From assembly GCA_963706575.1 (NCBI GenBank), contig CAVPNL010000012.1, positions 128,001-192,000 on the forward strand: DNA of 64,000 nt, given 5' to 3'. The stretch is from an uncultured delta proteobacterium. Its GTDB lineage: Bacteria; Desulfobacterota; Desulfobacteria; Desulfobacterales; JAHEIW01. Of the stretch, positions 1 to 64,000 are shown one piece after another. Below the pieces are notes generated by a model. It had not been told where the DNA came from and did no database searches. It saw only the letters and a list, made by a program, of their open reading frames with translations. Both the position numbers and the translations under genes were made by a program. Every line of letters begins with the position of its first letter. Within the stretch, counting starts at the first letter, position 1.

Positions 1-396
1 GATTGCATCCTGGAAAATCGATTTTGCCTCGGGCGCGGCACGTTCGGCCGCGCGGTTCATACTCAGCTCGAATGCATCCACTTTTTGCCCGTAACCGGCC
101 GCTCTTAAGAATTTCTCAACTTTCTGTACGGATTCAGGAAGCGGAATTTTAATATCCGGATTTCCATAATATCCATCCGCCTGAGACACCAGGGCCACGG
201 CTTTTTGCGTTCCGACCTCGAGGGCTTCCTTCAGTCCTGCGATGATTTCATCATTCGTAAGCGCTCCTGAACCCCCCAAAGCGTCCTGGGCGCCCTTGAC
301 AATATCACTTAAACCGGCTGAAAATCCCGGATGGCCACCGGCGATTAAAATAACAGCCAGTATCAGAGCGATTATAAAACGATACGTTTTCATCAT
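1..396 (-). CDS. DUF4197-family exported protein (3' end runs off the window)
   Basis: Hand translation MMKTYRFIIALILAVILIAGG...LTNDEIIAGLKEALEVGTQKAV...GYYGNPDIKIPLP...MNRAAERAAPEAKSIF; signal peptide; AAGGAG RBS at 400-405. Confidence 0.85.
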   Translation of the reverse strand, partial: MMKTYRFIIALILAVILIAGGHPGFSAGLSDIVKGAQDALGGSGALTNDEIIAGLKEALEVGTQKAVALVSQADGYYGNPDIKIPLPESVQKVEKFLRAAGYGQKVDAFELSMNRAAERAAPEAKSIFQDAI

Positions 397-542
397 ATGC
401 TCCTTTATTAGAAGTTCGAATAGATTAGGATAACACATCATTTACTTTTAAATTCTTCAAATTCCGCAGTAAAACCGAATGCGATGGTCGGTTCTTCAGG
501 CCAAAGATCTTAAATTTTTGGGTTATCGGCCTTTGGCATGCC

Positions 543-1391
543 TTACTGAGCAGCTTCCGGCTTGGCATCGGTGCTCTGCACTTCGGCTGCTTGCTGAACC
601 TGGGTCATTGACCGAATTTCCGTCAAGCGGGTTTTCAGGACATTGATCTCATTGGCTTGGGATCCAATTGCTTCCTGGAGCTTCTGATTCTCAGCGGTCA
701 AAACCTGATTATTACTTTTCAGCGATTGAAGCTCAGCGTTCTCTTTCTCAAGATCGGCCTTGCTTTCGATACACGCTTGAATTTGCTCTTCAAGTTGCTG
801 ATTCGTCGCAACCAAATTTTGATTCTGGCTGATGTCCGATTGAAGTTCAGTGATTTTTTGTTCCAGACCCGCTTTTTCCTCGGTTAAAGTCTGGATTTGC
901 TCTGTTCGCTTCTGGTTTTCGACAGTCAGCTCTTGATCCGCTCCAATTTTTGAGCGAAGCTCTGTGTTTTCTTGCTCGACAACATTTTTGGCTTGAATCA
1001 ACGATTGGATCTGGTCCATCAATTCCAGGTTCTTTTGGGTAAGATCCTTATCAGAACTCATCGCGACCTGAAGCGCTGCTTTTTCTTCCTCAAGAGATTT
1101 TATCTTTTGCTGAAGAATTCCATCCTCACCAGTGGCCCTGACCTCTTCTGTCGGTTTTTCTTCTTCGGTGGATTTTAAGCGCGCACCCTCTGCTCCCAAT
1201 TGTTTTTCAAGTTCACTGTTTTTTTGTTCCAAGCTGGCGATGTATTTTACCGTATCTCTTAGAATACTCTTATAATCAGTGGGCTCATCGCCATTTAGGC
1301 CCCACCTGTAATAACCGGTTACAACCCCCCCGACAAATAAAAGAATTACCAGAATAGCGCCTGCAATGAGTTTGCTTTTCGCCGTCATCAT
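543..1391 (-). CDS. Membrane-anchored coiled-coil protein with 38-aa internal repeats
   Basis: N-terminal TM helix (LIAGAILVILLFVGGVV) followed by a Q/E/K/L-rich coiled coil; AGGAGG RBS. Confidence 0.8.
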   Translation of the reverse strand: MMTAKSKLIAGAILVILLFVGGVVTGYYRWGLNGDEPTDYKSILRDTVKYIASLEQKNSELEKQLGAEGARLKSTEEEKPTEEVRATGEDGILQQKIKSLEEEKAALQVAMSSDKDLTQKNLELMDQIQSLIQAKNVVEQENTELRSKIGADQELTVENQKRTEQIQTLTEEKAGLEQKITELQSDISQNQNLVATNQQLEEQIQACIESKADLEKENAELQSLKSNNQVLTAENQKLQEAIGSQANEINVLKTRLTEIRSMTQVQQAAEVQSTDAKPEAAQ

Positions 1392-1450
1392 TTTCCTCCT
1401 TTCAGCTGGCCATCAACTGAAAACGGATCCGTAAAAAATTTCGGTCTTTT

Positions 1451-1792
1451 TTAACAGCTTACATGAATGCCCGCAGCAACCTGCCTGCCTTCCTGAAAAA
1501 GTTTATTAAAAACCTCGATCGCTTTGGATGTCTTCTTTTCAATTAACACAATGTGATGGGTTGCTAATTTTTCGCGCAAAGGAGCACTGGTCTTCATTAA
1601 CCCCGGGGAACCCTTGCCAATGACTACGATCTCCGGTTTGGCTTCCAGAATATCGGCGACATCCTCGACATCAACTCGGTGACCGCTCTTTCGCCACCAG
1701 TCCGAAATTACCTGCCCTCGCACAATTTTAATGTCATCCCGATAGGTCTTGCCATTGACAACGATTTTGCCGAATGAAAAATCCGTGATCAT
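1451..1792 (-). CDS. Mth938-like (DUF498/598) domain protein
   Basis: FSFGKIVVNGKTYRDD, WWRKSGH, VVIGKG, TSKAIEVFN, HVSC motifs. Confidence 0.85.
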   Translation of the reverse strand: MITDFSFGKIVVNGKTYRDDIKIVRGQVISDWWRKSGHRVDVEDVADILEAKPEIVVIGKGSPGLMKTSAPLREKLATHHIVLIEKKTSKAIEVFNKLFQEGRQVAAGIHVSC

Positions 1793-1941
1793 ATATTACC
1801 ATCATTAGATTGTTTGGAAGTGGTATATTGATTATTAAACTTAAAAAATAATTGTCAAGAGAACTGGATATGATAGAGTGACAATCACAAATTGCTTCAA
1901 AGCGAACGTGCACCAAGTTAAAGAAAAGGAATCGAGCGCCG

Positions 1942-2406
1942 ATGATGAAGAACAAGCGTACGGAAATAATCGTCCCTAAAGACCGGGCGATATTCTGGCT
2001 CGATAAAAACGGGCGCTGGCACAACGCGCACGGGGAATTTCAGCACAAAAAGATCATCGACTATTTCCATTCCTCAATTCAAAAAGACGAAAAGGGGTAT
2101 TACCTTTTCCAGGAAAGGGGAAATCTGCGCGAAAAAGTTTACTTCCATTATGAAGACACCGCATTGTTTGCGGTGGATTTAATTAAAGACGAGGATATCA
2201 CGCTGATACTGAACACCAAAAGGCAGATAAAGCTGAAGCCTAAAAACCTTTTTACGAGAAATGACAACCTTTACATGCGGCTGGGGCAGGAAACCATCAA
2301 GTTTGCCGAGCGGGGCTTAATGAAAATCTCGGATCTGCTGGAATTTAAAGATGAACAGTATTTTATAAAAGTAAAAAACAGAAGATACCGCATCGTTGAA
2401 AAATAA
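1942..2406 (+). CDS. DUF1285-like hypothetical protein
   Basis: FWLDKNGRWHN..GEF..KII.YF..SI...KVYFHYEDTALF pattern. Confidence 0.6.
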   Translation: MMKNKRTEIIVPKDRAIFWLDKNGRWHNAHGEFQHKKIIDYFHSSIQKDEKGYYLFQERGNLREKVYFHYEDTALFAVDLIKDEDITLILNTKRQIKLKPKNLFTRNDNLYMRLGQETIKFAERGLMKISDLLEFKDEQYFIKVKNRRYRIVEK

Positions 2407-2579
2407 ACCTAGTGCAAGCAAACCATCGGGCACTGCGGCGTGATTTCCAGACAGGTTCAAGTTAGGGGCTTCGCCCCAATTGGAATAGTGGAATAATGGG
2501 TCCTGGGATAGTGGCTTCCCAACATTGATGACCACAAAAACCACTATATTTCCAGCAAGTTGTAGAAATTCCGAGACCG

Positions 2580-3344
2580 TTAATGACAGGGCGGGGCCGT
2601 CACCAGCAGTTGAAATATTTTGGTTTGCTGTTTCTCGACGGCCCATTTCGAGGCTGTTTTCCGCTGGTTATCCATAGCTCGAACATCCGCACAATGGGTC
2701 AGAAGCGTTTGCACCACGGCTGCATGCCCCCGTTTGGCGGCGATGATCAAGGCCGTGTTGCTGTTCTTATCTTTGAGGTTAACATCGGCTCCAAAAGAAA
2801 TCAGCTGCTGAACCACCTTATCGTGTCCGCCGGCGGCGGCAAAAATCAAAGCGGTTTTTCCGCTGCTTTCCGGCATATTGACAGCGGCTGCGCTGGGTCG
2901 CAAATCGGCTAAGATCCCTTGATGGCCGTTCAGAGCCGCAAACATGACGGCGGTGGCACCGCTGTCATTTCGAATGTCAATCCGGGCACCGCTGTTGAGC
3001 AATAGATTGGCGATTTCGCGGTGGCCGAATTGGGCCGCCATCATCAGAGACGTCCAGCCCGCATTTTCCTGGGTATCTACGCCGGCACCTCTGACGATTA
3101 ACTCCCGGACAATATCTTCGTGGCCCTCATAGGTGGCTTTCATTAGAGCCGTCCAGCCGTCTTCATTCCTGGCTTCCACCGGCACGCCCTGATCCAGAAA
3201 CCCTTTCACCTCATCGATCTCACCCAGTTCAGCCGCGCTGATCAGCTGTTCGGAAAGCGTGCCGGCGCAAACCCGGCCGGTCGAAAAAATGACAACCCCC
3301 GACAGGGTGATCAGGATTGAAAGCCAGGCGGTTGGGCGAAGCAT
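2580..3344 (-). CDS. Exported ankyrin-repeat protein
   Basis: Signal peptide, then ~6 repeats of the GxT(A/S)LxxAAxxGHxx(I/V)xxLL type. Confidence 0.92.
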   Translation of the reverse strand: MLRPTAWLSILITLSGVVIFSTGRVCAGTLSEQLISAAELGEIDEVKGFLDQGVPVEARNEDGWTALMKATYEGHEDIVRELIVRGAGVDTQENAGWTSLMMAAQFGHREIANLLLNSGARIDIRNDSGATAVMFAALNGHQGILADLRPSAAAVNMPESSGKTALIFAAAGGHDKVVQQLISFGADVNLKDKNSNTALIIAAKRGHAAVVQTLLTHCADVRAMDNQRKTASKWAVEKQQTKIFQLLVTAPPCH

Positions 3345-3416
3345 ATGAACTTTCCTCCGGGGCCGACAGCAACTCTAGAATGATTGCGCGAATCGCTCAC
3401 ATGCCGCGGGCCGGCA

Positions 3417-3731
3417 TTAATCTGTGGGTGATTCTTCGGGGCAGCATTCCTCGATTTCTTTCTCCAGCTTTTTTGAGTATTCCTCAAGTTTGGCTTTGGC
3501 CGCTTCAAGTTCATCTATAATCTGTATCCGTTCGAATTCTCTGGCCTCAACTTTGACCAGCATCATGCCAAATGATTCGGCCAATTCTGCCAGAATGCTC
3601 GGATATCTGCCTTTTTTGGACAGTTCGAATAAGCGTTCCGAATCTGATTTGTCATATTTGCCGGATGCAATTTTCTTGCAGCAGCCATTCAGCATGTCAA
3701 ATAAATCGAGGTAATAACGCTCGAAATCCAT
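3417..3731 (-). CDS. Small hypothetical helical protein (HAMP-like/coiled coil)
   Basis: 104-aa ORF with AGGA RBS; ELAESFGMMLVKVEAREF followed by a coiled coil. Confidence 0.7.
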   Translation of the reverse strand: MDFERYYLDLFDMLNGCCKKIASGKYDKSDSERLFELSKKGRYPSILAELAESFGMMLVKVEAREFERIQIIDELEAAKAKLEEYSKKLEKEIEECCPEESPTD

Positions 3732-3991
3732 TTTTGTGTTCCTTTCTTAACTGATTTTTAAATATAACGTGTTTTTTGGCGCTGCGCAATAATGAAGCCC
3801 ATAAGGATGCAGTTCGGCTTCGAGTAATTCGTTTGTAAATCCAACGAACATCCACATTCTGTGGTTTCAACAATTGATTCCCTGCAAACATGACCCGCGC
3901 GAGGCCGAGTGTGTTGACTAATGTCTCAAAAAGCGATACTTTCAGAGCGTTCTACCACATCCGTTTACCCAACATTTTAGAGGCTAAGCAA

Positions 3992-4579
3992 ATGCGCAGG
4001 TCAATTCATCTGATTTTTCTCACAACCGTCTTTTTGATGAGCACCGGCAGCCTGAATGCCGCCGATCTGAAAAATGGTTTTTTTGATATCCAATGGAAAG
4101 CCAACCTGTCCCAGACGGCCGACTTTGAAAAAGTCGGGGAAAATTTAAATGTCAGCTATTTTATCAACCCCAAGCGCGTTTTCACAATTAATGACATTAG
4201 AATCCAGGATGTGGTCTATGGCTCCCACGCGAATCAGTTTTTTGCCGTCTACATCAATATCGATAATATCGAAGTCTTCGCGCAGCTTAGAAGGCATATG
4301 AACCGCATTTACGGTGTGCCCAAAATTACAAGGACAATGTCGGCGGAGCAGACCACATATCGATGGAAGCATGAGAAAACCAAAATCAAGCTGAAAACCT
4401 ACGAAAACAAAAACAATATGAAATTGGCATTTTACTACATACCGCTTTCCCGGCAGGTAAATGAAAGCCAGCAGGAAGCCTTTCACGAAAATTTCAGTCG
4501 TTCGCGGTTTCCCCTGGATGACAGCAGAAAGCAAAGGGCGATGAACCTGATGGAACTGGAGGACCTGGGACCCCGCTAA
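3992..4579 (+). CDS. Exported hypothetical protein
   Basis: Start reassigned to ATG 3992 (MRRSIHLIFLTTVFLMSTGSLNA, a signal peptide). Confidence 0.7.
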   Translation: MRRSIHLIFLTTVFLMSTGSLNAADLKNGFFDIQWKANLSQTADFEKVGENLNVSYFINPKRVFTINDIRIQDVVYGSHANQFFAVYINIDNIEVFAQLRRHMNRIYGVPKITRTMSAEQTTYRWKHEKTKIKLKTYENKNNMKLAFYYIPLSRQVNESQQEAFHENFSRSRFPLDDSRKQRAMNLMELEDLGPR

Positions 4580-4589
4580 ACCTGAAACA

Positions 4590-5353
4590 TTAGGGCCCGT
4601 TTCCATCCTGGGATGCCAGTTGAATCTTTTCCGCAATTTCATTTAAAATCAACTCGATCCTCGCCCGCCGAATTTCCATAAATTCTTCCGGAAGCCACTT
4701 CTCAGGCGGCGGCAATAAAGCTTGGAAAACAATGGGCATCATCAACCCCAGAACCGCCCCCATTAGAACTGCTGCAGCAATTATGCCGGTAGTATAACTC
4801 AGGTAGTCGCCCTTTTGGAAAAACAGGGTTGGGCGGAGCGTCATCAGCAGGTAGGTAAAGCTGGAGGCCAGAAGAAAGAGAAACAGGACTTTTTGACCGG
4901 CTATCGCCAGTTCCCTTCGATCCTTGCGTTCGATTGTCTTTCCAGTTTATTCACTCGGTGGACCAGTTGACTGCTGGGGGTATTCTCTTTCAGGATTTTG
5001 ATTTCTTTAAATAAATCGACAATTAACAGGCCCTGCTGCGCGTTGGCCTCAATCGCCAGGTTACTGGTATCCCGCCATGAAGTGACACGAAAAAATGTAA
5101 CCCCGTCAATCGTTTTGCTGGGGTATTTTGCTGCCAATCGTTTTGAAATACCGCTGGCCGTTTCGGCCGGAAATGCCCAGATATGTTTGTGCCCATCCGG
5201 ATCAATAATGCCCAACAGATACACATTTGAACTCCCATCGGACGAAGACCCTGCCGGGCTTTTTGCCAGCAAGGGCATGCTGAGCATAAATACAGCGATC
5301 ACAAAAACCAAAACCCCAAGGGCATGAATAATAAAAATCGATTTTTTTTTCAT
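4590..5353 (-). pseudogene. Hypothetical membrane protein split by one frameshift (~4935)
   Basis: ORF 4901-5353 and the frame of ORF 4590-4844 join as LERQ(I)ERKDRRELAIAGQKVLFLFLLASSFTYLLMTLRP if one A is restored; may be a sequencing error. Confidence 0.6.
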
Positions 5354-5531
5354 AATATATCCTCACATATTAAAAATATGATGCCCGCAGAATTCACGGC
5401 CGGAACCGTTCCCGGGCTTGGCCCCAATTTGATTCAGGCTAAATATAACCGCCTTTGGGTCATTCGTCACTAAAAAATTTCCCATTGCGGCAATATGTGA
5501 TCTTGGATCGCACCTGCACGCCGGGTCTGAG

Positions 5532-5560
5532 TTGACACACCTGCCACTTTTTCATATGGT
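5532..5560 (+). promoter_or_regulatory. Sigma70-type promoter for the oxidoreductase operon
   Basis: TTGACA-N17-TATGGT, 60 nt upstream of ATG 5621. Confidence 0.6.
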
Positions 5561-5620
5561 GCATCCGAGCACCCGGGCGTGCCGCGGTGCAATCCTAGCG
5601 GCAGGAGATTTGGCAGTTCA

Positions 5621-6877
5621 ATGGAAAAACACAGCGATGTTCTTGTAATCGGCGGGGGTATTATCGGATTGGCCTGTGCCTACTATCTGGCCAAAGCAGG
5701 CAAAAATGTTCGCCTGCTGGAGCAGGATACTATCGGTGCCGACACCGCTGCCTCCTACGGAAACTGCGGTCTCGTTTTTATCAGCCATCTGGTTCCGCTG
5801 TGCGCCCCCGGCACCATCCGGCACGAAATCATGCGCCGCTTACAAGGGGGTTCTCCCCTCTATATTAAGCTGGCACCGGATGTTAAGCGGTTTAAATGGT
5901 TATGGAACTTCGCAAGAAAGTGCAACAATAAGCACATGGCTTATGCCATTAAACCGCGCGGCAAGATTTTACAAAATTCCATAGAGCTGCTGGTGAAGCT
6001 GTTAGAAGAGGAGCATATCGAATGTGACTGGGAGGAAAAAGGGGTTCTGATGGTGTTTAAATCCCGGTCCGAAATGCAGCAATATGGCAAAACCAACAAC
6101 CTGATGAAGCCCTATGGACTGGATGCGGTTTCACTGGTCGGCGATGCGCTCTTTGATCTCGAGCCGGCGCTTCACAGGGACGTTTACGGCGCCTGGTTTC
6201 ACAAAAAGGACAGTCACCTACGTCCGGAAAAATTGCTGCTGGGTTGGCAGCAGGTTCTGCTGAAAATGGGTGTGATTATCGAAGAAAACTGCCGTCTGGA
6301 AGACCTGGCTGCGGAAAGCCGGCGAATCCGCCATGCGGAGACGACCAGCGGTATTTATACCGCGGATGAATATGTTCTGGCCACCGGCGCATGGACGCCT
6401 CAGCTTACCGATCGGCTAAAACTAAGCCTGCCGGTTGAGCCCGGCAAAGGTTACAGCCTCACCATTACCCGACCGGCTGTGTGCCCGACAATTCCATGTT
6501 ACTTTAGTGAACCCAGCGTTGTGGCGACCCCCTGGAAAGACGGATTTCGCCTGGGCGGCACCATGGAATTTTCAGGCTTTAATTCCGATATTCTTGCCCG
6601 GCGTATTCAAAATCTGATTTCCGGCGCCAATGAATACTTAAAAGAGCCCATCGGTGAGCCTTTAATGGAAGAGTGGGTGGGCATGCGCCCCATGGTTTAC
6701 GACGATCTGCCGATCATCGATCGTGCACCGAATCACCCCAACCTGGTGGTGGCCACCGGCCATGGGATGCAGGGTATTTCCATGGCGACCGGCACCGGAA
6801 AACTGGTGGCTGATATCATTACCGGACGCAAGCCTCACATTGATCCGACTGCGTTCGGCATCCAGCGATTTCTCTAA
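5621..6877 (+). CDS. FAD-dependent D-amino acid dehydrogenase (DadA/DAO family)
   Basis: VIGGGIIG FAD motif, ASYGNCG, GKGYS, WVGMRP, TGHGMQGISMATGTG; GGAG RBS. Confidence 0.9.
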   Translation: MEKHSDVLVIGGGIIGLACAYYLAKAGKNVRLLEQDTIGADTAASYGNCGLVFISHLVPLCAPGTIRHEIMRRLQGGSPLYIKLAPDVKRFKWLWNFARKCNNKHMAYAIKPRGKILQNSIELLVKLLEEEHIECDWEEKGVLMVFKSRSEMQQYGKTNNLMKPYGLDAVSLVGDALFDLEPALHRDVYGAWFHKKDSHLRPEKLLLGWQQVLLKMGVIIEENCRLEDLAAESRRIRHAETTSGIYTADEYVLATGAWTPQLTDRLKLSLPVEPGKGYSLTITRPAVCPTIPCYFSEPSVVATPWKDGFRLGGTMEFSGFNSDILARRIQNLISGANEYLKEPIGEPLMEEWVGMRPMVYDDLPIIDRAPNHPNLVVATGHGMQGISMATGTGKLVADIITGRKPHIDPTAFGIQRFL

Positions 6878-6922
6878 CGTCTCTATTTTTTATCCGCACT
6901 CACCTAATAGAAGAGCGCTACC

Positions 6923-7720
6923 ATGAAATACGGAGCCATGAACTTTCCGATCAAACCGGTTGCCGACGAGCTGGCAGATATCGCCGCCCTGGGCTTCGAT
7001 TATCTGGAGCTATCGATGGATCCGCCCCAGGCGCATTATGCGACCATCCGACAACAGATGAATTCGATTTTAAGCGCCCTGGCGTCGCAATCCATGAACA
7101 TTATCTGCCATCTTCCAACCTTTGTTTCCACCGCCGACCTGACAGACAGCATCCGCGAAGCATCGCTGTCGGAAATGTTTAATTCACTGGAAGTTGCGGC
7201 TGAGCTTGGATCGCAAAAAGTCGTTTTGCACCCCGGCCATATCGGTGGACTGGGGATCTATATCGAGGAGACCGCGCTGGCCCATGCAAATAATAGTCTG
7301 GCGGCAATCATCGATCGCGCGCAAACGCTGGGGCTTTGCGTCTGTCTTGAGAACATGTTTCCCAGATGCCGGGCTTTTGTTGAGCCGGCCGATTTTGTTG
7401 AAATTTTGCAGCGCTTTCCGGATCTCAAGCTGACACTGGACACCGGCCACGCCAACATCGGTAATCCGGGCGGGCGGCGCATTCTAGAATTTATCGAAAA
7501 ATTCGGCCACCGCATCGGGCATCTGCACATCAGTGATAATTTTGGCGAACGCGATGATCATATCCCGCTAGGCGCCGGCAAAATCGATTTTTTAAAAATT
7601 GTAAGGGCACTAAAGCAATGCGAATACGATGACACCGCCACCCTGGAAATATTTTCTGAAGACCGTCGGGAGTTAAAAAAGAGCCGGGATCGGTTTGATC
7701 GTCTCTTTAAAAACAGATGA
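6923..7720 (+). CDS. Sugar phosphate isomerase/epimerase-family TIM barrel (AP endonuclease 2 fold)
   Basis: VLHPG, CLENM, LDTGHA, HLHISDN..DDHIPLG, TLE metal ligands. Confidence 0.88.
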   Translation: MKYGAMNFPIKPVADELADIAALGFDYLELSMDPPQAHYATIRQQMNSILSALASQSMNIICHLPTFVSTADLTDSIREASLSEMFNSLEVAAELGSQKVVLHPGHIGGLGIYIEETALAHANNSLAAIIDRAQTLGLCVCLENMFPRCRAFVEPADFVEILQRFPDLKLTLDTGHANIGNPGGRRILEFIEKFGHRIGHLHISDNFGERDDHIPLGAGKIDFLKIVRALKQCEYDDTATLEIFSEDRRELKKSRDRFDRLFKNR

Positions 7721-7823
7721 CAGAGAGCGGATGTCAGATTTCGGAAAACAGAAGACTAGGGGTTAAACAATGGATAGCAGTATTTTTTCTGGCATCTTCT
7801 GTCTTCTGTCATCTGACATCTGA
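7714..7823. repeat. Palindromic heptamer-repeat element (CAGATGACAGA...TCTGTCATCTG)
   Basis: Left arm cagatgacagagagcggatgtcaga; right arm tctggcatcttctgtcttctgtcatctgacatctga; overlaps the upstream stop codon. Confidence 0.7.
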
Positions 7824-7851
7824 CCTCGTTACTAAACAAAGGAAACCGAAC

Positions 7852-8781
7852 ATGGCACTCATGATCATTGCACCGGACATTAAAGCAACCTCCTGGGTGA
7901 AACATCTCAGCAGGCTGGACCCCAGCATCGATATACGCGTCTGGCCCGATAGCGGCGATGGGGATGAGATTGAATTTGCACTATCCTGGAATCATCCGGC
8001 CGGCGAGTTAAATAAATATAAGAATTTAAAGTGTATCGCTTCTCTGGGGGCCGGGGTTGAACATATCCTGACAGACCCGGATCTGCCGGCAGGGGTGCCG
8101 ATCACCCGGGTGGTGGAACATTGCATGGCTCAATCGATGAGCGAATACGTGGTTTTAAGCGTCCTCAACTACTGCCGTCAATTTGATACTTACCGCAACG
8201 ATCAGACGCAAAAACAGTGGCACCCTCGAAAACCGCTTTTGGCGGAAGATCTGGGTATCGGCATTATGGGATTGGGTCAGCTCGGTGCCGATGCAGCCAA
8301 AAAATTAAGCTACCTGGGCTTTACGGTAGCCGGTTGGAGTCGGCGGCCGAAAGACATCGTCGCGGTGGATTGTTTTGCCGGGGAAGCGGAGCTATCGGAA
8401 TTTTTATCCCGTAGCCACATTTTAATCTGTCTGCTGCCGCTAACAGCGGCAACCAAAGGCATCTTAAATCGTAGAATATTTACGCAGCTGCCGTCCGGCG
8501 CCTATGTTATCAACGTCGCACGCGGGCAGCATCTGAACGAAAAGGACCTCATCGCGGCATTGGATTCCGGCCAGCTGACCGGTGCCTGTCTGGATGTATT
8601 CGAAGTCGAACCTTTGCCGCCAGACCACCCCTTCTGGAACCACCCCCAAATAAAGGTGACACCGCACATTTCCAGCCTCACCTTTCCCAAAGCCGTAGCG
8701 CCGCAAATCATTGAAAATTATCAGCGCACCAAAACCGGCAAGCCCCTGCTGCATGTCGTTGACGTAGAGCGCGGTTATTAG
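7852..8781 (+). CDS. ghrA: Glyoxylate/hydroxypyruvate reductase A (D-2-hydroxyacid dehydrogenase)
   Basis: SLGAGVEH, IMGLGQLG, LLPLT, INVARG, LDVFEVEPL, TPHISS; start moved to ATG 7852 behind AAGGA. Confidence 0.88.
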   Translation: MALMIIAPDIKATSWVKHLSRLDPSIDIRVWPDSGDGDEIEFALSWNHPAGELNKYKNLKCIASLGAGVEHILTDPDLPAGVPITRVVEHCMAQSMSEYVVLSVLNYCRQFDTYRNDQTQKQWHPRKPLLAEDLGIGIMGLGQLGADAAKKLSYLGFTVAGWSRRPKDIVAVDCFAGEAELSEFLSRSHILICLLPLTAATKGILNRRIFTQLPSGAYVINVARGQHLNEKDLIAALDSGQLTGACLDVFEVEPLPPDHPFWNHPQIKVTPHISSLTFPKAVAPQIIENYQRTKTGKPLLHVVDVERGY

Positions 8782-8904
8782 AACCCTTCTCAAAAATGTC
8801 TTTTGGCCCAATATCTTTGTTGGTGCCTGTCTCGGCGTAGCCACGCTTTTCGCGTGGCGAAGACGGGATCTTGAACCAAAATCCTATTTTTGAGAAGGGT
8901 TCGA
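8779..8904. mobile_element. MITE-like element, copy A (TIR TAGAACCCTTCTCAAAAAT)
   Basis: 19-bp near-perfect terminal inverted repeats; interior matches the reverse complement of 55805-55950. Confidence 0.8.
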
Positions 8905-8942
8905 AATCGGTGTCGATCGACGGCGGCAAGGGATGGGTTCTT

Positions 8943-9374
8943 TTAAAGACCGATGATCTCAAGTCGGGATATCAGTTGCTCAAAATCAGCCTGGGAAATC
9001 TGCTCCCAGGCGGTGGAAGGCCTGAATTGAAGTGATGATTTGGCGTCCGGGGCAAAAAACTTGCCGGACTGAAGTTCGGGCTTGCTGAGCCGATATTGAA
9101 ACTCATCTCCCAGATCCAGGATGAGGTCCAGATCGTCGGTGTCCTCCAGCAGTTCGACCAGAAGGATGTTTTGAACCCGGCCACTGCCTTTCAGGTGTCG
9201 CTGGCCCTGCGGCCCTGCATAGACCTCAATAACGGCATCTTCAACCGCAACCGCACGGTTGTCCGGTGCAATGATAAGCGCCTGTTCCACTGCGTATTCA
9301 CCTTCGACAAACGGAATCCAATTGACCATTTCCATGTTCCCTCTGAGTACAACGGCATTGAGATTTGCGCTCAC
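8943..9374 (-). CDS. Hypothetical protein
   Basis: 143-aa acidic ORF with normal composition; start uncertain. Confidence 0.65.
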   Translation of the reverse strand: MSANLNAVVLRGNMEMVNWIPFVEGEYAVEQALIIAPDNRAVAVEDAVIEVYAGPQGQRHLKGSGRVQNILLVELLEDTDDLDLILDLGDEFQYRLSKPELQSGKFFAPDAKSSLQFRPSTAWEQISQADFEQLISRLEIIGL

Positions 9375-9522
9375 TTAGACTTTACCATAAATTCGATCAC
9401 TTTGGTCAAGAGTTACTTGCTATCGGAGGACCAGATCTGATATGAATCTCTTTCCCAAAATGAGCGTTTCAAATTCCCGCAAACGCAGGAAGACTTCGCT
9501 GGCGCATGCAGAATGGAAGGGC

Positions 9523-10794
9523 ATGATCTTCTCACGAAAGAAAATTGCAGCTTCAGGTGTTTTCTATGGCTGGTACGTGCTCGCCGCCAGTTTTTTCCTC
9601 CTTTTTTTCCAATCCGGCGCCCGTTTTTCTTTCGGGATCATGTTTAAGCCCATGGCTGCCGAAATGGGCTGGAGTCGAGCGTCAATTTCATCGGCTTTTT
9701 TTCTCAATGCGGTATTTTTCGCCCTGGCCATGAGCCTCGCCGGGAAGCTTTACGACCGCTACGGACCCCGCTGGGTAATATTGGTTTCAACCGTGCTGCT
9801 GGGAGCGGGTTACATCTGCACTTCCCAGGTTTATTCCCTGTGGCAATTCCACCTTTTTTACGGCGTATTAACCGCAGTGGGCATCGGTGGCGCATCGGTT
9901 CCGTTAATTGCGGCCCTGATGAGCAAATGGTTTGCCAGCCGCAGAGGTCTGGCCATCAGCCTGGCTCTATCGGGGAATTGTTTGGGCCAATTCGTACTGG
10001 TTCCCATTATCAATTGGTTTGTATTAGCCTACGGCTGGCGATTCTCATACGTACTTCTAGGCTTTATCATTCTGGCCGGGAATATCCTGCTGGTCTTAAC
10101 GGTGATAAAAGGCGACCCTGAAGATATGGGCATCAAACCGTATGGATATGATTCGGTCGATGCGGCTACCACACCCGAAAAACCAAACAACACAGTCCCC
10201 CAGCCAAACGATTTGAGCCTGATGCAGGCCAGTAAAGCCCCATCATTCTGGTTCTTTTTGCTCTTTATGTTTATTTGCGGCAGCGGTGATTTTCTGGTGG
10301 CCGCTCACCTGGTCCCGGTTGTGACCGATTACGGTGTCTCCCCCACCGCGGCGGCCAACATGATGGCCTGGTTTGGCCTCTTGAGCATGGGGGGGATCCT
10401 GATTGCCGGGCCCGCTTCAGACCTAATCGGTAACAAAATCCCCATCGCCCTCACTTTTGTTCTGCGCCTGATACTGTTTTTGATGATTTTGAAATATCCC
10501 AGCCCCATCACCTTTTTTATTTTCGCAGTCGGCTTTGGGTTTACCTTGTTGATTACGGCACCGCTTACGACAACTCTGGTTGGACGGCTTTACGGATTTA
10601 CCCATATGGGTATGATTTCAGGCTTTATTACCACCATCCACCATCTCGGCGGCGGCTTCTGGGCCTTTATGGGTGGTGCCCTCTTCGACAAAACCGGCAG
10701 TTATCAAATTACATTCGCCCTTTCGGCCGCGCTGGCGGTCATCGCCATTATCAGCACTCTGGCCATAAAAGAAAAAAGGCACATTATAAACTAA
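9523..10794 (+). CDS. MFS transporter (OFA/monocarboxylate-like)
   Basis: 12 TM segments; GKLYDRYGPR motif A; WFASRRGLA; GPASDLIG. Confidence 0.92.
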   Translation: MIFSRKKIAASGVFYGWYVLAASFFLLFFQSGARFSFGIMFKPMAAEMGWSRASISSAFFLNAVFFALAMSLAGKLYDRYGPRWVILVSTVLLGAGYICTSQVYSLWQFHLFYGVLTAVGIGGASVPLIAALMSKWFASRRGLAISLALSGNCLGQFVLVPIINWFVLAYGWRFSYVLLGFIILAGNILLVLTVIKGDPEDMGIKPYGYDSVDAATTPEKPNNTVPQPNDLSLMQASKAPSFWFFLLFMFICGSGDFLVAAHLVPVVTDYGVSPTAAANMMAWFGLLSMGGILIAGPASDLIGNKIPIALTFVLRLILFLMILKYPSPITFFIFAVGFGFTLLITAPLTTTLVGRLYGFTHMGMISGFITTIHHLGGGFWAFMGGALFDKTGSYQITFALSAALAVIAIISTLAIKEKRHIIN

Positions 10795-10836
10795 GCGTCC
10801 GGGTTTGATGATTTTGTTTACTTGAGGTTGGTTGCC

Positions 10837-11478
10837 GTGAAAAAGCCCCCGCTCCTTCAGAAACGCAGACAGGCTAAACACCCGCCGGGACGAAACGAAG
10901 GCGTTTTGCAAGTCTTCAAGTTTCTTGTCAGGATCTTGCTGCTACCCTTTTATCGTCTCGAGACAGACGGATTGCAGAATCTGCCCCGGGACAGTGCCTT
11001 TATCCTTTTATCCAAACACCAGCGCTGGGAAGACATCCCGCTGCTGGGCCTTGCCACGCCACGTCCACTTTATTATATCGCCAAATATGAACTATTCAAA
11101 AATGCCCTGAGCAACCGGTTTTTCAGCGCAATGGGCGGCATCCCCTTGAACCGGCAACGCCCCCTTGAAAGCCGACACTTTTTACAGGTCACCATTCAAG
11201 TGCTTGAAAAGGGTGAAGGGATCGTCATCTTCCCGGAAGGGACCTATTACCGCAACAAAATGGGACACGGCCAGAGCGGCATGATCAGATTTGTGCTTTC
11301 CCGTCTGAAGCTTCCCTTCATCCCCGTCGGCATCAATTATGCCGCCAACGGCTGGCGAACCCGTGTTCGCATAAACTTTGGCAAAGCGTTTCATGCCGAT
11401 CCGGCTTTAGCCGCAGACACCTTTGTAAGCCGTATGATGAAAGAAATTGCAGCGCTTTCGGGGTTGTCCATCGATTAG
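10837..11478 (+). CDS. Lysophospholipid acyltransferase (PlsC family)
   Basis: KHQRWED (HX4D), YIAKYELF, IFPEGT; start uncertain (10822 or 10837). Confidence 0.85.
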   Translation: MKKPPLLQKRRQAKHPPGRNEGVLQVFKFLVRILLLPFYRLETDGLQNLPRDSAFILLSKHQRWEDIPLLGLATPRPLYYIAKYELFKNALSNRFFSAMGGIPLNRQRPLESRHFLQVTIQVLEKGEGIVIFPEGTYYRNKMGHGQSGMIRFVLSRLKLPFIPVGINYAANGWRTRVRINFGKAFHADPALAADTFVSRMMKEIAALSGLSID

Positions 11479-11810
11479 GACTTGAATCGGGCAGGGACAT
11501 CATATTTTCAATTGGACCTATCCATTTTTCGCCCCACAAGAATTCAACAGTGCCCCACATGACTGAATTAAAATTATTATTTAAGTGGTTGTTTTATTCA
11601 TTTATGCGTGATTCGAATCACTAGAATTGAATTTAGTAAATAAATTTAAAAAACTGTTGATTCGCTTAAAATAGTACTATAAGGAAAGGTTCTAGCGGAC
11701 AAAGGCCGGTGCTACCGGTCGAGAGCAGTAACTCCCCCCAAGTATTTTTCTAGCCAAGAGAAGAAGAAAGTCAAAATTTAACGGTTAAACGTTAGCCAGA
11801 TGGTGAAAAC

Positions 11811-12038
11811 ATGGATGCGATATTGAACCCGTTGCGCGACGCGGTCCCAGCAACCAAGTACTTTCACGACAACTGGGGTACGCGATCGGGCAGTGACCGG
11901 CGACAAAAAAATGGATTATACCTGGGCCCTGAAAGAAGGGTACGCACCGAACGCCGCAGTGGATTTGATCGCCGCCGGCTCTCTTTTGTCAAAAGAAGAG
12001 CGGTGATGGACTTAAGGGAAGCTTACAGAGACTTATAA
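11811..12038 (+). CDS. Small Arg-rich-repeat protein (DRR/ERR; YLGPERR)
   Basis: 75-aa ORF with GGTG RBS and a strong terminator directly downstream. Confidence 0.7.
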   Translation: MDAILNPLRDAVPATKYFHDNWGTRSGSDRRQKNGLYLGPERRVRTERRSGFDRRRLSFVKRRAVMDLREAYRDL

Positions 12039-12070
12039 TCAGAACGATTTAATAATTTAAGATATAACAG

Positions 12071-12099
12071 ACAGGGTATATCATACCCTGTTTTTTTTT
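12071..12099 (+). terminator. Rho-independent terminator
   Basis: ACAGGGTAT-ATC-ATACCCTGT followed by a T run. Confidence 0.85.
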
Positions 12100-12250
12100 G
12101 ACTTATCTTTACTCTATTTTACTCTATTTTACATGTCTTTACGCTAGTCATATAAATCTTTAAAGGCCGACAGCACGAAATGGATTGCAGTGGTTTTGTT
12201 TCAGGAAATATTTTGACCGCTGCGCCGATAACCCCAGATGAAATTGATGC

Positions 12251-12279
12251 TTGAATCTAATCCGATTCAACCCTATAAT
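12251..12279 (+). promoter_or_regulatory. Sigma70 promoter overlapped by a palindromic operator-like site
   Basis: TTGAAT-N17-TATAAT; TTGAATC-N6-GATTCAA inverted repeat covers the -35 box and spacer. Confidence 0.65.
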
Positions 12280-12290
12280 ACAGGTCGCAT

Positions 12291-12439
12291 TAGAAGTGGT
12301 TTCAAAACCTCAGATCAGGTTCCCCGCTTTAACGCGGGATTGCACGTCTTTATTTTAAGAAATTAATGTGTGCATCAAAGCCCCGCTTAGCGGGGCGACG
12401 CAGCCATTGGGCCTTGGATGGGGTTTTGAACCACTGATA
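12291..12439. mobile_element. MITE-like element, diverged copy C (TIR TAGAAGTGGTTTCAAAACC / GGTTTTGAACCACTGATA)
   Basis: Imperfect TIRs; shares TAGAA..TCAAAA ends and the AGATC and ATTGGGCC blocks with copies A and B. Confidence 0.6.
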
Positions 12440-12483
12440 GGCACCTTTCAACGATAACCGTCAATCTAAAGTTTGCTGAAGCC

Positions 12484-13746
12484 ATGGCTGAAATTAGACC
12501 ATTCAAATCGTGGCGTTATCGCCCATCATTATTAAAAAACATCGGGGAGCTCACCTCGCCGTTGTTTGATGTGGCCTCTGAAAGGCAACGTGAGGCGCTT
12601 TACGGCAATCCGCTCAACAGTATTCACCTCTCGATTCCCCGGGGGGATCAGCCGGCTGAAAACGCGGCAGCGATTTTGAATGAATGGAAGCAGAAAAATT
12701 ATATCATTCAGGATCAGGTACCCGGCATTTATGTATATTACCAATATTTTTCTTTACCGTCTGATCCCAAACCCTATTGTCGTAAGGGGTTTATCTGCAA
12801 GATCAGGGTCCACGAATGGCAGGACAACATCATTTTAAGGCATGAAAACACAATGAATGAAGCGGTCGATGGGCAGATCGAGCTGCTAGCCGCAACCCGG
12901 CTGAACGCCAGTCCGACACACGGGCTATACACGGATGAATCGTTTGAACTGGAACCGTATATGGATGCCTGCATCCAGGACCCGATTTGTGAAGCTGAGG
13001 ATTATCAGGGGGTAAAAGATGTGATGGGTATCATCCAGGATGAATCCATTATTGCCAAATTTGTTGAGCGACTAAAAGACGAACCGGTTATTCTGGCTGA
13101 TGGCCACCACCGCTATGCGGGTTCTCTGGCCTATATGAAGCAGCAGATGGCCAGCAATCCGGCACATAAAGGCGATGAAGGTTATAATTTTCACTTGATG
13201 TGGCTCACCAACACCGAAGCAAACGACCTTCGAATACTGCCAACCCACCGCCTGATTAAAGATCTGGAAAATTTTGATGAAACCGACATCGTGAAAAACT
13301 TTGAACCCAATTTTAGAATTAAAGCGGTGGCGGATCCAGGTGAAATCCACGAGTTCATTCTGGGCAAACCCTGGACATTTGGACTTATTTTCAAGGAAAA
13401 TGCGTATGCGGTCCGGTTAAAGCCAGAAGTCTTTCCGGCGCTAAACTGGAATTTCCCGGAGCAGGTAAAGAAGCTGGATCTGACGGTGGCGCATTATTTT
13501 ATCATTGAGGATATTCTGGGCATTCCGGGGAAAAAACAAAATACCTCAGCGAATATTGAATATGAAAGAAATTTCACAAAATGTATGACCGCCGTTATGC
13601 AGGATAAAGCGCAGATGGCGATCATTATCAACGATGTTTGTATTGAGGATGTGAAAAAGGTCTGCGGCTGCGGCTTTACGATGCCTCCCAAATCCACCTT
13701 TTTTTACCCCAAGGCTGTCTGTGGCTTTCTTTTTTCTTCCTTATAA
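12484..13746 (+). CDS. DUF1015-family protein
   Basis: MAEIRPF, ILRHENT, ILADGHHRY, ILPTHRL, MPPKSTFFYPK. Confidence 0.92.
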   Translation: MAEIRPFKSWRYRPSLLKNIGELTSPLFDVASERQREALYGNPLNSIHLSIPRGDQPAENAAAILNEWKQKNYIIQDQVPGIYVYYQYFSLPSDPKPYCRKGFICKIRVHEWQDNIILRHENTMNEAVDGQIELLAATRLNASPTHGLYTDESFELEPYMDACIQDPICEAEDYQGVKDVMGIIQDESIIAKFVERLKDEPVILADGHHRYAGSLAYMKQQMASNPAHKGDEGYNFHLMWLTNTEANDLRILPTHRLIKDLENFDETDIVKNFEPNFRIKAVADPGEIHEFILGKPWTFGLIFKENAYAVRLKPEVFPALNWNFPEQVKKLDLTVAHYFIIEDILGIPGKKQNTSANIEYERNFTKCMTAVMQDKAQMAIIINDVCIEDVKKVCGCGFTMPPKSTFFYPKAVCGFLFSSL

Positions 13747-13754
13747 AATGGATT

Positions 13755-13831
13755 CACCGCAGAGACGCAGAGCCCGCAGAGAAAAAATTTCTTTATAAAA
13801 AAAACTCTGCGGGCTCTGCGTCTCTGCGGTG
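13755..13831. repeat. REP-like palindrome with perfect 27-bp arms (CACCGCAGAGACGCAGAG...)
   Basis: caccgcagagacgcagagcccgcagag and its exact reverse complement lie between convergent genes; may act as a bidirectional terminator. Confidence 0.85.
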
Positions 13832-13866
13832 CGCTAAATCAAGAAAATGGCGCCTGGAGGTGATTT

Positions 13867-15069
13867 TTAGCCGGCGCTCAAAACCGTTTCAATCCGCTCC
13901 AGGGCCCAGTCGATTTCATCTTTGGTGATCACCAGCGGCGGGGCAAAACGAATCGTGTCTTCATGGGTCTCTTTACAAAGCAGCCCCATGGACATCAATG
14001 TTTCGCAATATGTGCGGGCACCGCCGGCATCCGGCATCAGCTCAACCGCCAGCATGAGTCCCCTGCCCCGCACCTCTTTAATGTGAGGTGAGCGGATTTT
14101 CGACAGGTTCGTCAAAAAATAATTCCCCATCTTTGCGGCGTTTTCAATCATATGCTCTTCGACCAAAACCTTAAGTGCCGTCCGCGCAATGGCACAGGCC
14201 AGCGGGTTGCCGCCAAAGGTGCTGCCGTGTTCCCCGGGGCGTAAAACATCCATGACTTCCTTGTTGGAAAGTACCGCTGAAATAGGATAAAAACCGCCGG
14301 AAAGCGCTTTGCCGATTAGGGTCAGGTCGGCTTCGATCCCCTCATGTTCCTCGGCCAGCAGCTTGCCGGTACGACCCAGGCCGGTCTGGATTTCATCCAG
14401 CACTAAGACGACATTGTTTTGCGAACAGATGGATCTGGCTTTGCGCAGATAACCGTCAGGCGGTATGATTACGCCGGCTTCGCCCTGAATGGGTTCTGCC
14501 AGAAAAGCGACCGTGTTCGGTGTGATGGCAGCTTCAAGCGCGTCACTATCGCCGAAAGGAATAATCTTAAATCCGGGGGTGAAGGGACCGAAATTTTCCC
14601 GTGACGGTTTATCGGTGCTGAAACCAACAATGGTGATCGTGCGTCCGTGAAAATTATTTTCGCAAACAATAATTTCAGCTTGATCCCGCGGAACCCCTTT
14701 GACTTGATAGCCCCATTTGCGAACAGCCTTGATAACCGTTTCCACCGCCTCGGCACCACTGTTCATGGGCAATACTTTGTGGGAGTTCGTCAGATCACAG
14801 ATTTCTTTATAAAGCAGTCCCAGCTGATTGTTGCGAAACGCCCGGGATGTCAGGGTCAGTATCTGTGACTGTTCGATCATGGTGCCCATGATTTTCGGGT
14901 GGCAGTGGCCTTGATTGACCGCCGAATACGCCGAAAGGCAGTCCATATATTTGTTGCCTTCCACATCCCATACCCAGATACCTTCACCACGGTTTAGGAC
15001 GACATCCAGCGGCTTGTAATTGTGGGCACCCAGTTCATCTTCAAGGTTTATGTAGTCTTGAGGTTTCAT
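13867..15069 (-). CDS. rocD: Ornithine--oxo-acid aminotransferase
   Basis: [54 protein letters not shown] (PLP lysine), [11 protein letters not shown]. Confidence 0.96.
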
Positions 15070-15244
15070 GGGTTGTCCTTCGTATTCAGCCTTCATAATG
15101 AATACCTGCGCGACAGCTAAAGTTTTTGTGGTATTATTTCATATTAGCGTTGCCGGGTCAATAATATCAAAATGCTGTGGATTGGAGCTGGTCGATGGGT
15201 GCTTTGGTGGATATCGGGCGGGTAATGATCGTTTCAAATAAACA

Positions 15245-15322
15245 CCGGATTGGAACGAGCAAGATTTCCCCGCCCATCTCCAATCTCCAGGCGGGCGAGC
15301 AGCCCTGCCAATCCGGAGTAAA
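15245..15322. repeat. Intergenic palindromic element at the left edge of the island
   Basis: CCGGATTGG...CCAATCCGG outer arms with an inner CCCGCC...GGCGGG stem. Confidence 0.5.
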
Positions 15323-15524
15323 GTTCAAGTTCTTAGAAAATTTTTGTTAATATAAAAAAAGATTTCGCTACCGATTTGTATCGACTGCTCAACTTCTTTT
15401 GCAAATTTAACCTATTTATGATTTATCATTTTTCATATGCTAAAGATCAGAAAAACGGACATTGTTTGAAACACGTTGGAATTCATCATAGCAACTAAAA
15501 AGGCTCAAATGAAGGAGGCAAATA

Positions 15525-16070
15525 TGAGAACCATTGTTATCTTTATAACAGTGATCGTACTGATTGTGGCTGCTGGGCTCGCAGACAGTGAAGCGGATGA
15601 TAAACGCACCCTACTATACGGCATATAACATGTGGAAGTCTTCAAAGATGAAGTGCATCAATTTTAAGGAGGGTGACGACATTTTACCTGCAGGCACGGA
15701 AGTCCGCAGTGTTCGAATCTTTCAACACATCATTGCCTTTACAACTGTGAATGATGGCAAAACCTATTCTGTTGGTTTTACCCAGAGATGGCACCCTAAA
15801 AAAACAGCTGATGACTACAGGAAAATGATGTTTACGACGAAAAATTTTGGAGAATTAACAGAAGGGCTGAGTGAAATTGAAATAGACGCTATGAAGAAAG
15901 GCATCCTGGTGAATGGAATGAGCAAAAGAGCGGTGTTTATTTGTTATGGTCCTCCGCCGGAACACCATACTCCGAACCTGGATGTCAAAACCTGGTACTA
16001 TTGGAAAAATAGGCGGGACAAGTTTGCGGTAAGTTTTGACCAAGATCAAAAGCTAGTGTTAAATAATTAG
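15525..16070 (+). pseudogene. Exported protein with BamE/SmpA-like C-terminus, paralog 1 (frameshift ~15610)
   Basis: Signal peptide MRTIVIFITVIVLIVAAG behind AAGGAGG is out of frame with YYTAYNMW...GMSKRAV..YGPPPEHHTPNL..WYYWKN. Confidence 0.7.
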
Positions 16071-16173
16071 GGCGGCAAAGTGGATCCCAAGACGAAAATA
16101 ACAGGAGAGGATACAGTCCTGAACAAAATTTCAATTAATATTTGTTTTAATTATTAATTAAGGGGCTTTAAAA

Positions 16174-16774
16174 ATGAAGCGCCTGAATATTTTTGTCGTT
16201 TTAATTGTATGCTCATTACTATTTTTATTTTTTGACAGTTGCATCCAGGATATTTGCGTTGAGATACCACCACATATGCCGGCCGATAATAATAGTCAGC
16301 TTCCCGCAATCCCTTCCCAAAAAATCTGTCTGAAAGCGATCAAAGATGTCCGGATTCTGGATCGTGCTGAAGGTACAAGAGAAGCCGCATTTGGTGTGCC
16401 GATGGGTACTGTTGATTTTTATCCGTTCGGTAGAGTCAATGTTCAAAGATGTAATTAAAGCAGAATTCCAAAGCGCCGGCCATACTTTGGCCAAAGACGA
16501 ACAGCCCATTACCCTTGCGGGGGAGATACTGACATTTGAAGTTAGTACAGATACAACCCCTTTGTATTGGGATATTATTGGAAGAAGCCTGGTTGAACTG
16601 CAAATTAAAAGAGTTGACGGCAAAGCATCGAAACACAACTACGCATCAATCTGTAAAAAAGGACCTACATTTACCCGAGCAGCACGCTCATTCAAAAAGC
16701 CATGAAAAACTGTATAAACGATTTCGCAAATAAGCTAAGCGAATGACGATAAATTAGCCCAAGCGCTGATGTAG
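16174..16774 (+). pseudogene. YajG-like lipoprotein (multiple frameshifts)
   Basis: Fragments join as signal peptide+Cys ... IKDVR..GTREAAFGVPMG..F(Y)PSVESMFKDVIKAEFQSAGH...FEVSTDTTPLYWDI... Confidence 0.55.
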
Positions 16775-16874
16775 AAAAACCATGACCATCTAAAGCACCA
16801 AACAAAAGCCGAGGGCTACTAATTCTTCAATTATGATCCGCCCAAAAATTTAATTGCGGAGAAAGGAAATAGCT

Positions 16875-17317
16875 ATGAAACATCGTCCGGCTTTATTATT
16901 CATTGCTTTGGCCGTGATCGGCCTGTCTAGCAGGCCTTTGCCCGCGATGATAGGTTAATGTTCCCCATAAATGATGCATTGGCGACACCCGCGGCTCAAG
17001 AAAAACTGCAGGGCATTGATTTTTATTTCGGCAATCAGAAGCATCCCAAAATACTAAAGGACTTTGGGGAGTTTAGCACGAATAAAAAAACGAATGCCAT
17101 TAATAAATCAGACCTCCAGGCCTGTGAATGGGTTTTTCTGTGCGCTCTGTTGAGTTTACAGGAACGGGCGAGAAGGCACGGGGCGAACGCCGTGATCAAC
17201 ATTAAGAGCAATTATCGGAACAACGAAGTGTTGAGCGATACAGAGTTTCAATGCGGCGCGGGCACCCTATTTGCCGGGGTGGCGCTCAAGGGTCGCATTG
17301 TAAAACTCGCCAAGTAA
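16875..17317 (+). pseudogene. Exported 'excinuclease-like' small protein associated with aryl-polyene clusters, paralog 1 (frameshift in signal peptide)
   Basis: MKHRPALLFIALAVIG../AFARDDRLMFPI; TNKKTN..KSD..ACEWVFL.ALL.LQERA...ANAVINIKSNY...CGAG..AGVALKG. Confidence 0.7.
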
Positions 17318-17349
17318 CGCTATCGTATGGTTTTCTTCCTTATCAAAGT

Positions 17350-17739
17350 ATGACTGGAATAAAATTGAATAGAAAAAGCCTATTTGTCGGATTTATCATT
17401 CAATTTATCATCATTTTCATACTCTTCTCATCGTGCGCAACGACCCCTAAGATTGGGCAACCGATAAATAGACAATTAAAAGATGGCGTTTATGAAGGCA
17501 GCTATACGGGAGGCCCCAATAAAGCATTTGTAAAGGTAACCATAGAAGATAATAAGATAATAGAAATTCAAATCATAGAACACTGGACATTGAAAGGGCA
17601 AAAAGCAGACCTGATTATACCGGGCAGAATCCTAGAAAACCAAAGGACGGATGTGGATGTCGTTAGCGGCGCCACAAATAGCAGCATTGTAATTATGAAT
17701 GCTGTTCAAAGAGCAGTTGAAAAAGCCTATGAAAACTAA
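17350..17739 (+). CDS. FMN-binding domain lipoprotein
   Basis: Lipobox FSSC; LKDGVYEG; VDVVSGATNSS flavinylation motif. Confidence 0.85.
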   Translation: MTGIKLNRKSLFVGFIIQFIIIFILFSSCATTPKIGQPINRQLKDGVYEGSYTGGPNKAFVKVTIEDNKIIEIQIIEHWTLKGQKADLIIPGRILENQRTDVDVVSGATNSSIVIMNAVQRAVEKAYEN

Positions 17740-17765
17740 CGCAATAACATTTCAAAGGAGGTGGT

Positions 17766-18867
17766 ATGAAAGTACTGGCAATTAATTCCAGCCCCCGCAG
17801 TGGTGGTCAGAGCAAAACCGAACTCATGCTTAATCACCTTGCCGAAGGCATGCAGGAAGCCGGTGCCAACGTCGAGGTGGTGAACCTACGTGAGAAAAAA
17901 ATTAAAAATTGCATCGGCTGCTACACATGTTGGACCAAAACCCCAGGCAAATGCGTGCACAAGGACGACATGGCCAAAGAACTATTCCCGAAATGGCTGG
18001 AATCCGACATGCGTGGTCTATGCGACCCCCCTTTATTACCATTTCATTAATCGCGCGATGAGTACCTTTTTAGAGCGCACGCTTCCAGCCATACAGCCTT
18101 TCTTTGAGCGAATCGAAGGAAAAACTTACCACCCCCTGCGCCAAAAGGTTCCCTCGATTGTCTTACTCTCTGTTTGCGGATTTCCCGAGGGATCGGAATT
18201 TGACCCACTCTCAGAATTTGTCAATCGTACGCGCCATAAAGATGTAACGATTGTGGCCGAAATTTATCGGTCCGCTGCTGAGGCTATGACAAGTGCTTTT
18301 TTGCAGGATAAAAGAAACGACATACTGGAAGCAACAAAATTGGCGGGCAAAGAATTGGTACTGACCGGGGCGGTATCGCCTGAAACAATGGCGAAGATCA
18401 GGCAACCTCTGATAGATCCCCAGACCTTTGCAGATATGGGAAATATTTATTGGAAAACGTGCATTGCTGAAGGCGTGACACCAAAAGAATTTAAGGAAAG
18501 AAAAATGGTCCCTCGGCCGGATTCCATTGAGAGCTTCATGCTGCTCCTGCCCTTCGGTCTCAATACAGAAGCAGTCGGCGAACAAAAGATCAATCTGCAG
18601 TTCAACTTTTCCGGTGAAGTAACGGATTCATGTTATTTTATTATTGAAAACGGTCATGTTGAACCCAAAAATGGCATTGCCAAAAGCCCGGACATCACCA
18701 TAGAGACTCCTTTTGATATCTGGATGGATATCATGACCGGCAAAGCTGATGGCCAACAAATGTTTCTGCAGGAAAAATACAGGATACACGGTGACAGTAC
18801 CCTAATAATTCAACTTTTAAAAAAGGACATTGACGAGCACCGATCCTCCAGGAAATTACCGCAATGA
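17766..18867 (+). pseudogene. Iron-sulfur flavoprotein/NADPH-FMN reductase fused to SCP2 domain (frameshift ~18010)
   Basis: INSSPR, CIGCYTCW..TPGKC..KDDM, VVYATPLY; C-terminal LQFNFSGE..PDITIE..WMDIMTGKADGQQMF..KYRIHGD. Confidence 0.8.
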
Positions 18868-18923
18868 AGGGGTGCGGGTATTATAGCGCTTCCGATAGAT
18901 TTTGGTTTCATTTGAAAACAACC

Positions 18924-19369
18924 ATGAAAAAGATGCTTCACTGTATGGTTAATCGGCCTGGCAAATATTTGGAACCGCTCAACAGACTGTTGCCCGCGAC
19001 GACCGGTTATTGTTTCCAATTGGTGAGGCCTTGTCGACAGTTGCAGCACAAAATAGACTTCAGGGCATTGATTTTTATTTCGGCGACCAGAAGCACCCGG
19101 AAGTACTAAAAGACCTTGGAGAATTTAATACCAATAAAAAAACCAACTCCTTCGCTAAATCAGACAAACAGGCCTGCGAATGGGTGTTTCTGTCTGCGCT
19201 GCTGCAATTGCAGGAACGGGCAAGAAACCTGAATGCAAACGCCGTGATTAACATCAAGAGCAATTATAAGTTCAGCGAGTTTGCTAGCGAAACGGAATTC
19301 GAGTGCGGTGCGGGCCACATAATTGCCGGGGTGGCGCTCAAGGGTAGGCTTGTAAAGCTCGCCGAGTAG
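18924..19369 (+). pseudogene. 'Excinuclease-like' exported small protein, paralog 2 (frameshifted N-terminus)
   Basis: About 70% identical to paralog 1 by hand alignment; ARDDRLLFPI mature start. Confidence 0.7.
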
Positions 19370-19457
19370 TGCTGCACAGAGGATTTTCAACTTTCATTTT
19401 TATAAATAGATGTCCTTAAAGGGCAGCTTTTATACTTGGGATCCTCAACAAGCAGGA

Positions 19458-20044
19458 TCACATACCGTCTTCTATGTATAGCACGGGGCGATCCATTTCA
19501 GGCTTCGACATCCATTTCTGAAAATAGGTTTCTCGCTTTGACTGGATACTGTCAGCATTATCGCGTGCCCACTGATGTGAACTATTCGTGTTTTCGACAA
19601 AACTGCAACTACTACGACCAGTCCATAAATTCTTCCGATTGCAGTTCGTCTTTGTGCATCGGTTTCAGAGAAAACCGCGCTTTCCAGACCCCAACTCTTG
19701 GTGTCACAAGAGCGTAATACTTCTTGCCCGCCTCAACTTCCGCTCCCATGAAGTCCGCGCTCTCGCCGACAACCATGAAAATAAGCTCACCCGGGGCCGT
19801 CTTGTATGCAACTTTTGCCATTGACGATATAATACCGACCAAGACATTTTCCGCTGTGGCAACATCAAACACAGATGATTGAACAGCACCACCAAAGGCC
19901 GATGGCCTCATGAATATAATAACCGCTTCGCTTTCTGAGGGCTCATAAGACAGTTGCCTCTCAGGGCACAGCTTCTATATCTCGATGGCAACAATTGGCA
20001 GTACCAATGCAAAGAATGATAAAAAAAAATTTCAAGACCTTCAT
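19458..20044 (-). pseudogene. Putative lipoprotein (DUF2846-like), several frameshifts
   Basis: MKVLKFFFIILCI.../EAVIIFMRPSAFGGAVQSSVFD...ESADFM..VEAGKKYY.LVTPRVGVWKARFSLKP.../SFVENT..QWARDN...EDGM*. Confidence 0.6.
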
Positions 20045-20103
20045 ATTGCCTTCTCATTCTGTTTTAGGCAGGGGTGCGAAAATATTCCACTGCGTATAGG
20101 ACT

Positions 20104-20112
20104 ATTATAGCA
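20104..20112 (-). promoter_or_regulatory. Extended -10 promoter
   Basis: TGCTATAAT on the minus strand, 60 nt upstream of ATG 20044. Confidence 0.5.
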
Positions 20113-20391
20113 CAGTCACAAAAAAGTGAGCAGAAAATTACCCGGAGCTGAAACAAAACATCTCAAAAAATACCTAGTGCGAAACCAATACTTTAGAACT
20201 CCGGGTGTTGTGACGATATGTTTGTCCGGTTTTTCCGATCGAAAGTGAGTTCACAACGAAATTCGGCATTTAAATAGGCTAATTATTTTAACTCCAATAA
20301 TTTACTAAAAAGCACGATACATCCCGTCGGTCAGATTTTATGTGCGTCTGTTTCGAACAGCAGAAACAATATCAGGGACAAAACGCAATAT

Positions 20392-20421
20392 TTGACAATT
20401 CGTGCAGTGTTAGGTTAATCT
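20392..20421 (+). promoter_or_regulatory. Candidate sigma70 promoter for the main biosynthetic operon
   Basis: TTGACA-N17/18-TTAATC/TAATCT in an AT-rich divergent intergenic region. Confidence 0.4.
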
Positions 20422-20623
20422 TAGTACTATACTTGGGCTAATTTGGCAATGTTATCAATATGATTTATTACAACTTACTTAACCACTCAATTTTGGGTTG
20501 TCGAAAACCTGATATTTTGGGGAAGCGGACCCATTTAGTTGTAAATAATCAAAATTTAAACAAATATTGTATATCTGGCAGCCCTCTTTTGAAACAAACG
20601 GATCTGGGTTGAGGGGTAGGATT

Positions 20624-21209
20624 ATGTTTTCGACACATCAGTTTTATAATTTCCGTATTTTTATTTATATTAGTTATTTCATCTGGTTGTGGCGGCTCAT
20701 CTCCCAAAATAAACTCGACTTCTAAAGAAAACACCCTACTTCTCCAGAATAATATTCATGCCCAGGCCGGTTCGCGTGATACGAAAGCGAGTTATGCCAA
20801 TTGGACGGATCCTGGCGCCGGTCATATTATCATCCCTGTGAATACTCCAGTGGTATTCGGCGGATACCACAGGGGACTTACAATAAAAAACCTAAATGAT
20901 GGAAGATTCATTTATTTTGAGTATAATAGCAAAAACATGGGTATGAGTGCAGAACAATATATCAGCCTGATTACATCTTCGAAAAAAGTAAACCTGAGCG
21001 AATTATCAGAAACCGATCAAAAAGGGATCAACAGCGGAAAAGCTTTGGTTGGAATGTCAAAAAAGGGCGTTAGAATTGCCCTGGGCTATCCCGCAGCTCA
21101 CCGAACACCGTCTTTAAAAAATAACTCATGGATCTATTGGCGCAATAGATTTAAAACGAAAGTGATCGAATTCGATACGGAAGGCAAAGTAAAAAAGATC
21201 CGATTTTGA
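20624..21209 (+). pseudogene. Lipoprotein with BamE/SmpA-like C-terminus, paralog 2 (extra T after ATG)
   Basis: Removing one T from ATGTTTTCGA gives MFRHISFIISVFLFILVISSGC (lipobox) continuing into GMSKKGV..LGYPAAHRTPSL..WIYWRNRF. Confidence 0.75.
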
Positions 21210-21221
21210 CGGAGGCCAAGG

Positions 21222-21947
21222 ATGGGCAAGCGAATCGCACTGGTAACCGGAGCAAGCAGAGGTATCGGAGCTGCTATTGCCACGGTTCTGGCACAAGATG
21301 GCTTTGATCTCTGGCTTAATTACAGAAGCAACCATGAAGCGGCCGAAAGGGTTAAGAATGAGATCGAGCAAACCAACGCACAGTGCCGGCTGTTGCCTTT
21401 TGATGTTTCTGACTCCGAATCGACGCTGTCCGCATTGGATCCCTTGATTGAGAAAGAAACGCCGTATGTACTTGTAAACAATGCTGGTTTTACCAGGGAC
21501 ATGCTGATGATTTGGATGAATCAAAATGACTGGAAGGATGTTTTGTCCGTCACGTTAGATGGGTTTTTCCACGTAACAAGAGCAGTGATCAAAGGCATGT
21601 TGACAAAACGCAGGGGTCGAATCGTCAACATTGTTTCCACTTCCGGTCAAAGCGGTATGGCCGGTCAGGTGAACTATTCTGCCGCCAAAGCGGGGTTGAT
21701 TGGCGCCACAAAAGCATTGGCCGCTGAGGTTGCAAAACGCAATGTATTGGTAAATGCGGTGTCTCCAGGATTCATTGAGACTGAAATGATAAAAGATATT
21801 CCAAAAGAAAAAGTGTTGCCCATGATCCCCATGCAACGGTTTGGCACCCCCGAAGAAGTCGCTGCAGCTGTCAGATTTTTATGCTCCAATCAAGCATCTT
21901 ATATTACCGGGCAAATTATAGCAGTCAATGGCGGAGTTTACATGTAA
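21222..21947 (+). CDS. fabG: 3-oxoacyl-ACP reductase
   Basis: TGASRGIG, NNAG, YSAAK, VSPGFIET. Confidence 0.93.
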   Translation: MGKRIALVTGASRGIGAAIATVLAQDGFDLWLNYRSNHEAAERVKNEIEQTNAQCRLLPFDVSDSESTLSALDPLIEKETPYVLVNNAGFTRDMLMIWMNQNDWKDVLSVTLDGFFHVTRAVIKGMLTKRRGRIVNIVSTSGQSGMAGQVNYSAAKAGLIGATKALAAEVAKRNVLVNAVSPGFIETEMIKDIPKEKVLPMIPMQRFGTPEEVAAAVRFLCSNQASYITGQIIAVNGGVYM

Positions 21948-22070
21948 AATCTGGATAGCCTGTTTTTATGGCATTTTTTAGAGTTGTAATTTTTAATCAA
22001 ATTTATACAAATTTGCCGCTGAAACAGAACAAGTACTGGTCTATCCCCTCATCGTCTTTGGAAAAAATTT

Positions 22071-23288
22071 ATGCACCGAGTAGCAATTACAGGCATCGGT
22101 ATTGTTTCCTGCATCGGAAACAATATCCAAAAAGCTGCAGAATCATTGCGACTGGGCAAATCCGGGATTGCGATCGATGCAGAACGAATAAATATCGGGT
22201 TTCGCAGCCCTCTTACAGGCGTCATACGGGATTTTAAGGCCACCGACTTTTTAACACGTAAACAGCGCAAAACCATGGCAGATTTCACCATCCACGCCTA
22301 TGCCGCTGTAAGGGAGGCGCTGGACATGTCCGGGCTTAGTGATGAAGAAGTGCAAAGTCCGGATACGGGACTAATATTCGGATGTGATTCCAGCTGCATT
22401 GCGGCTGTAGAACAGGTAGAACTGCTGCGCAAGCATGAGGAAACAAAGTACATCGGAAGCGGTCATGTTTTCCGCTCGATGACATCAAATATCACCATGA
22501 ATTTGAACACCATTTTAAAAACAAAAGGCGCCTGTTGGACAATCAGCTCAGCATGTTCCAGTGGGGGGCATGCCGTCGGTCAGGCGGCGGATCTTATCGC
22601 TCTCGGCCGGCAGGATCGAGTCATTTGCGGTGGCGCTCAGGAAATTAATTGGGAATCCATGTGCAGCTTTGATGCACTCGGGGCATTCTCGATGCGAATT
22701 GAAGAACCGGAAGCAGCCTGCCGCCCATTTGACGCTCAACGCGATGGCCTTGTTCCCAGTGGCGGTGCTGCTGCGCTTGTTTTAGAACAATATGACATGG
22801 CCAAACAGAGAGGCGCAAAAATTCTAGGTGAAATCAAAGCGTATGGTTTTTCTTCAGACGGGACCCACATTTCTGTTCCGAGTCATGAAGGCCTCACAAC
22901 CGTTATGCAAAAAACGCTGGGTAGTGCAAACCTACAACCCTCTGAAATAGAATATATTAGCGCCCATGCCACCTCGACTCCTGTTGGCGATTCCATAGAG
23001 GCACAAAGTATCACTGCAGTTTTCGGTGAAAAAACGCCATGGGTCTCCTCGTTGAAGTCCATGGTCGGCCATGAACTCTGGATGGCGGGCGCATCTAGTG
23101 CGGTTTACTCGATAATCATGGCACAGGAAGGATTCATCGCCAAAAACCTGAATTTTCATGAGCCGGATGAAGATTCTAAGAAGCTCAATATTGTAACTGA
23201 AACAATCACCAAAGCACCTGAAACCATTTTATGCAATGCCGCCGGATTTGGTGGCTCAAACGCTTGCGTTATTATAAAGTGTGAATAA
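22071..23288 (+). CDS. Beta-ketoacyl-ACP synthase KS1 (FabB/F family)
   Basis: Cys-His-His triad: SSACSS, SAHATST, VGHEL. Confidence 0.93.
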   Translation: MHRVAITGIGIVSCIGNNIQKAAESLRLGKSGIAIDAERINIGFRSPLTGVIRDFKATDFLTRKQRKTMADFTIHAYAAVREALDMSGLSDEEVQSPDTGLIFGCDSSCIAAVEQVELLRKHEETKYIGSGHVFRSMTSNITMNLNTILKTKGACWTISSACSSGGHAVGQAADLIALGRQDRVICGGAQEINWESMCSFDALGAFSMRIEEPEAACRPFDAQRDGLVPSGGAAALVLEQYDMAKQRGAKILGEIKAYGFSSDGTHISVPSHEGLTTVMQKTLGSANLQPSEIEYISAHATSTPVGDSIEAQSITAVFGEKTPWVSSLKSMVGHELWMAGASSAVYSIIMAQEGFIAKNLNFHEPDEDSKKLNIVTETITKAPETILCNAAGFGGSNACVIIKCE

Positions 23289-24778
23289 TGAAATATGATT
23301 ACGTTGTAATCGGAGCCGGTGTTTCCGGAATGACAACGGCGATCATCCTCGCAAAAAACGGCTTTGATGTTGCTTTAGTCGAAAAATCTAAAAAAACGGC
23401 ACCATTAATTAGAGGGTTCACTCGCAACGGTATTTATTTTGACACCGGTTTTCACCACACGGGCAGCCTGGGCAAAAATGAAATATTAGATATTTTATTT
23501 CACTATTTAGGTCTGTCCGACAGATTGGAAAAAGAGCCTTACAACCCGGATGGTTTTGACCTTCTTCGTTGCAAGCAATCCGGTTTCGAATTTCGATTTC
23601 CATACGGCTATGAACGTATCCGGGAACGCTTGCTTGAAAAATTTCCCGGCGAAGCAAAAGCCGTTAAAAAATACCTGGTAGAAATCAAGGAGACCTTCGA
23701 TTCCTTTCCCTATATTAAACTCGATCCTGGTCGATTGGAAATAAGCATCCAAAAAAGTGTGCAGGGACCCAGCCTGAAGGAATTTTTAGATCATTCAACA
23801 GACAACCAACAATTAAAATGGGTGCTTTCACTGCACTGTTTGCTGCACGGTGTTCCCCCGGAGGAAGTACCTTTTGCCTATCATGCGTGCGTTGCCGGTT
23901 CATATTACGAATCAGTCCACCGTATCAAAGGGGGCGGAATGTGTCTGGCCAAAGCCTATGACAGCCAGCTAAAAGACCTCGGAGTCGATGTCTATTGCGG
24001 TCAGGCGGCAGTTGAAATTTACATCTCATCAGATCACTCTCCTTCGGGAATCCGCCTAAAAGACGGTACAGAGCTACATTGCCGGGGTTGTGTCTCAACA
24101 ATTCATCCAAGAAGCTTCCTAAACCTTTTACCGGACACCATCTTCCGGCCCGCCTATCGAAAACGCTTGCAGCAACTGGAGGAGACGTGTTCGGCCTTTA
24201 TTCTCTATGCCGGTTGCAGTACCTTGCCGCAATCATTAACCCGCAACAACTTATTACTCACATCCGATTGGGACTTAACCGGGCTCCGACCAAAAGATCC
24301 GTTGGAAAATCGACCTTTATATGTTTGCCAGGCGCATCAACCAAATGGCAAAGCTTCAAACAAGGGACTAATTGCTATCGTACCTGCATCAAGTGCACAA
24401 ACAGATCGTTGGTCGGATTCCATGCCGGGACAACGTCCGCAAGATTATATTCAATTTAAGGAAAGCACCGGCCATAAATTCAAACGACACATTGAGGACT
24501 GCCTACCGGATATCGTTGGGAATATCCAATTTGCGGAGTGTTCGACTCCATTAACGTTAAGAGATTTTGCAAATAACCCGTTTGGCAGTATTTACGGAGT
24601 CAAACATAAGGTCGGTCAATACAATCCCGTACCTGTAACAAAAGTAAAAGGCCTGTATCTGGCCGGCCAGGCCACGGTGGCACCGGGAATCCTGGGCACT
24701 GTCATTTCAGCTTTTCTGGTCGGTGGATTTATCCTGGGGCATGGGCAACTTATAAAGCAACTTCAGAAATATAAATGA
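23288..24778 (+). CDS. Phytoene desaturase/retinol-saturase-like FAD oxidoreductase
   Basis: VIGAGVSG, FDTGFH, STPLT..F...GSIYG, LYLAGQ...PGILG. Confidence 0.88.
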   Translation: MKYDYVVIGAGVSGMTTAIILAKNGFDVALVEKSKKTAPLIRGFTRNGIYFDTGFHHTGSLGKNEILDILFHYLGLSDRLEKEPYNPDGFDLLRCKQSGFEFRFPYGYERIRERLLEKFPGEAKAVKKYLVEIKETFDSFPYIKLDPGRLEISIQKSVQGPSLKEFLDHSTDNQQLKWVLSLHCLLHGVPPEEVPFAYHACVAGSYYESVHRIKGGGMCLAKAYDSQLKDLGVDVYCGQAAVEIYISSDHSPSGIRLKDGTELHCRGCVSTIHPRSFLNLLPDTIFRPAYRKRLQQLEETCSAFILYAGCSTLPQSLTRNNLLLTSDWDLTGLRPKDPLENRPLYVCQAHQPNGKASNKGLIAIVPASSAQTDRWSDSMPGQRPQDYIQFKESTGHKFKRHIEDCLPDIVGNIQFAECSTPLTLRDFANNPFGSIYGVKHKVGQYNPVPVTKVKGLYLAGQATVAPGILGTVISAFLVGGFILGHGQLIKQLQKYK

Positions 24779-26004
24779 GACGAGTCGTCATAACAGGGAT
24801 GGGCGCCGTTTCGCCCTATGGTAAAGGTGTGGATACCTTTATCGAGTCTTTAATCGAAGGCAAAAGTGCGATAACTTCTGTAGCAAATTTGGCTGATATC
24901 AAGGGGCTCAGAAGCTGGGTGGCCGGTTTGGTCGATGGCATTGATCCAAATGAAATCCCCCGAAAATATCGGCGTTCGATGTCCAGCATGTCGATCTACG
25001 CGACACTGGCCTGCCGGGAGGCTCTGGATCAGGCTCGCTTGAATGCCGAACAATGCACCGGCGGCCAGATGGGGGTGGCTATTGGGTCAACAATCGGCAG
25101 TACCCAGACAACCCAGGAATTTTTTAATAACCTTCTGTCCACCGGGGGTCTCGAACAGATGAAATCCACGGTTTTTTTTAAAATCATGAGTCACTCGTGT
25201 GCCGCCAATGTATCGCAGATACTGGGCATAACCGGCAGGACCCTCTCGCCTTCGGCGGCCTGCTCAACCAGTTGCCAGGCGATTGGTTATGGATATGAAA
25301 TGATCGCTTTCGGGAAACAGGACTTTATGCTTTGCGGGGGAACCGACGAGTACCATCCGCTGTTTACGGGAACATTTGACATCTTGAATGCTGCCTCGGT
25401 TAAGTTCAATGATCAACCTTCTCGAACGCCACGCCCCTTTGATCGCGACCGGGACGGGGTGGTTTGTTCCGAGGGCAGCGGTATTCTGCTACTGGAATCT
25501 CTGGATTCGGCCGAGAAACGGGGAGCGAATATTCTTTGCGAAATCATCGGATTTGCAACTGTTTCGGATCCGTCCAATATCGCCAATCCGGATATGGCCT
25601 CCATCAAAAGATGTATGCAACTTGCATTGAACGATGCAAGCATTAAACCGGAGGAAATCGACTATGTCAATGCACATGCCACATCCACTAAACAGGGTGA
25701 TATTGTAGAAGGCGAGGCTATTTCGGAATTATTCGGAGATGATACGCCGGTAAGTTCTTTTAAAGGACATCTGGGCCATACAATGGCTGCCAGCGGAGCA
25801 CTGGAGTCAATTGCATTGGTAGAAATGATCAACCGCGGTTGTCTGATCCCCACCTTGAATCTGGAAAATATAGATGACGCCTGCGGCAATATTCGGCATA
25901 TCTGTGAGCTGGAAATAACACGCATTAAGACCGCGATCAAAAATAATTTTGCACTGGGCGGCATCAATTCATCATTGGTAATACGGAGATATAAAGATGA
26001 CTGA
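24775..26004 (+). CDS. Beta-ketoacyl-ACP synthase KS2 (FabF-like)
   Basis: SAACST, NAHATST, LGHTMAASG, NNFALGG. Confidence 0.93.
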   Translation: MRRVVITGMGAVSPYGKGVDTFIESLIEGKSAITSVANLADIKGLRSWVAGLVDGIDPNEIPRKYRRSMSSMSIYATLACREALDQARLNAEQCTGGQMGVAIGSTIGSTQTTQEFFNNLLSTGGLEQMKSTVFFKIMSHSCAANVSQILGITGRTLSPSAACSTSCQAIGYGYEMIAFGKQDFMLCGGTDEYHPLFTGTFDILNAASVKFNDQPSRTPRPFDRDRDGVVCSEGSGILLLESLDSAEKRGANILCEIIGFATVSDPSNIANPDMASIKRCMQLALNDASIKPEEIDYVNAHATSTKQGDIVEGEAISELFGDDTPVSSFKGHLGHTMAASGALESIALVEMINRGCLIPTLNLENIDDACGNIRHICELEITRIKTAIKNNFALGGINSSLVIRRYKDD

Positions 26005-26263
26005 CCAGCAGATCATCGATTTAATAAATACATCTCTCGAGGAAGAATTCGAGTTGGAAGAAGAAGATATGAAACCAGATGCTTCCCTTTTTGATGATCT
26101 GGAACTGGACAGCCTGGACATCGTGGATCTGGTGGTCGTTTTGGAGAGGGCCTTTCAGTTTAAAATCCGGGAAGAAGATTCCATCCAGGAGATTCGAACC
26201 CTTGGGGATATTCATCGATTCGTAATCAACAAAAAAAGGGGCTTAACAAGCGATAAGACATGA
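25997..26263 (+). CDS. Acyl carrier protein
   Basis: Acidic 88-aa protein with LELDSLD phosphopantetheine motif. Confidence 0.93.
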   Translation: MTDQQIIDLINTSLEEEFELEEEDMKPDASLFDDLELDSLDIVDLVVVLERAFQFKIREEDSIQEIRTLGDIHRFVINKKRGLTSDKT

Positions 26264-27144
26264 CATGGCCTCAATCAATTCGTACAATGCGGCCGGTGAA
26301 CTTTCTGCTTATTCCTTTAATGAACCTAACCGCTCTGCCGTTAATGCTGTTGTGGACGGCGGTAGGTATTTTTCTTTTTCCTGCGCTTTTTTTCATTTTG
26401 AAAGCCGCCACCCGCTGGAACGCTGAGCAGATAACGCGTCGGTTAATCTGGGTTTACGGCCGTGGGTGGCTCGCTATTATGCTGCCATTTATCCGATCTG
26501 AGCTGATCGGAATAAAACAGGATAAGATAAAACCACCCTGTATTTATGTGGCAAATCACCTCTCTTTTTTTGATATCTACTGTCTGGCTGTCCTTCCCTC
26601 TTTCAATATCAGTATTGCCATTCGGAACTGGCCCTTTAAAATGTACTGGTACGCGCCGTTCATGCATATGGCCGGGTACATCAATGTCGAAAATAAAAAG
26701 TGGGAAGAAATCTTTGAATCCGCTGCTCACATATTATCAAACGGAGGGGCACTCCTGTTCTTCCCCGAAGGTCACCGCAGCCGTAGCGGAGAATTGCAAC
26801 GGTTTTATTCCGGCGCTTTTAAGCTGGCGGTCGAAACGGGTGCCAAAATTGTGCCGCTCTGTATTAAGGGAACCAACGAAGTTTTGCCGCCCGGCCGTTG
26901 GTGGCTTAGCCCCGCCAAGGTCACTATAAAAGCACTCGAGCCTGTAGATCCCAAATCCCTTGCGGATTCCTCTTCTCATCGTTTGATCCGAAAAACAGTT
27001 AAAAACATGATGAGACAGAGCTTGGCGGAAATGACTTTAGAACTCCGCTGGCAACACCGATATCGCCGGATCGGAATGCAGCTTATAAATCCAAAAATTC
27101 GTCCAACAAACGGCCATTCAAGCTTAATGCATAAATTAAGGTAG
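26260..27144 (+). CDS. 1-acyl-sn-glycerol-3-phosphate acyltransferase-like (PlsC family)
   Basis: ANHLSFFD, FFPEGHRS, FYSGAF. Confidence 0.9.
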   Translation: MTWPQSIRTMRPVNFLLIPLMNLTALPLMLLWTAVGIFLFPALFFILKAATRWNAEQITRRLIWVYGRGWLAIMLPFIRSELIGIKQDKIKPPCIYVANHLSFFDIYCLAVLPSFNISIAIRNWPFKMYWYAPFMHMAGYINVENKKWEEIFESAAHILSNGGALLFFPEGHRSRSGELQRFYSGAFKLAVETGAKIVPLCIKGTNEVLPPGRWWLSPAKVTIKALEPVDPKSLADSSSHRLIRKTVKNMMRQSLAEMTLELRWQHRYRRIGMQLINPKIRPTNGHSSLMHKLR

Positions 27145-27170
27145 TCTTAAGATGGAAACACGAACCGACA

Positions 27171-27611
27171 TTGCCTTCACCTGCAGAAGCCCTCATCCCA
27201 CATCGAAAACCCCTGTGCATGATCGACCGGTTGATCGACGTTAAAGATCGTGGCGGAACGGCCGAGGCTGAAGTCACATCTGATAATGTCATGGTGGATG
27301 AGGCTGGACAGCTTGATCCTTTTGCGACAGCGGAAATGATTGCCCAAACATATGCAGCGGTAAAAGGATATGATGTTCGTCTTTCCGGCAAGCCGGTAAA
27401 ACAGGGATTTCTGGTGGGCATACGGAAAATTCAGTTTTTGAAATTGGCATTTGTCGGTGATGTTTTACAAATTAACGTCGATACGGTAGGCGCTATTTCT
27501 GGATTTGCAGTGGTTAAGGGTCAGGTTACTCGTAATCAGGAAGTCATCGCCGAAGGGGAAATAAAATTGTGGATTCAATCTAAAAATCTAATGGAACCCG
27601 GAAGTAAATGA
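27171..27611 (+). CDS. Hotdog-fold 3-hydroxyacyl-ACP dehydratase (ApeP-like)
   Basis: LIPHRKP..MIDRL, EMIAQT.AA..G, GFLVGI; true start may be the frameshifted ATG 27152. Confidence 0.85.
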   Translation: MPSPAEALIPHRKPLCMIDRLIDVKDRGGTAEAEVTSDNVMVDEAGQLDPFATAEMIAQTYAAVKGYDVRLSGKPVKQGFLVGIRKIQFLKLAFVGDVLQINVDTVGAISGFAVVKGQVTRNQEVIAEGEIKLWIQSKNLMEPGSK

Positions 27612-28240
27612 ATTTTGTAATTATTATAGCTCTCATTTTGTCTTTACCCGCTTTTGTTCTGAGTCAAACAAGGTCTGAAAATTCGGATAACCGCAACAGG
27701 ATTTTTTCGGAAATTGCCAGCTCGGCATCTCAGGTCGAGACATTTTCATGTGATTTTTTACAGGAAAAATACATGAGCATTTTGGATAATGTCCTTATAT
27801 CAAAAGGCCGGCTTTATTATAAGCGCAATAACCGACTGCGGTGGGAAATAAACCATCCGGCAACTTCAGGATTTGCCGTAAACGGTGATCAGGCGAAACG
27901 ATGGGAAGGCGATTCCGGGCGAACACAGACATTTAAAGTCAACCAGGTCCCGTTTATCAAAGTTTTTACAGACCAGGTATTTTCATGGGCCAGCGCTGAT
28001 TTCAAGCGGTTGAAGAAACGCTATCATATTAAGGTGCTAAGTGACAAACCGATACAGCTGATGCTATTGCCGATTTCCCCACAGGAAAAAAAATATCTGG
28101 ACAACTTTCGAATTTCCTTCACTGCCGACGCCAGTTATGTCAGTGCGGTTGAAGTACATGAGCCGGACGGCGATTTCACCCGAATTCATTTTTTGAATAC
28201 CGTAATTAACCACCCCTTGCCTGACAGTCTGTTTAATTGA
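27608..28240 (+). CDS. LolA-like outer-membrane lipid/lipoprotein carrier
   Basis: Signal peptide; FSCDFLQEK, SKGRLYYKR..LRWE, EPDGDFTRIHF. Confidence 0.85.
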   Translation: MNFVIIIALILSLPAFVLSQTRSENSDNRNRIFSEIASSASQVETFSCDFLQEKYMSILDNVLISKGRLYYKRNNRLRWEINHPATSGFAVNGDQAKRWEGDSGRTQTFKVNQVPFIKVFTDQVFSWASADFKRLKKRYHIKVLSDKPIQLMLLPISPQEKKYLDNFRISFTADASYVSAVEVHEPDGDFTRIHFLNTVINHPLPDSLFN

Positions 28241-30618
28241 TCATGTCTTCTATTGTAGCTGATCTGTATCTTTTTTTTTCACACCGCAGGCCAATGGTCT
28301 TTGTTGCAACCCTGGCGGTCATCGTCATATCCGCCATCGCCTTTGTTAATTTAAATTTAAACGAAAACATCGAGTCCATGCTACCTGACCGCAAAACCGA
28401 TACGGCATTGAATTTCAGCCTTTTGCAACAGGCGCCGTTTTCACGCAAGGTCATCATCAACCTGAATAAACAGGCCAATATCCATGGCAATGAATTGGTG
28501 GAAATAACCGACCGTCTTGCAGAAGCCATGACTCCTCCCTTTTTTACACGGGTTGTTACCGGTCCCGGGGAGTCTTTCAATTTGGATTTTTTCTCGTGGT
28601 TAGTCCATGTTTACCCAAGCCTAATCGCAGATGAAGATATCAATAGACTACAGCAGACATTGACCGCTGAAAAGGTTCGCAAAGAGCTCAACGAATTGCA
28701 TGCAAAACTTTTGAGCCCTGAAGGTTCGGCTTTGAAAAGGCTTTTTCAGGCTGATCCGCTGGGTTTTAGGTTCAATGTTTTAGAGAAACTGCGATTTTTA
28801 AATATCATCCCCAGGATGCGTCTTGAAAACGGTCACTTTATCAGTCCCGACGGCAAGAACGTCCTCATACTGGCAGAGACTCCATATAAAATAACAGATG
28901 TCGAGCACGGCAGAGAAATGCTAACTCACTTTCAAGCTCTCCTTGCCAATGTTGTTCCCGATAATATTACCGTATCGATGATCAGCGGTCACCGTTACAC
29001 ATTAGCAAACATTGATGCCGTTAAAAAGGACATTGCAATTATCCTAATCTGCTCGTCTCTTGGGATTTTCATTATATTTCTAGTATTTTTAAGATCAGTG
29101 GGAGGGATTTTTGTTTTCTTAATACCAATTTGCGTGCTGTGCATCGCTGCTGCCTGCGTTTCGGTGTTTTACAGAACCGTATCAGCTGTCACGATAGGGT
29201 TCGGCGCCGTTCTACTTGGCATATCGGTCGATTTTGCCATACACGTATATTTTGCAATGCGTTCCGATCCAAGCAACCCCCCGGAAGCGATCGCTCAGGT
29301 GTCGCGCCCAATTTCATTTTGCGCATTGACAACGCTTGGCGCTTTTGGCGTGCTGTCCTTTTCCAGCCTGCCTGTTCAGCGCGAACTTGCAGTGTTCTCC
29401 ATCATTGGCGTCTGTGCATCCTTAATCTTGTCGCTGACTATTTTGCCCCACGTGGTGCACCCCCCGCAAATACCGAAAAAAAATGAGGAACCTTACATTA
29501 AAAAAGAATTGCGCTTGGCCCGAAAATGGTTGGTTTACGGCTGGCTGGCAATTCTCGTCATTTGTGCTTGGCAGGGCACCAAACTTCATTTTGATGGGGA
29601 CTTGCGCTCCTTAAACCTGGTGCCGGATGAAATTCGCGACTTGGAGAATACACTGCAGCGTACCTGGGGAAATTTCAGGGGCACAGCGGTTATTTTCGCC
29701 GAAGGACCGGATCTTCAAACCGCCCTGGAAACCAACGATCGCATCTTTAGGCATTTAACCCGTAACCCCAACTCGAGTCCAATCGTAAGTTTAGCAGCCA
29801 TACTACCATCTCTGAAAACCCAGCAGTCAAATCGCCAACGCTGGAATGCGTTTTGGTCCGATGAAAGAAAGGAATACATCAACCAGCTTTTAACTGCTGA
29901 GGGAAAATTAATCGGGTTTAAGCCCACTGCTTTTGAACCCTTTGATAGACTTATTGCGGGGCCGTCACCCCCGGTGACGGTGGAAGCTTTACGGATAATT
30001 GGATTGGCAGAAATAGTCGATACGTTGATCATCGGTGACGGTAAAAATGTGAAAGTGTTGACGTTGGTGCCGGATACTCCGGAGATTGCCGCCCTGTTGA
30101 ATCATATTGATTTCGACCGCTCCGGGATACAATTTGCATCTCAAAATCAATTTCGGCAGACAATCAGCAAAGCAATCGCAGATGATTTCAGCCATTTTAT
30201 TTTAACGGCATCTGTGGTGGTTATTCTTTTATTAGGCTTATTTTTTCGGAATCTAAAAAAGGTTTTACTTGCGCTCATACCGGTTGTTACCGGAATGCTC
30301 TTTATGGTCGGTGTGATGGGCGGGTTGGGTATTGCCTTCAACTTGTTCAATATTGTGGCCGCAATTTTAATTATCGGATTAGGGGTTGATTACGGCATTT
30401 TCATGGTTTCTAAAATTTCGCAGGGCTCGGACGCGGCCATCCAAAGGGCAGTTTTTGTATCCGGGTTAACGACCTTGGCCGGATTCGGAGCCCTTGTTTT
30501 GGCTCGCCATCCGGCCCTGCATTCTATAGGACTTTCGGTGTTAGTGGGCATCAGCGCAGCCATACCGTCGGCATTGCTGGTCATTCCAGCGATGTACCGC
30601 AAAAAGAATGAAAATTAG
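28237..30618 (+). CDS. MMPL/RND-family exporter (ApeM-like)
   Basis: Two TM bundles with GISVDFAIH and GLGVDYGIF motifs; large periplasmic loops. Confidence 0.92.
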   Translation: MIMSSIVADLYLFFSHRRPMVFVATLAVIVISAIAFVNLNLNENIESMLPDRKTDTALNFSLLQQAPFSRKVIINLNKQANIHGNELVEITDRLAEAMTPPFFTRVVTGPGESFNLDFFSWLVHVYPSLIADEDINRLQQTLTAEKVRKELNELHAKLLSPEGSALKRLFQADPLGFRFNVLEKLRFLNIIPRMRLENGHFISPDGKNVLILAETPYKITDVEHGREMLTHFQALLANVVPDNITVSMISGHRYTLANIDAVKKDIAIILICSSLGIFIIFLVFLRSVGGIFVFLIPICVLCIAAACVSVFYRTVSAVTIGFGAVLLGISVDFAIHVYFAMRSDPSNPPEAIAQVSRPISFCALTTLGAFGVLSFSSLPVQRELAVFSIIGVCASLILSLTILPHVVHPPQIPKKNEEPYIKKELRLARKWLVYGWLAILVICAWQGTKLHFDGDLRSLNLVPDEIRDLENTLQRTWGNFRGTAVIFAEGPDLQTALETNDRIFRHLTRNPNSSPIVSLAAILPSLKTQQSNRQRWNAFWSDERKEYINQLLTAEGKLIGFKPTAFEPFDRLIAGPSPPVTVEALRIIGLAEIVDTLIIGDGKNVKVLTLVPDTPEIAALLNHIDFDRSGIQFASQNQFRQTISKAIADDFSHFILTASVVVILLLGLFFRNLKKVLLALIPVVTGMLFMVGVMGGLGIAFNLFNIVAAILIIGLGVDYGIFMVSKISQGSDAAIQRAVFVSGLTTLAGFGALVLARHPALHSIGLSVLVGISAAIPSALLVIPAMYRKKNEN

Positions 30619-30620
30619 CG

Positions 30621-31007
30621 ATGAATAAAATAAAAAAAGAAATTATCTCATCGGCCGTTAGCAGAATAGAAGAATCAGAGGCGGATACGATCAAACAGCG
30701 CTATCGATTCAGTACTGATTTCATCGGTTTTGCCGGTCATTTCCCCGGCAACCCGATTCTGCCGGCCTTTGTTCAAATACTGATGGCTTTGACGCTGACC
30801 GAAAAGTACAAAGGTTGCCGTTTGAAAGCGGCCAGCGTTGAGAAAGCCAAATTCCGCATTCCTCTTCAACCTGACCAGGAAATCGAAGTAGCATGTCGCC
30901 AGCGAACGGCAGGTGAACTGTCAGGCTTTGATGCGCGTCTATCGGTTTCCGAAGGATTAGCGGCTTCATTTCGGATTTCCTTTTCCGTAAAGGAAGATGA
31001 CCAATGA
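30621..31007 (+). CDS. FabA/Z-like dehydratase (ApeI-like)
   Basis: FAGHFPGNPILPA, AKFRIPLQP. Confidence 0.88.
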   Translation: MNKIKKEIISSAVSRIEESEADTIKQRYRFSTDFIGFAGHFPGNPILPAFVQILMALTLTEKYKGCRLKAASVEKAKFRIPLQPDQEIEVACRQRTAGELSGFDARLSVSEGLAASFRISFSVKEDDQ

Positions 31008-31465
31008 TTAAACCTTACTTTAAGGCACGTGAAGGACAACCAGCACCTCTGCGTATTCGCATCGAACAGACGGTGCGCTTTGAAGAAGTTGACTCTCTTG
31101 GTATCGTCTGGCACGGACGCTATGCAAGTTATTTTGAAGATGCCAGGGTGGCATTCGGTGAAAAATACGGTATCGGCTACATGGATTTTTATGCCAACGG
31201 AGTGGTGGCGCCGATTAAGCAAATGCACTTTGATTATCATCAACCGCTCAGGTTCGGCGAAAAAATGACAATTGAGGCCATTTTGCACTGGTCGGAAGCC
31301 GCTCGGATGAATTTTGAATTCATTATACGAACGGGCAACGGTGAAATATCAACAACAGGGTACTCCGTCCAGATGATGCTCGATCCTGATGAAAACATTC
31401 TTGTGGTACTGCCTCCGTTTTATAAAGCGTTTTTGAATAAATGGAAGGCAGAGGAATTAAAATGA
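31004..31465 (+). CDS. Acyl-CoA/ACP thioesterase (4HBT/YbgC-like, ApeK-like)
   Basis: VRFEEVDSLGIVWHGRYASYFEDAR. Confidence 0.92.
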   Translation: MIKPYFKAREGQPAPLRIRIEQTVRFEEVDSLGIVWHGRYASYFEDARVAFGEKYGIGYMDFYANGVVAPIKQMHFDYHQPLRFGEKMTIEAILHWSEAARMNFEFIIRTGNGEISTTGYSVQMMLDPDENILVVLPPFYKAFLNKWKAEELK

Positions 31466-32596
31466 GAGACGTTTGGATTGCAGATGCAGCGGCCATCACC
31501 CCTTTTGGGGAAAGCCTCCGGCAATTATGGCAGGCGCTTTTAGCCGGAAAATCCGCAATAAGGCCTGTTTCGCGCTTTCCGGTTAAAAATTATCATGCCG
31601 GCATTGCGTCCTGTATCGAGGATTTAACCGGCTCCGGAGATCGATCCATGGGACATACCCTTTTGCAGCGACTCCTGCAACAGCTTGACCCGATCTCAAA
31701 AGATACACTTTTGATTACCGCGACCACAAAGTCAGGAATTGACAATCTGGAAAAAGTTTGCGGAGGGTATCCTGCCAATATACGGGACATTATGCTTTCA
31801 GCCATATATGAAGAAATTACCAAAAGGACCTCAACTTAAAGCAACACGGTATGAACATCAGTGCATCCTGTGCTTCTGCCACCATTGCCATTGCGCAGGG
31901 AGCTGCTATGATCGCTTCGAACTGGACGGATGCCGTACTGGTCTGTTGCATGGATCTGGTTACCGAATTTGTTTTCTCGGGCTTTTCAGCGTTGCAGGCC
32001 TTATCCGCTGCTCCCTGTCGTCCTTTTGACCGGGACCGCAACGGACTATCCTTGGCGAAGGTGCTGCTGCCGTGCTGTTAATGAGCAAAGAGCGAGCGAA
32101 GCAGGAAGCCCGACCCCATCTGGCAACTATTCTTGGCTGGGGTGCGGCCAACGATGCCAGCCATATTACCGCTCCGGACGAGATGGATGCGGTCTTCAAC
32201 AGGCAATCATTCAGGCAATGGCAACGGCAAGATGCGAACCTGTTCGATATTGCCGCCATCAGTGCCCATGGAACCGGTACGATCTATAACGACCAGATGG
32301 AATTGAGGGTCTTCAATCATATTTTTGCTGATCACCCAATACCCATTTACTCCATAAAAGGAGCCATCGGGCACACATTGGGGGCTGCCGGTGGGATTGA
32401 GATCGTTGTTGGAATCCAAACACTTCTAGAGCAAACGGCTCCGCCAACAATCGGTTTTTCAAATCCGGAAAAAGGCGCGGAGGGAAGGGTTATGTCCGAG
32501 CCGGTGAATATTTCCGGTGATTATTTGCTGACCACGAATTCCGGTTTTGGAGGTATTAACGCTGCGATAATTTTGAGTAAAGGAAGTGTGCCGTGA
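31462..32596 (+). pseudogene. Beta-ketoacyl synthase KS3 (several frameshifts)
   Basis: Fragments MRDVWI.., NISASCAS (Cys), CRPFDRDR, SAHGTGT, IGHTLGAAG, NSGFGG. Confidence 0.82.
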
Positions 32597-33336
32597 AGAG
32601 CTGTCATTACTGGGTCTGGTTGGGTTACACCAATAACCATGGGGTGCGGAAGAAACCATGATTGTTTTGAAATGCGTGCGGGCAAATTGCCTGAAATCAC
32701 GCGCAAAGCTGTCTTTGAAGAACCTTGCCCCATTTTGGTCGGCTGGATCGATATTCTCGTCTGGTGACTATCGGCGATTGCATTCGCACTTGAAGGACGC
32801 GCGGCTACATCAGTGGACCCAAAACGTGCCAATCGGCATCATCGCTTCTACGCGTGAACGGTTGCCTGGAAACAGATATTAATATTTTAATACCGTGATG
32901 ACTGATGGCGGGCGCATGGCAAGCCCTAATTTGTTTGCCTATACGCTGCCGAACAGTTTTTTAGGAGAAGCATCGATATTCGGTTTGGCCTGACCGGAAC
33001 AGCTTTGTTATCAGTGAGCCGTCTGCATCCGGACTTTGGTGCTTGCGGATGGCTTTAATCGGGATAGCAGACGGGCAATTCGAAAAGGTCGTTTGCGGCA
33101 TGTGTGATCTAGGTCATTTACCGCCTTTTACGAAAGCCAATAAAACGCCTTGCGGCGCATTGTTTTTTGTTATTGAAAAAACTCCCTGCCACATTCAATT
33201 GGTCTACGGGGATCTTTGCCTCGGCAGACACGGGGTTTTAATGTTCAACAATGAAGAAATAAAGAGTTTGCCCATATTGGCACAAAAATGTTTAACCGCT
33301 TTTGCGGCCAAAGATGATAAAACACCTGAAGTGTAA
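32593..33336 (+). pseudogene. KS N-terminal/chain-length-factor-like protein (several frameshifts)
   Basis: (M)RAVITGSGWVT.., ASPNLFAYTLPNSFLGEASI; no catalytic Cys-His-His; GTGA overlap with KS3. Confidence 0.7.
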
Positions 33337-33440
33337 AACTTAATTATCAATCACTTAATCTTAGCCATCCCAAAATAGTACAGCTTAAGGGAACGCTATC
33401 GCCGAAATTCAAAACGTCGACGAGCCCAAAGGACAGATTA

Positions 33441-34707
33441 ATGAAAATTAAATTAATTTTTCCAACCTGGTCCAAGTTGGAACATCAGACAGAGTTCCAT
33501 CTTCCCCCTCACGGACCGGTGGTATTCGCTGCCGAAGTGCCGGATGATGTCGAACTTGAATTTATCGACGCCAATTTGCAACCGATTAAATTTGACGATT
33601 CAGTCGACCTGGTTGCCCTCTCAGTATTGTTAACCTGCCAGCTGCCGCACGCATTTGAAATCGCAGACAATTATCGCAAAATGAACATACCGGTAATTTT
33701 CGGCGGGATAGCAACCTCGCTGCACGCCGAGGAAGTAAGTCAACATGCAGATAGTGTTTTCCTCGGTGAAGTGGAAGGCCGATTTATTTCTGTGATTGAG
33801 GATTTGAAAGCCGGGCAGATGAAAAGAAAATATGATTTTCTGAACGATCCTCCGGATATCCGTCTCGTCGGTCCGGCCAGGCGAGATATTCTCTGCCGTG
33901 AGTTATACAATTATCGGGGCGTTCAGATGTTTGATCTTATTCATGCATCGCGGGGTTGTAAGTTCGATTGTTTTCCCTGCTGTGTCGGATATCTGGGGGG
34001 TCGGAAATTTCGCCCCCGTCCGATCAAAAAGGTTATCGAAGAAATGGAATCGATTCCCAACAACCGGTTGTTCATCGTGGATAATTCTCTGGCGCAGGAT
34101 CGTCAATGGATAATGGCGCTTCTGAAAGCAATGATCCCGCTAAAAAAGAAATGGGTTTCTCATCCGGTAATATATGATGAAAAGGTCCTCGAACTGGCCG
34201 CCGAGGCAGGATGCTGGTATGTGTACCAGGCGATATTTGATACCTCAGACGTCATTCGCGACCGCATAAAAATGCTAAAAAGCCATGGTATCGGCATCGA
34301 AGGTACGATCATTCTCGGTACCGATGACCAAAATGAAGACGATATCAAGCGTCTGGTGGATTTTCTAATCGAAAACGAACTCGACATGGCTGAATTCACC
34401 ATACTGACCCCCTTCCCTCACACGCCGATTCGAGCCCAATTTGAAAAAGAGGGCCGCATCCTGAGTAATTCCTGGAGTGACTATACCTGTGACAAGGTTG
34501 TTTTTCAGCCCAAACATATGACGCCTCAAAAACTTCAGGAACTTTACCATTATGCCTGGCGCACATTTTATGCGGATAGCGGTAGAGCAGTTAAAAATGG
34601 CCGACCTTTTTTTGAAGGTGGTCAAAAAAGAAATGGAAGATGGAACTTATCGACGCTATAATCCTAGAAAACGCACAGGCTTTAACAAGAAGTTGTCAGT
34701 GGTATGA
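33441..34707 (+). CDS. B12-binding radical SAM protein 1 (frameshift near the C-terminus, ~34590)
   Basis: RGCKFDCFPC; N-terminal cobalamin domain (VIFGG..S, GEVE); alternative frame LKMADLF...LSVV* ends in an ATGA overlap at 34704-34707. Confidence 0.88.
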
Positions 34708-36063
34708 GTAATTTTTTTCTACTTTCATCAAATGTGAATACCGATCCATATCCGGTCTATCCCCTGGGAATGGCAGTGGTGGCAGCGTCTCTTGATAACG
34801 CAGGTCATCAAGTATGGCAATATGACTACCTTGCCGCAGGCTGCTCAGATCATGGATTAAAGAAAGCACTGAAAGAAATTCGCTCCAGACTTTGTTGGCA
34901 TTTCACTTCGCAATATCGATAATGTCGATTCATTTTCAGCCGAGCAAGAGTGGTACCTGGCGAAAGTCAAAATGCTGGTTGAAATAATCCGGCAGGCAAC
35001 AGCCGTACCGATTATTGTGGGCGGACCCGGTTTTTCAATCTTACCGGAGGAAATTATAAATTACATTGACGCTGATTACGGCGTTGTGGGCGAAGGTGAG
35101 CGTACGCTCTGCGACCTCATTGCAGAATTAGAAGCGGGACACTTTGCACCGCGAATTATCGAAAGTAACAAGGATCTTCTCATCGGAGCGGAAATGGCAT
35201 CTCCGCGCTGGGATAAAAATCTGGTTAATTTTTATATTGAACGCAGCGGAATGGTTAATCTGCAGACCAAACGCGGCTGTCCCCATAATTGCAATTACTG
35301 CTCCTATCCGACATTGGAGGGGCGGCGCCTGCGGACAAAAGAACCTGAAAAGGTGGTAGAGGAAATTAAACAGGCACAGGAAATGTTCGGCATAGACACC
35401 ATCTTTTTTGCTGATTCGATTTTTAATGACAACTCCGACCACTACCTGATCGTTGCCGAAGAATTTCTGAAACAGGAGATAGATTTGCGCTGGTACGGTT
35501 TTTTCCGGCCCCAAGATATCCGTGCGAAAGAGTTGAACCTGCTAAAGCGTTCAGGGTTAAGCGCGATGGAGGTGGGTACAGATGCCGCATGCGATGCGAC
35601 GTTAGCCGGCCTTAACAAGAAGTTTACCTTTGCGGACGTCATCGAATTTAACAGAGCTTGCGTCAAAGAGGAGATTCCTACAGCCCATTTCATCATGTTC
35701 GGCGGTCCGGATGAAACAATCGCAACGGTCAAAGAAGGATTGAAAAATATACAAGGGCTTGAACGGTGTGTTGTTTTTGCGTTTGGTGGAATCCGGATCC
35801 ACCCCGGAACCCAGATACATGCCCGGGCCATACAAGAGGGGACTCTGAATCAAAAAGACTCTTTACTGAGACCTGTTTATTATTTTTCGCCAAATCTGGA
35901 TCAAGCAGTTATGAATGAGAACATCACATCCGCTTTTCATGGCCAACGCGATCGAATTTTCCCGCCTGCGGAGGGCCTGATCCGTATGGCCACCATGAAC
36001 CGCTTTGGTTACCGTGGGTTGCTGTGGGACAAGCTGGTATCTTTTGAAAAGTACCCAAAATAA
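34704..36063 (+). pseudogene. Lipid-biosynthesis B12-binding/radical SAM protein 2 (TIGR04072-like; frameshift ~34885)
   Basis: LLSSN..DPYPVYPLG, ISLRNIDNVD, IVGGPGFS..PE, QTKRGCPHNCNYC, FGGPDET, IRIHPGT. Confidence 0.85.
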
Positions 36064-36107
36064 AAATCTAAGGAGACATCAGCAACAGGATTTAGAATAA
36101 ATTCGGG

Positions 36108-37562
36108 ATGAAAGCATTAAATCTTAACAATATCTTACTGGTTCACCCTTTAGGTTACCCCGTTGCCGAAGCAAAAAAGGATATTTCGCGCATGGCCAAC
36201 ATCATGCCGCCGCTGGGGCTGGCAAGCATGGCGGCCTACCTGCAGGGACAGGGCATCGATTGTGCGATTGTCGACTGTTTTGCAAAGCCGGGTTCAGACG
36301 AATTGATAAAAGACTATCTATTGACGCAACGGCCAGCCTTTATGGGCCTGAGTTGCACAACTTCGAGCTTTCTGGACGGTATAAGGATCGTCAAATTGGC
36401 CAAGTCGATTCTGCCGGATCTCCAGGCAGTTTTCGGCGGAGCGCATGTATCTGCTTTGGGAAAAAAGGTTCTCGACAGCTTTAAAGAAGTGGATTGCGCT
36501 GTGGTGGGTGAAGGGGAGCACACGCTTGCCGAACTGATTAAAAACGGATCCAGAGGCTATGATGCGATTAAGGGTATCGTCTATCGAAATAGCGATGGAG
36601 AAGCACAATTTACGGGCTACCGGGAGGGCATTGATCTCGACACCCTTCCCTTTCCGGCTTATGAGAAGCTTAACGGATACCCGAGGACTTATCGTTTACC
36701 GATATTCAACTATCCGAAATCACCCAATACCAGCTGCATATCCAGCCGGGGCTGCCCTTATAAATGCAGTTACTGTGATCGGTCGGTATTCCGTAGCTCG
36801 TATCGCTATAATTCCGCCGAATACCTTTATGAACATCTCCGTTATCTGAAGCGTCGTTTTGGGCTAAAACATATTAACTTCTACGATGATCATTTCACTC
36901 TGAACCGCGAGCGCGTTGAAGATTTTACGCAATTGATGATTGAAAAGCCCTTAGGAATGACCTTTAACTGTGCCGTCCGAGCAGAGCATATCGACCGCGA
37001 ACTGCTTCAGCAAATGAAAGCTGCCGGTTGTTGGATGATCAGTCTGGGTATCGAAACGGGAGATGAAAACCTTTTAGCCCAACATCGCCAAAACGCAAAT
37101 CTTGGATTGCTCGCAGAAAAAATACATCTGATCAAAGAAATCGGAATACGCACCAAAGGGCTCCTGATGATGGGATTACCCGGAGAGACGGCAGACAGCA
37201 TAAAAAAAAGCATGCAATATGTTTTTAGATTGCCGTTGGACGACTTCAACTTGTCTAAATTCACGCCTTTTCCGGGTTCTCCAATTTATGAAAATATTCG
37301 TCAGTTTGGTACGTTTGAAGAGGAATGGCCGAAGATGGATTGTATGCACTTTTTGTTCGTTCCCAATGGCATGACCCGAGTTCGTTTGGAACAACTCTTT
37401 AAAAACTTTTACAAGATACATTTTCTACGCCCGAAAGTTATTTGGCAATATGTGTCCATGCTGTGGAAATCGCCTGACAGCTGGATCCGTTTTGTGCTAA
37501 ACATTAGAGATTTTATCAGATTCGCAATGACTGATAAACGAAAAGGGAAGGTTTGCATTTAA
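36108..37562 (+). CDS. B12-binding radical SAM protein 3 (class B methyltransferase/BchE-like)
   Basis: MPPLGLAS.AA, FGGAH.S, GEGE, SRGCPYKCSYC, GIETG, MGLPGET, TPFPGS. Confidence 0.93.
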   Translation: MKALNLNNILLVHPLGYPVAEAKKDISRMANIMPPLGLASMAAYLQGQGIDCAIVDCFAKPGSDELIKDYLLTQRPAFMGLSCTTSSFLDGIRIVKLAKSILPDLQAVFGGAHVSALGKKVLDSFKEVDCAVVGEGEHTLAELIKNGSRGYDAIKGIVYRNSDGEAQFTGYREGIDLDTLPFPAYEKLNGYPRTYRLPIFNYPKSPNTSCISSRGCPYKCSYCDRSVFRSSYRYNSAEYLYEHLRYLKRRFGLKHINFYDDHFTLNRERVEDFTQLMIEKPLGMTFNCAVRAEHIDRELLQQMKAAGCWMISLGIETGDENLLAQHRQNANLGLLAEKIHLIKEIGIRTKGLLMMGLPGETADSIKKSMQYVFRLPLDDFNLSKFTPFPGSPIYENIRQFGTFEEEWPKMDCMHFLFVPNGMTRVRLEQLFKNFYKIHFLRPKVIWQYVSMLWKSPDSWIRFVLNIRDFIRFAMTDKRKGKVCI

Positions 37563-37594
37563 TTAAATGACCCCAAACAAAAGGAGCAGAAAAA

Positions 37595-38194
37595 ATGAAA
37601 CCACTTTTAGCTTTAGTTGCAGTCCTTACCTTAATGTTTGCATTCGGCTGTGCGGAGACTGGCAAGGACATACAAAAGAAAATCCAAGTTGAAGAAGCGC
37701 CCCCGGAGGTGCAGCAATATACGGCCTACAATATCTGGCGCCTGAGGTCCTGGAATATGAGATGTATCAACTATAAGTATGACAACAATTTCATACCTGC
37801 GGGAACGAAAGTCAGTGATGTAAAAATTTCAGATGACGCGAGTGGAATCACGAGGATTTCCTTTGAGACAGCTGATGACAACCGCAAATACGGCATCTAT
37901 TTCACAAGTAAATGGCATCCCGGTCATACCATCGAGGACTATAAAAATTACATGTTCACAACCAAAACTTTCGAAGAATTAACTGCAAATATGAGCGACA
38001 GGGAAATCGGTGCGATTAAAAGTGGCGTAATTGTAGATGGGATGAGTAAAGAGGCGGTACTCGTGGCCTATGGAAGGCCACCGGAGCACAGAACTTCCAG
38101 CCTTGAGAGAAATATATGGTACTATTGGCGGAATAAATTTAGGCATTTCGGGGTTTGCTTTGACAAAGAAGACAGGACCACTTTCTGCAAGTAA
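37595..38194 (+). CDS. Lipoprotein with BamE/SmpA-like C-terminus, paralog 3
   Basis: Lipobox AFGC; GMSKEAV..YGRPPEHRTSSL..WYYWRNKF; aligns along its length with 15525-16070. Confidence 0.85.
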   Translation: MKPLLALVAVLTLMFAFGCAETGKDIQKKIQVEEAPPEVQQYTAYNIWRLRSWNMRCINYKYDNNFIPAGTKVSDVKISDDASGITRISFETADDNRKYGIYFTSKWHPGHTIEDYKNYMFTTKTFEELTANMSDREIGAIKSGVIVDGMSKEAVLVAYGRPPEHRTSSLERNIWYYWRNKFRHFGVCFDKEDRTTFCK

Positions 38195-38405
38195 TCGTTC
38201 CGTTCAATCACGTCTAAAGGTTTTGTATCCCTTGGAACTTCAAGGGGAGATTACCGGTAAAGCACCCATTGAAATATTGGGCAAATAACCGACAGAAATA
38301 GAAAATGTTTGGCCACAATGACCCCCTTCTTCATGAACCAGAATCGGGTGTGTCTTGCATTCCCGTATGGTATAAAGATGAGATACCCTTCTGTACAGGC
38401 TGGAA

Positions 38406-39584
38406 ATGTCTGATAAGCAATTAGTAGAAGTCAAACTGATGGTCGTTATTCCGGTGTATAACCATTCTACTTCATTACGTGAAGTTGTCGTGAGCGCCCT
38501 TGAGGTCAATGATTTGGTAATGGTAGTAGATGACGGCAGCACGGATGGAGGCATTGATGTCTTAGCAGACCTGGATGTTCAAATTCTTCAGCACTCGCGC
38601 AACCGGGGTAAAGGCGCTGCAATTATGACAGCAGTTAAAGCCTGCCACCAACTGGAAATTACGCATATGCTGACAATCGATGCTGACGGACAACATGATC
38701 CTTTTGAAATCCAAAAATTCCTTCCCAAAATTCGTTCGGAGCCTTTTTCAATTATTGTAGGAAAGCGTAATTTCCAAACTGCTAACGTCCCCGGATTGAC
38801 AAAATTTGGCAGGCATTTTTCAAATTTCTGGTTTCGTATTCAAACGGGGCAATCCCTCAGCGATACGCAAAGTGGTTTTCGTGCATATCCGCTGGTCGTT
38901 TTGGAAAATTTAAAATTGCGTGAAAAGCGCTTTGCCTTTGAAGTTGAGGTTCTGGTTAAGGCCGCCTGGGCCGGGGTGAAACTCCAAGAGGTCGATATTA
39001 ACGTAATTTACCCGCCTGCCGATGAAAGAATTTCTCATTTTGAAGTCTTTAGGGACAACTGGCAAATTAGTCTACTTAACACCAAATTAACCCTGATGTC
39101 CTTGTTTCCGATACCTCACCGCCAGATTTTAGGTGAATACAAAAATGAAGAAAAAATCACTCTGCGACATCCTATTCGCTCTATAAAAAAATTACTAACT
39201 CAAAAAATGTCTCCTGGAAAATTGGCAGCCGCAGGCGCCTTAGGTGTATTACTGGGGACATTGCCGCTGATCGGCGTTCACACGATTACCATACTTATCG
39301 CTGCAGGTTTTTTTCGATTGAACAGGATGGTGGCTTTGAGTACCAGCCAAGTGTGCATGCCGCCATTGGTTCCGGCGTTGTGTATTGAGATAGGTTATTT
39401 TTTGCGGCACGGTAAATTTTTAACAGAGATTTCATTACAAACCCTTGGATATCAAGCATTGGAGCGTTGCTATGAATGGCTGATTGGATCGATATTGCTT
39501 GCGCCAGTACTTGCTGTTTTAATTGCGGGAGTCATTTACATAATGGCCTCTTTTATAAAAAGGACAGTCCGTGCAACAGGATAA
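38406..39584 (+). CDS. Glycosyltransferase family 2 fused to DUF2062
   Basis: VVIPVYNH, VVDDGSTD, NRGKG, TIDADGQH, DTQSGFRAYP; C-terminal TM domain. Confidence 0.92.
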   Translation: MSDKQLVEVKLMVVIPVYNHSTSLREVVVSALEVNDLVMVVDDGSTDGGIDVLADLDVQILQHSRNRGKGAAIMTAVKACHQLEITHMLTIDADGQHDPFEIQKFLPKIRSEPFSIIVGKRNFQTANVPGLTKFGRHFSNFWFRIQTGQSLSDTQSGFRAYPLVVLENLKLREKRFAFEVEVLVKAAWAGVKLQEVDINVIYPPADERISHFEVFRDNWQISLLNTKLTLMSLFPIPHRQILGEYKNEEKITLRHPIRSIKKLLTQKMSPGKLAAAGALGVLLGTLPLIGVHTITILIAAGFFRLNRMVALSTSQVCMPPLVPALCIEIGYFLRHGKFLTEISLQTLGYQALERCYEWLIGSILLAPVLAVLIAGVIYIMASFIKRTVRATG

Positions 39585-40521
39585 AAACACAGCGAAATCG
39601 ATGAATAGGCGGCAATGGTCCAGTCGCAGTGTGGGGACACGCCTTGGACGGCGCATTTTTTATGGCATGATCCGTATCGGGGGTAAACCACTGGCCTATT
39701 TCTCGCTCTATTGGGTCGTGTTGTATTATGTTTTTTGCAGACCGTCTATCCGCAGAAGGTCAGATTACTATCTAAGCCACAGATTCCCAAATAGCAGCTG
39801 GCTGAAGCGGTATATAGAATGCTATAAACTTTTTGTGCAAATGGGTAAAATCTTAATCGACCAGGCGATCGTAGGAATCCTGGGACCCGAAAAAATGAAA
39901 TTCACTTTCCTCGGGCGGCAGAAATTGCTGGATCTTGTGCACAAAGGCAGTGGCTTTGTCCTGTTGATGTCTCATGTGGGTTGCTGGCAGGTGGCTCTTT
40001 CAGCACTTCATTTTCTGAAGGTTCCGGTAAACCTGCTTTTAGAGCAGGAGGAAGGCAATATCGACCGACACTATTTTGAACAAGCCACAATTAACTTTCC
40101 ACTTGGGATTATTGATCCGACTGACAACCTTGGCGGTACCCTTGAGATGTTGAGTGCCCTGAGAAAAGGCGAAGTGCTTTGTATGATGGGAGATAGAATA
40201 TTAGGAAGCGAAAAAAATTATTTGACGGTGAAGTTTTTGGAAGAAGAGGCACCATTTCCTTATAGCGCCTTCATGATTGCATCTGCTGCAAGTGTCCCGA
40301 TTGTTATTTTTTTCTCGTACAAAACCGGATACAACACTTACGCCTTGGAGATTTCCAAGATCATCCGCCCCCCGAGTAATCTGGGAAGATCCGGGGAATC
40401 TTACCGCCCTTATGTTGAACAGTTTGTTAAAGAACTGGAAATATTTGCTCAGAATTATCCATATCAATTTTTTAATTTTTACAACATGTGGCATCAAATC
40501 GAATCTGGCCGGAACCGATAA
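39571..40521 (+). CDS. Lipid A lauroyltransferase-like (LpxL family) acyltransferase
   Basis: WSSRS.G, SHVGCWQ, MMGDR, YPYQFFNFY. Confidence 0.88.
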   Translation: MQQDKNTAKSMNRRQWSSRSVGTRLGRRIFYGMIRIGGKPLAYFSLYWVVLYYVFCRPSIRRRSDYYLSHRFPNSSWLKRYIECYKLFVQMGKILIDQAIVGILGPEKMKFTFLGRQKLLDLVHKGSGFVLLMSHVGCWQVALSALHFLKVPVNLLLEQEEGNIDRHYFEQATINFPLGIIDPTDNLGGTLEMLSALRKGEVLCMMGDRILGSEKNYLTVKFLEEEAPFPYSAFMIASAASVPIVIFFSYKTGYNTYALEISKIIRPPSNLGRSGESYRPYVEQFVKELEIFAQNYPYQFFNFYNMWHQIESGRNR

Positions 40522-40619
40522 AGCGATCTGACCATTCAGTTGCCTTGCATTCTCTAAAAAAAAATGTTTGGGAAACTCAAATACCGGCTTGAAAGAAGTG
40601 GTGAAAGGAATTAAGGATA

Positions 40620-40874
40620 ATGGTGCTGAATGAAAAGCTAAAAATCATAATTATTGAAGAATTGAATCTGGAAGATATAACCCCGGCAGATATCGATGAT
40701 GACGCCCCCTTGTTCGGCGAAGGATTGGGATTGGACTCCCTTGATGCCGTTGAGCTCGTCGTACAGGTTCAAAAATATTTTGGTGTGGAAATAAAAGATA
40801 TGGATGAGGGACGAGTAGCCTTTCAGTCCATAAATTCACTCAGTGATTTCATAGAGGAGCGCAGGAGCACATGA
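40620..40874 (+). CDS. Acyl carrier protein (aryl-polyene type)
   Basis: LNLEDITP.DIDDD.PLFGEGLGLDSLDAVEL. Confidence 0.93.
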   Translation: MVLNEKLKIIIIEELNLEDITPADIDDDAPLFGEGLGLDSLDAVELVVQVQKYFGVEIKDMDEGRVAFQSINSLSDFIEERRST

Positions 40875-42073
40875 GTTCCTTCCCTCCCGTTCCAGTAACC
40901 GGTATCGGCTGTTTGTGTGCTGCCGGTGCAAATCTGAACGAATGCATGGACTCCCTATTCGCCGGCAAGCGTAAACCGTTTCCACCCACCCGATTCTTCA
41001 AGCGACCATCAGGCAGCTTATCCAGTCTTTGAAATTTCCAACGCTTTTCCTGCCGGAAGCTCCAATCAAAGATCCGATATACTGTTTACCGCTGAACTGG
41101 CCCTCATCGCAGCAAAGGAGGCGATAGAAAATGCAGGATGGAACCGCGAAGCGCTCAAAACAAACAGAGTCGGTGTCTGTATCGGCACCACCGTCGGTAG
41201 TGCGATGAACAATGAAGAATTTTATCGTTCATACCGTAACGGAGAAAATCCGAACATGGAAGCCATTACCCGCTTTTTAAACAGCAATCCGGCTCAGGTT
41301 ATCGCCGCAGAATATTGGTTTGACCGGCCCCTGCCAAACAGTGGTTAATGCGTGTTCTTCTGGGACTGATGCCATCGGGTTAGGCGCATCCTGGATCCGT
41401 TCCGGTATGTGTGATGTCGTTCTGGCCGGAGGAGCGGATGAATTATGTCGGGTAACCTATAACGGTTTTATTTCTTTAATGATTACAGATGACTCTCCCT
41501 GCAAGCCATTTGATGCGAACCGCAAAGGTTTGAACCTGGGTGAAGGTTCGGCCGTTCTGGTTCTGGAGTCCTCAGATTTATGTCGCTCAAGAAACCAGCT
41601 CTGCACGGGCCTCGGTATTAAGTTTTGGCTCAGGGTGCGACGCCTATCATCTCACAGCCCCCGCACCGGATGGAAGAGGATTGAAGCAGGCTATTGCAGC
41701 GGCTATGGCTGCATGCGACAAAACCGCTGAACATGTTGCTTTTGTTAACGCCCATGGAACGGGCACACTCGATAATGACCGGGTTGAAAGTTTGGTTCTC
41801 AACGAATTGTTACCTCAAGTACCGTATCTGTCTACAAAAGGTTATACGGGTCATACCCTCGGTGCCGCCGGAGCAATAGAAGCCGCATTCACGATTGCCT
41901 GCCTGGAAGCGGGAAAGATTCCTGCCTCTGCCGGTTTTGAAACCCCGGATCCAGAACTGCCGACAACACCGGTTAAACATCAGACAGCTGTGAATGGCTC
42001 AATTGCTATTACACAATCACTTGCATTTGGCGGCAACAACGCAGTTGTTATTTTCGGAAAAGGTGATTCTTAA
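40871..42073 (+). pseudogene. Beta-ketoacyl synthase KS4 (about three frameshifts)
   Basis: VTGIGCLCAAG, GVCIGTTVG, VVNACSSG (Cys), NAHGTGT, GHTLGAAG, SLAFGG. Confidence 0.85.
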
Positions 42074-42074
42074 T

Positions 42075-43172
42075 ATGCGAACAGCTATCAGGGGTATCGG
42101 TATCGTGGGCGGATTCGGATGCGGAATTGAAGACCTTAAAAAAGCTCTCATTTCCGGCAAAAGGACACCAAAAATGACTTCGCTGTCAATTAAAAATCAG
42201 ACGATTGAGATGCCGGTTTATCTTTGCGATACATTCCCGTGGAGCGGTTCGTTAACAAAAGAGCCTTAAGACGGGTCGATCATTTTTCCAGGTTGGCTGT
42301 GCTGGGGTCTTTTCTGGCGTTAGAAGATGCGAACGGTGCTCCAAGACGATCATCAAAATTTGGCCGTTGTCATTGCCACCGGATACGGTGCAAGCCAGAC
42401 AACTTTCTCTTTTCTGGATACGGCCTTTGATGACGGGGATGCCTGCGCTTCGCCAACCCTTTTTTCCAACTCGGTTCATAATGCGGCCGCAGCCCACGTT
42501 TCAATTTTGCTCAACGCAAGAGGCCCAAATTTAACCGTCAGCCAATTTGAAATGTCGGTACCTTCAGCAATGCTGACTGCCTGCCAGTGGCTGGAGGATA
42601 AAATCGTTGATGCGGTGCTTTTTGGGGGAGTCGATGAATACTGCAGCGTGCTGGGTTACTGCTGGCAGCGCTTTTTCGGAGCCGGATCCCCAGTTCAGCA
42701 TGAAGCCATTGGAATGGAGTACCAAAGCGCCATCACCGGCGAAGGATCCGCCTTTTTTCTTTTAACCCGGGATGAAGGGGATAAACCCAAATATGGTTTT
42801 ATAACGAGATATTCAAATTGGCCATGTCAGAAAGTATAAGCCACAAGGTCCCAGAAGATGCCTTTTTGTTTTTGGGTGCCGATGGACAAAAATCCTCCGG
42901 TACTCACTATGCGCTGTGTTTCCGCAAGGTACACCCTCCGCGGTCTATACACCACTATTACGGCAGTTTTCCGGCCGGTTTTGCATTTGATATGGCGATC
43001 GCCGGCTTAAGCATCCAAGAACGCACGATTTATGCTACGCCTGAGCATGCCGGCGACAATTCCGGGCTGAAAATTGTTAGGGAGGAACAACGATCTCGTG
43101 TCTGAACAAATCTGTTGTCTTAAATTCAGCTGCGAAGGTGAATTCGCGATGATTACAATGAGCGTAACATAA
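42075..43172 (+). pseudogene. Chain-length-factor-like KS (ApeC-like; several frameshifts)
   Basis: MRTAIRGIG.., LRRVDHFSRLA, ASPTLFSNSVHNAAA, GGVDE, GEGSAFF; no catalytic Cys. Confidence 0.8.
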
Positions 43173-43213
43173 GACTGATAGATTACTACAAATATGGAGA
43201 AACCGAGAAGCCC

Positions 43214-43819
43214 ATGCAAATGAAAAAATCCATTGTTAAGTATATGTTACCAAATCTCTGGCCGCTTTTTCTATGTTTTCTCTGTCTGATGATTTTTCCG
43301 CAGGCGACATCCGCTGAAGATGACAATACAGAAAAAGTTCCTGATCGCTATGGGGCAGCCTCAATAATCGGGTACAATTACGACCCGTCCGAAAATATCG
43401 TTTTCGGATTGCTTTCAGGATTTGCCTTATATGACTACGACAAGATATGGCCACATGCCGCTCCCGAAGCGCTTCGCTTTAAAGTGGAAGTTAGTGCTGG
43501 AGCGACGTTGAAAAATGAAAAGGGCGTCATCCTATCCGCAGGATTTCTGGCTCTTTATTATCTGGACAGTTTGGCCGGACGCGGTCTGCGCCCCTATGTA
43601 GAAGGGGGTATCGGAGGCATTTTTACACAATGGCGGGTTGACGGCCAGGGGTCCAACGTCAATTTTAACCCGCAAATCGGAGTGGGAACGGAATTTTCCC
43701 TTGGATCCGGCCCACCGTTTCTGGCGGCACTGAGGCTTCATCATATATCCAACGCCGGCCTTGCCGATGACAACCGGGGTGTCAACTCAGTTGTATTCGT
43801 ACTTGGCCGTTTCTTTTAA
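43214..43819 (+). CDS. Acyloxyacyl hydrolase / lipid A 3-O-deacylase (PagL-like beta-barrel)
   Basis: Signal peptide; PYVEGGIG, NFNPQIGVG, HHISNAGL..NRGVN catalytic motif; C-terminal Phe. Confidence 0.88.
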   Translation: MQMKKSIVKYMLPNLWPLFLCFLCLMIFPQATSAEDDNTEKVPDRYGAASIIGYNYDPSENIVFGLLSGFALYDYDKIWPHAAPEALRFKVEVSAGATLKNEKGVILSAGFLALYYLDSLAGRGLRPYVEGGIGGIFTQWRVDGQGSNVNFNPQIGVGTEFSLGSGPPFLAALRLHHISNAGLADDNRGVNSVVFVLGRFF

Positions 43820-43946
43820 TGTTGCCGACAGCCGTCTGACAGCGACCGCAGGTCGGCTTTAAATTCGAATCTGATTTTTTGATTTTGCTTTTTGGTCGCC
43901 GACAAATTCTTATTTTCGGTTAAAACAGTTTACCCCCACCGAATCC

Positions 43947-44888
43947 TTAAATAAACAGATCAACCACTTCACGGATCATGTTATCTTTGTAATCCGATGA
44001 TGCTTTGACCGATTGGATGAAATCTATCGCCTCCGGCGTACCCAGGTCTCCGATAGCCTTTAATGCCATGGTTTTTTCGATATTTTCCTTGGTGTTATAA
44101 AGTTCCTTCAAATAATCAAACTGATCAACAGCACCTAAAACACCCAACGAGCAGGTTGCACAAACTCTCACCATGCTGTCTTGGTGATGGGTCAAAGCAA
44201 CCAAAGGCTCAATCGCTGCCGGATTATTGGTGTATCCCAACTCAAGAACTTTTAAAAAAGAAAACTCGTCAAACTGATTGTTTATATCATCTACCAATGA
44301 TTTGATTTTATCATCAGAGGCTTGTAAGCCAGAATAATAGCGGTTAATTTTTGAAGCGATTTCCTTAACCATCAAAGAAACAGGCACATTGTAACAGGGA
44401 TCTTCTACTTCTCTAAATGCCCAAACTGGAACTTTTCCTCTTTTAAAATAAAATACAACGCGATGCGAATCACCATTTTGTTTCAGTTCCCCCGCAAAAG
44501 TGGTAAATGTCCAGTAGGGGGAAAAACCTGATGTGCGAAGATTCCGAATTCGATATTTATCTACATCTAACACTAATCCTCCATCAGCATCGCTGGAATA
44601 ATGAAGGTTTATGCCCCGAGAAATTAGGGCCGCTTCAAGATTTGTTCCCAGAAAGAAAATTTCATTTTCCATATTTACCAGAACAACGGGCAATGTGCCT
44701 GTAGATAATTTTTTATCTTCCCCACTTCGTTGATCATTAATCCGTAGATTTAATTTTTCTTGAGATCCCTGGGAGTAAACCACGGAAGACGGCGACGGTT
44801 CCTTGATATAAAATGTTTTAGTACATCCGAAAGCAGTAACCAAGGCCAAAAAAATCCCCAAGTAGCTTAAATGCTTAAATTTAATCAT
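43947..44888 (-). CDS. Lipoprotein with YajG-like N-domain and C-terminal HEAT repeats
   Basis: Lipobox AFGC; INDQR; LELGY..NP.AIEPL, SLGVLG, ALKAIGDLGT. Confidence 0.8.
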   Translation of the reverse strand: MIKFKHLSYLGIFLALVTAFGCTKTFYIKEPSPSSVVYSQGSQEKLNLRINDQRSGEDKKLSTGTLPVVLVNMENEIFFLGTNLEAALISRGINLHYSSDADGGLVLDVDKYRIRNLRTSGFSPYWTFTTFAGELKQNGDSHRVVFYFKRGKVPVWAFREVEDPCYNVPVSLMVKEIASKINRYYSGLQASDDKIKSLVDDINNQFDEFSFLKVLELGYTNNPAAIEPLVALTHHQDSMVRVCATCSLGVLGAVDQFDYLKELYNTKENIEKTMALKAIGDLGTPEAIDFIQSVKASSDYKDNMIREVVDLFI

Positions 44889-45032
44889 AATGCCCTCCTT
44901 TCATTTGCCAAAGTTCAAAAGCGCCAATGGGGGGTGCGAACATCTGGGCATGATAATACCCCCCCTAATCGGTTCCCAAGAATTTTGTCTGATGCATACC
45001 CTAAAAAATCACGCACCCTGTTAAAAAAAATA

Positions 45033-46580
45033 TTAGAGGTGTGAAAGCCAAAATCCATGCAAACCAAGAGGCATGGAATGGTTGAGATAAGCTTCCGCAA
45101 CAGGGCCTTCAGAAACGTGATTGGCGCTAAAAATGGCCAATAATGTTTTCTGTTTGCCACTGTTGTAGACTTCGGTCAGTAACCAGCCTGGTTCAGCAGA
45201 AGCATCCGGAGGATAGATGTGGTTCGGTTTCGGAACAAAAACCGGTTCGCTGCAGAATACCCCTTTCCCAAAATTATAACTTTCCGACTTTAATGATTCC
45301 ATGTCGATTCTTGCAATTTCGGTAAAAAAAACCTGATCTTTATGCCGTTTCGCAAAATATCCTAAACGGTGTTTATGACAAACAAATTGAGGATTGACAA
45401 ACGGAAATTCATAGTCGCCTTTATCCAGAATTTCTAGCCGAATGTTTTTCTTTGCAGTATGAATCACATATCTTCGAATTTCACCCGGATAGTTGTATTG
45501 GCCTCTGTGACCCTCCATGATTGCGCAAAGAGCGGGATCCACTCCCAAGATATGATCCGGATTCTGATAGCCGATGTAATCTGCTATAATTTCATCACCC
45601 GCTTCATATGCATTTAAAACATGCCACATCCAACACGCATCTGCACCCAATTGAAAGGGCGCTTTTTCGCCCAATCTATCGAAAACCAGGATGAGGTTGC
45701 CGATTCCGGGTTTCCAACGCATTGTGCCCAGAAAACTCTTCTGGCCTGAGAGGTATTCAAAAAAATTTATATCCATGGATGGCAGATTAAAGATAATATG
45801 TCGGTTGGTTACAAAGAAATCGTGCATATAGACTGCACGAGGTAATTTGAATTTTTGATGTCTTTTTAGCTGACCATTTTTCTTAAAAATCGTAATATGC
45901 AATATTACCTTCATTCCAAATTCAAGACCAAAAAAGAGCCATTCTCCGGTCCTACCGTCAATTTTAGAGTGAGAATATAATATCGTTGTGTTATGCGGCA
46001 TACCCAAACTGGTTTTCCCCTTTGTGCTTAACGTGGCGGCGTCTAATTCGTAGGCAGGCATAGCATCATCAAAGGCATACAGTTTGCCATTTCGCGCTAC
46101 TGCTCTTACCCCGGCCTGGCTTTTAGGACTGCCCCCCAAGAAGTTTCCCAAAACCCCACCGGGTGCCTGGGTCGTCCAGGTTGGATATATAAACCTGCCG
46201 GCCTGAGATTCCTCGACATATTTTGCGGTTCGCACAAATTTGTTTTGAAAGTAAACTTTACCATCGGCGATTCGAAATGCCTGAATCATGCCGTCACCAT
46301 CTAATAGACAGCGTTTGCGGTATCCGGCCCTTTCGAAAAGTCCAGGGCCGTTTCGGTAAAGCGTGCCTCGCAATTCTGAAGGAATTCTACCCTCAACAAC
46401 AGCTTCATAATTATATTCGTTCGTAACGGAAGTTGCTAAAGCTAAGGCGGGAAACTGTTTATAATCCTGATTTCGAAAATCAGGTGATTTTAGGGGAAGA
46501 TTAGATGCCGCACACCCGGATAACATAGCGGCGCTGACACAGCCGCCGGTTAAAGTAAAAAACTCTCTGCGAGTAAGCAT
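45033..46580 (-). CDS. Carotenoid oxygenase (RPE65/CCD family) with Tat-lipoprotein signal
   Basis: TRREFF + LSGC; GTLYRNGPG, DGDGM, four His (YSHSK, YMHDF, MWHVL, GLHGF), EFP, SEPVFVP. Confidence 0.92.
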   Translation of the reverse strand: MLTRREFFTLTGGCVSAAMLSGCAASNLPLKSPDFRNQDYKQFPALALATSVTNEYNYEAVVEGRIPSELRGTLYRNGPGLFERAGYRKRCLLDGDGMIQAFRIADGKVYFQNKFVRTAKYVEESQAGRFIYPTWTTQAPGGVLGNFLGGSPKSQAGVRAVARNGKLYAFDDAMPAYELDAATLSTKGKTSLGMPHNTTILYSHSKIDGRTGEWLFFGLEFGMKVILHITIFKKNGQLKRHQKFKLPRAVYMHDFFVTNRHIIFNLPSMDINFFEYLSGQKSFLGTMRWKPGIGNLILVFDRLGEKAPFQLGADACWMWHVLNAYEAGDEIIADYIGYQNPDHILGVDPALCAIMEGHRGQYNYPGEIRRYVIHTAKKNIRLEILDKGDYEFPFVNPQFVCHKHRLGYFAKRHKDQVFFTEIARIDMESLKSESYNFGKGVFCSEPVFVPKPNHIYPPDASAEPGWLLTEVYNSGKQKTLLAIFSANHVSEGPVAEAYLNHSMPLGLHGFWLSHL

Positions 46581-46735
46581 AGATCTACCTGCATCTCATT
46601 ATTGCCGTAATTTATATTAATTAAAAACATCCAATCGCTATCGAATTTTCATTTTTCAGTGAATTAAAAATATGAATATCTTAAATTGCCTTAATTTGCT
46701 GGACAACAATTGCCAGCTGACTTATTAATTAAAAT

Positions 46736-47587
46736 ATGAATTCATATAGAACATATCCCAAAATTTGGCAAATGGGTTTAAAATACCTGTTAATCTTTAT
46801 GGCATTGTCTGCATTCGGTTGCAACGGGACCCGATTCATATTTAAAGGCAGCGATGATATAATTTCAACACCTGATAAGGTTGGTCTTGTTTATGAAGAC
46901 GTCTGGTTCACCACTCAAGACGATATAAAGCTTCATGCATGGTTGGTACCGGGAGAACCGAATAAGCCAATTGTGGTTTTTTTCCACGGCAATGCGGCGA
47001 ATATCTCACACCGTGTGGACATTCTCCAATATTTTAACGAAATGGGTTTCTCGGTATTTATTTTCGATTACAGAGGGTTCGGAAAAAGCAATGGCCAAGC
47101 GAATTCCGAAGAAGATCTATACATAGACTCGAGAGGCGCTCTGAATTATTTAAAATCCAGAGGTTGGTCAGCATCCCGCATGATTTATTACGGCCGTTCA
47201 ATGGGCGCTGCCGCTTCCCTTCAGATGGGGCTCGAATTTCCACCGGCTGTGGTGGTTATGGAGGCCCCTTTTACTTCTATGTCAGAGATTGCCTGGCACA
47301 CGGCACCTATCACCTATGCATTGATCGGCTGGTGGTCAATTCGTGCCCGATTTGATAATATTAATAAAATTGAAAAGCTTACAACACCTGTGGTTTTTTT
47401 TCAGGGAGACAAGGACCATATTGTTCCCGTGGATATGGCCCAGCGCCTTTATGCGCGCGCAAATGAGCCCAAGGCATTTTATTTGATTCCTGAAGGCGGG
47501 CATAGTAATCTTTACCAGGTCGGCGGTGAAAAATATCGCGAAATCTGGTTGAAATTAGCCGGTCATCATCTACCCATGAGAGGTTGA
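46736..47587 (+). CDS. Alpha/beta hydrolase (ABHD/BEM46-like)
   Basis: FFHGNA.N, DYRGFG, GRSMG nucleophile, GDKD, GGH; lipobox-like AFGC. Confidence 0.92.
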   Translation: MNSYRTYPKIWQMGLKYLLIFMALSAFGCNGTRFIFKGSDDIISTPDKVGLVYEDVWFTTQDDIKLHAWLVPGEPNKPIVVFFHGNAANISHRVDILQYFNEMGFSVFIFDYRGFGKSNGQANSEEDLYIDSRGALNYLKSRGWSASRMIYYGRSMGAAASLQMGLEFPPAVVVMEAPFTSMSEIAWHTAPITYALIGWWSIRARFDNINKIEKLTTPVVFFQGDKDHIVPVDMAQRLYARANEPKAFYLIPEGGHSNLYQVGGEKYREIWLKLAGHHLPMRG

Positions 47588-47888
47588 ACCCCTTTTACAG
47601 ATACCTAAATTCAGACACCTTTTAAATTTTTAAACATACGTATGATGCCTTAAACCAAAGCAGACCGATCTTTGAGTTTTGACAGAAACTTTGATGGTTT
47701 TAATAATTGATACCAGCCTTCCAAGGAGGATTTTATCGAAGAAAAACGTAACTATTGAAAATTTGGTCTGAGTGTTTTACAATAAAGGTTGGTTTAAACC
47801 TCATAATTCAGGGGTATTTGAAACTGAAGTGATCCGCAAAATCCAGAGTTAAATTTTTTTAAATAAAAACTTTTAATTTACTTAAAAG

Positions 47889-47916
47889 AAAGGGCTCTTT
47901 GGGGTCCTTTTTTTTT
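47889..47916 (+). terminator. Intrinsic terminator-like hairpin just upstream of the PPIase RBS
   Basis: AAGGGCTC-TTTG-GGGTCCTT followed by a T run. Confidence 0.55.
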
Positions 47917-47942
47917 GACTTTAATTTAAAGGAGACCATTAA

Positions 47943-48926
47943 ATGAATTTTTCCCAGATCAGGCCGGTGATAAAATCACTTACGGTGTTGACCCTAATAC
48001 TGCTGTCAGCTTTGGCTTGGGCCGCAGAAACAAAAGCGCCCGGGGATAAGGTCGCCGTGGTCAACGGTGTTACGATCAGCAAAGATACGTATGACCGCGA
48101 ACTGGATTTTTTCGTCAGGCGGGCTGCGCCGGGTGGACAACAGATTCCCGATGTGCAAATGGCTCAGATGAAAAATGATGTGCTGGAAAGTCTTATTGAC
48201 CGCGAATTGCTCTTCCAGGAAAGCAAAAAAAAGGGGGTTCAGGTAAAATCTGAAGCTGTCTCAGATCAACTTCAGAAGATCCAACAAAGATATCCGAACA
48301 AAGAAGAATTTAATAAGCTGCTGAGCAATATGGGGCTCACCGAATCAGACGTACAAGCGCAGATAGAGCGCGGTATGGCCATCCAGGAACTCATTGACAA
48401 AGAAGTCACCGAAAAAATCAAGGTCAGCGATGAAGAAACCAAGTCCTTTTACGATAAGAATCCACAGCTTTTCCAGCAACCCGAGCAGGTAAAAGCCAGC
48501 CACATCTTAATCAAAGTAAAGAGTGATGCGCCTGATGACCAGAAGGCCGAAGCCCACAAAAAGATTGAAGCCGTTCAGCAAAAAGTGCAGAAAGGAGAGG
48601 ATTTTGCGACCCTCGCCAAAACCTATTCCGAGGGGCCCAGCGGCCCGAGAGGAGGAGACCTGGGCTACTTCAAGCGCGGCCAGATGGTCAAGCCTTTTGA
48701 AGAAGCGGCTTTTAGCTTAAAACCGAACGAGACCAGCGAAATCGTTGAAACTCAATTCGGGTACCACCTGATCAAAGTCAATGACATAAAGCCCGCAAAA
48801 AAGATGACCTATGCAGAGGTCAAAGATCGCCTTAACGAACACCTGAAGAAGCAGAAGACGGATTCAGAAACCAACGCTTACATTGAAACGCTTCGCAAAG
48901 ACGCAAAAATAGAAAAATTTATATAA
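47943..48926 (+). CDS. Parvulin-type peptidyl-prolyl isomerase (PrsA/SurA-like)
   Basis: Signal peptide; VKASHILI, FATLAKTYS, GGDLGYF..GQMVKPFEEAAF, TQFGYHLI. Confidence 0.95.
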   Translation: MNFSQIRPVIKSLTVLTLILLSALAWAAETKAPGDKVAVVNGVTISKDTYDRELDFFVRRAAPGGQQIPDVQMAQMKNDVLESLIDRELLFQESKKKGVQVKSEAVSDQLQKIQQRYPNKEEFNKLLSNMGLTESDVQAQIERGMAIQELIDKEVTEKIKVSDEETKSFYDKNPQLFQQPEQVKASHILIKVKSDAPDDQKAEAHKKIEAVQQKVQKGEDFATLAKTYSEGPSGPRGGDLGYFKRGQMVKPFEEAAFSLKPNETSEIVETQFGYHLIKVNDIKPAKKMTYAEVKDRLNEHLKKQKTDSETNAYIETLRKDAKIEKFI

Positions 48927-48929
48927 TCC

Positions 48930-49100
48930 TTGATAATCTCGTAAAAAGTCAGAAAAGCAAGCCTTTTACGAGTGTGTTTTGTATTTGGTGTTTAGTGTTT
49001 AGTATTCTAACATGCCGATATAGCATCACCTATTTCATACCAAACACCAAACACGAAACACCAAACACTTGACGAATTCGACTTTTTACGAGTTCATCAA
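48930..49100. mobile_element. MITE-like element (TIR TTGATAATCTCGTAAAAAGTC) with a nested heptamer palindrome
   Basis: 21-bp TIRs with 19 matches; interior GTGTTT(A/G) x4 versus AAACAC(C/G) x4. Confidence 0.75.
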
Positions 49101-49122
49101 CCTTTATTCAAAAAGGAGATGC

Positions 49123-49809
49123 ATGATGGCCATCAAAATAACCTGGTACAGTCACGCCTGTTTTCTAATCGAAACCGATCAAACCCGTTTGCTTACCGAC
49201 CCCTTCCTGACTGACAATCCGCTGGCACCCGTCAAGGCCGATGAGATTCAAACGGATTACATCCTGGTATCTCACGGACATGGTGATCATGTGGGAGACA
49301 CCGTAAGCATCGCCAATCGAACCCAGGCCACCGTTATCTCAAATTATGAAATCCAGACCTGGCTGGCAAACCAGGGAGTCGAAAATACGCATCCGCAGCA
49401 CATCGGCGGCGGCTTCGATTATCCCTGGGGAAGGGTCAAGCTGACCATCGCCCAGCACGGATCGGCGCTGCCGGACGGATCCTACGGTGGTAACCCCTGC
49501 GGGTTTTTGTTCTATATCGAAGGCAAAAAAATCTATCACGCCTGTGATACGGGTCTTTTCTATGACATGAAACTGATCGGTGAGGAAGGGATTGATCTGG
49601 CGATTTTACCCATCGGTGACAACTTCACCATGGGCCCCGAAGATGCCCTGCGGGCAGTCAAACTGATCGAACCCGCCCAGGTAATTCCGATTCACTACAA
49701 CACGTTTGACGTCATCAAACAGGATCCTAACGCCTGGGCCGAGCAGGTACAAAAGGAAACCGCCGCCAAAGCAACTGTAATGAACCCCGGGGAATCGCTG
49801 GAATTATAA
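49123..49809 (+). CDS. Metal-dependent hydrolase (UPF0173, MBL fold)
   Basis: DPF, SHGHGDH, AQHGS, HACDT, LPIGD.FTM, IPIHY; AAGGAG RBS. Confidence 0.93.
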   Translation: MMAIKITWYSHACFLIETDQTRLLTDPFLTDNPLAPVKADEIQTDYILVSHGHGDHVGDTVSIANRTQATVISNYEIQTWLANQGVENTHPQHIGGGFDYPWGRVKLTIAQHGSALPDGSYGGNPCGFLFYIEGKKIYHACDTGLFYDMKLIGEEGIDLAILPIGDNFTMGPEDALRAVKLIEPAQVIPIHYNTFDVIKQDPNAWAEQVQKETAAKATVMNPGESLEL

Positions 49810-49960
49810 ATCCCCTTAAATCCGAAAAAAGAAATGGGCCATTTTCCGGTTGATCAAACCCGAAACGGCCCATTTTTGTTATCTAATTCATTTTCAATTT
49901 AGAAATTTCTTGTTAAAGTATATTCAAATTTTATGCGGTATCCTTATTTGAGGAAGGAGA

Positions 49961-51190
49961 ATGAAATTGAAGATTGGAATTGGATATTCAAATGTTCAGG
50001 ACTCATTTAGGTTAGGCAAAAACGTTGCTGAAAATGCAATAAAAAACGGGAACATCGATGCGCCCGTTATGGTCATCACCTTTTGTGGTGGCCGGGTTGA
50101 TCATGATGCGTTTTTTAAAGGACTTCAGACGCTGGTCGGGAACAAAGTGCCCATAATCGGCGGTTCTGCCATTGGCATCATCACGAATGAACACCTTTCA
50201 TATGATGGTTTTCCGGCCGGTGCTGCCATCATCGAATCGGATACATTGCAGCATATTGAGGGTTCAGCAAATAATTTGCATAAAAATGAAAAGCTGGCCG
50301 GTCAGCGATTGGCCGAGAAGTTGTCAAACACCATCGATGGCAAATTATTGTTGATGTTTTATGATTCAATCAAAAATGCGCCCACAGAGAATTCCCCGCC
50401 CGAAATTAATGCCTCGCCGCCTTTAATTGAAGGCATTGAAGAAAAGCTTAAACTGAGGGTGCCGATTATAGGGGCCGGCCTGGTCGGGGATTATGAGTTT
50501 AACGCTACGAAACAATTTTGCGGCTCTTCTGTTGAAAGCCAGTGCGTTGTTGGATCATTGCTGGCAGGAAATTTTAAACCGTATTTTTCCATTATGCATG
50601 GTTGTGTACCCAAAGATGGAATCTATCATACGATTACCAGAGCGGAAGGGCCGGTTATTTATGAGGTAGATGGAAAACCGGTGATCGCTGTGATTGATGA
50701 GCAGTATGGCAGCAATGAGTGGCGTACCCAGCTACCGGTCAGACGCCTGACCATCGGCGTAAACTATGGGGGAAAATATGAAGAATTCAGGGAAAATAAA
50801 TTTGTAAACAGACTGATTGCGGGTGTTTTACCCGATCGGGAGGGCATTTTACTTTTTGAACCCGATCTGGCAGAAGGTAGCGAAATTCTCTTCATGTTGC
50901 GAAACAACAAAATGATGATGGAATCCGTACAAAAAAATTCAACGGAACTATTTGAAAAAATAATTACAAAAGGAGAAAAACCTGTTTTTGGGCTATATAT
51001 TGATTGCGCCGGTCGGACGGCAATCATATCAGAGACTTTAACCGAGGAGGCATCAGAGGTTCAGAATATATTTAACCGTTACAACGTTCCGTTGCTTGGA
51101 TTTTATTCTGGAGTTGAGGTGGCACCCTTGCTGGGAAGAAGTCGTGGCCTTGATTGGACGGGCGTTTTATTGGTCCTGGCAGAAAATTAG
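49961..51190 (+). CDS. FIST N/C-domain protein (NosP-like)
   Basis: IIGGSA.G, IIGAG..GD, HGC.P, DCAGR, GFYSGVE. Confidence 0.9.
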   Translation: MKLKIGIGYSNVQDSFRLGKNVAENAIKNGNIDAPVMVITFCGGRVDHDAFFKGLQTLVGNKVPIIGGSAIGIITNEHLSYDGFPAGAAIIESDTLQHIEGSANNLHKNEKLAGQRLAEKLSNTIDGKLLLMFYDSIKNAPTENSPPEINASPPLIEGIEEKLKLRVPIIGAGLVGDYEFNATKQFCGSSVESQCVVGSLLAGNFKPYFSIMHGCVPKDGIYHTITRAEGPVIYEVDGKPVIAVIDEQYGSNEWRTQLPVRRLTIGVNYGGKYEEFRENKFVNRLIAGVLPDREGILLFEPDLAEGSEILFMLRNNKMMMESVQKNSTELFEKIITKGEKPVFGLYIDCAGRTAIISETLTEEASEVQNIFNRYNVPLLGFYSGVEVAPLLGRSRGLDWTGVLLVLAEN

Positions 51191-51217
51191 AGCCCAAAAC
51201 AATTATTAGAGTGACAT

Positions 51218-52891
51218 ATGGAAACGGAATTAGAAAAGGCAAGAAAAGAAATTGAGTACTATAAAAAAATCGCAGAGAGAACCGGCAATCTTTATCTAAG
51301 AGAGACCGAAGAATTATCGAAAATAATTACCCGGCTCAAGCAGACTGAGACATCCTTAACGAAAAGCGAGCAGAAGCTTCGCAATATTATCGAACACAGC
51401 AATGAATTGTTTTATTTGCACGACACAGATCATAATTTAACCTATGTAAGTCCGCAATGTACAGATCTTTTTGGGTACACACCTGATGAGATGAAAGTTA
51501 AATGGATGCAACTGATGACCAGCAATCCGGTCAATCAGGCTGGATTTGAAACTACCCAAAAGGCAATTCAAACCGGAGAAAAGCAGAAACCCTATATGCT
51601 TGAAGGCCGCAGAAAAGACGGAAAAAATATTTTATTAGAAATCGAAGAATCCCCAATCCTAGATCAAAATGGGAAGACGGTATTAATAGCCGGTGCCGCC
51701 AGAGACATTACCGACCGTAAGCGCGCTGAGGAAGAAAACGAAAAACTGGAAGCCCAGCTGCGTCAATCTCAAAAAATGGAGGCCATCGGCACGATGGCCG
51801 GCGGCATTGCGCATGATTTTAATAATATATTATCCATTATTTTAGGCAATACGGAACTGGCAATCCGGGATGTTCCCGAATGGCACCCGGTCAAAGAAAG
51901 CCTCGATGAGGTGCGCCAAGCATGTCTGCGGGCCAAGGATGTCGTGCGCCAGCTTTTGAGTTTCGGCCGCAAATCCGAGATGCAGCTGAGACCTATAGAC
52001 ATCAGTGTTATTCTCAGGGAGTCTCTCAAGCTGATTCGTTCAACATTGCCGAGCAATATCGAAATTCGACAGGATTTTGATGAAGGCATCTGGACCATTT
52101 TGGGAGATCCGACACAGATCAACCAGATATTGATCAATTTGAGCACCAATGGGTCAGATGCCATCGGGAGTGCAGGGGGAATTCTGAGCGTGTCGCTGGA
52201 AAATGTTGAAATTGCCCGCCAGGATCCGGAACTGAATCTGGAGCCGGGTCGCTATGTAAAGATGTCGATCAGCGACACGGGGGTCGGAATTACGGCGGAA
52301 GATATGGAACGAATTTTCGATCCCTATTATACCACCAAGAAAGTCGGCAGGGGCACCGGTATGGGCCTGGCGGTAGTACATGGCATCGTGGAAACTCACA
52401 ATGGACGTATTAACGTAAACAGCACACCCGGAAAGGGTACTGCTTTTGAGATATTTTTCCGTTCCATTGATGCAGCGCCGGTGGTTGAGGTGCCGGCGAA
52501 TAATAGCCTGCCCCATGGCGGGGAAACAATCCTTTTTGTCGATGATGAAAAATCTATTGTAAAATTAAACAAAGCCCGACTGGAACGACTCGGGTATCAA
52601 GTCATCGGCACAGCCGACCCGCTTGAAGCGATCGATTTATTCCGTCACAAGTCAAATCAGTTTGATCTGGTCATTACCGATATGACAATGCCGAATATGA
52701 TGGGGGATGAATTGGCAGCAGAAATGATGAAAATTCGGCCGGACATTCCGATCATTCTATGCACCGGATTCAGCGGACGCATATCGGAAGAACAGGCCTT
52801 GGAAAAGGGCATCCGGGCATTTGTCATGAAACCGCTTGAAACAAAGGATTTAGCTGAAACCGTTCGCAAGGTACTGGATGCCGTTTTTTGA
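51218..52891 (+). CDS. PAS-domain hybrid sensor histidine kinase/receiver
   Basis: PAS; AGGIAHDFNN H-box; DTGVG, PYYTTK, GTGMGL; receiver VDDE..ITDMTMP..KP. Confidence 0.95.
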   Translation: METELEKARKEIEYYKKIAERTGNLYLRETEELSKIITRLKQTETSLTKSEQKLRNIIEHSNELFYLHDTDHNLTYVSPQCTDLFGYTPDEMKVKWMQLMTSNPVNQAGFETTQKAIQTGEKQKPYMLEGRRKDGKNILLEIEESPILDQNGKTVLIAGAARDITDRKRAEEENEKLEAQLRQSQKMEAIGTMAGGIAHDFNNILSIILGNTELAIRDVPEWHPVKESLDEVRQACLRAKDVVRQLLSFGRKSEMQLRPIDISVILRESLKLIRSTLPSNIEIRQDFDEGIWTILGDPTQINQILINLSTNGSDAIGSAGGILSVSLENVEIARQDPELNLEPGRYVKMSISDTGVGITAEDMERIFDPYYTTKKVGRGTGMGLAVVHGIVETHNGRINVNSTPGKGTAFEIFFRSIDAAPVVEVPANNSLPHGGETILFVDDEKSIVKLNKARLERLGYQVIGTADPLEAIDLFRHKSNQFDLVITDMTMPNMMGDELAAEMMKIRPDIPIILCTGFSGRISEEQALEKGIRAFVMKPLETKDLAETVRKVLDAVF

Positions 52892-52902
52892 AAACCGAAC
52901 AC

Positions 52903-54832
52903 TTAGGGATTAGAGCATGTCCAGTTAAGCGCCTTGCATACGTAATCATCGGGCATCGTCAGTATCAGCCAGCGTCTTTGCAGCAGCACATCCGTAAAAC
53001 TGATAGACGGGATATTTTCAGCGTGTCCGGCAAACCGGTCCTGCCACGCCTCAGTTTCAGCATTTGACCCGGCAACATCAATTAAAATTCCATCCAACTC
53101 GGTCAGTTGTAATAGATCGGTCATTTCCGGAAACCGATTTTTCTGCCACCACAACACCTGGCGCTCCATATCACGATTGAATCTCGGTTCGGCGTTCCGC
53201 GAAACCAGCGTAAACAAGACAGCTCGATTGCCTTGGCGCGCAAAGAGGTAGCGCAAATCCTGATCCAGAAAATGGGGGCGCTGCAGTTTGGCGGCCGACA
53301 GAAGCGATGGGGTATCCGGCACCTGTTTGGGTTCCAGGAACACAATCTCAAAGGGCGTGAACGGATTGGCTGCGGATAAAACCTTTATCGCCGGTTTGAT
53401 AAAGTCCGGATCGGGCAGACCGGGATGGACAAAAATCTGATAGGGCTGCGTCAGCCGTTTTGCCAGTAACGCCAGCTCAGAAAGCGGCCGCTACGGAATT
53501 CAGCTGGAGCTTGGCGATAAACCGCTCATTGCCGATTTTGACGGCGATATCTTGCGGAATTGCACCCGACTGTTTTTTGCCAAATGTCCAGGAAACATCC
53601 AGATCCGGCATGGGAAAAATAACAACATCAAAGCGGACTTCGGCATGATCAAAGGCCAGAAGCATATCATCGGCTGAAAACGTCGCGTTTTCGATCAGCG
53701 TATACGGTGGCGATTTGTCAAACCGCAAACCCAGTTCATGACTGTTTAAACGAAAATCGGTACCCGGCAGAACCGACAGCGGAAAAACCTGAACGTCATC
53801 CGTCAGATAGTTTTCAGCCAGAAATTGGACGGAACGGCTAAATCCCTGCAGGTCATCGCCGGGCAGCCCCACAATCAAATCAATTGCAGGTACGATGCCT
53901 CTTTGTTTTAGACGCTTTGCGCCCTGTGCAAATCGCTTTATGTCGGTCGGCCGGTTCATGATCTTGAGTGCACGGGGGTTGGTACTTTGCAGGCCGATTT
54001 CAAACCAGGAAAATCCCGCGGCTGCCAACAGATCGGCCAATTTTTCATCGATGGCTTCTGCCCGAATCTCACTGATAATTTTAAGATGCCGGTTTTTGTT
54101 TATCTTGCTGATTTTTCTTAATAGATCTTCAAGTCCGGGATGCGCATTAAGGGAAGGATCCAGCAGGTACAGCTCTTTGACCCGCTGATCGAGTGCCCAT
54201 TGAACGCCTTGCAGCAAATGGCCTTCATCGGCAAAGGAAAGACCGTCATGGGATTTATTATAGTAGCAGTATCCGCAGCGGTAAGGGCATCCCCGCTGGG
54301 TTTCGAGAAGCATCACATTTTCGATCTCGGGCTCCAGCAAATTCTGCAAATAGGGGCTCGGGCTTTTATTGAATAGCGCCCCGGCTGCTTCCATCGAACT
54401 TCCTTTTTCCCAGGTTGTTGGATCCTCAAGGAGTTTAAGAAAAATGGCTTCGCCTTCGCCATAGACATAAAAATCGACCGCCTCCGAAAGCATCGAAAGG
54501 TTGTCCGGGGTGATTTCAGATCCGCCAAAGATAATGCGCGGCGCATAGTGCGCTTTTAATTTTTCTGCGAAATAAAGTGAGCGTACCAGATTCCAGCAGT
54601 AAACCGTAAAACCCACGATATGCGGCTTACGGTCAAGGAGAATTTCCATTAAAGCGGCATCGCCAAGATAGGAAGCAACACTTTCCGGTAAAATTTCAAC
54701 CTGCACCTCAGGCAGGATAGCGGCAGTCTGTTTGAGGCAAGCTGCGCCCAGAGGAATATTGCCGGTCTGCACCCCGTAGTTCAAACGGGGTACCGGAAGC
54801 TGGAGTAATAAGACACGGGGTTTTAAAACCAT
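52903..54832 (-). pseudogene. B12-binding radical SAM protein with C-terminal extension (frameshift ~53490)
   Basis: NIPLG, GFTVYCWN, ETQRGCPYRCGYC, EIGLQS, GLPGD; the shifted frame RPLSELALLAKRL...FEIVFLEPK joins ORF 52903-53343. Confidence 0.82.
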
Positions 54833-54872
54833 TTTTTTCTCCCCGGACCGGGGAGCGGATAAACTAGATCCC

Positions 54873-55076
54873 TCAGCCGGAAGGTTTGCAGGCCGGGCCG
54901 CTGAAGCCGCCGGAACCGGTGGCAATTCCCTGAGGCCGCACACAACCCGCCGACATCAGTTTTTCGACATCTCCGCACTGGCATTCAGGACATTTGGGGT
55001 CCGCATCATTGGAAGACAGCACAAGCTCTTCAAAACAGTGGCAGCAGGCTTTGCATTGATATTCGTAAATCGGCAT
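54873..55076 (-). CDS. FmdB-family zinc-ribbon protein
   Basis: MPIYEYQCKAC...FEEL...CPEC...KLMS; GGAGG RBS. Confidence 0.92.
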   Translation of the reverse strand: MPIYEYQCKACCHCFEELVLSSNDADPKCPECQCGDVEKLMSAGCVRPQGIATGSGGFSGPACKPSG

Positions 55077-55237
55077 AACCGAAACCTCCGAAAACAGAAT
55101 TTTTTATATAATAGGTGTTGTCAGCCAAAAGTCAAGAATCTATCTTAACCCGCCTTCGGTGGACCAAAGCGGCCACTCGATCAATTTTCTTTGTGTGTAT
55201 TTAAATCTTGGCGGCTTTGCGTCTTTGGGTGAGAAAT

Positions 55238-55747
55238 TTAGGATACCACAAAAAAGATTAAGCAAAGCTCCCAGAAAATTACGGTGGAGAAGGCGCCGAT
55301 GATATAGGAGAAAAGATACCGGGCGTGAGTTACCGATCTCTTTCGCAACGCATTGCGAAATAACAACAGAATGACAACGCCCATACAGGTTAGAAAATAC
55401 TTTGCCCCCATGAAGACAAAGGGGCCGTATTTGAGGAAATAGGACATGACCGGGTTCAGCTCTGTTGAGCCCCTCTCGATCAGATACAGGGTTAGCAGCG
55501 CGTCGAGAACGCTTAGTAGCAGGATAAGGACAATGGCCCCAAAAATATTCGAGCTGTACCGATCAAAGTAAAATGTCCCCTCCCAATCTTCCTCGCGGCG
55601 GGCATGGGCACGCCTGCCGGCAAACAACAGATATCTCAGCTTCGGGAAGCGATGGGTGCGCCGATCTTTCCCGGAGCGCTTTTCACCAAAACCTGAGCGA
55701 TCTGATGTTGAACCGCAATTGTCCCCGCTGCGAATAAACTTGGCCAT
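55238..55747 (-). CDS. DUF5658-like membrane protein with Arg-rich N-terminus
   Basis: EKRSGKDRR, GRR..RR; LSVLDALLTL..G..ELNPVM...K. Confidence 0.85.
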   Translation of the reverse strand: MAKFIRSGDNCGSTSDRSGFGEKRSGKDRRTHRFPKLRYLLFAGRRAHARREEDWEGTFYFDRYSSNIFGAIVLILLLSVLDALLTLYLIERGSTELNPVMSYFLKYGPFVFMGAKYFLTCMGVVILLLFRNALRKRSVTHARYLFSYIIGAFSTVIFWELCLIFFVVS

Positions 55748-55804
55748 TCATACCTTCTGGAAATGAAAAAGATTCTCATCTATCTTCAAGCAAATTTCAG
55801 TTAC

Positions 55805-55950
55805 TAGAAGCCATCTCAAAAATAGGATTTTGGTTCAAGATCACGGCGGGGCCGAGTTTAAAACCGCAGGCATACTGTTGTATGTCGAGGATTTGAAACG
55901 AGGCACCAACAAAGATATTGGGCCAAAAGACATTTTTGAGATGGCTTCTA
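55805..55950. mobile_element. MITE-like element, copy B (perfect 19-bp TIR TAGAAGCCATCTCAAAAAT)
   Basis: Perfect TIRs; internal blocks are identical to the reverse complement of 8779-8904. Confidence 0.85.
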
Positions 55951-55955
55951 ATAGA

Positions 55956-55982
55956 TTATCGGCAGATTGCCCCATAACTTTA
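55956..55982 (-). promoter_or_regulatory. Sigma28 (FliA)-type promoter for the DUF5658 gene
   Basis: Minus strand TAAA-N15-GCCGATAA, an exact consensus match (TAAAGTT -35). Confidence 0.75.
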
Positions 55983-56062
55983 GCCCCACATATCAGTGTA
56001 AATGCTATTTAATCACCGGGTTGCGGTGCGCATTCAGTTTTCGGCAAAACCGCTACGGTACT

Positions 56063-56091
56063 TTGACAGGGGTATCGATTTAATATAATAT
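56063..56091 (+). promoter_or_regulatory. Sigma70-type promoter for the 2-oxoacid oxidoreductase operon
   Basis: TTGACA followed by TATAAT at 15-nt spacing or TAATAT at 17-nt spacing. Confidence 0.55.
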
Positions 56092-56154
56092 GAGGGACAT
56101 TTGGATCAGCGCCAGGCGCTTTGAGGCGCCATCCTGATTAAAAAGGGGCAAAAA

Positions 56155-56724
56155 ATGCAGGAAATCCGCTTTCATGGTCGCGGCGGTCAAGGAACTGTTG
56201 TCGCTTCTATCCTGCTGGCAAAGGCATTTTTCAAAGCCGGCTACGATGTTCAAACCTTCCCGCTGTTCGGTGTAGAAAGACGGGGGGCACCGGTTGAAGC
56301 GTATTTAAGACTCGGCAAACAAAAAATCCTGACGCGCAACAATGTGTACACCCCCGATCATGTGGTCGTCCAGGACGTCAAGCTGCTGCAAGGTGTGGAT
56401 GTAACCAAAGGACTTAAGCCGGGTGGATGGATTCTGTTAAACAGCCCCGAACCGCCCCAAAGGCTGGCCGCATTTTCAGGCTATCGGCTCGCTTTTGTCG
56501 ATGCAACGCAGATAGCGGTCAAATACGAGCTGGGGACCCGCACGCATCCTATCATTAACACGGCCATGATTGGCGCTTTTGCCCGCATGATGGGCATTCC
56601 GCCCTTGGATGCCATTTCAGAGGCCATTCAAGCGGAAATCACGACCAAACCCGATAAAAATATACAGGCTTCCAAAGAAGCCTTTGAGCAGGTTAATTTG
56701 GACGCTAAAGTAGTGCGAATATGA
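56155..56724 (+). CDS. porC: 2-oxoacid:acceptor oxidoreductase gamma subunit
   Basis: EIRFHGRGGQG.V, FGVERRGAPV, NTAMIGA; substrate not determinable. Confidence 0.9.
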   Translation: MQEIRFHGRGGQGTVVASILLAKAFFKAGYDVQTFPLFGVERRGAPVEAYLRLGKQKILTRNNVYTPDHVVVQDVKLLQGVDVTKGLKPGGWILLNSPEPPQRLAAFSGYRLAFVDATQIAVKYELGTRTHPIINTAMIGAFARMMGIPPLDAISEAIQAEITTKPDKNIQASKEAFEQVNLDAKVVRI

Positions 56725-58487
56725 CAGATTATCGGACGCCGCATAATAAAATTCCATTATTTTTGCCGCATTCATCGGCGTCGACAGCCATCAATAAAAC
56801 CGGTTCATGGCGCTATGTCCGGCCCGTTTATGATGAAAAGACGTCACCCTGCAGCGCAGCCTGCCCCGCGGGCGAGGATATCGGCCGAGTTGAAATGCTC
56901 GTATCCCGGAATTTGATTCAGCAAGCCTGGGAAACAATATTAGAAGAGAATCCATTCCCCGCCGTATGCGGCCGCGTCTGTTTTCATAACTGCGAAGGTG
57001 CCTGTAACCGCGGCCAAATGGATGATCCGGTAGCGATTCATCGCCTGGAAAGATTTATAGGAGACGCGGCGATCAGCAGCAAGGAGATCCCGCAAATTGA
57101 AACGCTACCCGACAATGGCAAAAAGGTGGCCATCGCCGGATCGGGCCCGGCAGGCCTGGGGGCGGCTTACTTTTTAACGCGCCTGGGATTCGCTTGTGAG
57201 GTATTCGAGGCACAGTCTGAGCCCGGCGGTATTTTGCGCTGGGGCATTCCGGCCTACCGATTACCCCGCAATGTCCTCCAGAAAGAAATCAGCCGTATTG
57301 AAAAACTGGGAGTAACCATACATTGTCGCACCCCCCTCACCGCTGAAACGCTGCAAGCCTTCAAAACCCGGTATGATGCTGTCTTCATTGGTTGCGGCCA
57401 CGGGCGTGCCATAGATCTGCAGATTGAGGGCGCGCAAAAAGCAATCAACGGTCTGCAATTCCTTTATAACATAAGGGCCCGGCAGGAAATGTCGCTAAAT
57501 GCAAAGCGCACGGCGGCTGTGATCGGCGGAGGCAATACCGCCATCGACGTGGCCCGCACCCTGGTAAGGCTCGAAATTGATCCCATCATCGTATACCGCC
57601 GGCGGCGTCAGGATATGCCGGCCTTCAGCCCTGAATTGCAAATGGCCTTGGATGAGGGCGTAAAACTAAAAACGCTTTTAACCCCGATAACCATTAAAGA
57701 TGCCGGCAGAAATTCGGCAGACCACCAGGCCTCATATGTAGTAACGCTGCAGAAAATGAAGGTCAGCGCCACCGAAATCGAAGGCCGGGCCCGGGTCATC
57801 CCGGACGGTGACAAAACAGAAACGCTTCGGGTTGACCATATCTTTTGCGCCATCGGAGCTGAGCCGGAAGCGCCCTGGTACCCGGTACCCACCGGCGAAT
57901 CCCCGTATCTGGACCTCAGCCACTGCAAATTGATGAATGATGATATACCGATCGCCTATGGCGGGGATCTGACCAATCGGGTTAAAAGCGTCGCCGATGC
58001 CATCGCTTCCGGGAAACAGGCCGCCATGGCCCTGGACACTTACTTCAAATCCGGATGGGATGCCGTAAACAAAGCAGTTGCAGGCTGTCAGGTCGGGCCC
58101 GGGCCGACTGTCTCCATGACGATATATCTGGGCAAAGAGCGCAAAGAGAGAAGTCCGCATATTGTGTCCTATAAGGAAATCAACACCCATTATTTTAAAC
58201 GCACTTCGCGGGTCAATGCGCCCGTATTACCACTTGAGGATCGAATTCAGTCATTTTTGCCGGTAGAATCCACGCTTGCGAAGGAAGCGGCCCTGGAGGA
58301 AGCCCGACGGTGCTTTAATTGCGGCATCTGCAATGCATGCGACTACTGCCGTCTGTATTGCCCGGAGATGTCGGTGATGGTGGAAGACGAGCGCCGACAC
58401 ATCAACCTGGATTACTGTAAAGGATGCGGCCTCTGTGTTGCAGAATGCCCCCGCAATGCCATGGCCTTGAAGGAGGAAAACATATGA
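56721..58487 (+). CDS. GltD/DsrL-like FAD/NAD(P)-binding Fe-S oxidoreductase merged with the PFOR delta subunit
   Basis: KTGSWR..RPV, PCSAACP, CGRVC..CEGAC, GSGPAG, GGGNTAID, YRR; C-terminal CNACDYC..CP and YCKGCGLC..CP. Confidence 0.88.
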   Translation: MTDYRTPHNKIPLFLPHSSASTAINKTGSWRYVRPVYDEKTSPCSAACPAGEDIGRVEMLVSRNLIQQAWETILEENPFPAVCGRVCFHNCEGACNRGQMDDPVAIHRLERFIGDAAISSKEIPQIETLPDNGKKVAIAGSGPAGLGAAYFLTRLGFACEVFEAQSEPGGILRWGIPAYRLPRNVLQKEISRIEKLGVTIHCRTPLTAETLQAFKTRYDAVFIGCGHGRAIDLQIEGAQKAINGLQFLYNIRARQEMSLNAKRTAAVIGGGNTAIDVARTLVRLEIDPIIVYRRRRQDMPAFSPELQMALDEGVKLKTLLTPITIKDAGRNSADHQASYVVTLQKMKVSATEIEGRARVIPDGDKTETLRVDHIFCAIGAEPEAPWYPVPTGESPYLDLSHCKLMNDDIPIAYGGDLTNRVKSVADAIASGKQAAMALDTYFKSGWDAVNKAVAGCQVGPGPTVSMTIYLGKERKERSPHIVSYKEINTHYFKRTSRVNAPVLPLEDRIQSFLPVESTLAKEAALEEARRCFNCGICNACDYCRLYCPEMSVMVEDERRHINLDYCKGCGLCVAECPRNAMALKEENI

Positions 58488-59662
58488 AACAGGTGGCTGA
58501 GGGCAGCCAGGCCGTTTCCGAAGCGGTGCGGCTGGCAAAAGTTCAGGTGATCGCAGCCTATCCCATTACACCGCAAACTCATATTGTGGAGAATCTATCA
58601 GAGCACTGCGCCAACGGGACCCTCAACGCCCGTTTTATATGTGTCGAAAGCGAACACTCGGCGATGGCGGCAATCATCGGTGCCGCCAGCAGCGGTGTGC
58701 GAACCTTTACGGCTACTTCTTCCCATGGTCTGGCCTATATGCACGAAGTTTTGCACTGGGCATCGGGTGCCCGCCTGCCCATCGTCATAGCGGATGTCAA
58801 CCGCGCTCTGGGGCCGGGGTGGAACATATGGCTGGATCAAACCGACAGCCTCAGCCAGCGCGATACCGGCTGGATTCAGCTGTATTGCGAAGACAGTCAG
58901 GATGTCCTCGATACCACCCTGATGGCTTACCGGCTGGCCGAATCGGTCAACCTGCCGGTCATGATCGTTTTAGACGCCTTTTTCCTTTCGCACACCTATG
59001 AACCGGTGGATATCCCCGATCAGAAACCGGTTGATAGGTTTCTTCCGCCATTTTTACCCCGCTTTCAACTCGATACCGCCAATCCAGCTGCCTTTAATCA
59101 ATTTGTGGCCCCGCAGGCCTATATGGAAATGCGCTATAATATTCAAACCGCCATGGAACAGGTCCCGGAATATTATTCCCGCATTGCTGAAGAATTTGAG
59201 ATCATCTTTGACCGTCAACACGACCTTGCAGAGGCGGTGCAGTGCGAAGATGCCGAAATTATTTTCGTGGCTGCCGGGACGACCGTCAGCACCTGTCGCC
59301 AGGCGGTGGATCGTTTGCGCCATGCAGGCGAAAAGGCCGGTTTGCTGAAACTGAAAATGTTTCGCCCCTTTCCTATCGATTATTCGCGGCAGGTTCTCAG
59401 CGGCAAACAAAAAGTGGCGGTGGTCGATCGCAACTGCTCCTTCGGCGCCTCCGGCATATTTGCCCAGGAGCTCAGGGCCGCCCTGTATAATGCCGAAGCA
59501 CCGCCAAGAATCTTCGGCTATATCGCCGGCCTCGGCGGCCGGGATGTAACCCCGGAAACCATTGAAGATATTTACTGGCAAACCAAAAGTAATAATAGCC
59601 CGCAAACTGAAAATATATGGATCGGGCTCGATCAGGAGACGTTGAAATCATGGCGCAACTAA
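58484..59662 (+). CDS. porA: 2-oxoacid:acceptor oxidoreductase alpha subunit
   Basis: AYPITPQT, VESEHSA, TATSSHGL, VNRA, FRPFP, GLGGRD. Confidence 0.92.
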   Translation: MKQVAEGSQAVSEAVRLAKVQVIAAYPITPQTHIVENLSEHCANGTLNARFICVESEHSAMAAIIGAASSGVRTFTATSSHGLAYMHEVLHWASGARLPIVIADVNRALGPGWNIWLDQTDSLSQRDTGWIQLYCEDSQDVLDTTLMAYRLAESVNLPVMIVLDAFFLSHTYEPVDIPDQKPVDRFLPPFLPRFQLDTANPAAFNQFVAPQAYMEMRYNIQTAMEQVPEYYSRIAEEFEIIFDRQHDLAEAVQCEDAEIIFVAAGTTVSTCRQAVDRLRHAGEKAGLLKLKMFRPFPIDYSRQVLSGKQKVAVVDRNCSFGASGIFAQELRAALYNAEAPPRIFGYIAGLGGRDVTPETIEDIYWQTKSNNSPQTENIWIGLDQETLKSWRN

Positions 59663-60537
59663 AAGGGACCGATCGAGACTATTTGAAACCGGGACATCTG
59701 GGGTGCCCCGGCTGCGGTGCCGCTATTGCGATTAAGTTTGCACTGAAGGCGTTGGGTGAAAAAATCATCCTGGTCATACCGGCCAGCTGTGCTTCTATTA
59801 TTGTGGGTCCATACCCGCTGTCTGCGGTAAACGTACCGATACTGCACACGGCCTTTGCAACAGCCGGTGCTGCGGCCAGCGGTGTCCGGGCGGCTTTAGA
59901 CATGAAAGGCGACACCGAAACGACGGTCGTATCATGGGCCGGGGATGGGGGCACATTTGACATCGGTTTTCAGTCCCTTAGCGGCGCAGTTGAACGCAAC
60001 GAAGATTGTATTTTTGTATGTTACGACAACGAGGCCTATATGAATACCGGTGTGCAGCGCAGCTCCTCAACCCCATTCGGCGTGCGCACAACCACCACCC
60101 CCGGGCAGGACTGGAAAAAGACCCGCAAAAAAAACATTATGGAAACCATGGCAGCGCATCGGATACCTTACGCCGCCACCGCCAGCATCGCCTTCCCAGA
60201 AGATCTGATTGCCAAATTTGAAAAAGCAAAAGAAAAAACAGGCGGCTCTCGATTTATCCACATTTTTGCCTCCTGTGCCACCGGATGGGGCGCCCCCTCT
60301 GACATGTCTGTTAAAATCGCGCGGCTGGCCGTGCAGACAAATATTTTTCCGCTTTATGAAATCGAAGACGGAACGCGTTATAAATTGAATTATAAAGGCG
60401 ACTGTCGGGTCGAAGACTATTTAGAAACCCAGGGGCGCTTTAAACACCTCAGCGAGGAAGATATTTCACAGATTCAAGGCATGGTGGCAGAAGACTGGAA
60501 CAACCTGGTTCACAAAGCCGCTGAAGTGCCGTCATGA
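59650..60537 (+). CDS. porB: 2-oxoacid:acceptor oxidoreductase beta subunit (TPP-binding)
   Basis: CPGCG, GDGGT.DIG..DNEAYMNTG.Q.S, CATGW. Confidence 0.92.
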   Translation: MAQLKGTDRDYLKPGHLGCPGCGAAIAIKFALKALGEKIILVIPASCASIIVGPYPLSAVNVPILHTAFATAGAAASGVRAALDMKGDTETTVVSWAGDGGTFDIGFQSLSGAVERNEDCIFVCYDNEAYMNTGVQRSSSTPFGVRTTTTPGQDWKKTRKKNIMETMAAHRIPYAATASIAFPEDLIAKFEKAKEKTGGSRFIHIFASCATGWGAPSDMSVKIARLAVQTNIFPLYEIEDGTRYKLNYKGDCRVEDYLETQGRFKHLSEEDISQIQGMVAEDWNNLVHKAAEVPS

Positions 60538-60574
60538 CCATTGCCGCTTCAATAGAAGTAATAGCCAAAATATC

Positions 60575-61177
60575 ATGATAAAAATTAAAGGTTCCAGAAA
60601 GCTGACCGCCGAGAAGTGGTTAAATTTGTTCGAAGTCAGATATATCGACAGAACCGGAAATGAAAAATCCTGGCAAACGGCTTCGCGCCAAAATGAACCC
60701 AAATGCCTGACCGGCAGTTACCAAAAGCCGGACGCCGTGGTGATTGTGCCGTTTCACACCACAAGGAACAAAATGGTCATCACCCGGGAGTATCGGGTGC
60801 CGTTGGATGGTTATGAATACGGATTCCCGGCCGGGTTGGTCGATAACGGTGAATCCGTTGAGCAGGCCGCACGGCGCGAATTGATGGAAGAAACCGGGTT
60901 AACTGTCAGCCGTTTCATAAGGGTCAGTCCACCGATCTATTCCTCTGCCGGTATGACCGATGAGTCCGTGGTAATGGTTTATGTGGAATGTGAAGGTGAG
61001 CCGTCAAACAGCGCCAACAGCGATTCGGAACTGATTGAAATCCTTTTCATCTCGCCCGATGAGGCTTTGGATCTATTAAGCGATACAACGCTTAAATTTG
61101 ACGCCAAAGCCTGGCTGGCGATATCCCAATTTGCTGAAAATGATGCGCACGACAAACTTAAATCCAATCGACGATAA
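60575..61177 (+). CDS. NUDIX hydrolase (ADP-ribose pyrophosphatase-like)
   Basis: PAGLVD.GE..EQAARRELMEETG Nudix box; SSAGMTDE. Confidence 0.92.
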   Translation: MIKIKGSRKLTAEKWLNLFEVRYIDRTGNEKSWQTASRQNEPKCLTGSYQKPDAVVIVPFHTTRNKMVITREYRVPLDGYEYGFPAGLVDNGESVEQAARRELMEETGLTVSRFIRVSPPIYSSAGMTDESVVMVYVECEGEPSNSANSDSELIEILFISPDEALDLLSDTTLKFDAKAWLAISQFAENDAHDKLKSNRR

Positions 61178-61793
61178 GCCCATTCGCACTTCCGCAATTG
61201 TCGTTATTTCAGTATATATTGCCGCCCAACTGCTGTCTGACATCGGGAGCCTTAAAATTGCGTGGGTTGGCGGATTCAGCGTCGACGCCGGCACATTTAT
61301 TTATCCGCTCACCTTTACCATCCGGGACCTAATCCATAAACAACTGGGGAAAGCAGCCGCCCGCACAATAATTATTCTGGCAGCAGGGATTAATCTTTTT
61401 ATGGTGGTTTTCTTCCAATTTGCCGCCTGGCTGCCCCAGGATCCCTCCTGGGGACTGGGTAAAGAATTTGCAGCCATCCTCGGTCCGGTTTGGCGGATCG
61501 TCATCGCCAGCATAATGGCGGAAGTCATCAGCGAGCTGATTGACACCGAGGTATACCACTTTTGGGTCAGCCGAATCACGCGAAAACATCAGTGGGCGCG
61601 CGTGCTCAGCAGCAATGCAGTCAGCATTCCGATCGACAGTCTGATTTTTTGCTGGGGGGCATTTGGTTTGGCGCTGCCGCATTTGACTGTCTGGTCCATA
61701 TTTTTCGCGAACGTTTTTATCAAGGGGTTGGTCACCGTTGTCAGCCTGCCAGCTATTTATCTGGTTAAAGAAAAAGAAAATGATACCGATTAA
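61140..61793 (+). CDS. Queuosine precursor transporter (VUT/YhhQ family)
   Basis: GTFIYPLTF..RD, RIVIAS..AE.ISE..D, RVLSSN.VS..IDS..F. Confidence 0.88.
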   Translation: MMRTTNLNPIDDKPIRTSAIVVISVYIAAQLLSDIGSLKIAWVGGFSVDAGTFIYPLTFTIRDLIHKQLGKAAARTIIILAAGINLFMVVFFQFAAWLPQDPSWGLGKEFAAILGPVWRIVIASIMAEVISELIDTEVYHFWVSRITRKHQWARVLSSNAVSIPIDSLIFCWGAFGLALPHLTVWSIFFANVFIKGLVTVVSLPAIYLVKEKENDTD

Positions 61794-61866
61794 TTCAGGC
61801 GCCACCGGAATCCGCTGAGCACATTGAATGAAGACAGGGGGCCAATTGGGTGTTATATTTAATATA

Positions 61867-61948
61867 GTTAAATGGTTGATTAGTTGATTGGTCAATTCGT
61901 CAGAGGATTCAATCCATTCTAAACTATTTGACCATTCGACCCATTAAC
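61867..61948. repeat. Degenerate octamer-repeat palindrome
   Basis: AATGGTTGATTAGTTGATTGGTCAA versus TTGACCATTCGACCCATT. Confidence 0.5.
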
Positions 61949-62030
61949 AAATCGGCTAAAAAAGCCCAGAACCTCTGAACCTTGAAGCATGAAACCATCG
62001 TTATTGCGTTTTTAAGCCAAGGAGATAACA

Positions 62031-62933
62031 ATGAAGTTCACCTGTCCGGTATGCAAAACACCCGGCGATATCCCTGACCCGGAAGACATCACCAGTCAGC
62101 CGGCAATCCCAGCAACATGCCTGAATTGCGGAGCAGATCTGTCCGTGGAGCATAGTACCGGCAAGGTGCAACGGCTATCAGGCGGACAGGACCCGCAGAA
62201 AGACCGGAAGGTATCAAGCGGCCAGCCAAAGCATGCCGTATCATCTGTATTAGCTATGAGTTCGCAGGAAAAAGGCCGCAAAGATTATCTGGCCACAGGG
62301 GTATTTGCTGTCGTGTTATGCGCCCTGATCGCAATCGGGGTGTACTTTTCATTAAGCATTAAGATGGACGCCTTAAACCAGCCACTGAAAATGATCTCCG
62401 AACTGGTCGATGATGTTACCGAGTATGGCAAAGCTATTTTTGGTAAATTTCAAAAAGATCAGCAGCCCCGTCAGGCTAAAAGACACGTTCGAAAAGGGTA
62501 CGAACACTACAAGGACAACCGGCTAAAAGAAGCGCTGCAAGAACTGGGCCTGGCAATTGAAACTCATCCGGAAAACTCTGAAGCTTATTTCTGGCGAGCC
62601 CGAACGTTCATTCGACTGGAACAATATGACGATGCCATAGCAGATTTGAAAACGGTGGTGAATTTGAAACCGAGCTACAGCCCGGCTTATGATAACCTCG
62701 GCTGGCTGTTCATGCGCCGCAATGATTATGATGAAAGCCTTTCCAACCTGAACAAATCCATTGAATTGAAACCGGATAACGGCTGGGCCCATTACATGCG
62801 AGCGCGCGTCTTTTTTAACAAGGGAGACTTTCAAAAAGCCGTTGAAAATGCCGAAACCGCTTGTAAATTGGGTTATAAAGACGGCTGCCGCGATGCCAAA
62901 CGTTATGGCGCTAAATTGACCGAAAACGGTTGA
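62031..62933 (+). CDS. Zinc-ribbon/TM/TPR protein
   Basis: CPVC...CLNC; one TM helix; 4 TPRs; ACKLG..GC cap. Confidence 0.9.
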   Translation: MKFTCPVCKTPGDIPDPEDITSQPAIPATCLNCGADLSVEHSTGKVQRLSGGQDPQKDRKVSSGQPKHAVSSVLAMSSQEKGRKDYLATGVFAVVLCALIAIGVYFSLSIKMDALNQPLKMISELVDDVTEYGKAIFGKFQKDQQPRQAKRHVRKGYEHYKDNRLKEALQELGLAIETHPENSEAYFWRARTFIRLEQYDDAIADLKTVVNLKPSYSPAYDNLGWLFMRRNDYDESLSNLNKSIELKPDNGWAHYMRARVFFNKGDFQKAVENAETACKLGYKDGCRDAKRYGAKLTENG

Positions 62934-62938
62934 CGTTA

Positions 62939-63022
62939 ATCACGAAAACACGAAATTGGAAAGCACGAAATATTTTCATTATTTGCTTTTTTCGTGTTTT
63001 CGATCTTTCGTGCTTTCGTGAT
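62939..63022. repeat. REP-like CACGAA/TTCGTG palindrome
   Basis: ATCACGAAAACACGAAA...TTTCGTGCTTTCGTGAT; three units per arm. Confidence 0.75.
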
Positions 63023-63067
63023 ATTTTTTTAATCCCAACTCATCCGGCAAAAGGATGAATCAACCGT

Positions 63068-63871
63068 ATGTCGCAAAATGATTATTATCAGATATTAGAA
63101 ATCGATCAAAAGGCAGGCCCCAGGCAGATCAAGGACACCTACCGCAAACTGGCCTTTGAATATCACCCGGATCGAAACCGTAAAAATCCGGAGGCTGCCG
63201 AAAAAATGAAACAGGTCAATGAGGCCTATGCGGTTCTGTCGGATCCGGCCAAGCGGCGTGAATATGACGCCATGAGGCAACAGTTCGGCTCATCGGCGTA
63301 CAGCCAGTTCCGGCAGAATTACTCCGAGCAGGATATTTTTAGCGGCTCGGATGTCAATCAAATTTTGGAACAAATGGCCCGGGCGTTTGGATTGAGGGGG
63401 TTTGATGAAATTTTCAAGGAATTTTACGGACAGGGATACCGCCATTATGAATTCCGAAAACCCGGATTTTTTGCAAAAAGCTATTATTTTACAGGCCCCC
63501 GCCAACGCCGGGGATTGAATGCTTCCGCCCCCCCTTTGCAGGGAAGCATCGGCAAACTCACCCGCTTTTTTCTAAAGCAATTCAGCGGTATTGAGCTGCC
63601 TGAAGGCGGCGCAGACCTCAAGGACACCATCCGGTTGAGCCCGGAACTTGCCCGCCAGGGTGGACCCTATGCCTACTATTTGCGAAAAAAAGATAAAAAA
63701 CTGGTTGTCAAAATCCCACCGGGTATCAAGCATCAGCAGCAGATCCGACTTGCCGGAATGGGTGGAGACGGTAAGGGCGGCGGAAAGGCCGGAGATCTTT
63801 ATCTGAAAGTGCGTATTCGAAAGCCGCTGCTGCAACGCTTAAAAGAGTTTCTTTCCAAGACGCGGATTTGA
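63068..63871 (+). CDS. DnaJ-domain protein (CbpA-like, truncated C-domain)
   Basis: DYYQIL, YHPDRN HPD motif, NEAY.VLSD..KR..YD; VKIPPG..IRLAGMG..GDLY. Confidence 0.92.
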   Translation: MSQNDYYQILEIDQKAGPRQIKDTYRKLAFEYHPDRNRKNPEAAEKMKQVNEAYAVLSDPAKRREYDAMRQQFGSSAYSQFRQNYSEQDIFSGSDVNQILEQMARAFGLRGFDEIFKEFYGQGYRHYEFRKPGFFAKSYYFTGPRQRRGLNASAPPLQGSIGKLTRFFLKQFSGIELPEGGADLKDTIRLSPELARQGGPYAYYLRKKDKKLVVKIPPGIKHQQQIRLAGMGGDGKGGGKAGDLYLKVRIRKPLLQRLKEFLSKTRI

Positions 63872-63880
63872 TTTAAAATA

Positions 63881-63990
63881 CCACGAAGACACGAAATCCG
63901 ATACGCGCAGCGCCGGCGGTTGCGCCGCGTGAGCACGAAATTTTATGCTAAATTCTTTTTCGTGATTTTAAACTTTCGTGATTTCGTTGT
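63881..63990. repeat. Second CACGAA/TTCGTG palindrome with a nested GC-rich hairpin
   Basis: CCACGAAGACACGAAA...TTTCGTGATTTCGTTG; inner ACGCGCAGCGCCGGCGGTTGCGCCGCGT. Confidence 0.7.
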
Positions 63991-64000
63991 AAAAAATTTT

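What the first reader, a model, noticed from the sequence alone, without database searches (positions are those of the whole stretch)
20624..43819. Hybrid aryl-polyene/ladderane-like lipid cluster with three tandem B12-radical SAM enzymes and no aryl starter module
Seen in sequence: one translationally coupled operon with many ATGA/TAATG overlaps. It encodes FabG, 4 KS with intact Cys-His-His, 2 CLF-like KS, 2 different ACPs, 2 hotdog dehydratases and a thioesterase. It also encodes a CrtI-like flavoenzyme, 3 adjacent cobalamin/radical-SAM proteins, GT2-DUF2062, PlsC- and LpxL-type acyltransferases, LolA, MMPL and a PagL-like barrel. Established: this scaffold mirrors ape-type aryl-polyene clusters. 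B12-rSAM/FASII islands shared between anammox Kuenenia and some deltaproteobacteria were proposed for ladderane or unusual polyunsaturated lipids (TIGR04072 family). Seen: no AMP-dependent acyl-ACP ligase, ammonia-lyase or SAM O/C-methyltransferase in the window. Inference: the two ACP/KS sets build two chains. These may be radically methylated, cyclised or cross-linked without oxygen, attached to a glycolipid and exported to the outer membrane. The product would be an uncharacterised, possibly non-aryl lipid.
Basis: partly seen in the sequence, partly recalled or inferred. Interest (0 to 1): 0.85.

Follow-up and report, generated by a model that had tools for sequence, protein, structure and literature searches.

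The report
Starter-less polyene-lipid gene cluster
This 24-gene cluster is one more copy of a widespread lipid gene cluster of anaerobic bacteria, noted since 2009 and still without a known product; it likely builds an exported polyene glycolipid, and it belongs to a recurring variant that lacks the two genes predicted to supply the aromatic starter.

Summary
The gene inventory is real, but 7 of 24 genes (2 KS, both CLFs, 2 rSAMs, a lipoprotein) are frameshifted in this assembly. These are most likely assembly errors: a 90%-identical metagenome copy is intact, dN/dS is 0.08-0.26, no nonsense codons appear against it, and the genome's only fabF is split too. rSAM2 is a TIGR04072 member. The cluster belongs to the 'ladderane-like', flexirubin/aryl-polyene-type family of Rattray 2009. 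Three tandem rSAMs are the family norm (41 of 69 GTDB loci). The 'no aryl starter' claim holds: the genome's only lyase is HutH in a hut operon, and no FlxY-type ligase passes the cut-off. However, 26 of 32 informative GTDB loci carry a lyase-ligase cassette upstream of DH1. It was lost repeatedly (at least 5 changes on a tree; remnants in two loci) while the rest stayed conserved. Best model: a two-chain outer-membrane polyene glycolipid like APEL, radically tailored, with a non-aryl or borrowed starter. A host benzoate-CoA ligase keeps 'aryl in trans' alive. Nothing supports ladderanes directly. This scan met the family many times before on other DNA.

The parts
20624..21209 (+). Lipoprotein 1 (start ATG appears out of frame with the body; probable 1-nt error)
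   Evidence: Frames; orthologues (46-55%) lead the same operon in G061, G062, G064, G265, G123
21222..21947 (+). FabG ketoreductase, closest model flexirubin FlxB
   Evidence: NF053542 326.7 bits, cut-off 340
22071..23288 (+). KS1, FabB-like, Cys-His-His
   Evidence: PRK07967 379 bits, below cut-off; motifs
23288..24778 (+). CrtI-like flavoprotein (desaturase or reductase, unknown)
   Evidence: crtI-family models about 95 bits, far below cut-offs; one weak PDB hit
24775..26004 (+). KS2, ApeR-like, Cys-His-His
   Evidence: Top PDB hit 7F27, E 9e-94; 7F27 = AbApeR
25997..26263 (+). ACP1
   Evidence: PP-binding; PRK05350 63.3 bits, cut-off 65; no ApeF hit at E<=1e-8
26260..27144 (+). PlsC-type acyltransferase (ApeD-like role inferred); tail altered by a 1-nt indel
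   Evidence: PF01553; indel near 27041 versus L167
27042..27170 (.). PlsC-DH1 junction: where most relatives carry the ligase + ammonia-lyase cassette; empty here
   Evidence: 26 of 32 GTDB loci have the lyase directly upstream of DH1; no remnant in the window
27171..27611 (+). Hotdog dehydratase DH1
   Evidence: FabZ models E 1e-10
27608..28240 (+). LolA-like carrier
   Evidence: PF03548; LolA2_flexi 113.8 bits, cut-off 125
28237..30618 (+). MMPL/RND exporter (ApeM-like role inferred)
   Evidence: PF03176, two stretches
30621..31007 (+). Hotdog dehydratase DH2, ApeI-like
   Evidence: PF22818 above cut-off
31004..31465 (+). 4HBT thioesterase (ApeK-like role inferred)
   Evidence: PF13279, PF03061
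31462..32596 (+). KS3, in three reading-frame pieces here
   Evidence: intact orthologue in L167 scores best on cispentacin AmcF, 222.6 bits, cut-off 325
32593..33336 (+). CLF1, half-size inactive KS, frameshifted here
   Evidence: 10 single/double-base indels versus both L167 and L128
33441..34707 (+). rSAM1, B12-domain radical SAM; one frameshift near the C-terminus
   Evidence: model of the intact L167 orthologue matches AprD4/TsrM/MgmA at 14-16% identity
34704..36063 (+). rSAM2, TIGR04072 member; one frameshift
   Evidence: 598.3 bits, cut-off 360; indel absent in relatives
36108..37562 (+). rSAM3, B12-domain radical SAM, intact
   Evidence: PF02310 + PF04055; no NCBIfam cut-off met
37595..38194 (+). 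Lipoprotein 2
   Evidence: No Pfam hit; Atlas neighbours unnamed lipoproteins, BamE domain in 20% of one cluster
38406..39584 (+). GT2-DUF2062 glycosyltransferase
   Evidence: PF00535 + PF09835
39571..40521 (+). LpxL-type acyltransferase (with GT2, the equivalent of ApeJ; inferred)
   Evidence: PF03279
40620..40874 (+). ACP2, ApeE-type
   Evidence: Top PDB hit 9LS6, E 5e-18, next hit 3e-7; 9LS6 = ApeE
40871..42073 (+). KS4, in four reading-frame pieces here
   Evidence: intact orthologue scores best on PRK09185, 279.8 bits, cut-off 407
42075..43160 (+). CLF2, inactive KS partner, frameshifted here
   Evidence: PF13723
43214..43819 (+). PagL-like outer-membrane barrel
   Evidence: PF09411 67.4 bits; HHISN motif

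Best explanation
The cluster is a starter-less copy of the TIGR04072-type flexirubin/aryl-polyene-like gene family and likely builds a two-chain polyene glycolipid that is predicted to be radically tailored and exported to the outer membrane, with a chain likely primed by a non-aromatic unit. Shown: gene set, family membership, absence of a dedicated lyase and ligase, repeated loss of that cassette, purifying selection on the rest. Inferred by analogy to APEL: ACP2 (ApeE-type) with KS4/CLF2, FabG and DH1/DH2, and no enoyl reductase in the cluster, gives a conjugated polyene. ACP1 with KS1/KS2 (ApeR-like) gives a second acyl chain, adjusted by the CrtI-like flavoprotein and put on a lysophospholipid by PlsC. 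GT2 adds a sugar and LpxL acylates it with the polyene. MMPL, LolA, the lipoproteins and the PagL-like barrel move or trim the lipid. The rSAMs would act on ACP-bound chains, most simply by C-methylation. Priming would come from malonyl decarboxylation by a KS/CLF pair or a short FAS acyl group. The frameshifts are most likely assembly errors.
For: Gene-for-gene parallel with apeA-R and the APEL structure. ACP2 is closest to ApeE and KS2 to ApeR. FabG, LolA and the family's optional ligase, DarG and DarH score best on flexirubin models. The only lyase in G000 is HutH (698.7 bits, cut-off 539) beside urocanase and FTCD. The best FlxY score in G000 is 207 against 455 for the family ligase. No chorismate lyase found. 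Cassette remnants at the junction in L032 and L017. At least 5 state changes forced on the MMPL tree. 16 of 40 rSAM3-bearing genomes have no lyase match at all. Starter-less copies keep the core invariants and dN/dS is 0.05-0.36 in 17 of 18 cluster genes versus L167, DH1 0.61. rSAM1 orthologues sit beside a KS, usually a KS/CLF-like pair and sometimes an ACP, in 13 of 14 distant loci. An anammox KS/CLF pair makes acetoacetyl-ACP from malonyl-ACP on its own.
Against: No product is known for any member, and no expression was shown. ACP2 keeps its ApeE likeness, and no diagnostic residue change marks starter-less KS4, CLF2 or ACP2, so the starter may still be aromatic. G000 has a benzoate-CoA ligase above cut-off among 56 hits to that model. 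G000 is 91.8% complete with 6.4% contamination. ACP1 did not hit ApeF. The window lacks the ApeN-position membrane gene and the DarG/DarH/ABC genes seen in many relatives. The closest solved rSAM is AprD4, a dehydratase, so neither methylation nor cobalamin use can be transferred.
Confidence: 0.48

Rival explanations
1. It is an ordinary aryl-polyene lipid cluster whose aromatic starter (benzoyl-, hydroxybenzoyl- or phenylacetyl-CoA) is borrowed from the host's anaerobic aromatic metabolism; the rSAMs tailor the ring or the chain.
For: Benzoate-CoA ligase over cut-off and six full-length FlxY/PaaK-like ligases at 135-207 bits. ACP2 is ApeE-type. No compensating change in starter-less copies. 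Most GTDB loci carry the aryl cassette.
Against: No linked ligase. Both cassette genes are lost together and repeatedly. I did not test whether other starter-less genomes have aryl-CoA ligases of the benzoate type.
Confidence: 0.3
2. The rSAMs and KS3/CLF1 build carbocycles or cross-links (ladderane-like or cyclopentane-like) in an aliphatic chain.
For: rSAM2 is TIGR04072 and shares motifs with Kuste3342; rSAM1 resembles Kuste3608/2803 (both judged by eye from supplement text). The KS4 orthologue's top PDB hit is 9S5H_B and CLF2 hits 9S5H_C, probably the anammox heterodimer (my inference; the code is not in the preprint text). KS3 scores best on ring-forming AmcF.
Against: D. psychrophila with a syntenic cluster had no ladderanes. 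Heterologous expression of the Kuenenia genes gave no new lipids. All these similarities are below cut-offs. No AmcH-type ligase is present, which nearly all amc-type clusters have.
Confidence: 0.1
3. This copy is a decaying island: after loss of the starter, the KS/CLF and rSAM genes became pseudogenes.
For: Indels are far denser here than the genome background (5 of 135 genes, 0.04/kb; 40 alignment indels in 17.6 kb versus L167) and cluster in KS3, CLF1, KS4 and CLF2. The island is absent from 24 of 24 family genomes.
Against: All frame-breaking indels are 1-2 nt and of mixed sign, many compensating. No nonsense codon versus L167 (one in CLF1 versus L128). dN/dS in broken genes equals that in intact ones. 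Conserved columns are retained at 0.81-0.98 versus 0.77-1.0. Relatives in sediment runs lack the indels. The sole fabF and the benzoate ligase are also split, as are two unrelated island genes.
Confidence: 0.1

Closest known systems
'Ladderane-like' FASII/radical-SAM clusters of Kuenenia (kuste3335-3352), Desulfotalea, Geobacter and Pelobacter (Rattray 2009, PMC2649909); NCBIfam TIGR04072
   Same: TIGR04072 rSAM above cut-off, several divergent FabF paralogues including inactive ones, two ACPs, phytoene-dehydrogenase-like gene, FabG/FabZ, glycosyltransferase; product unknown.
   Different: No phenylacetyl-CoA-type ligase and no SAM methylases here; three B12-domain rSAMs, whereas Kuste3343 is a SPASM-type enzyme by its sequence; full export set.
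ape cluster and APEL lipids of Xenorhabdus doucetiae / E. coli CFT073 / A. baumannii (10.1101/2020.12.19.423268; PMC8253772)
   Same: KS/CLF, ApeR-like KS, ApeE-type ACP plus a second ACP, two dehydratases, KR, thioesterase, PlsC, GT2 + acyltransferase, LolA, MMPL, leading lipoprotein.
   Different: No ApeH ligase, no ApeB methyltransferase, no ApeG or ApeN; extra KS1, KS3/CLF1, CrtI-like protein, three rSAMs and PagL; all KS scores below curated cut-offs.
Flexirubin flx cluster of Chitinophaga pinensis (PMC3992019)
   Same: Many KS paralogues, FlxB-like KR, LolA2-like carrier; family members carry FlxA-like lyase, FlxY-like ligase, DarG and DarH.
   Different: This copy has none of the lyase, ligase, DarG or DarH genes; no DarA/DarB among its 24 genes; flx as described lists no radical SAM trio.
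Anammox cluster I (KustE3603-3608; bioRxiv 10.64898/2026.05.19.726425)
   Same: ACP + KS/CLF heterodimer + dehydratase + PDH-like enzyme + B12-rSAM logic.
   Different: Six genes only, with no glycolipid or export genes; similarity to this cluster is distant and its link to ladderanes is itself unproven.

Membership tests
TIGR04072 'ladderane-like' lipid island (Rattray 2009) | TIGR04072 radical SAM above cut-off | tested here: met
   598.3 bits versus 360; 682 for the intact L167 copy
TIGR04072 'ladderane-like' lipid island (Rattray 2009) | At least two FASII genes plus rSAM and phytoene-dehydrogenase-like accessory genes | tested here: met
   criterion read
TIGR04072 'ladderane-like' lipid island (Rattray 2009) | Phenylacetyl-CoA-ligase-like gene in the cluster | tested here: not met
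   Absent from the cluster; best genome hit 29% identity, FlxY model 207 bits
Aryl polyene (ape) | Core KS, CLF, ACPs, DH, KR and transporter (antiSMASH-based list in Grammbitter 2020) | tested here: met
   All functional types present; orthology is distant and antiSMASH itself was not run
Aryl polyene (ape) | Dedicated aryl-loading ligase (ApeH/FlxY) and aromatic starter source | tested here: not met
   a generic benzoate-CoA ligase exists elsewhere
Aryl polyene (ape) | Aryl-polyene product | not testable with these tools
   Needs lipid chemistry
Flexirubin (flx/dar) | FlxA tyrosine ammonia-lyase and FlxY ligase | tested here: not met
   Only HutH in the genome; family lyases score 439-477 on FlxA, cut-off 700
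Flexirubin (flx/dar) | DarA/DarB dialkylresorcinol genes | tested here: inconclusive
   Not among the 24 cluster genes; the rest of the genome was not searched for them
Ladderane biosynthesis (anammox cluster I) | Orthologues of amxACP, amxFabF2/FabFmut and Kuste3608 | tested here: inconclusive
   ACP2's top hit is ApeE; KS4 orthologue's top hit is 9S5H_B at 215 bits versus 193 for generic FabF; rSAM1 likeness judged by eye only
Ladderane biosynthesis (anammox cluster I) | Ladderane lipids produced | not testable with these tools
   None found in D. psychrophila
Cobalamin-dependent (class B) radical SAM | N-terminal B12-binding domain plus CxxxCxxC barrel | tested here: met
   rSAM1 is marginal in Pfam (30.6 versus 32.1)
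Cobalamin-dependent (class B) radical SAM | Actual cobalamin binding and methyl transfer | not testable with these tools
   Nearest structure is AprD4, a dehydratase

The most novel reading that the evidence does not exclude
The aromatic starter is only an optional cap. The fixed core (self-priming KS/CLF pairs plus three B12 radical enzymes) builds an oxygen-independent ring-bearing or cross-linked aliphatic glycolipid in the outer membrane of sulfate- and iron-reducers: an unknown lipid class that shares its radical chemistry with ladderane formation and can be studied in culturable strains.
Probability: 0.12. Interest if true: 0.85.

Novelty: new variant of a known kind. Interest (0 to 1): 0.42.

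Why it matters
The product and radical chemistry of this family have been open since 2009, and its enzymes are the nearest culturable stand-ins for the proposed ladderane enzymes. The useful addition here is that the lyase-ligase cassette is optional and was lost several times, leaving natural with/without pairs. A cultured isolate, Geothermobacter hydrogeniphilus HR-1, has the same starter-less gene order. Comparing such pairs would show whether the rSAMs act on the chain or on an aromatic head. This particular MAG copy is error-ridden and adds little by itself.

Tried and rejected
1) 'Starter genes elsewhere in the genome': rejected for a dedicated lyase/ligase. Identity alone is not a safe test, because the in-cluster lyase of G026 is only 35% identical to the L057 type; context was checked only for G000. 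2) Remnant of the cassette in the window junction: none found, nor in L021, L030, L041, L045. 3) Residues diagnostic of starter loss in 15 gene families: only two weak columns, rejected. 4) Promoter/terminator scan of 37500-44200: no excess over shuffles. 6) Celluxanthenes use a type I PKS and are unrelated (passages). 7) The Pelobacter genome paper does not discuss the cluster (passages). 8) Idea that the family lyase makes urocanate and HutH complements it: family lyases score 486-504 on hutH, below cut-off, the ligase would still be missing, and 16 of 40 genomes have no lyase; left open but unlikely. 9) The careful tree search did not finish; the quick tree was used, with three long branches. 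10) Literature searches found no paper giving a product for the deltaproteobacterial clusters or describing the starter-less form; subscription journals and bioRxiv supplements were not visible. antiSMASH, clinker and BiG-SCAPE could not be run.


Full report
Observation. Six-frame translation and profile scans recover 24 same-strand genes from 20624 to 43819: lipo1, FabG, KS1, CrtI-like, KS2, ACP1, PlsC, DH1, LolA, MMPL, DH2, TE, KS3, CLF1, rSAM1, rSAM2, rSAM3, lipo2, GT2-DUF2062, LpxL, ACP2, KS4, CLF2, PagL. Catalytic motifs are present. 11 of 23 junctions overlap. rSAM2 passes TIGR04072 (598 versus 360 bits). Seven genes are not intact ORFs in this assembly: KS3, CLF1, rSAM1, rSAM2, KS4, CLF2 and probably lipo1.

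The frameshifts. Genome background is 5 of 135 orthologues, 0.04 shifts per kb, so the cluster is strongly enriched. Even so, error is the better reading. A metagenome contig (L167, about 90% identical over the first 9.9 kb) holds 18 of the 24 genes, from PlsC to PagL, all as open frames. Against it the broken genes show dN/dS 0.08-0.26, like intact ones (0.05-0.61), no nonsense codons, and only 1-2 nt frame-breaking indels of mixed sign, many compensating; one stop appeared in CLF1 against L128. Contigs from six sediment or unlabelled runs lack the extra or missing bases at the listed sites (both tables were truncated). The genome's only housekeeping fabF is also split, as are a benzoate-CoA ligase, one core flank gene and two unrelated island genes. 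The source reads were not available, so very recent decay is not excluded.

Context. The host is probably a sediment Desulfobacterales MAG (inferred from homologue labels and run labels). The cluster lies in an island of about 32 kb: in G004, G007, G010 and G017 the genes at window 13.9-15.1 kb and 47.9-48.9 kb are neighbours. 0 of 24 same-family genomes carry an rSAM3 orthologue, while 38 of 400 other genomes of the class do.

The family. A GTDB scan with rSAM1 gave 69 loci, mostly Desulfuromonadales/Geobacteraceae, also Desulfobacterales, Planctomycetota, Nitrospirota and Hydrogenedentes. 41 of 69 carry all three rSAMs, or 39 of the 54 with at least 3 kb downstream, usually in the window's gene order. 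The trio is therefore the norm. This is the family Rattray 2009 described for Kuenenia, Desulfotalea, Geobacter and Pelobacter (PMC2649909, parts 1-4 of 7 and passages read); no ladderanes were found in D. psychrophila. Expression of the Kuenenia genes in E. coli gave no new lipids, and the CrtI-like proteins had no CrtI activity (PMC4790861, passages and supplement rows). A 2026 review still lists the radical step as unsupported by experiment (PMC13459092, passages). Earlier notes of this scan report the same family in many genomes; I take them as leads only.

The starter question. 26 of 32 GTDB loci with a visible junction have a lyase directly upstream of DH1, normally preceded by a ligase; 6 lack it and 1 could not be judged. 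With metagenome loci the count is 31 versus 10. The ligase scores best on flexirubin FlxY (455 bits, cut-off 520). The lyase is below all cut-offs (hutH 504, FlxA 477). Other optional genes are DarG and DarH. In C. pinensis FlxA and FlxY start the polyene from tyrosine (PMC3992019, part 1 of 5 and passages). In G000 the only lyase is HutH in a hut operon, the best FlxY score is 207, and no chorismate lyase was found. Ten other genomes whose loci showed no cassette have no close lyase, and nine of them searched have no close ligase. Of 40 rSAM3-bearing genomes, 14 have the common cluster lyase, 10 only distant lyases and 16 none; one of the 10 (G026) has a distant lyase inside its cluster, and rSAM3 is not always next to rSAM1. 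Two loci keep fragments of the cassette exactly at the junction: L032 (48 aa, 56%) and L017 (18 aa of each gene). An MMPL tree of 43 rows needs 6 changes, 5 forced by strongly supported branches; the window groups with starter-less L167 and L136 at support 99 (quick tree, three long branches). For those two metagenome loci only part of the cluster is visible. The same starter-less order occurs in G064 (Geothermobacter hydrogeniphilus HR-1), G265 and G123, the last two without rSAM2 and PagL. Starter-less copies keep the family invariants with no diagnostic change. So the cassette is optional and its absence is most likely derived.

Mechanism. APELs carry an aryl polyene on GalNAc and a conjugated fatty acyl chain on glycerol; the authors propose ApeE and ApeF as the two carriers, ApeD and ApeJ as transferases and ApeM/L/N for export (10.1101/2020.12.19.423268, whole main text; PMC8253772, parts 1-2 of 7). 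ACP2's top PDB hit is ApeE (PMC12624758 passages) and KS2's is ApeR (PMC8358021 passages). ACP1 did not hit ApeF. I infer a two-chain polyene glycolipid exported to the outer membrane. Without a ligase, priming could come from malonyl decarboxylation, shown for the anammox KS/CLF pair (10.64898/2026.05.19.726425, parts 1, 2 and 4 of 6 and passages; supplement closed), or from host aryl-CoA, since G000 has a benzoate-CoA ligase above cut-off. rSAM1 orthologues lie beside a KS, usually a KS/CLF-like pair, in 13 of 14 distant loci (mostly Fibrobacterota and Myxococcota), which favours an ACP-bound substrate. A model of the intact rSAM1 orthologue (pLDDT 84.5) matches AprD4, TsrM and MgmA at 14-16% identity, too distant to assign a reaction. 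C-methylation is the commonest class B reaction. KS3 scores best on the ring-forming AmcF but below cut-off and without AmcH (PMC10698177 abstract and one section).

Verdict. A real cluster and a gene-content variant of a catalogued, chemically unsolved family. It works like an ape/flx cluster but fails the starter-module test for either. My searches found no paper on the product or on the starter-less form. Interest 0.42.

Noticed in passing
window 45033-46580 (-), with 43947-44888 (-) and 46736-47587 (+): An RPE65/carotenoid-oxygenase-family gene (PF03055 370 bits; best NCBIfam model lignostilbene dioxygenase, below cut-off), a HEAT-repeat gene and an alpha/beta hydrolase follow the cluster inside the same island. 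The RPE65 and HEAT genes were found in only one other fetched locus, L167. An oxygenase-family gene beside a polyene cluster in a probable anaerobe is unexplained.
   Followed up: partly
window 15476-16073 and 17766-18867: A third lipoprotein paralogue (46% to lipo2) and an FMN-reductase/SCP2 gene at the left end of the island; both frameshifted against G005.
   Followed up: partly
G000 C6:825606-826846 (L215) and C8:319824-321357: The only housekeeping fabF and the benzoate-CoA ligase are each split by one frameshift; other findings on split genes in this MAG should be treated with caution.
   Followed up: partly
L021:12782-15762; similar-sized ORF pairs in L064, L131, L132, L176: A GT1-type glycosyltransferase plus a hydrolase-radical SAM-SPASM fusion is inserted between the rSAMs and GT2 in some copies (Pfam checked for L021 only).
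   Followed up: partly
L068-L081: A portable rSAM1 + KS (+CLF-like, +ACP) unit recurs in Fibrobacterota, Myxococcota and others without the rest of the cluster; it resembles anammox cluster I in logic.
   Followed up: partly
L126 (G063), L014, L015, L210 (G062): Other modular changes: G063 lacks the CrtI-like gene as well as the starter cassette; L014/L015 lack KS3/CLF1 but keep all three rSAMs; many Geobacteraceae copies lack GT2; G062 has a second KS1-CrtI-KS2-ACP1 copy.
   Followed up: no
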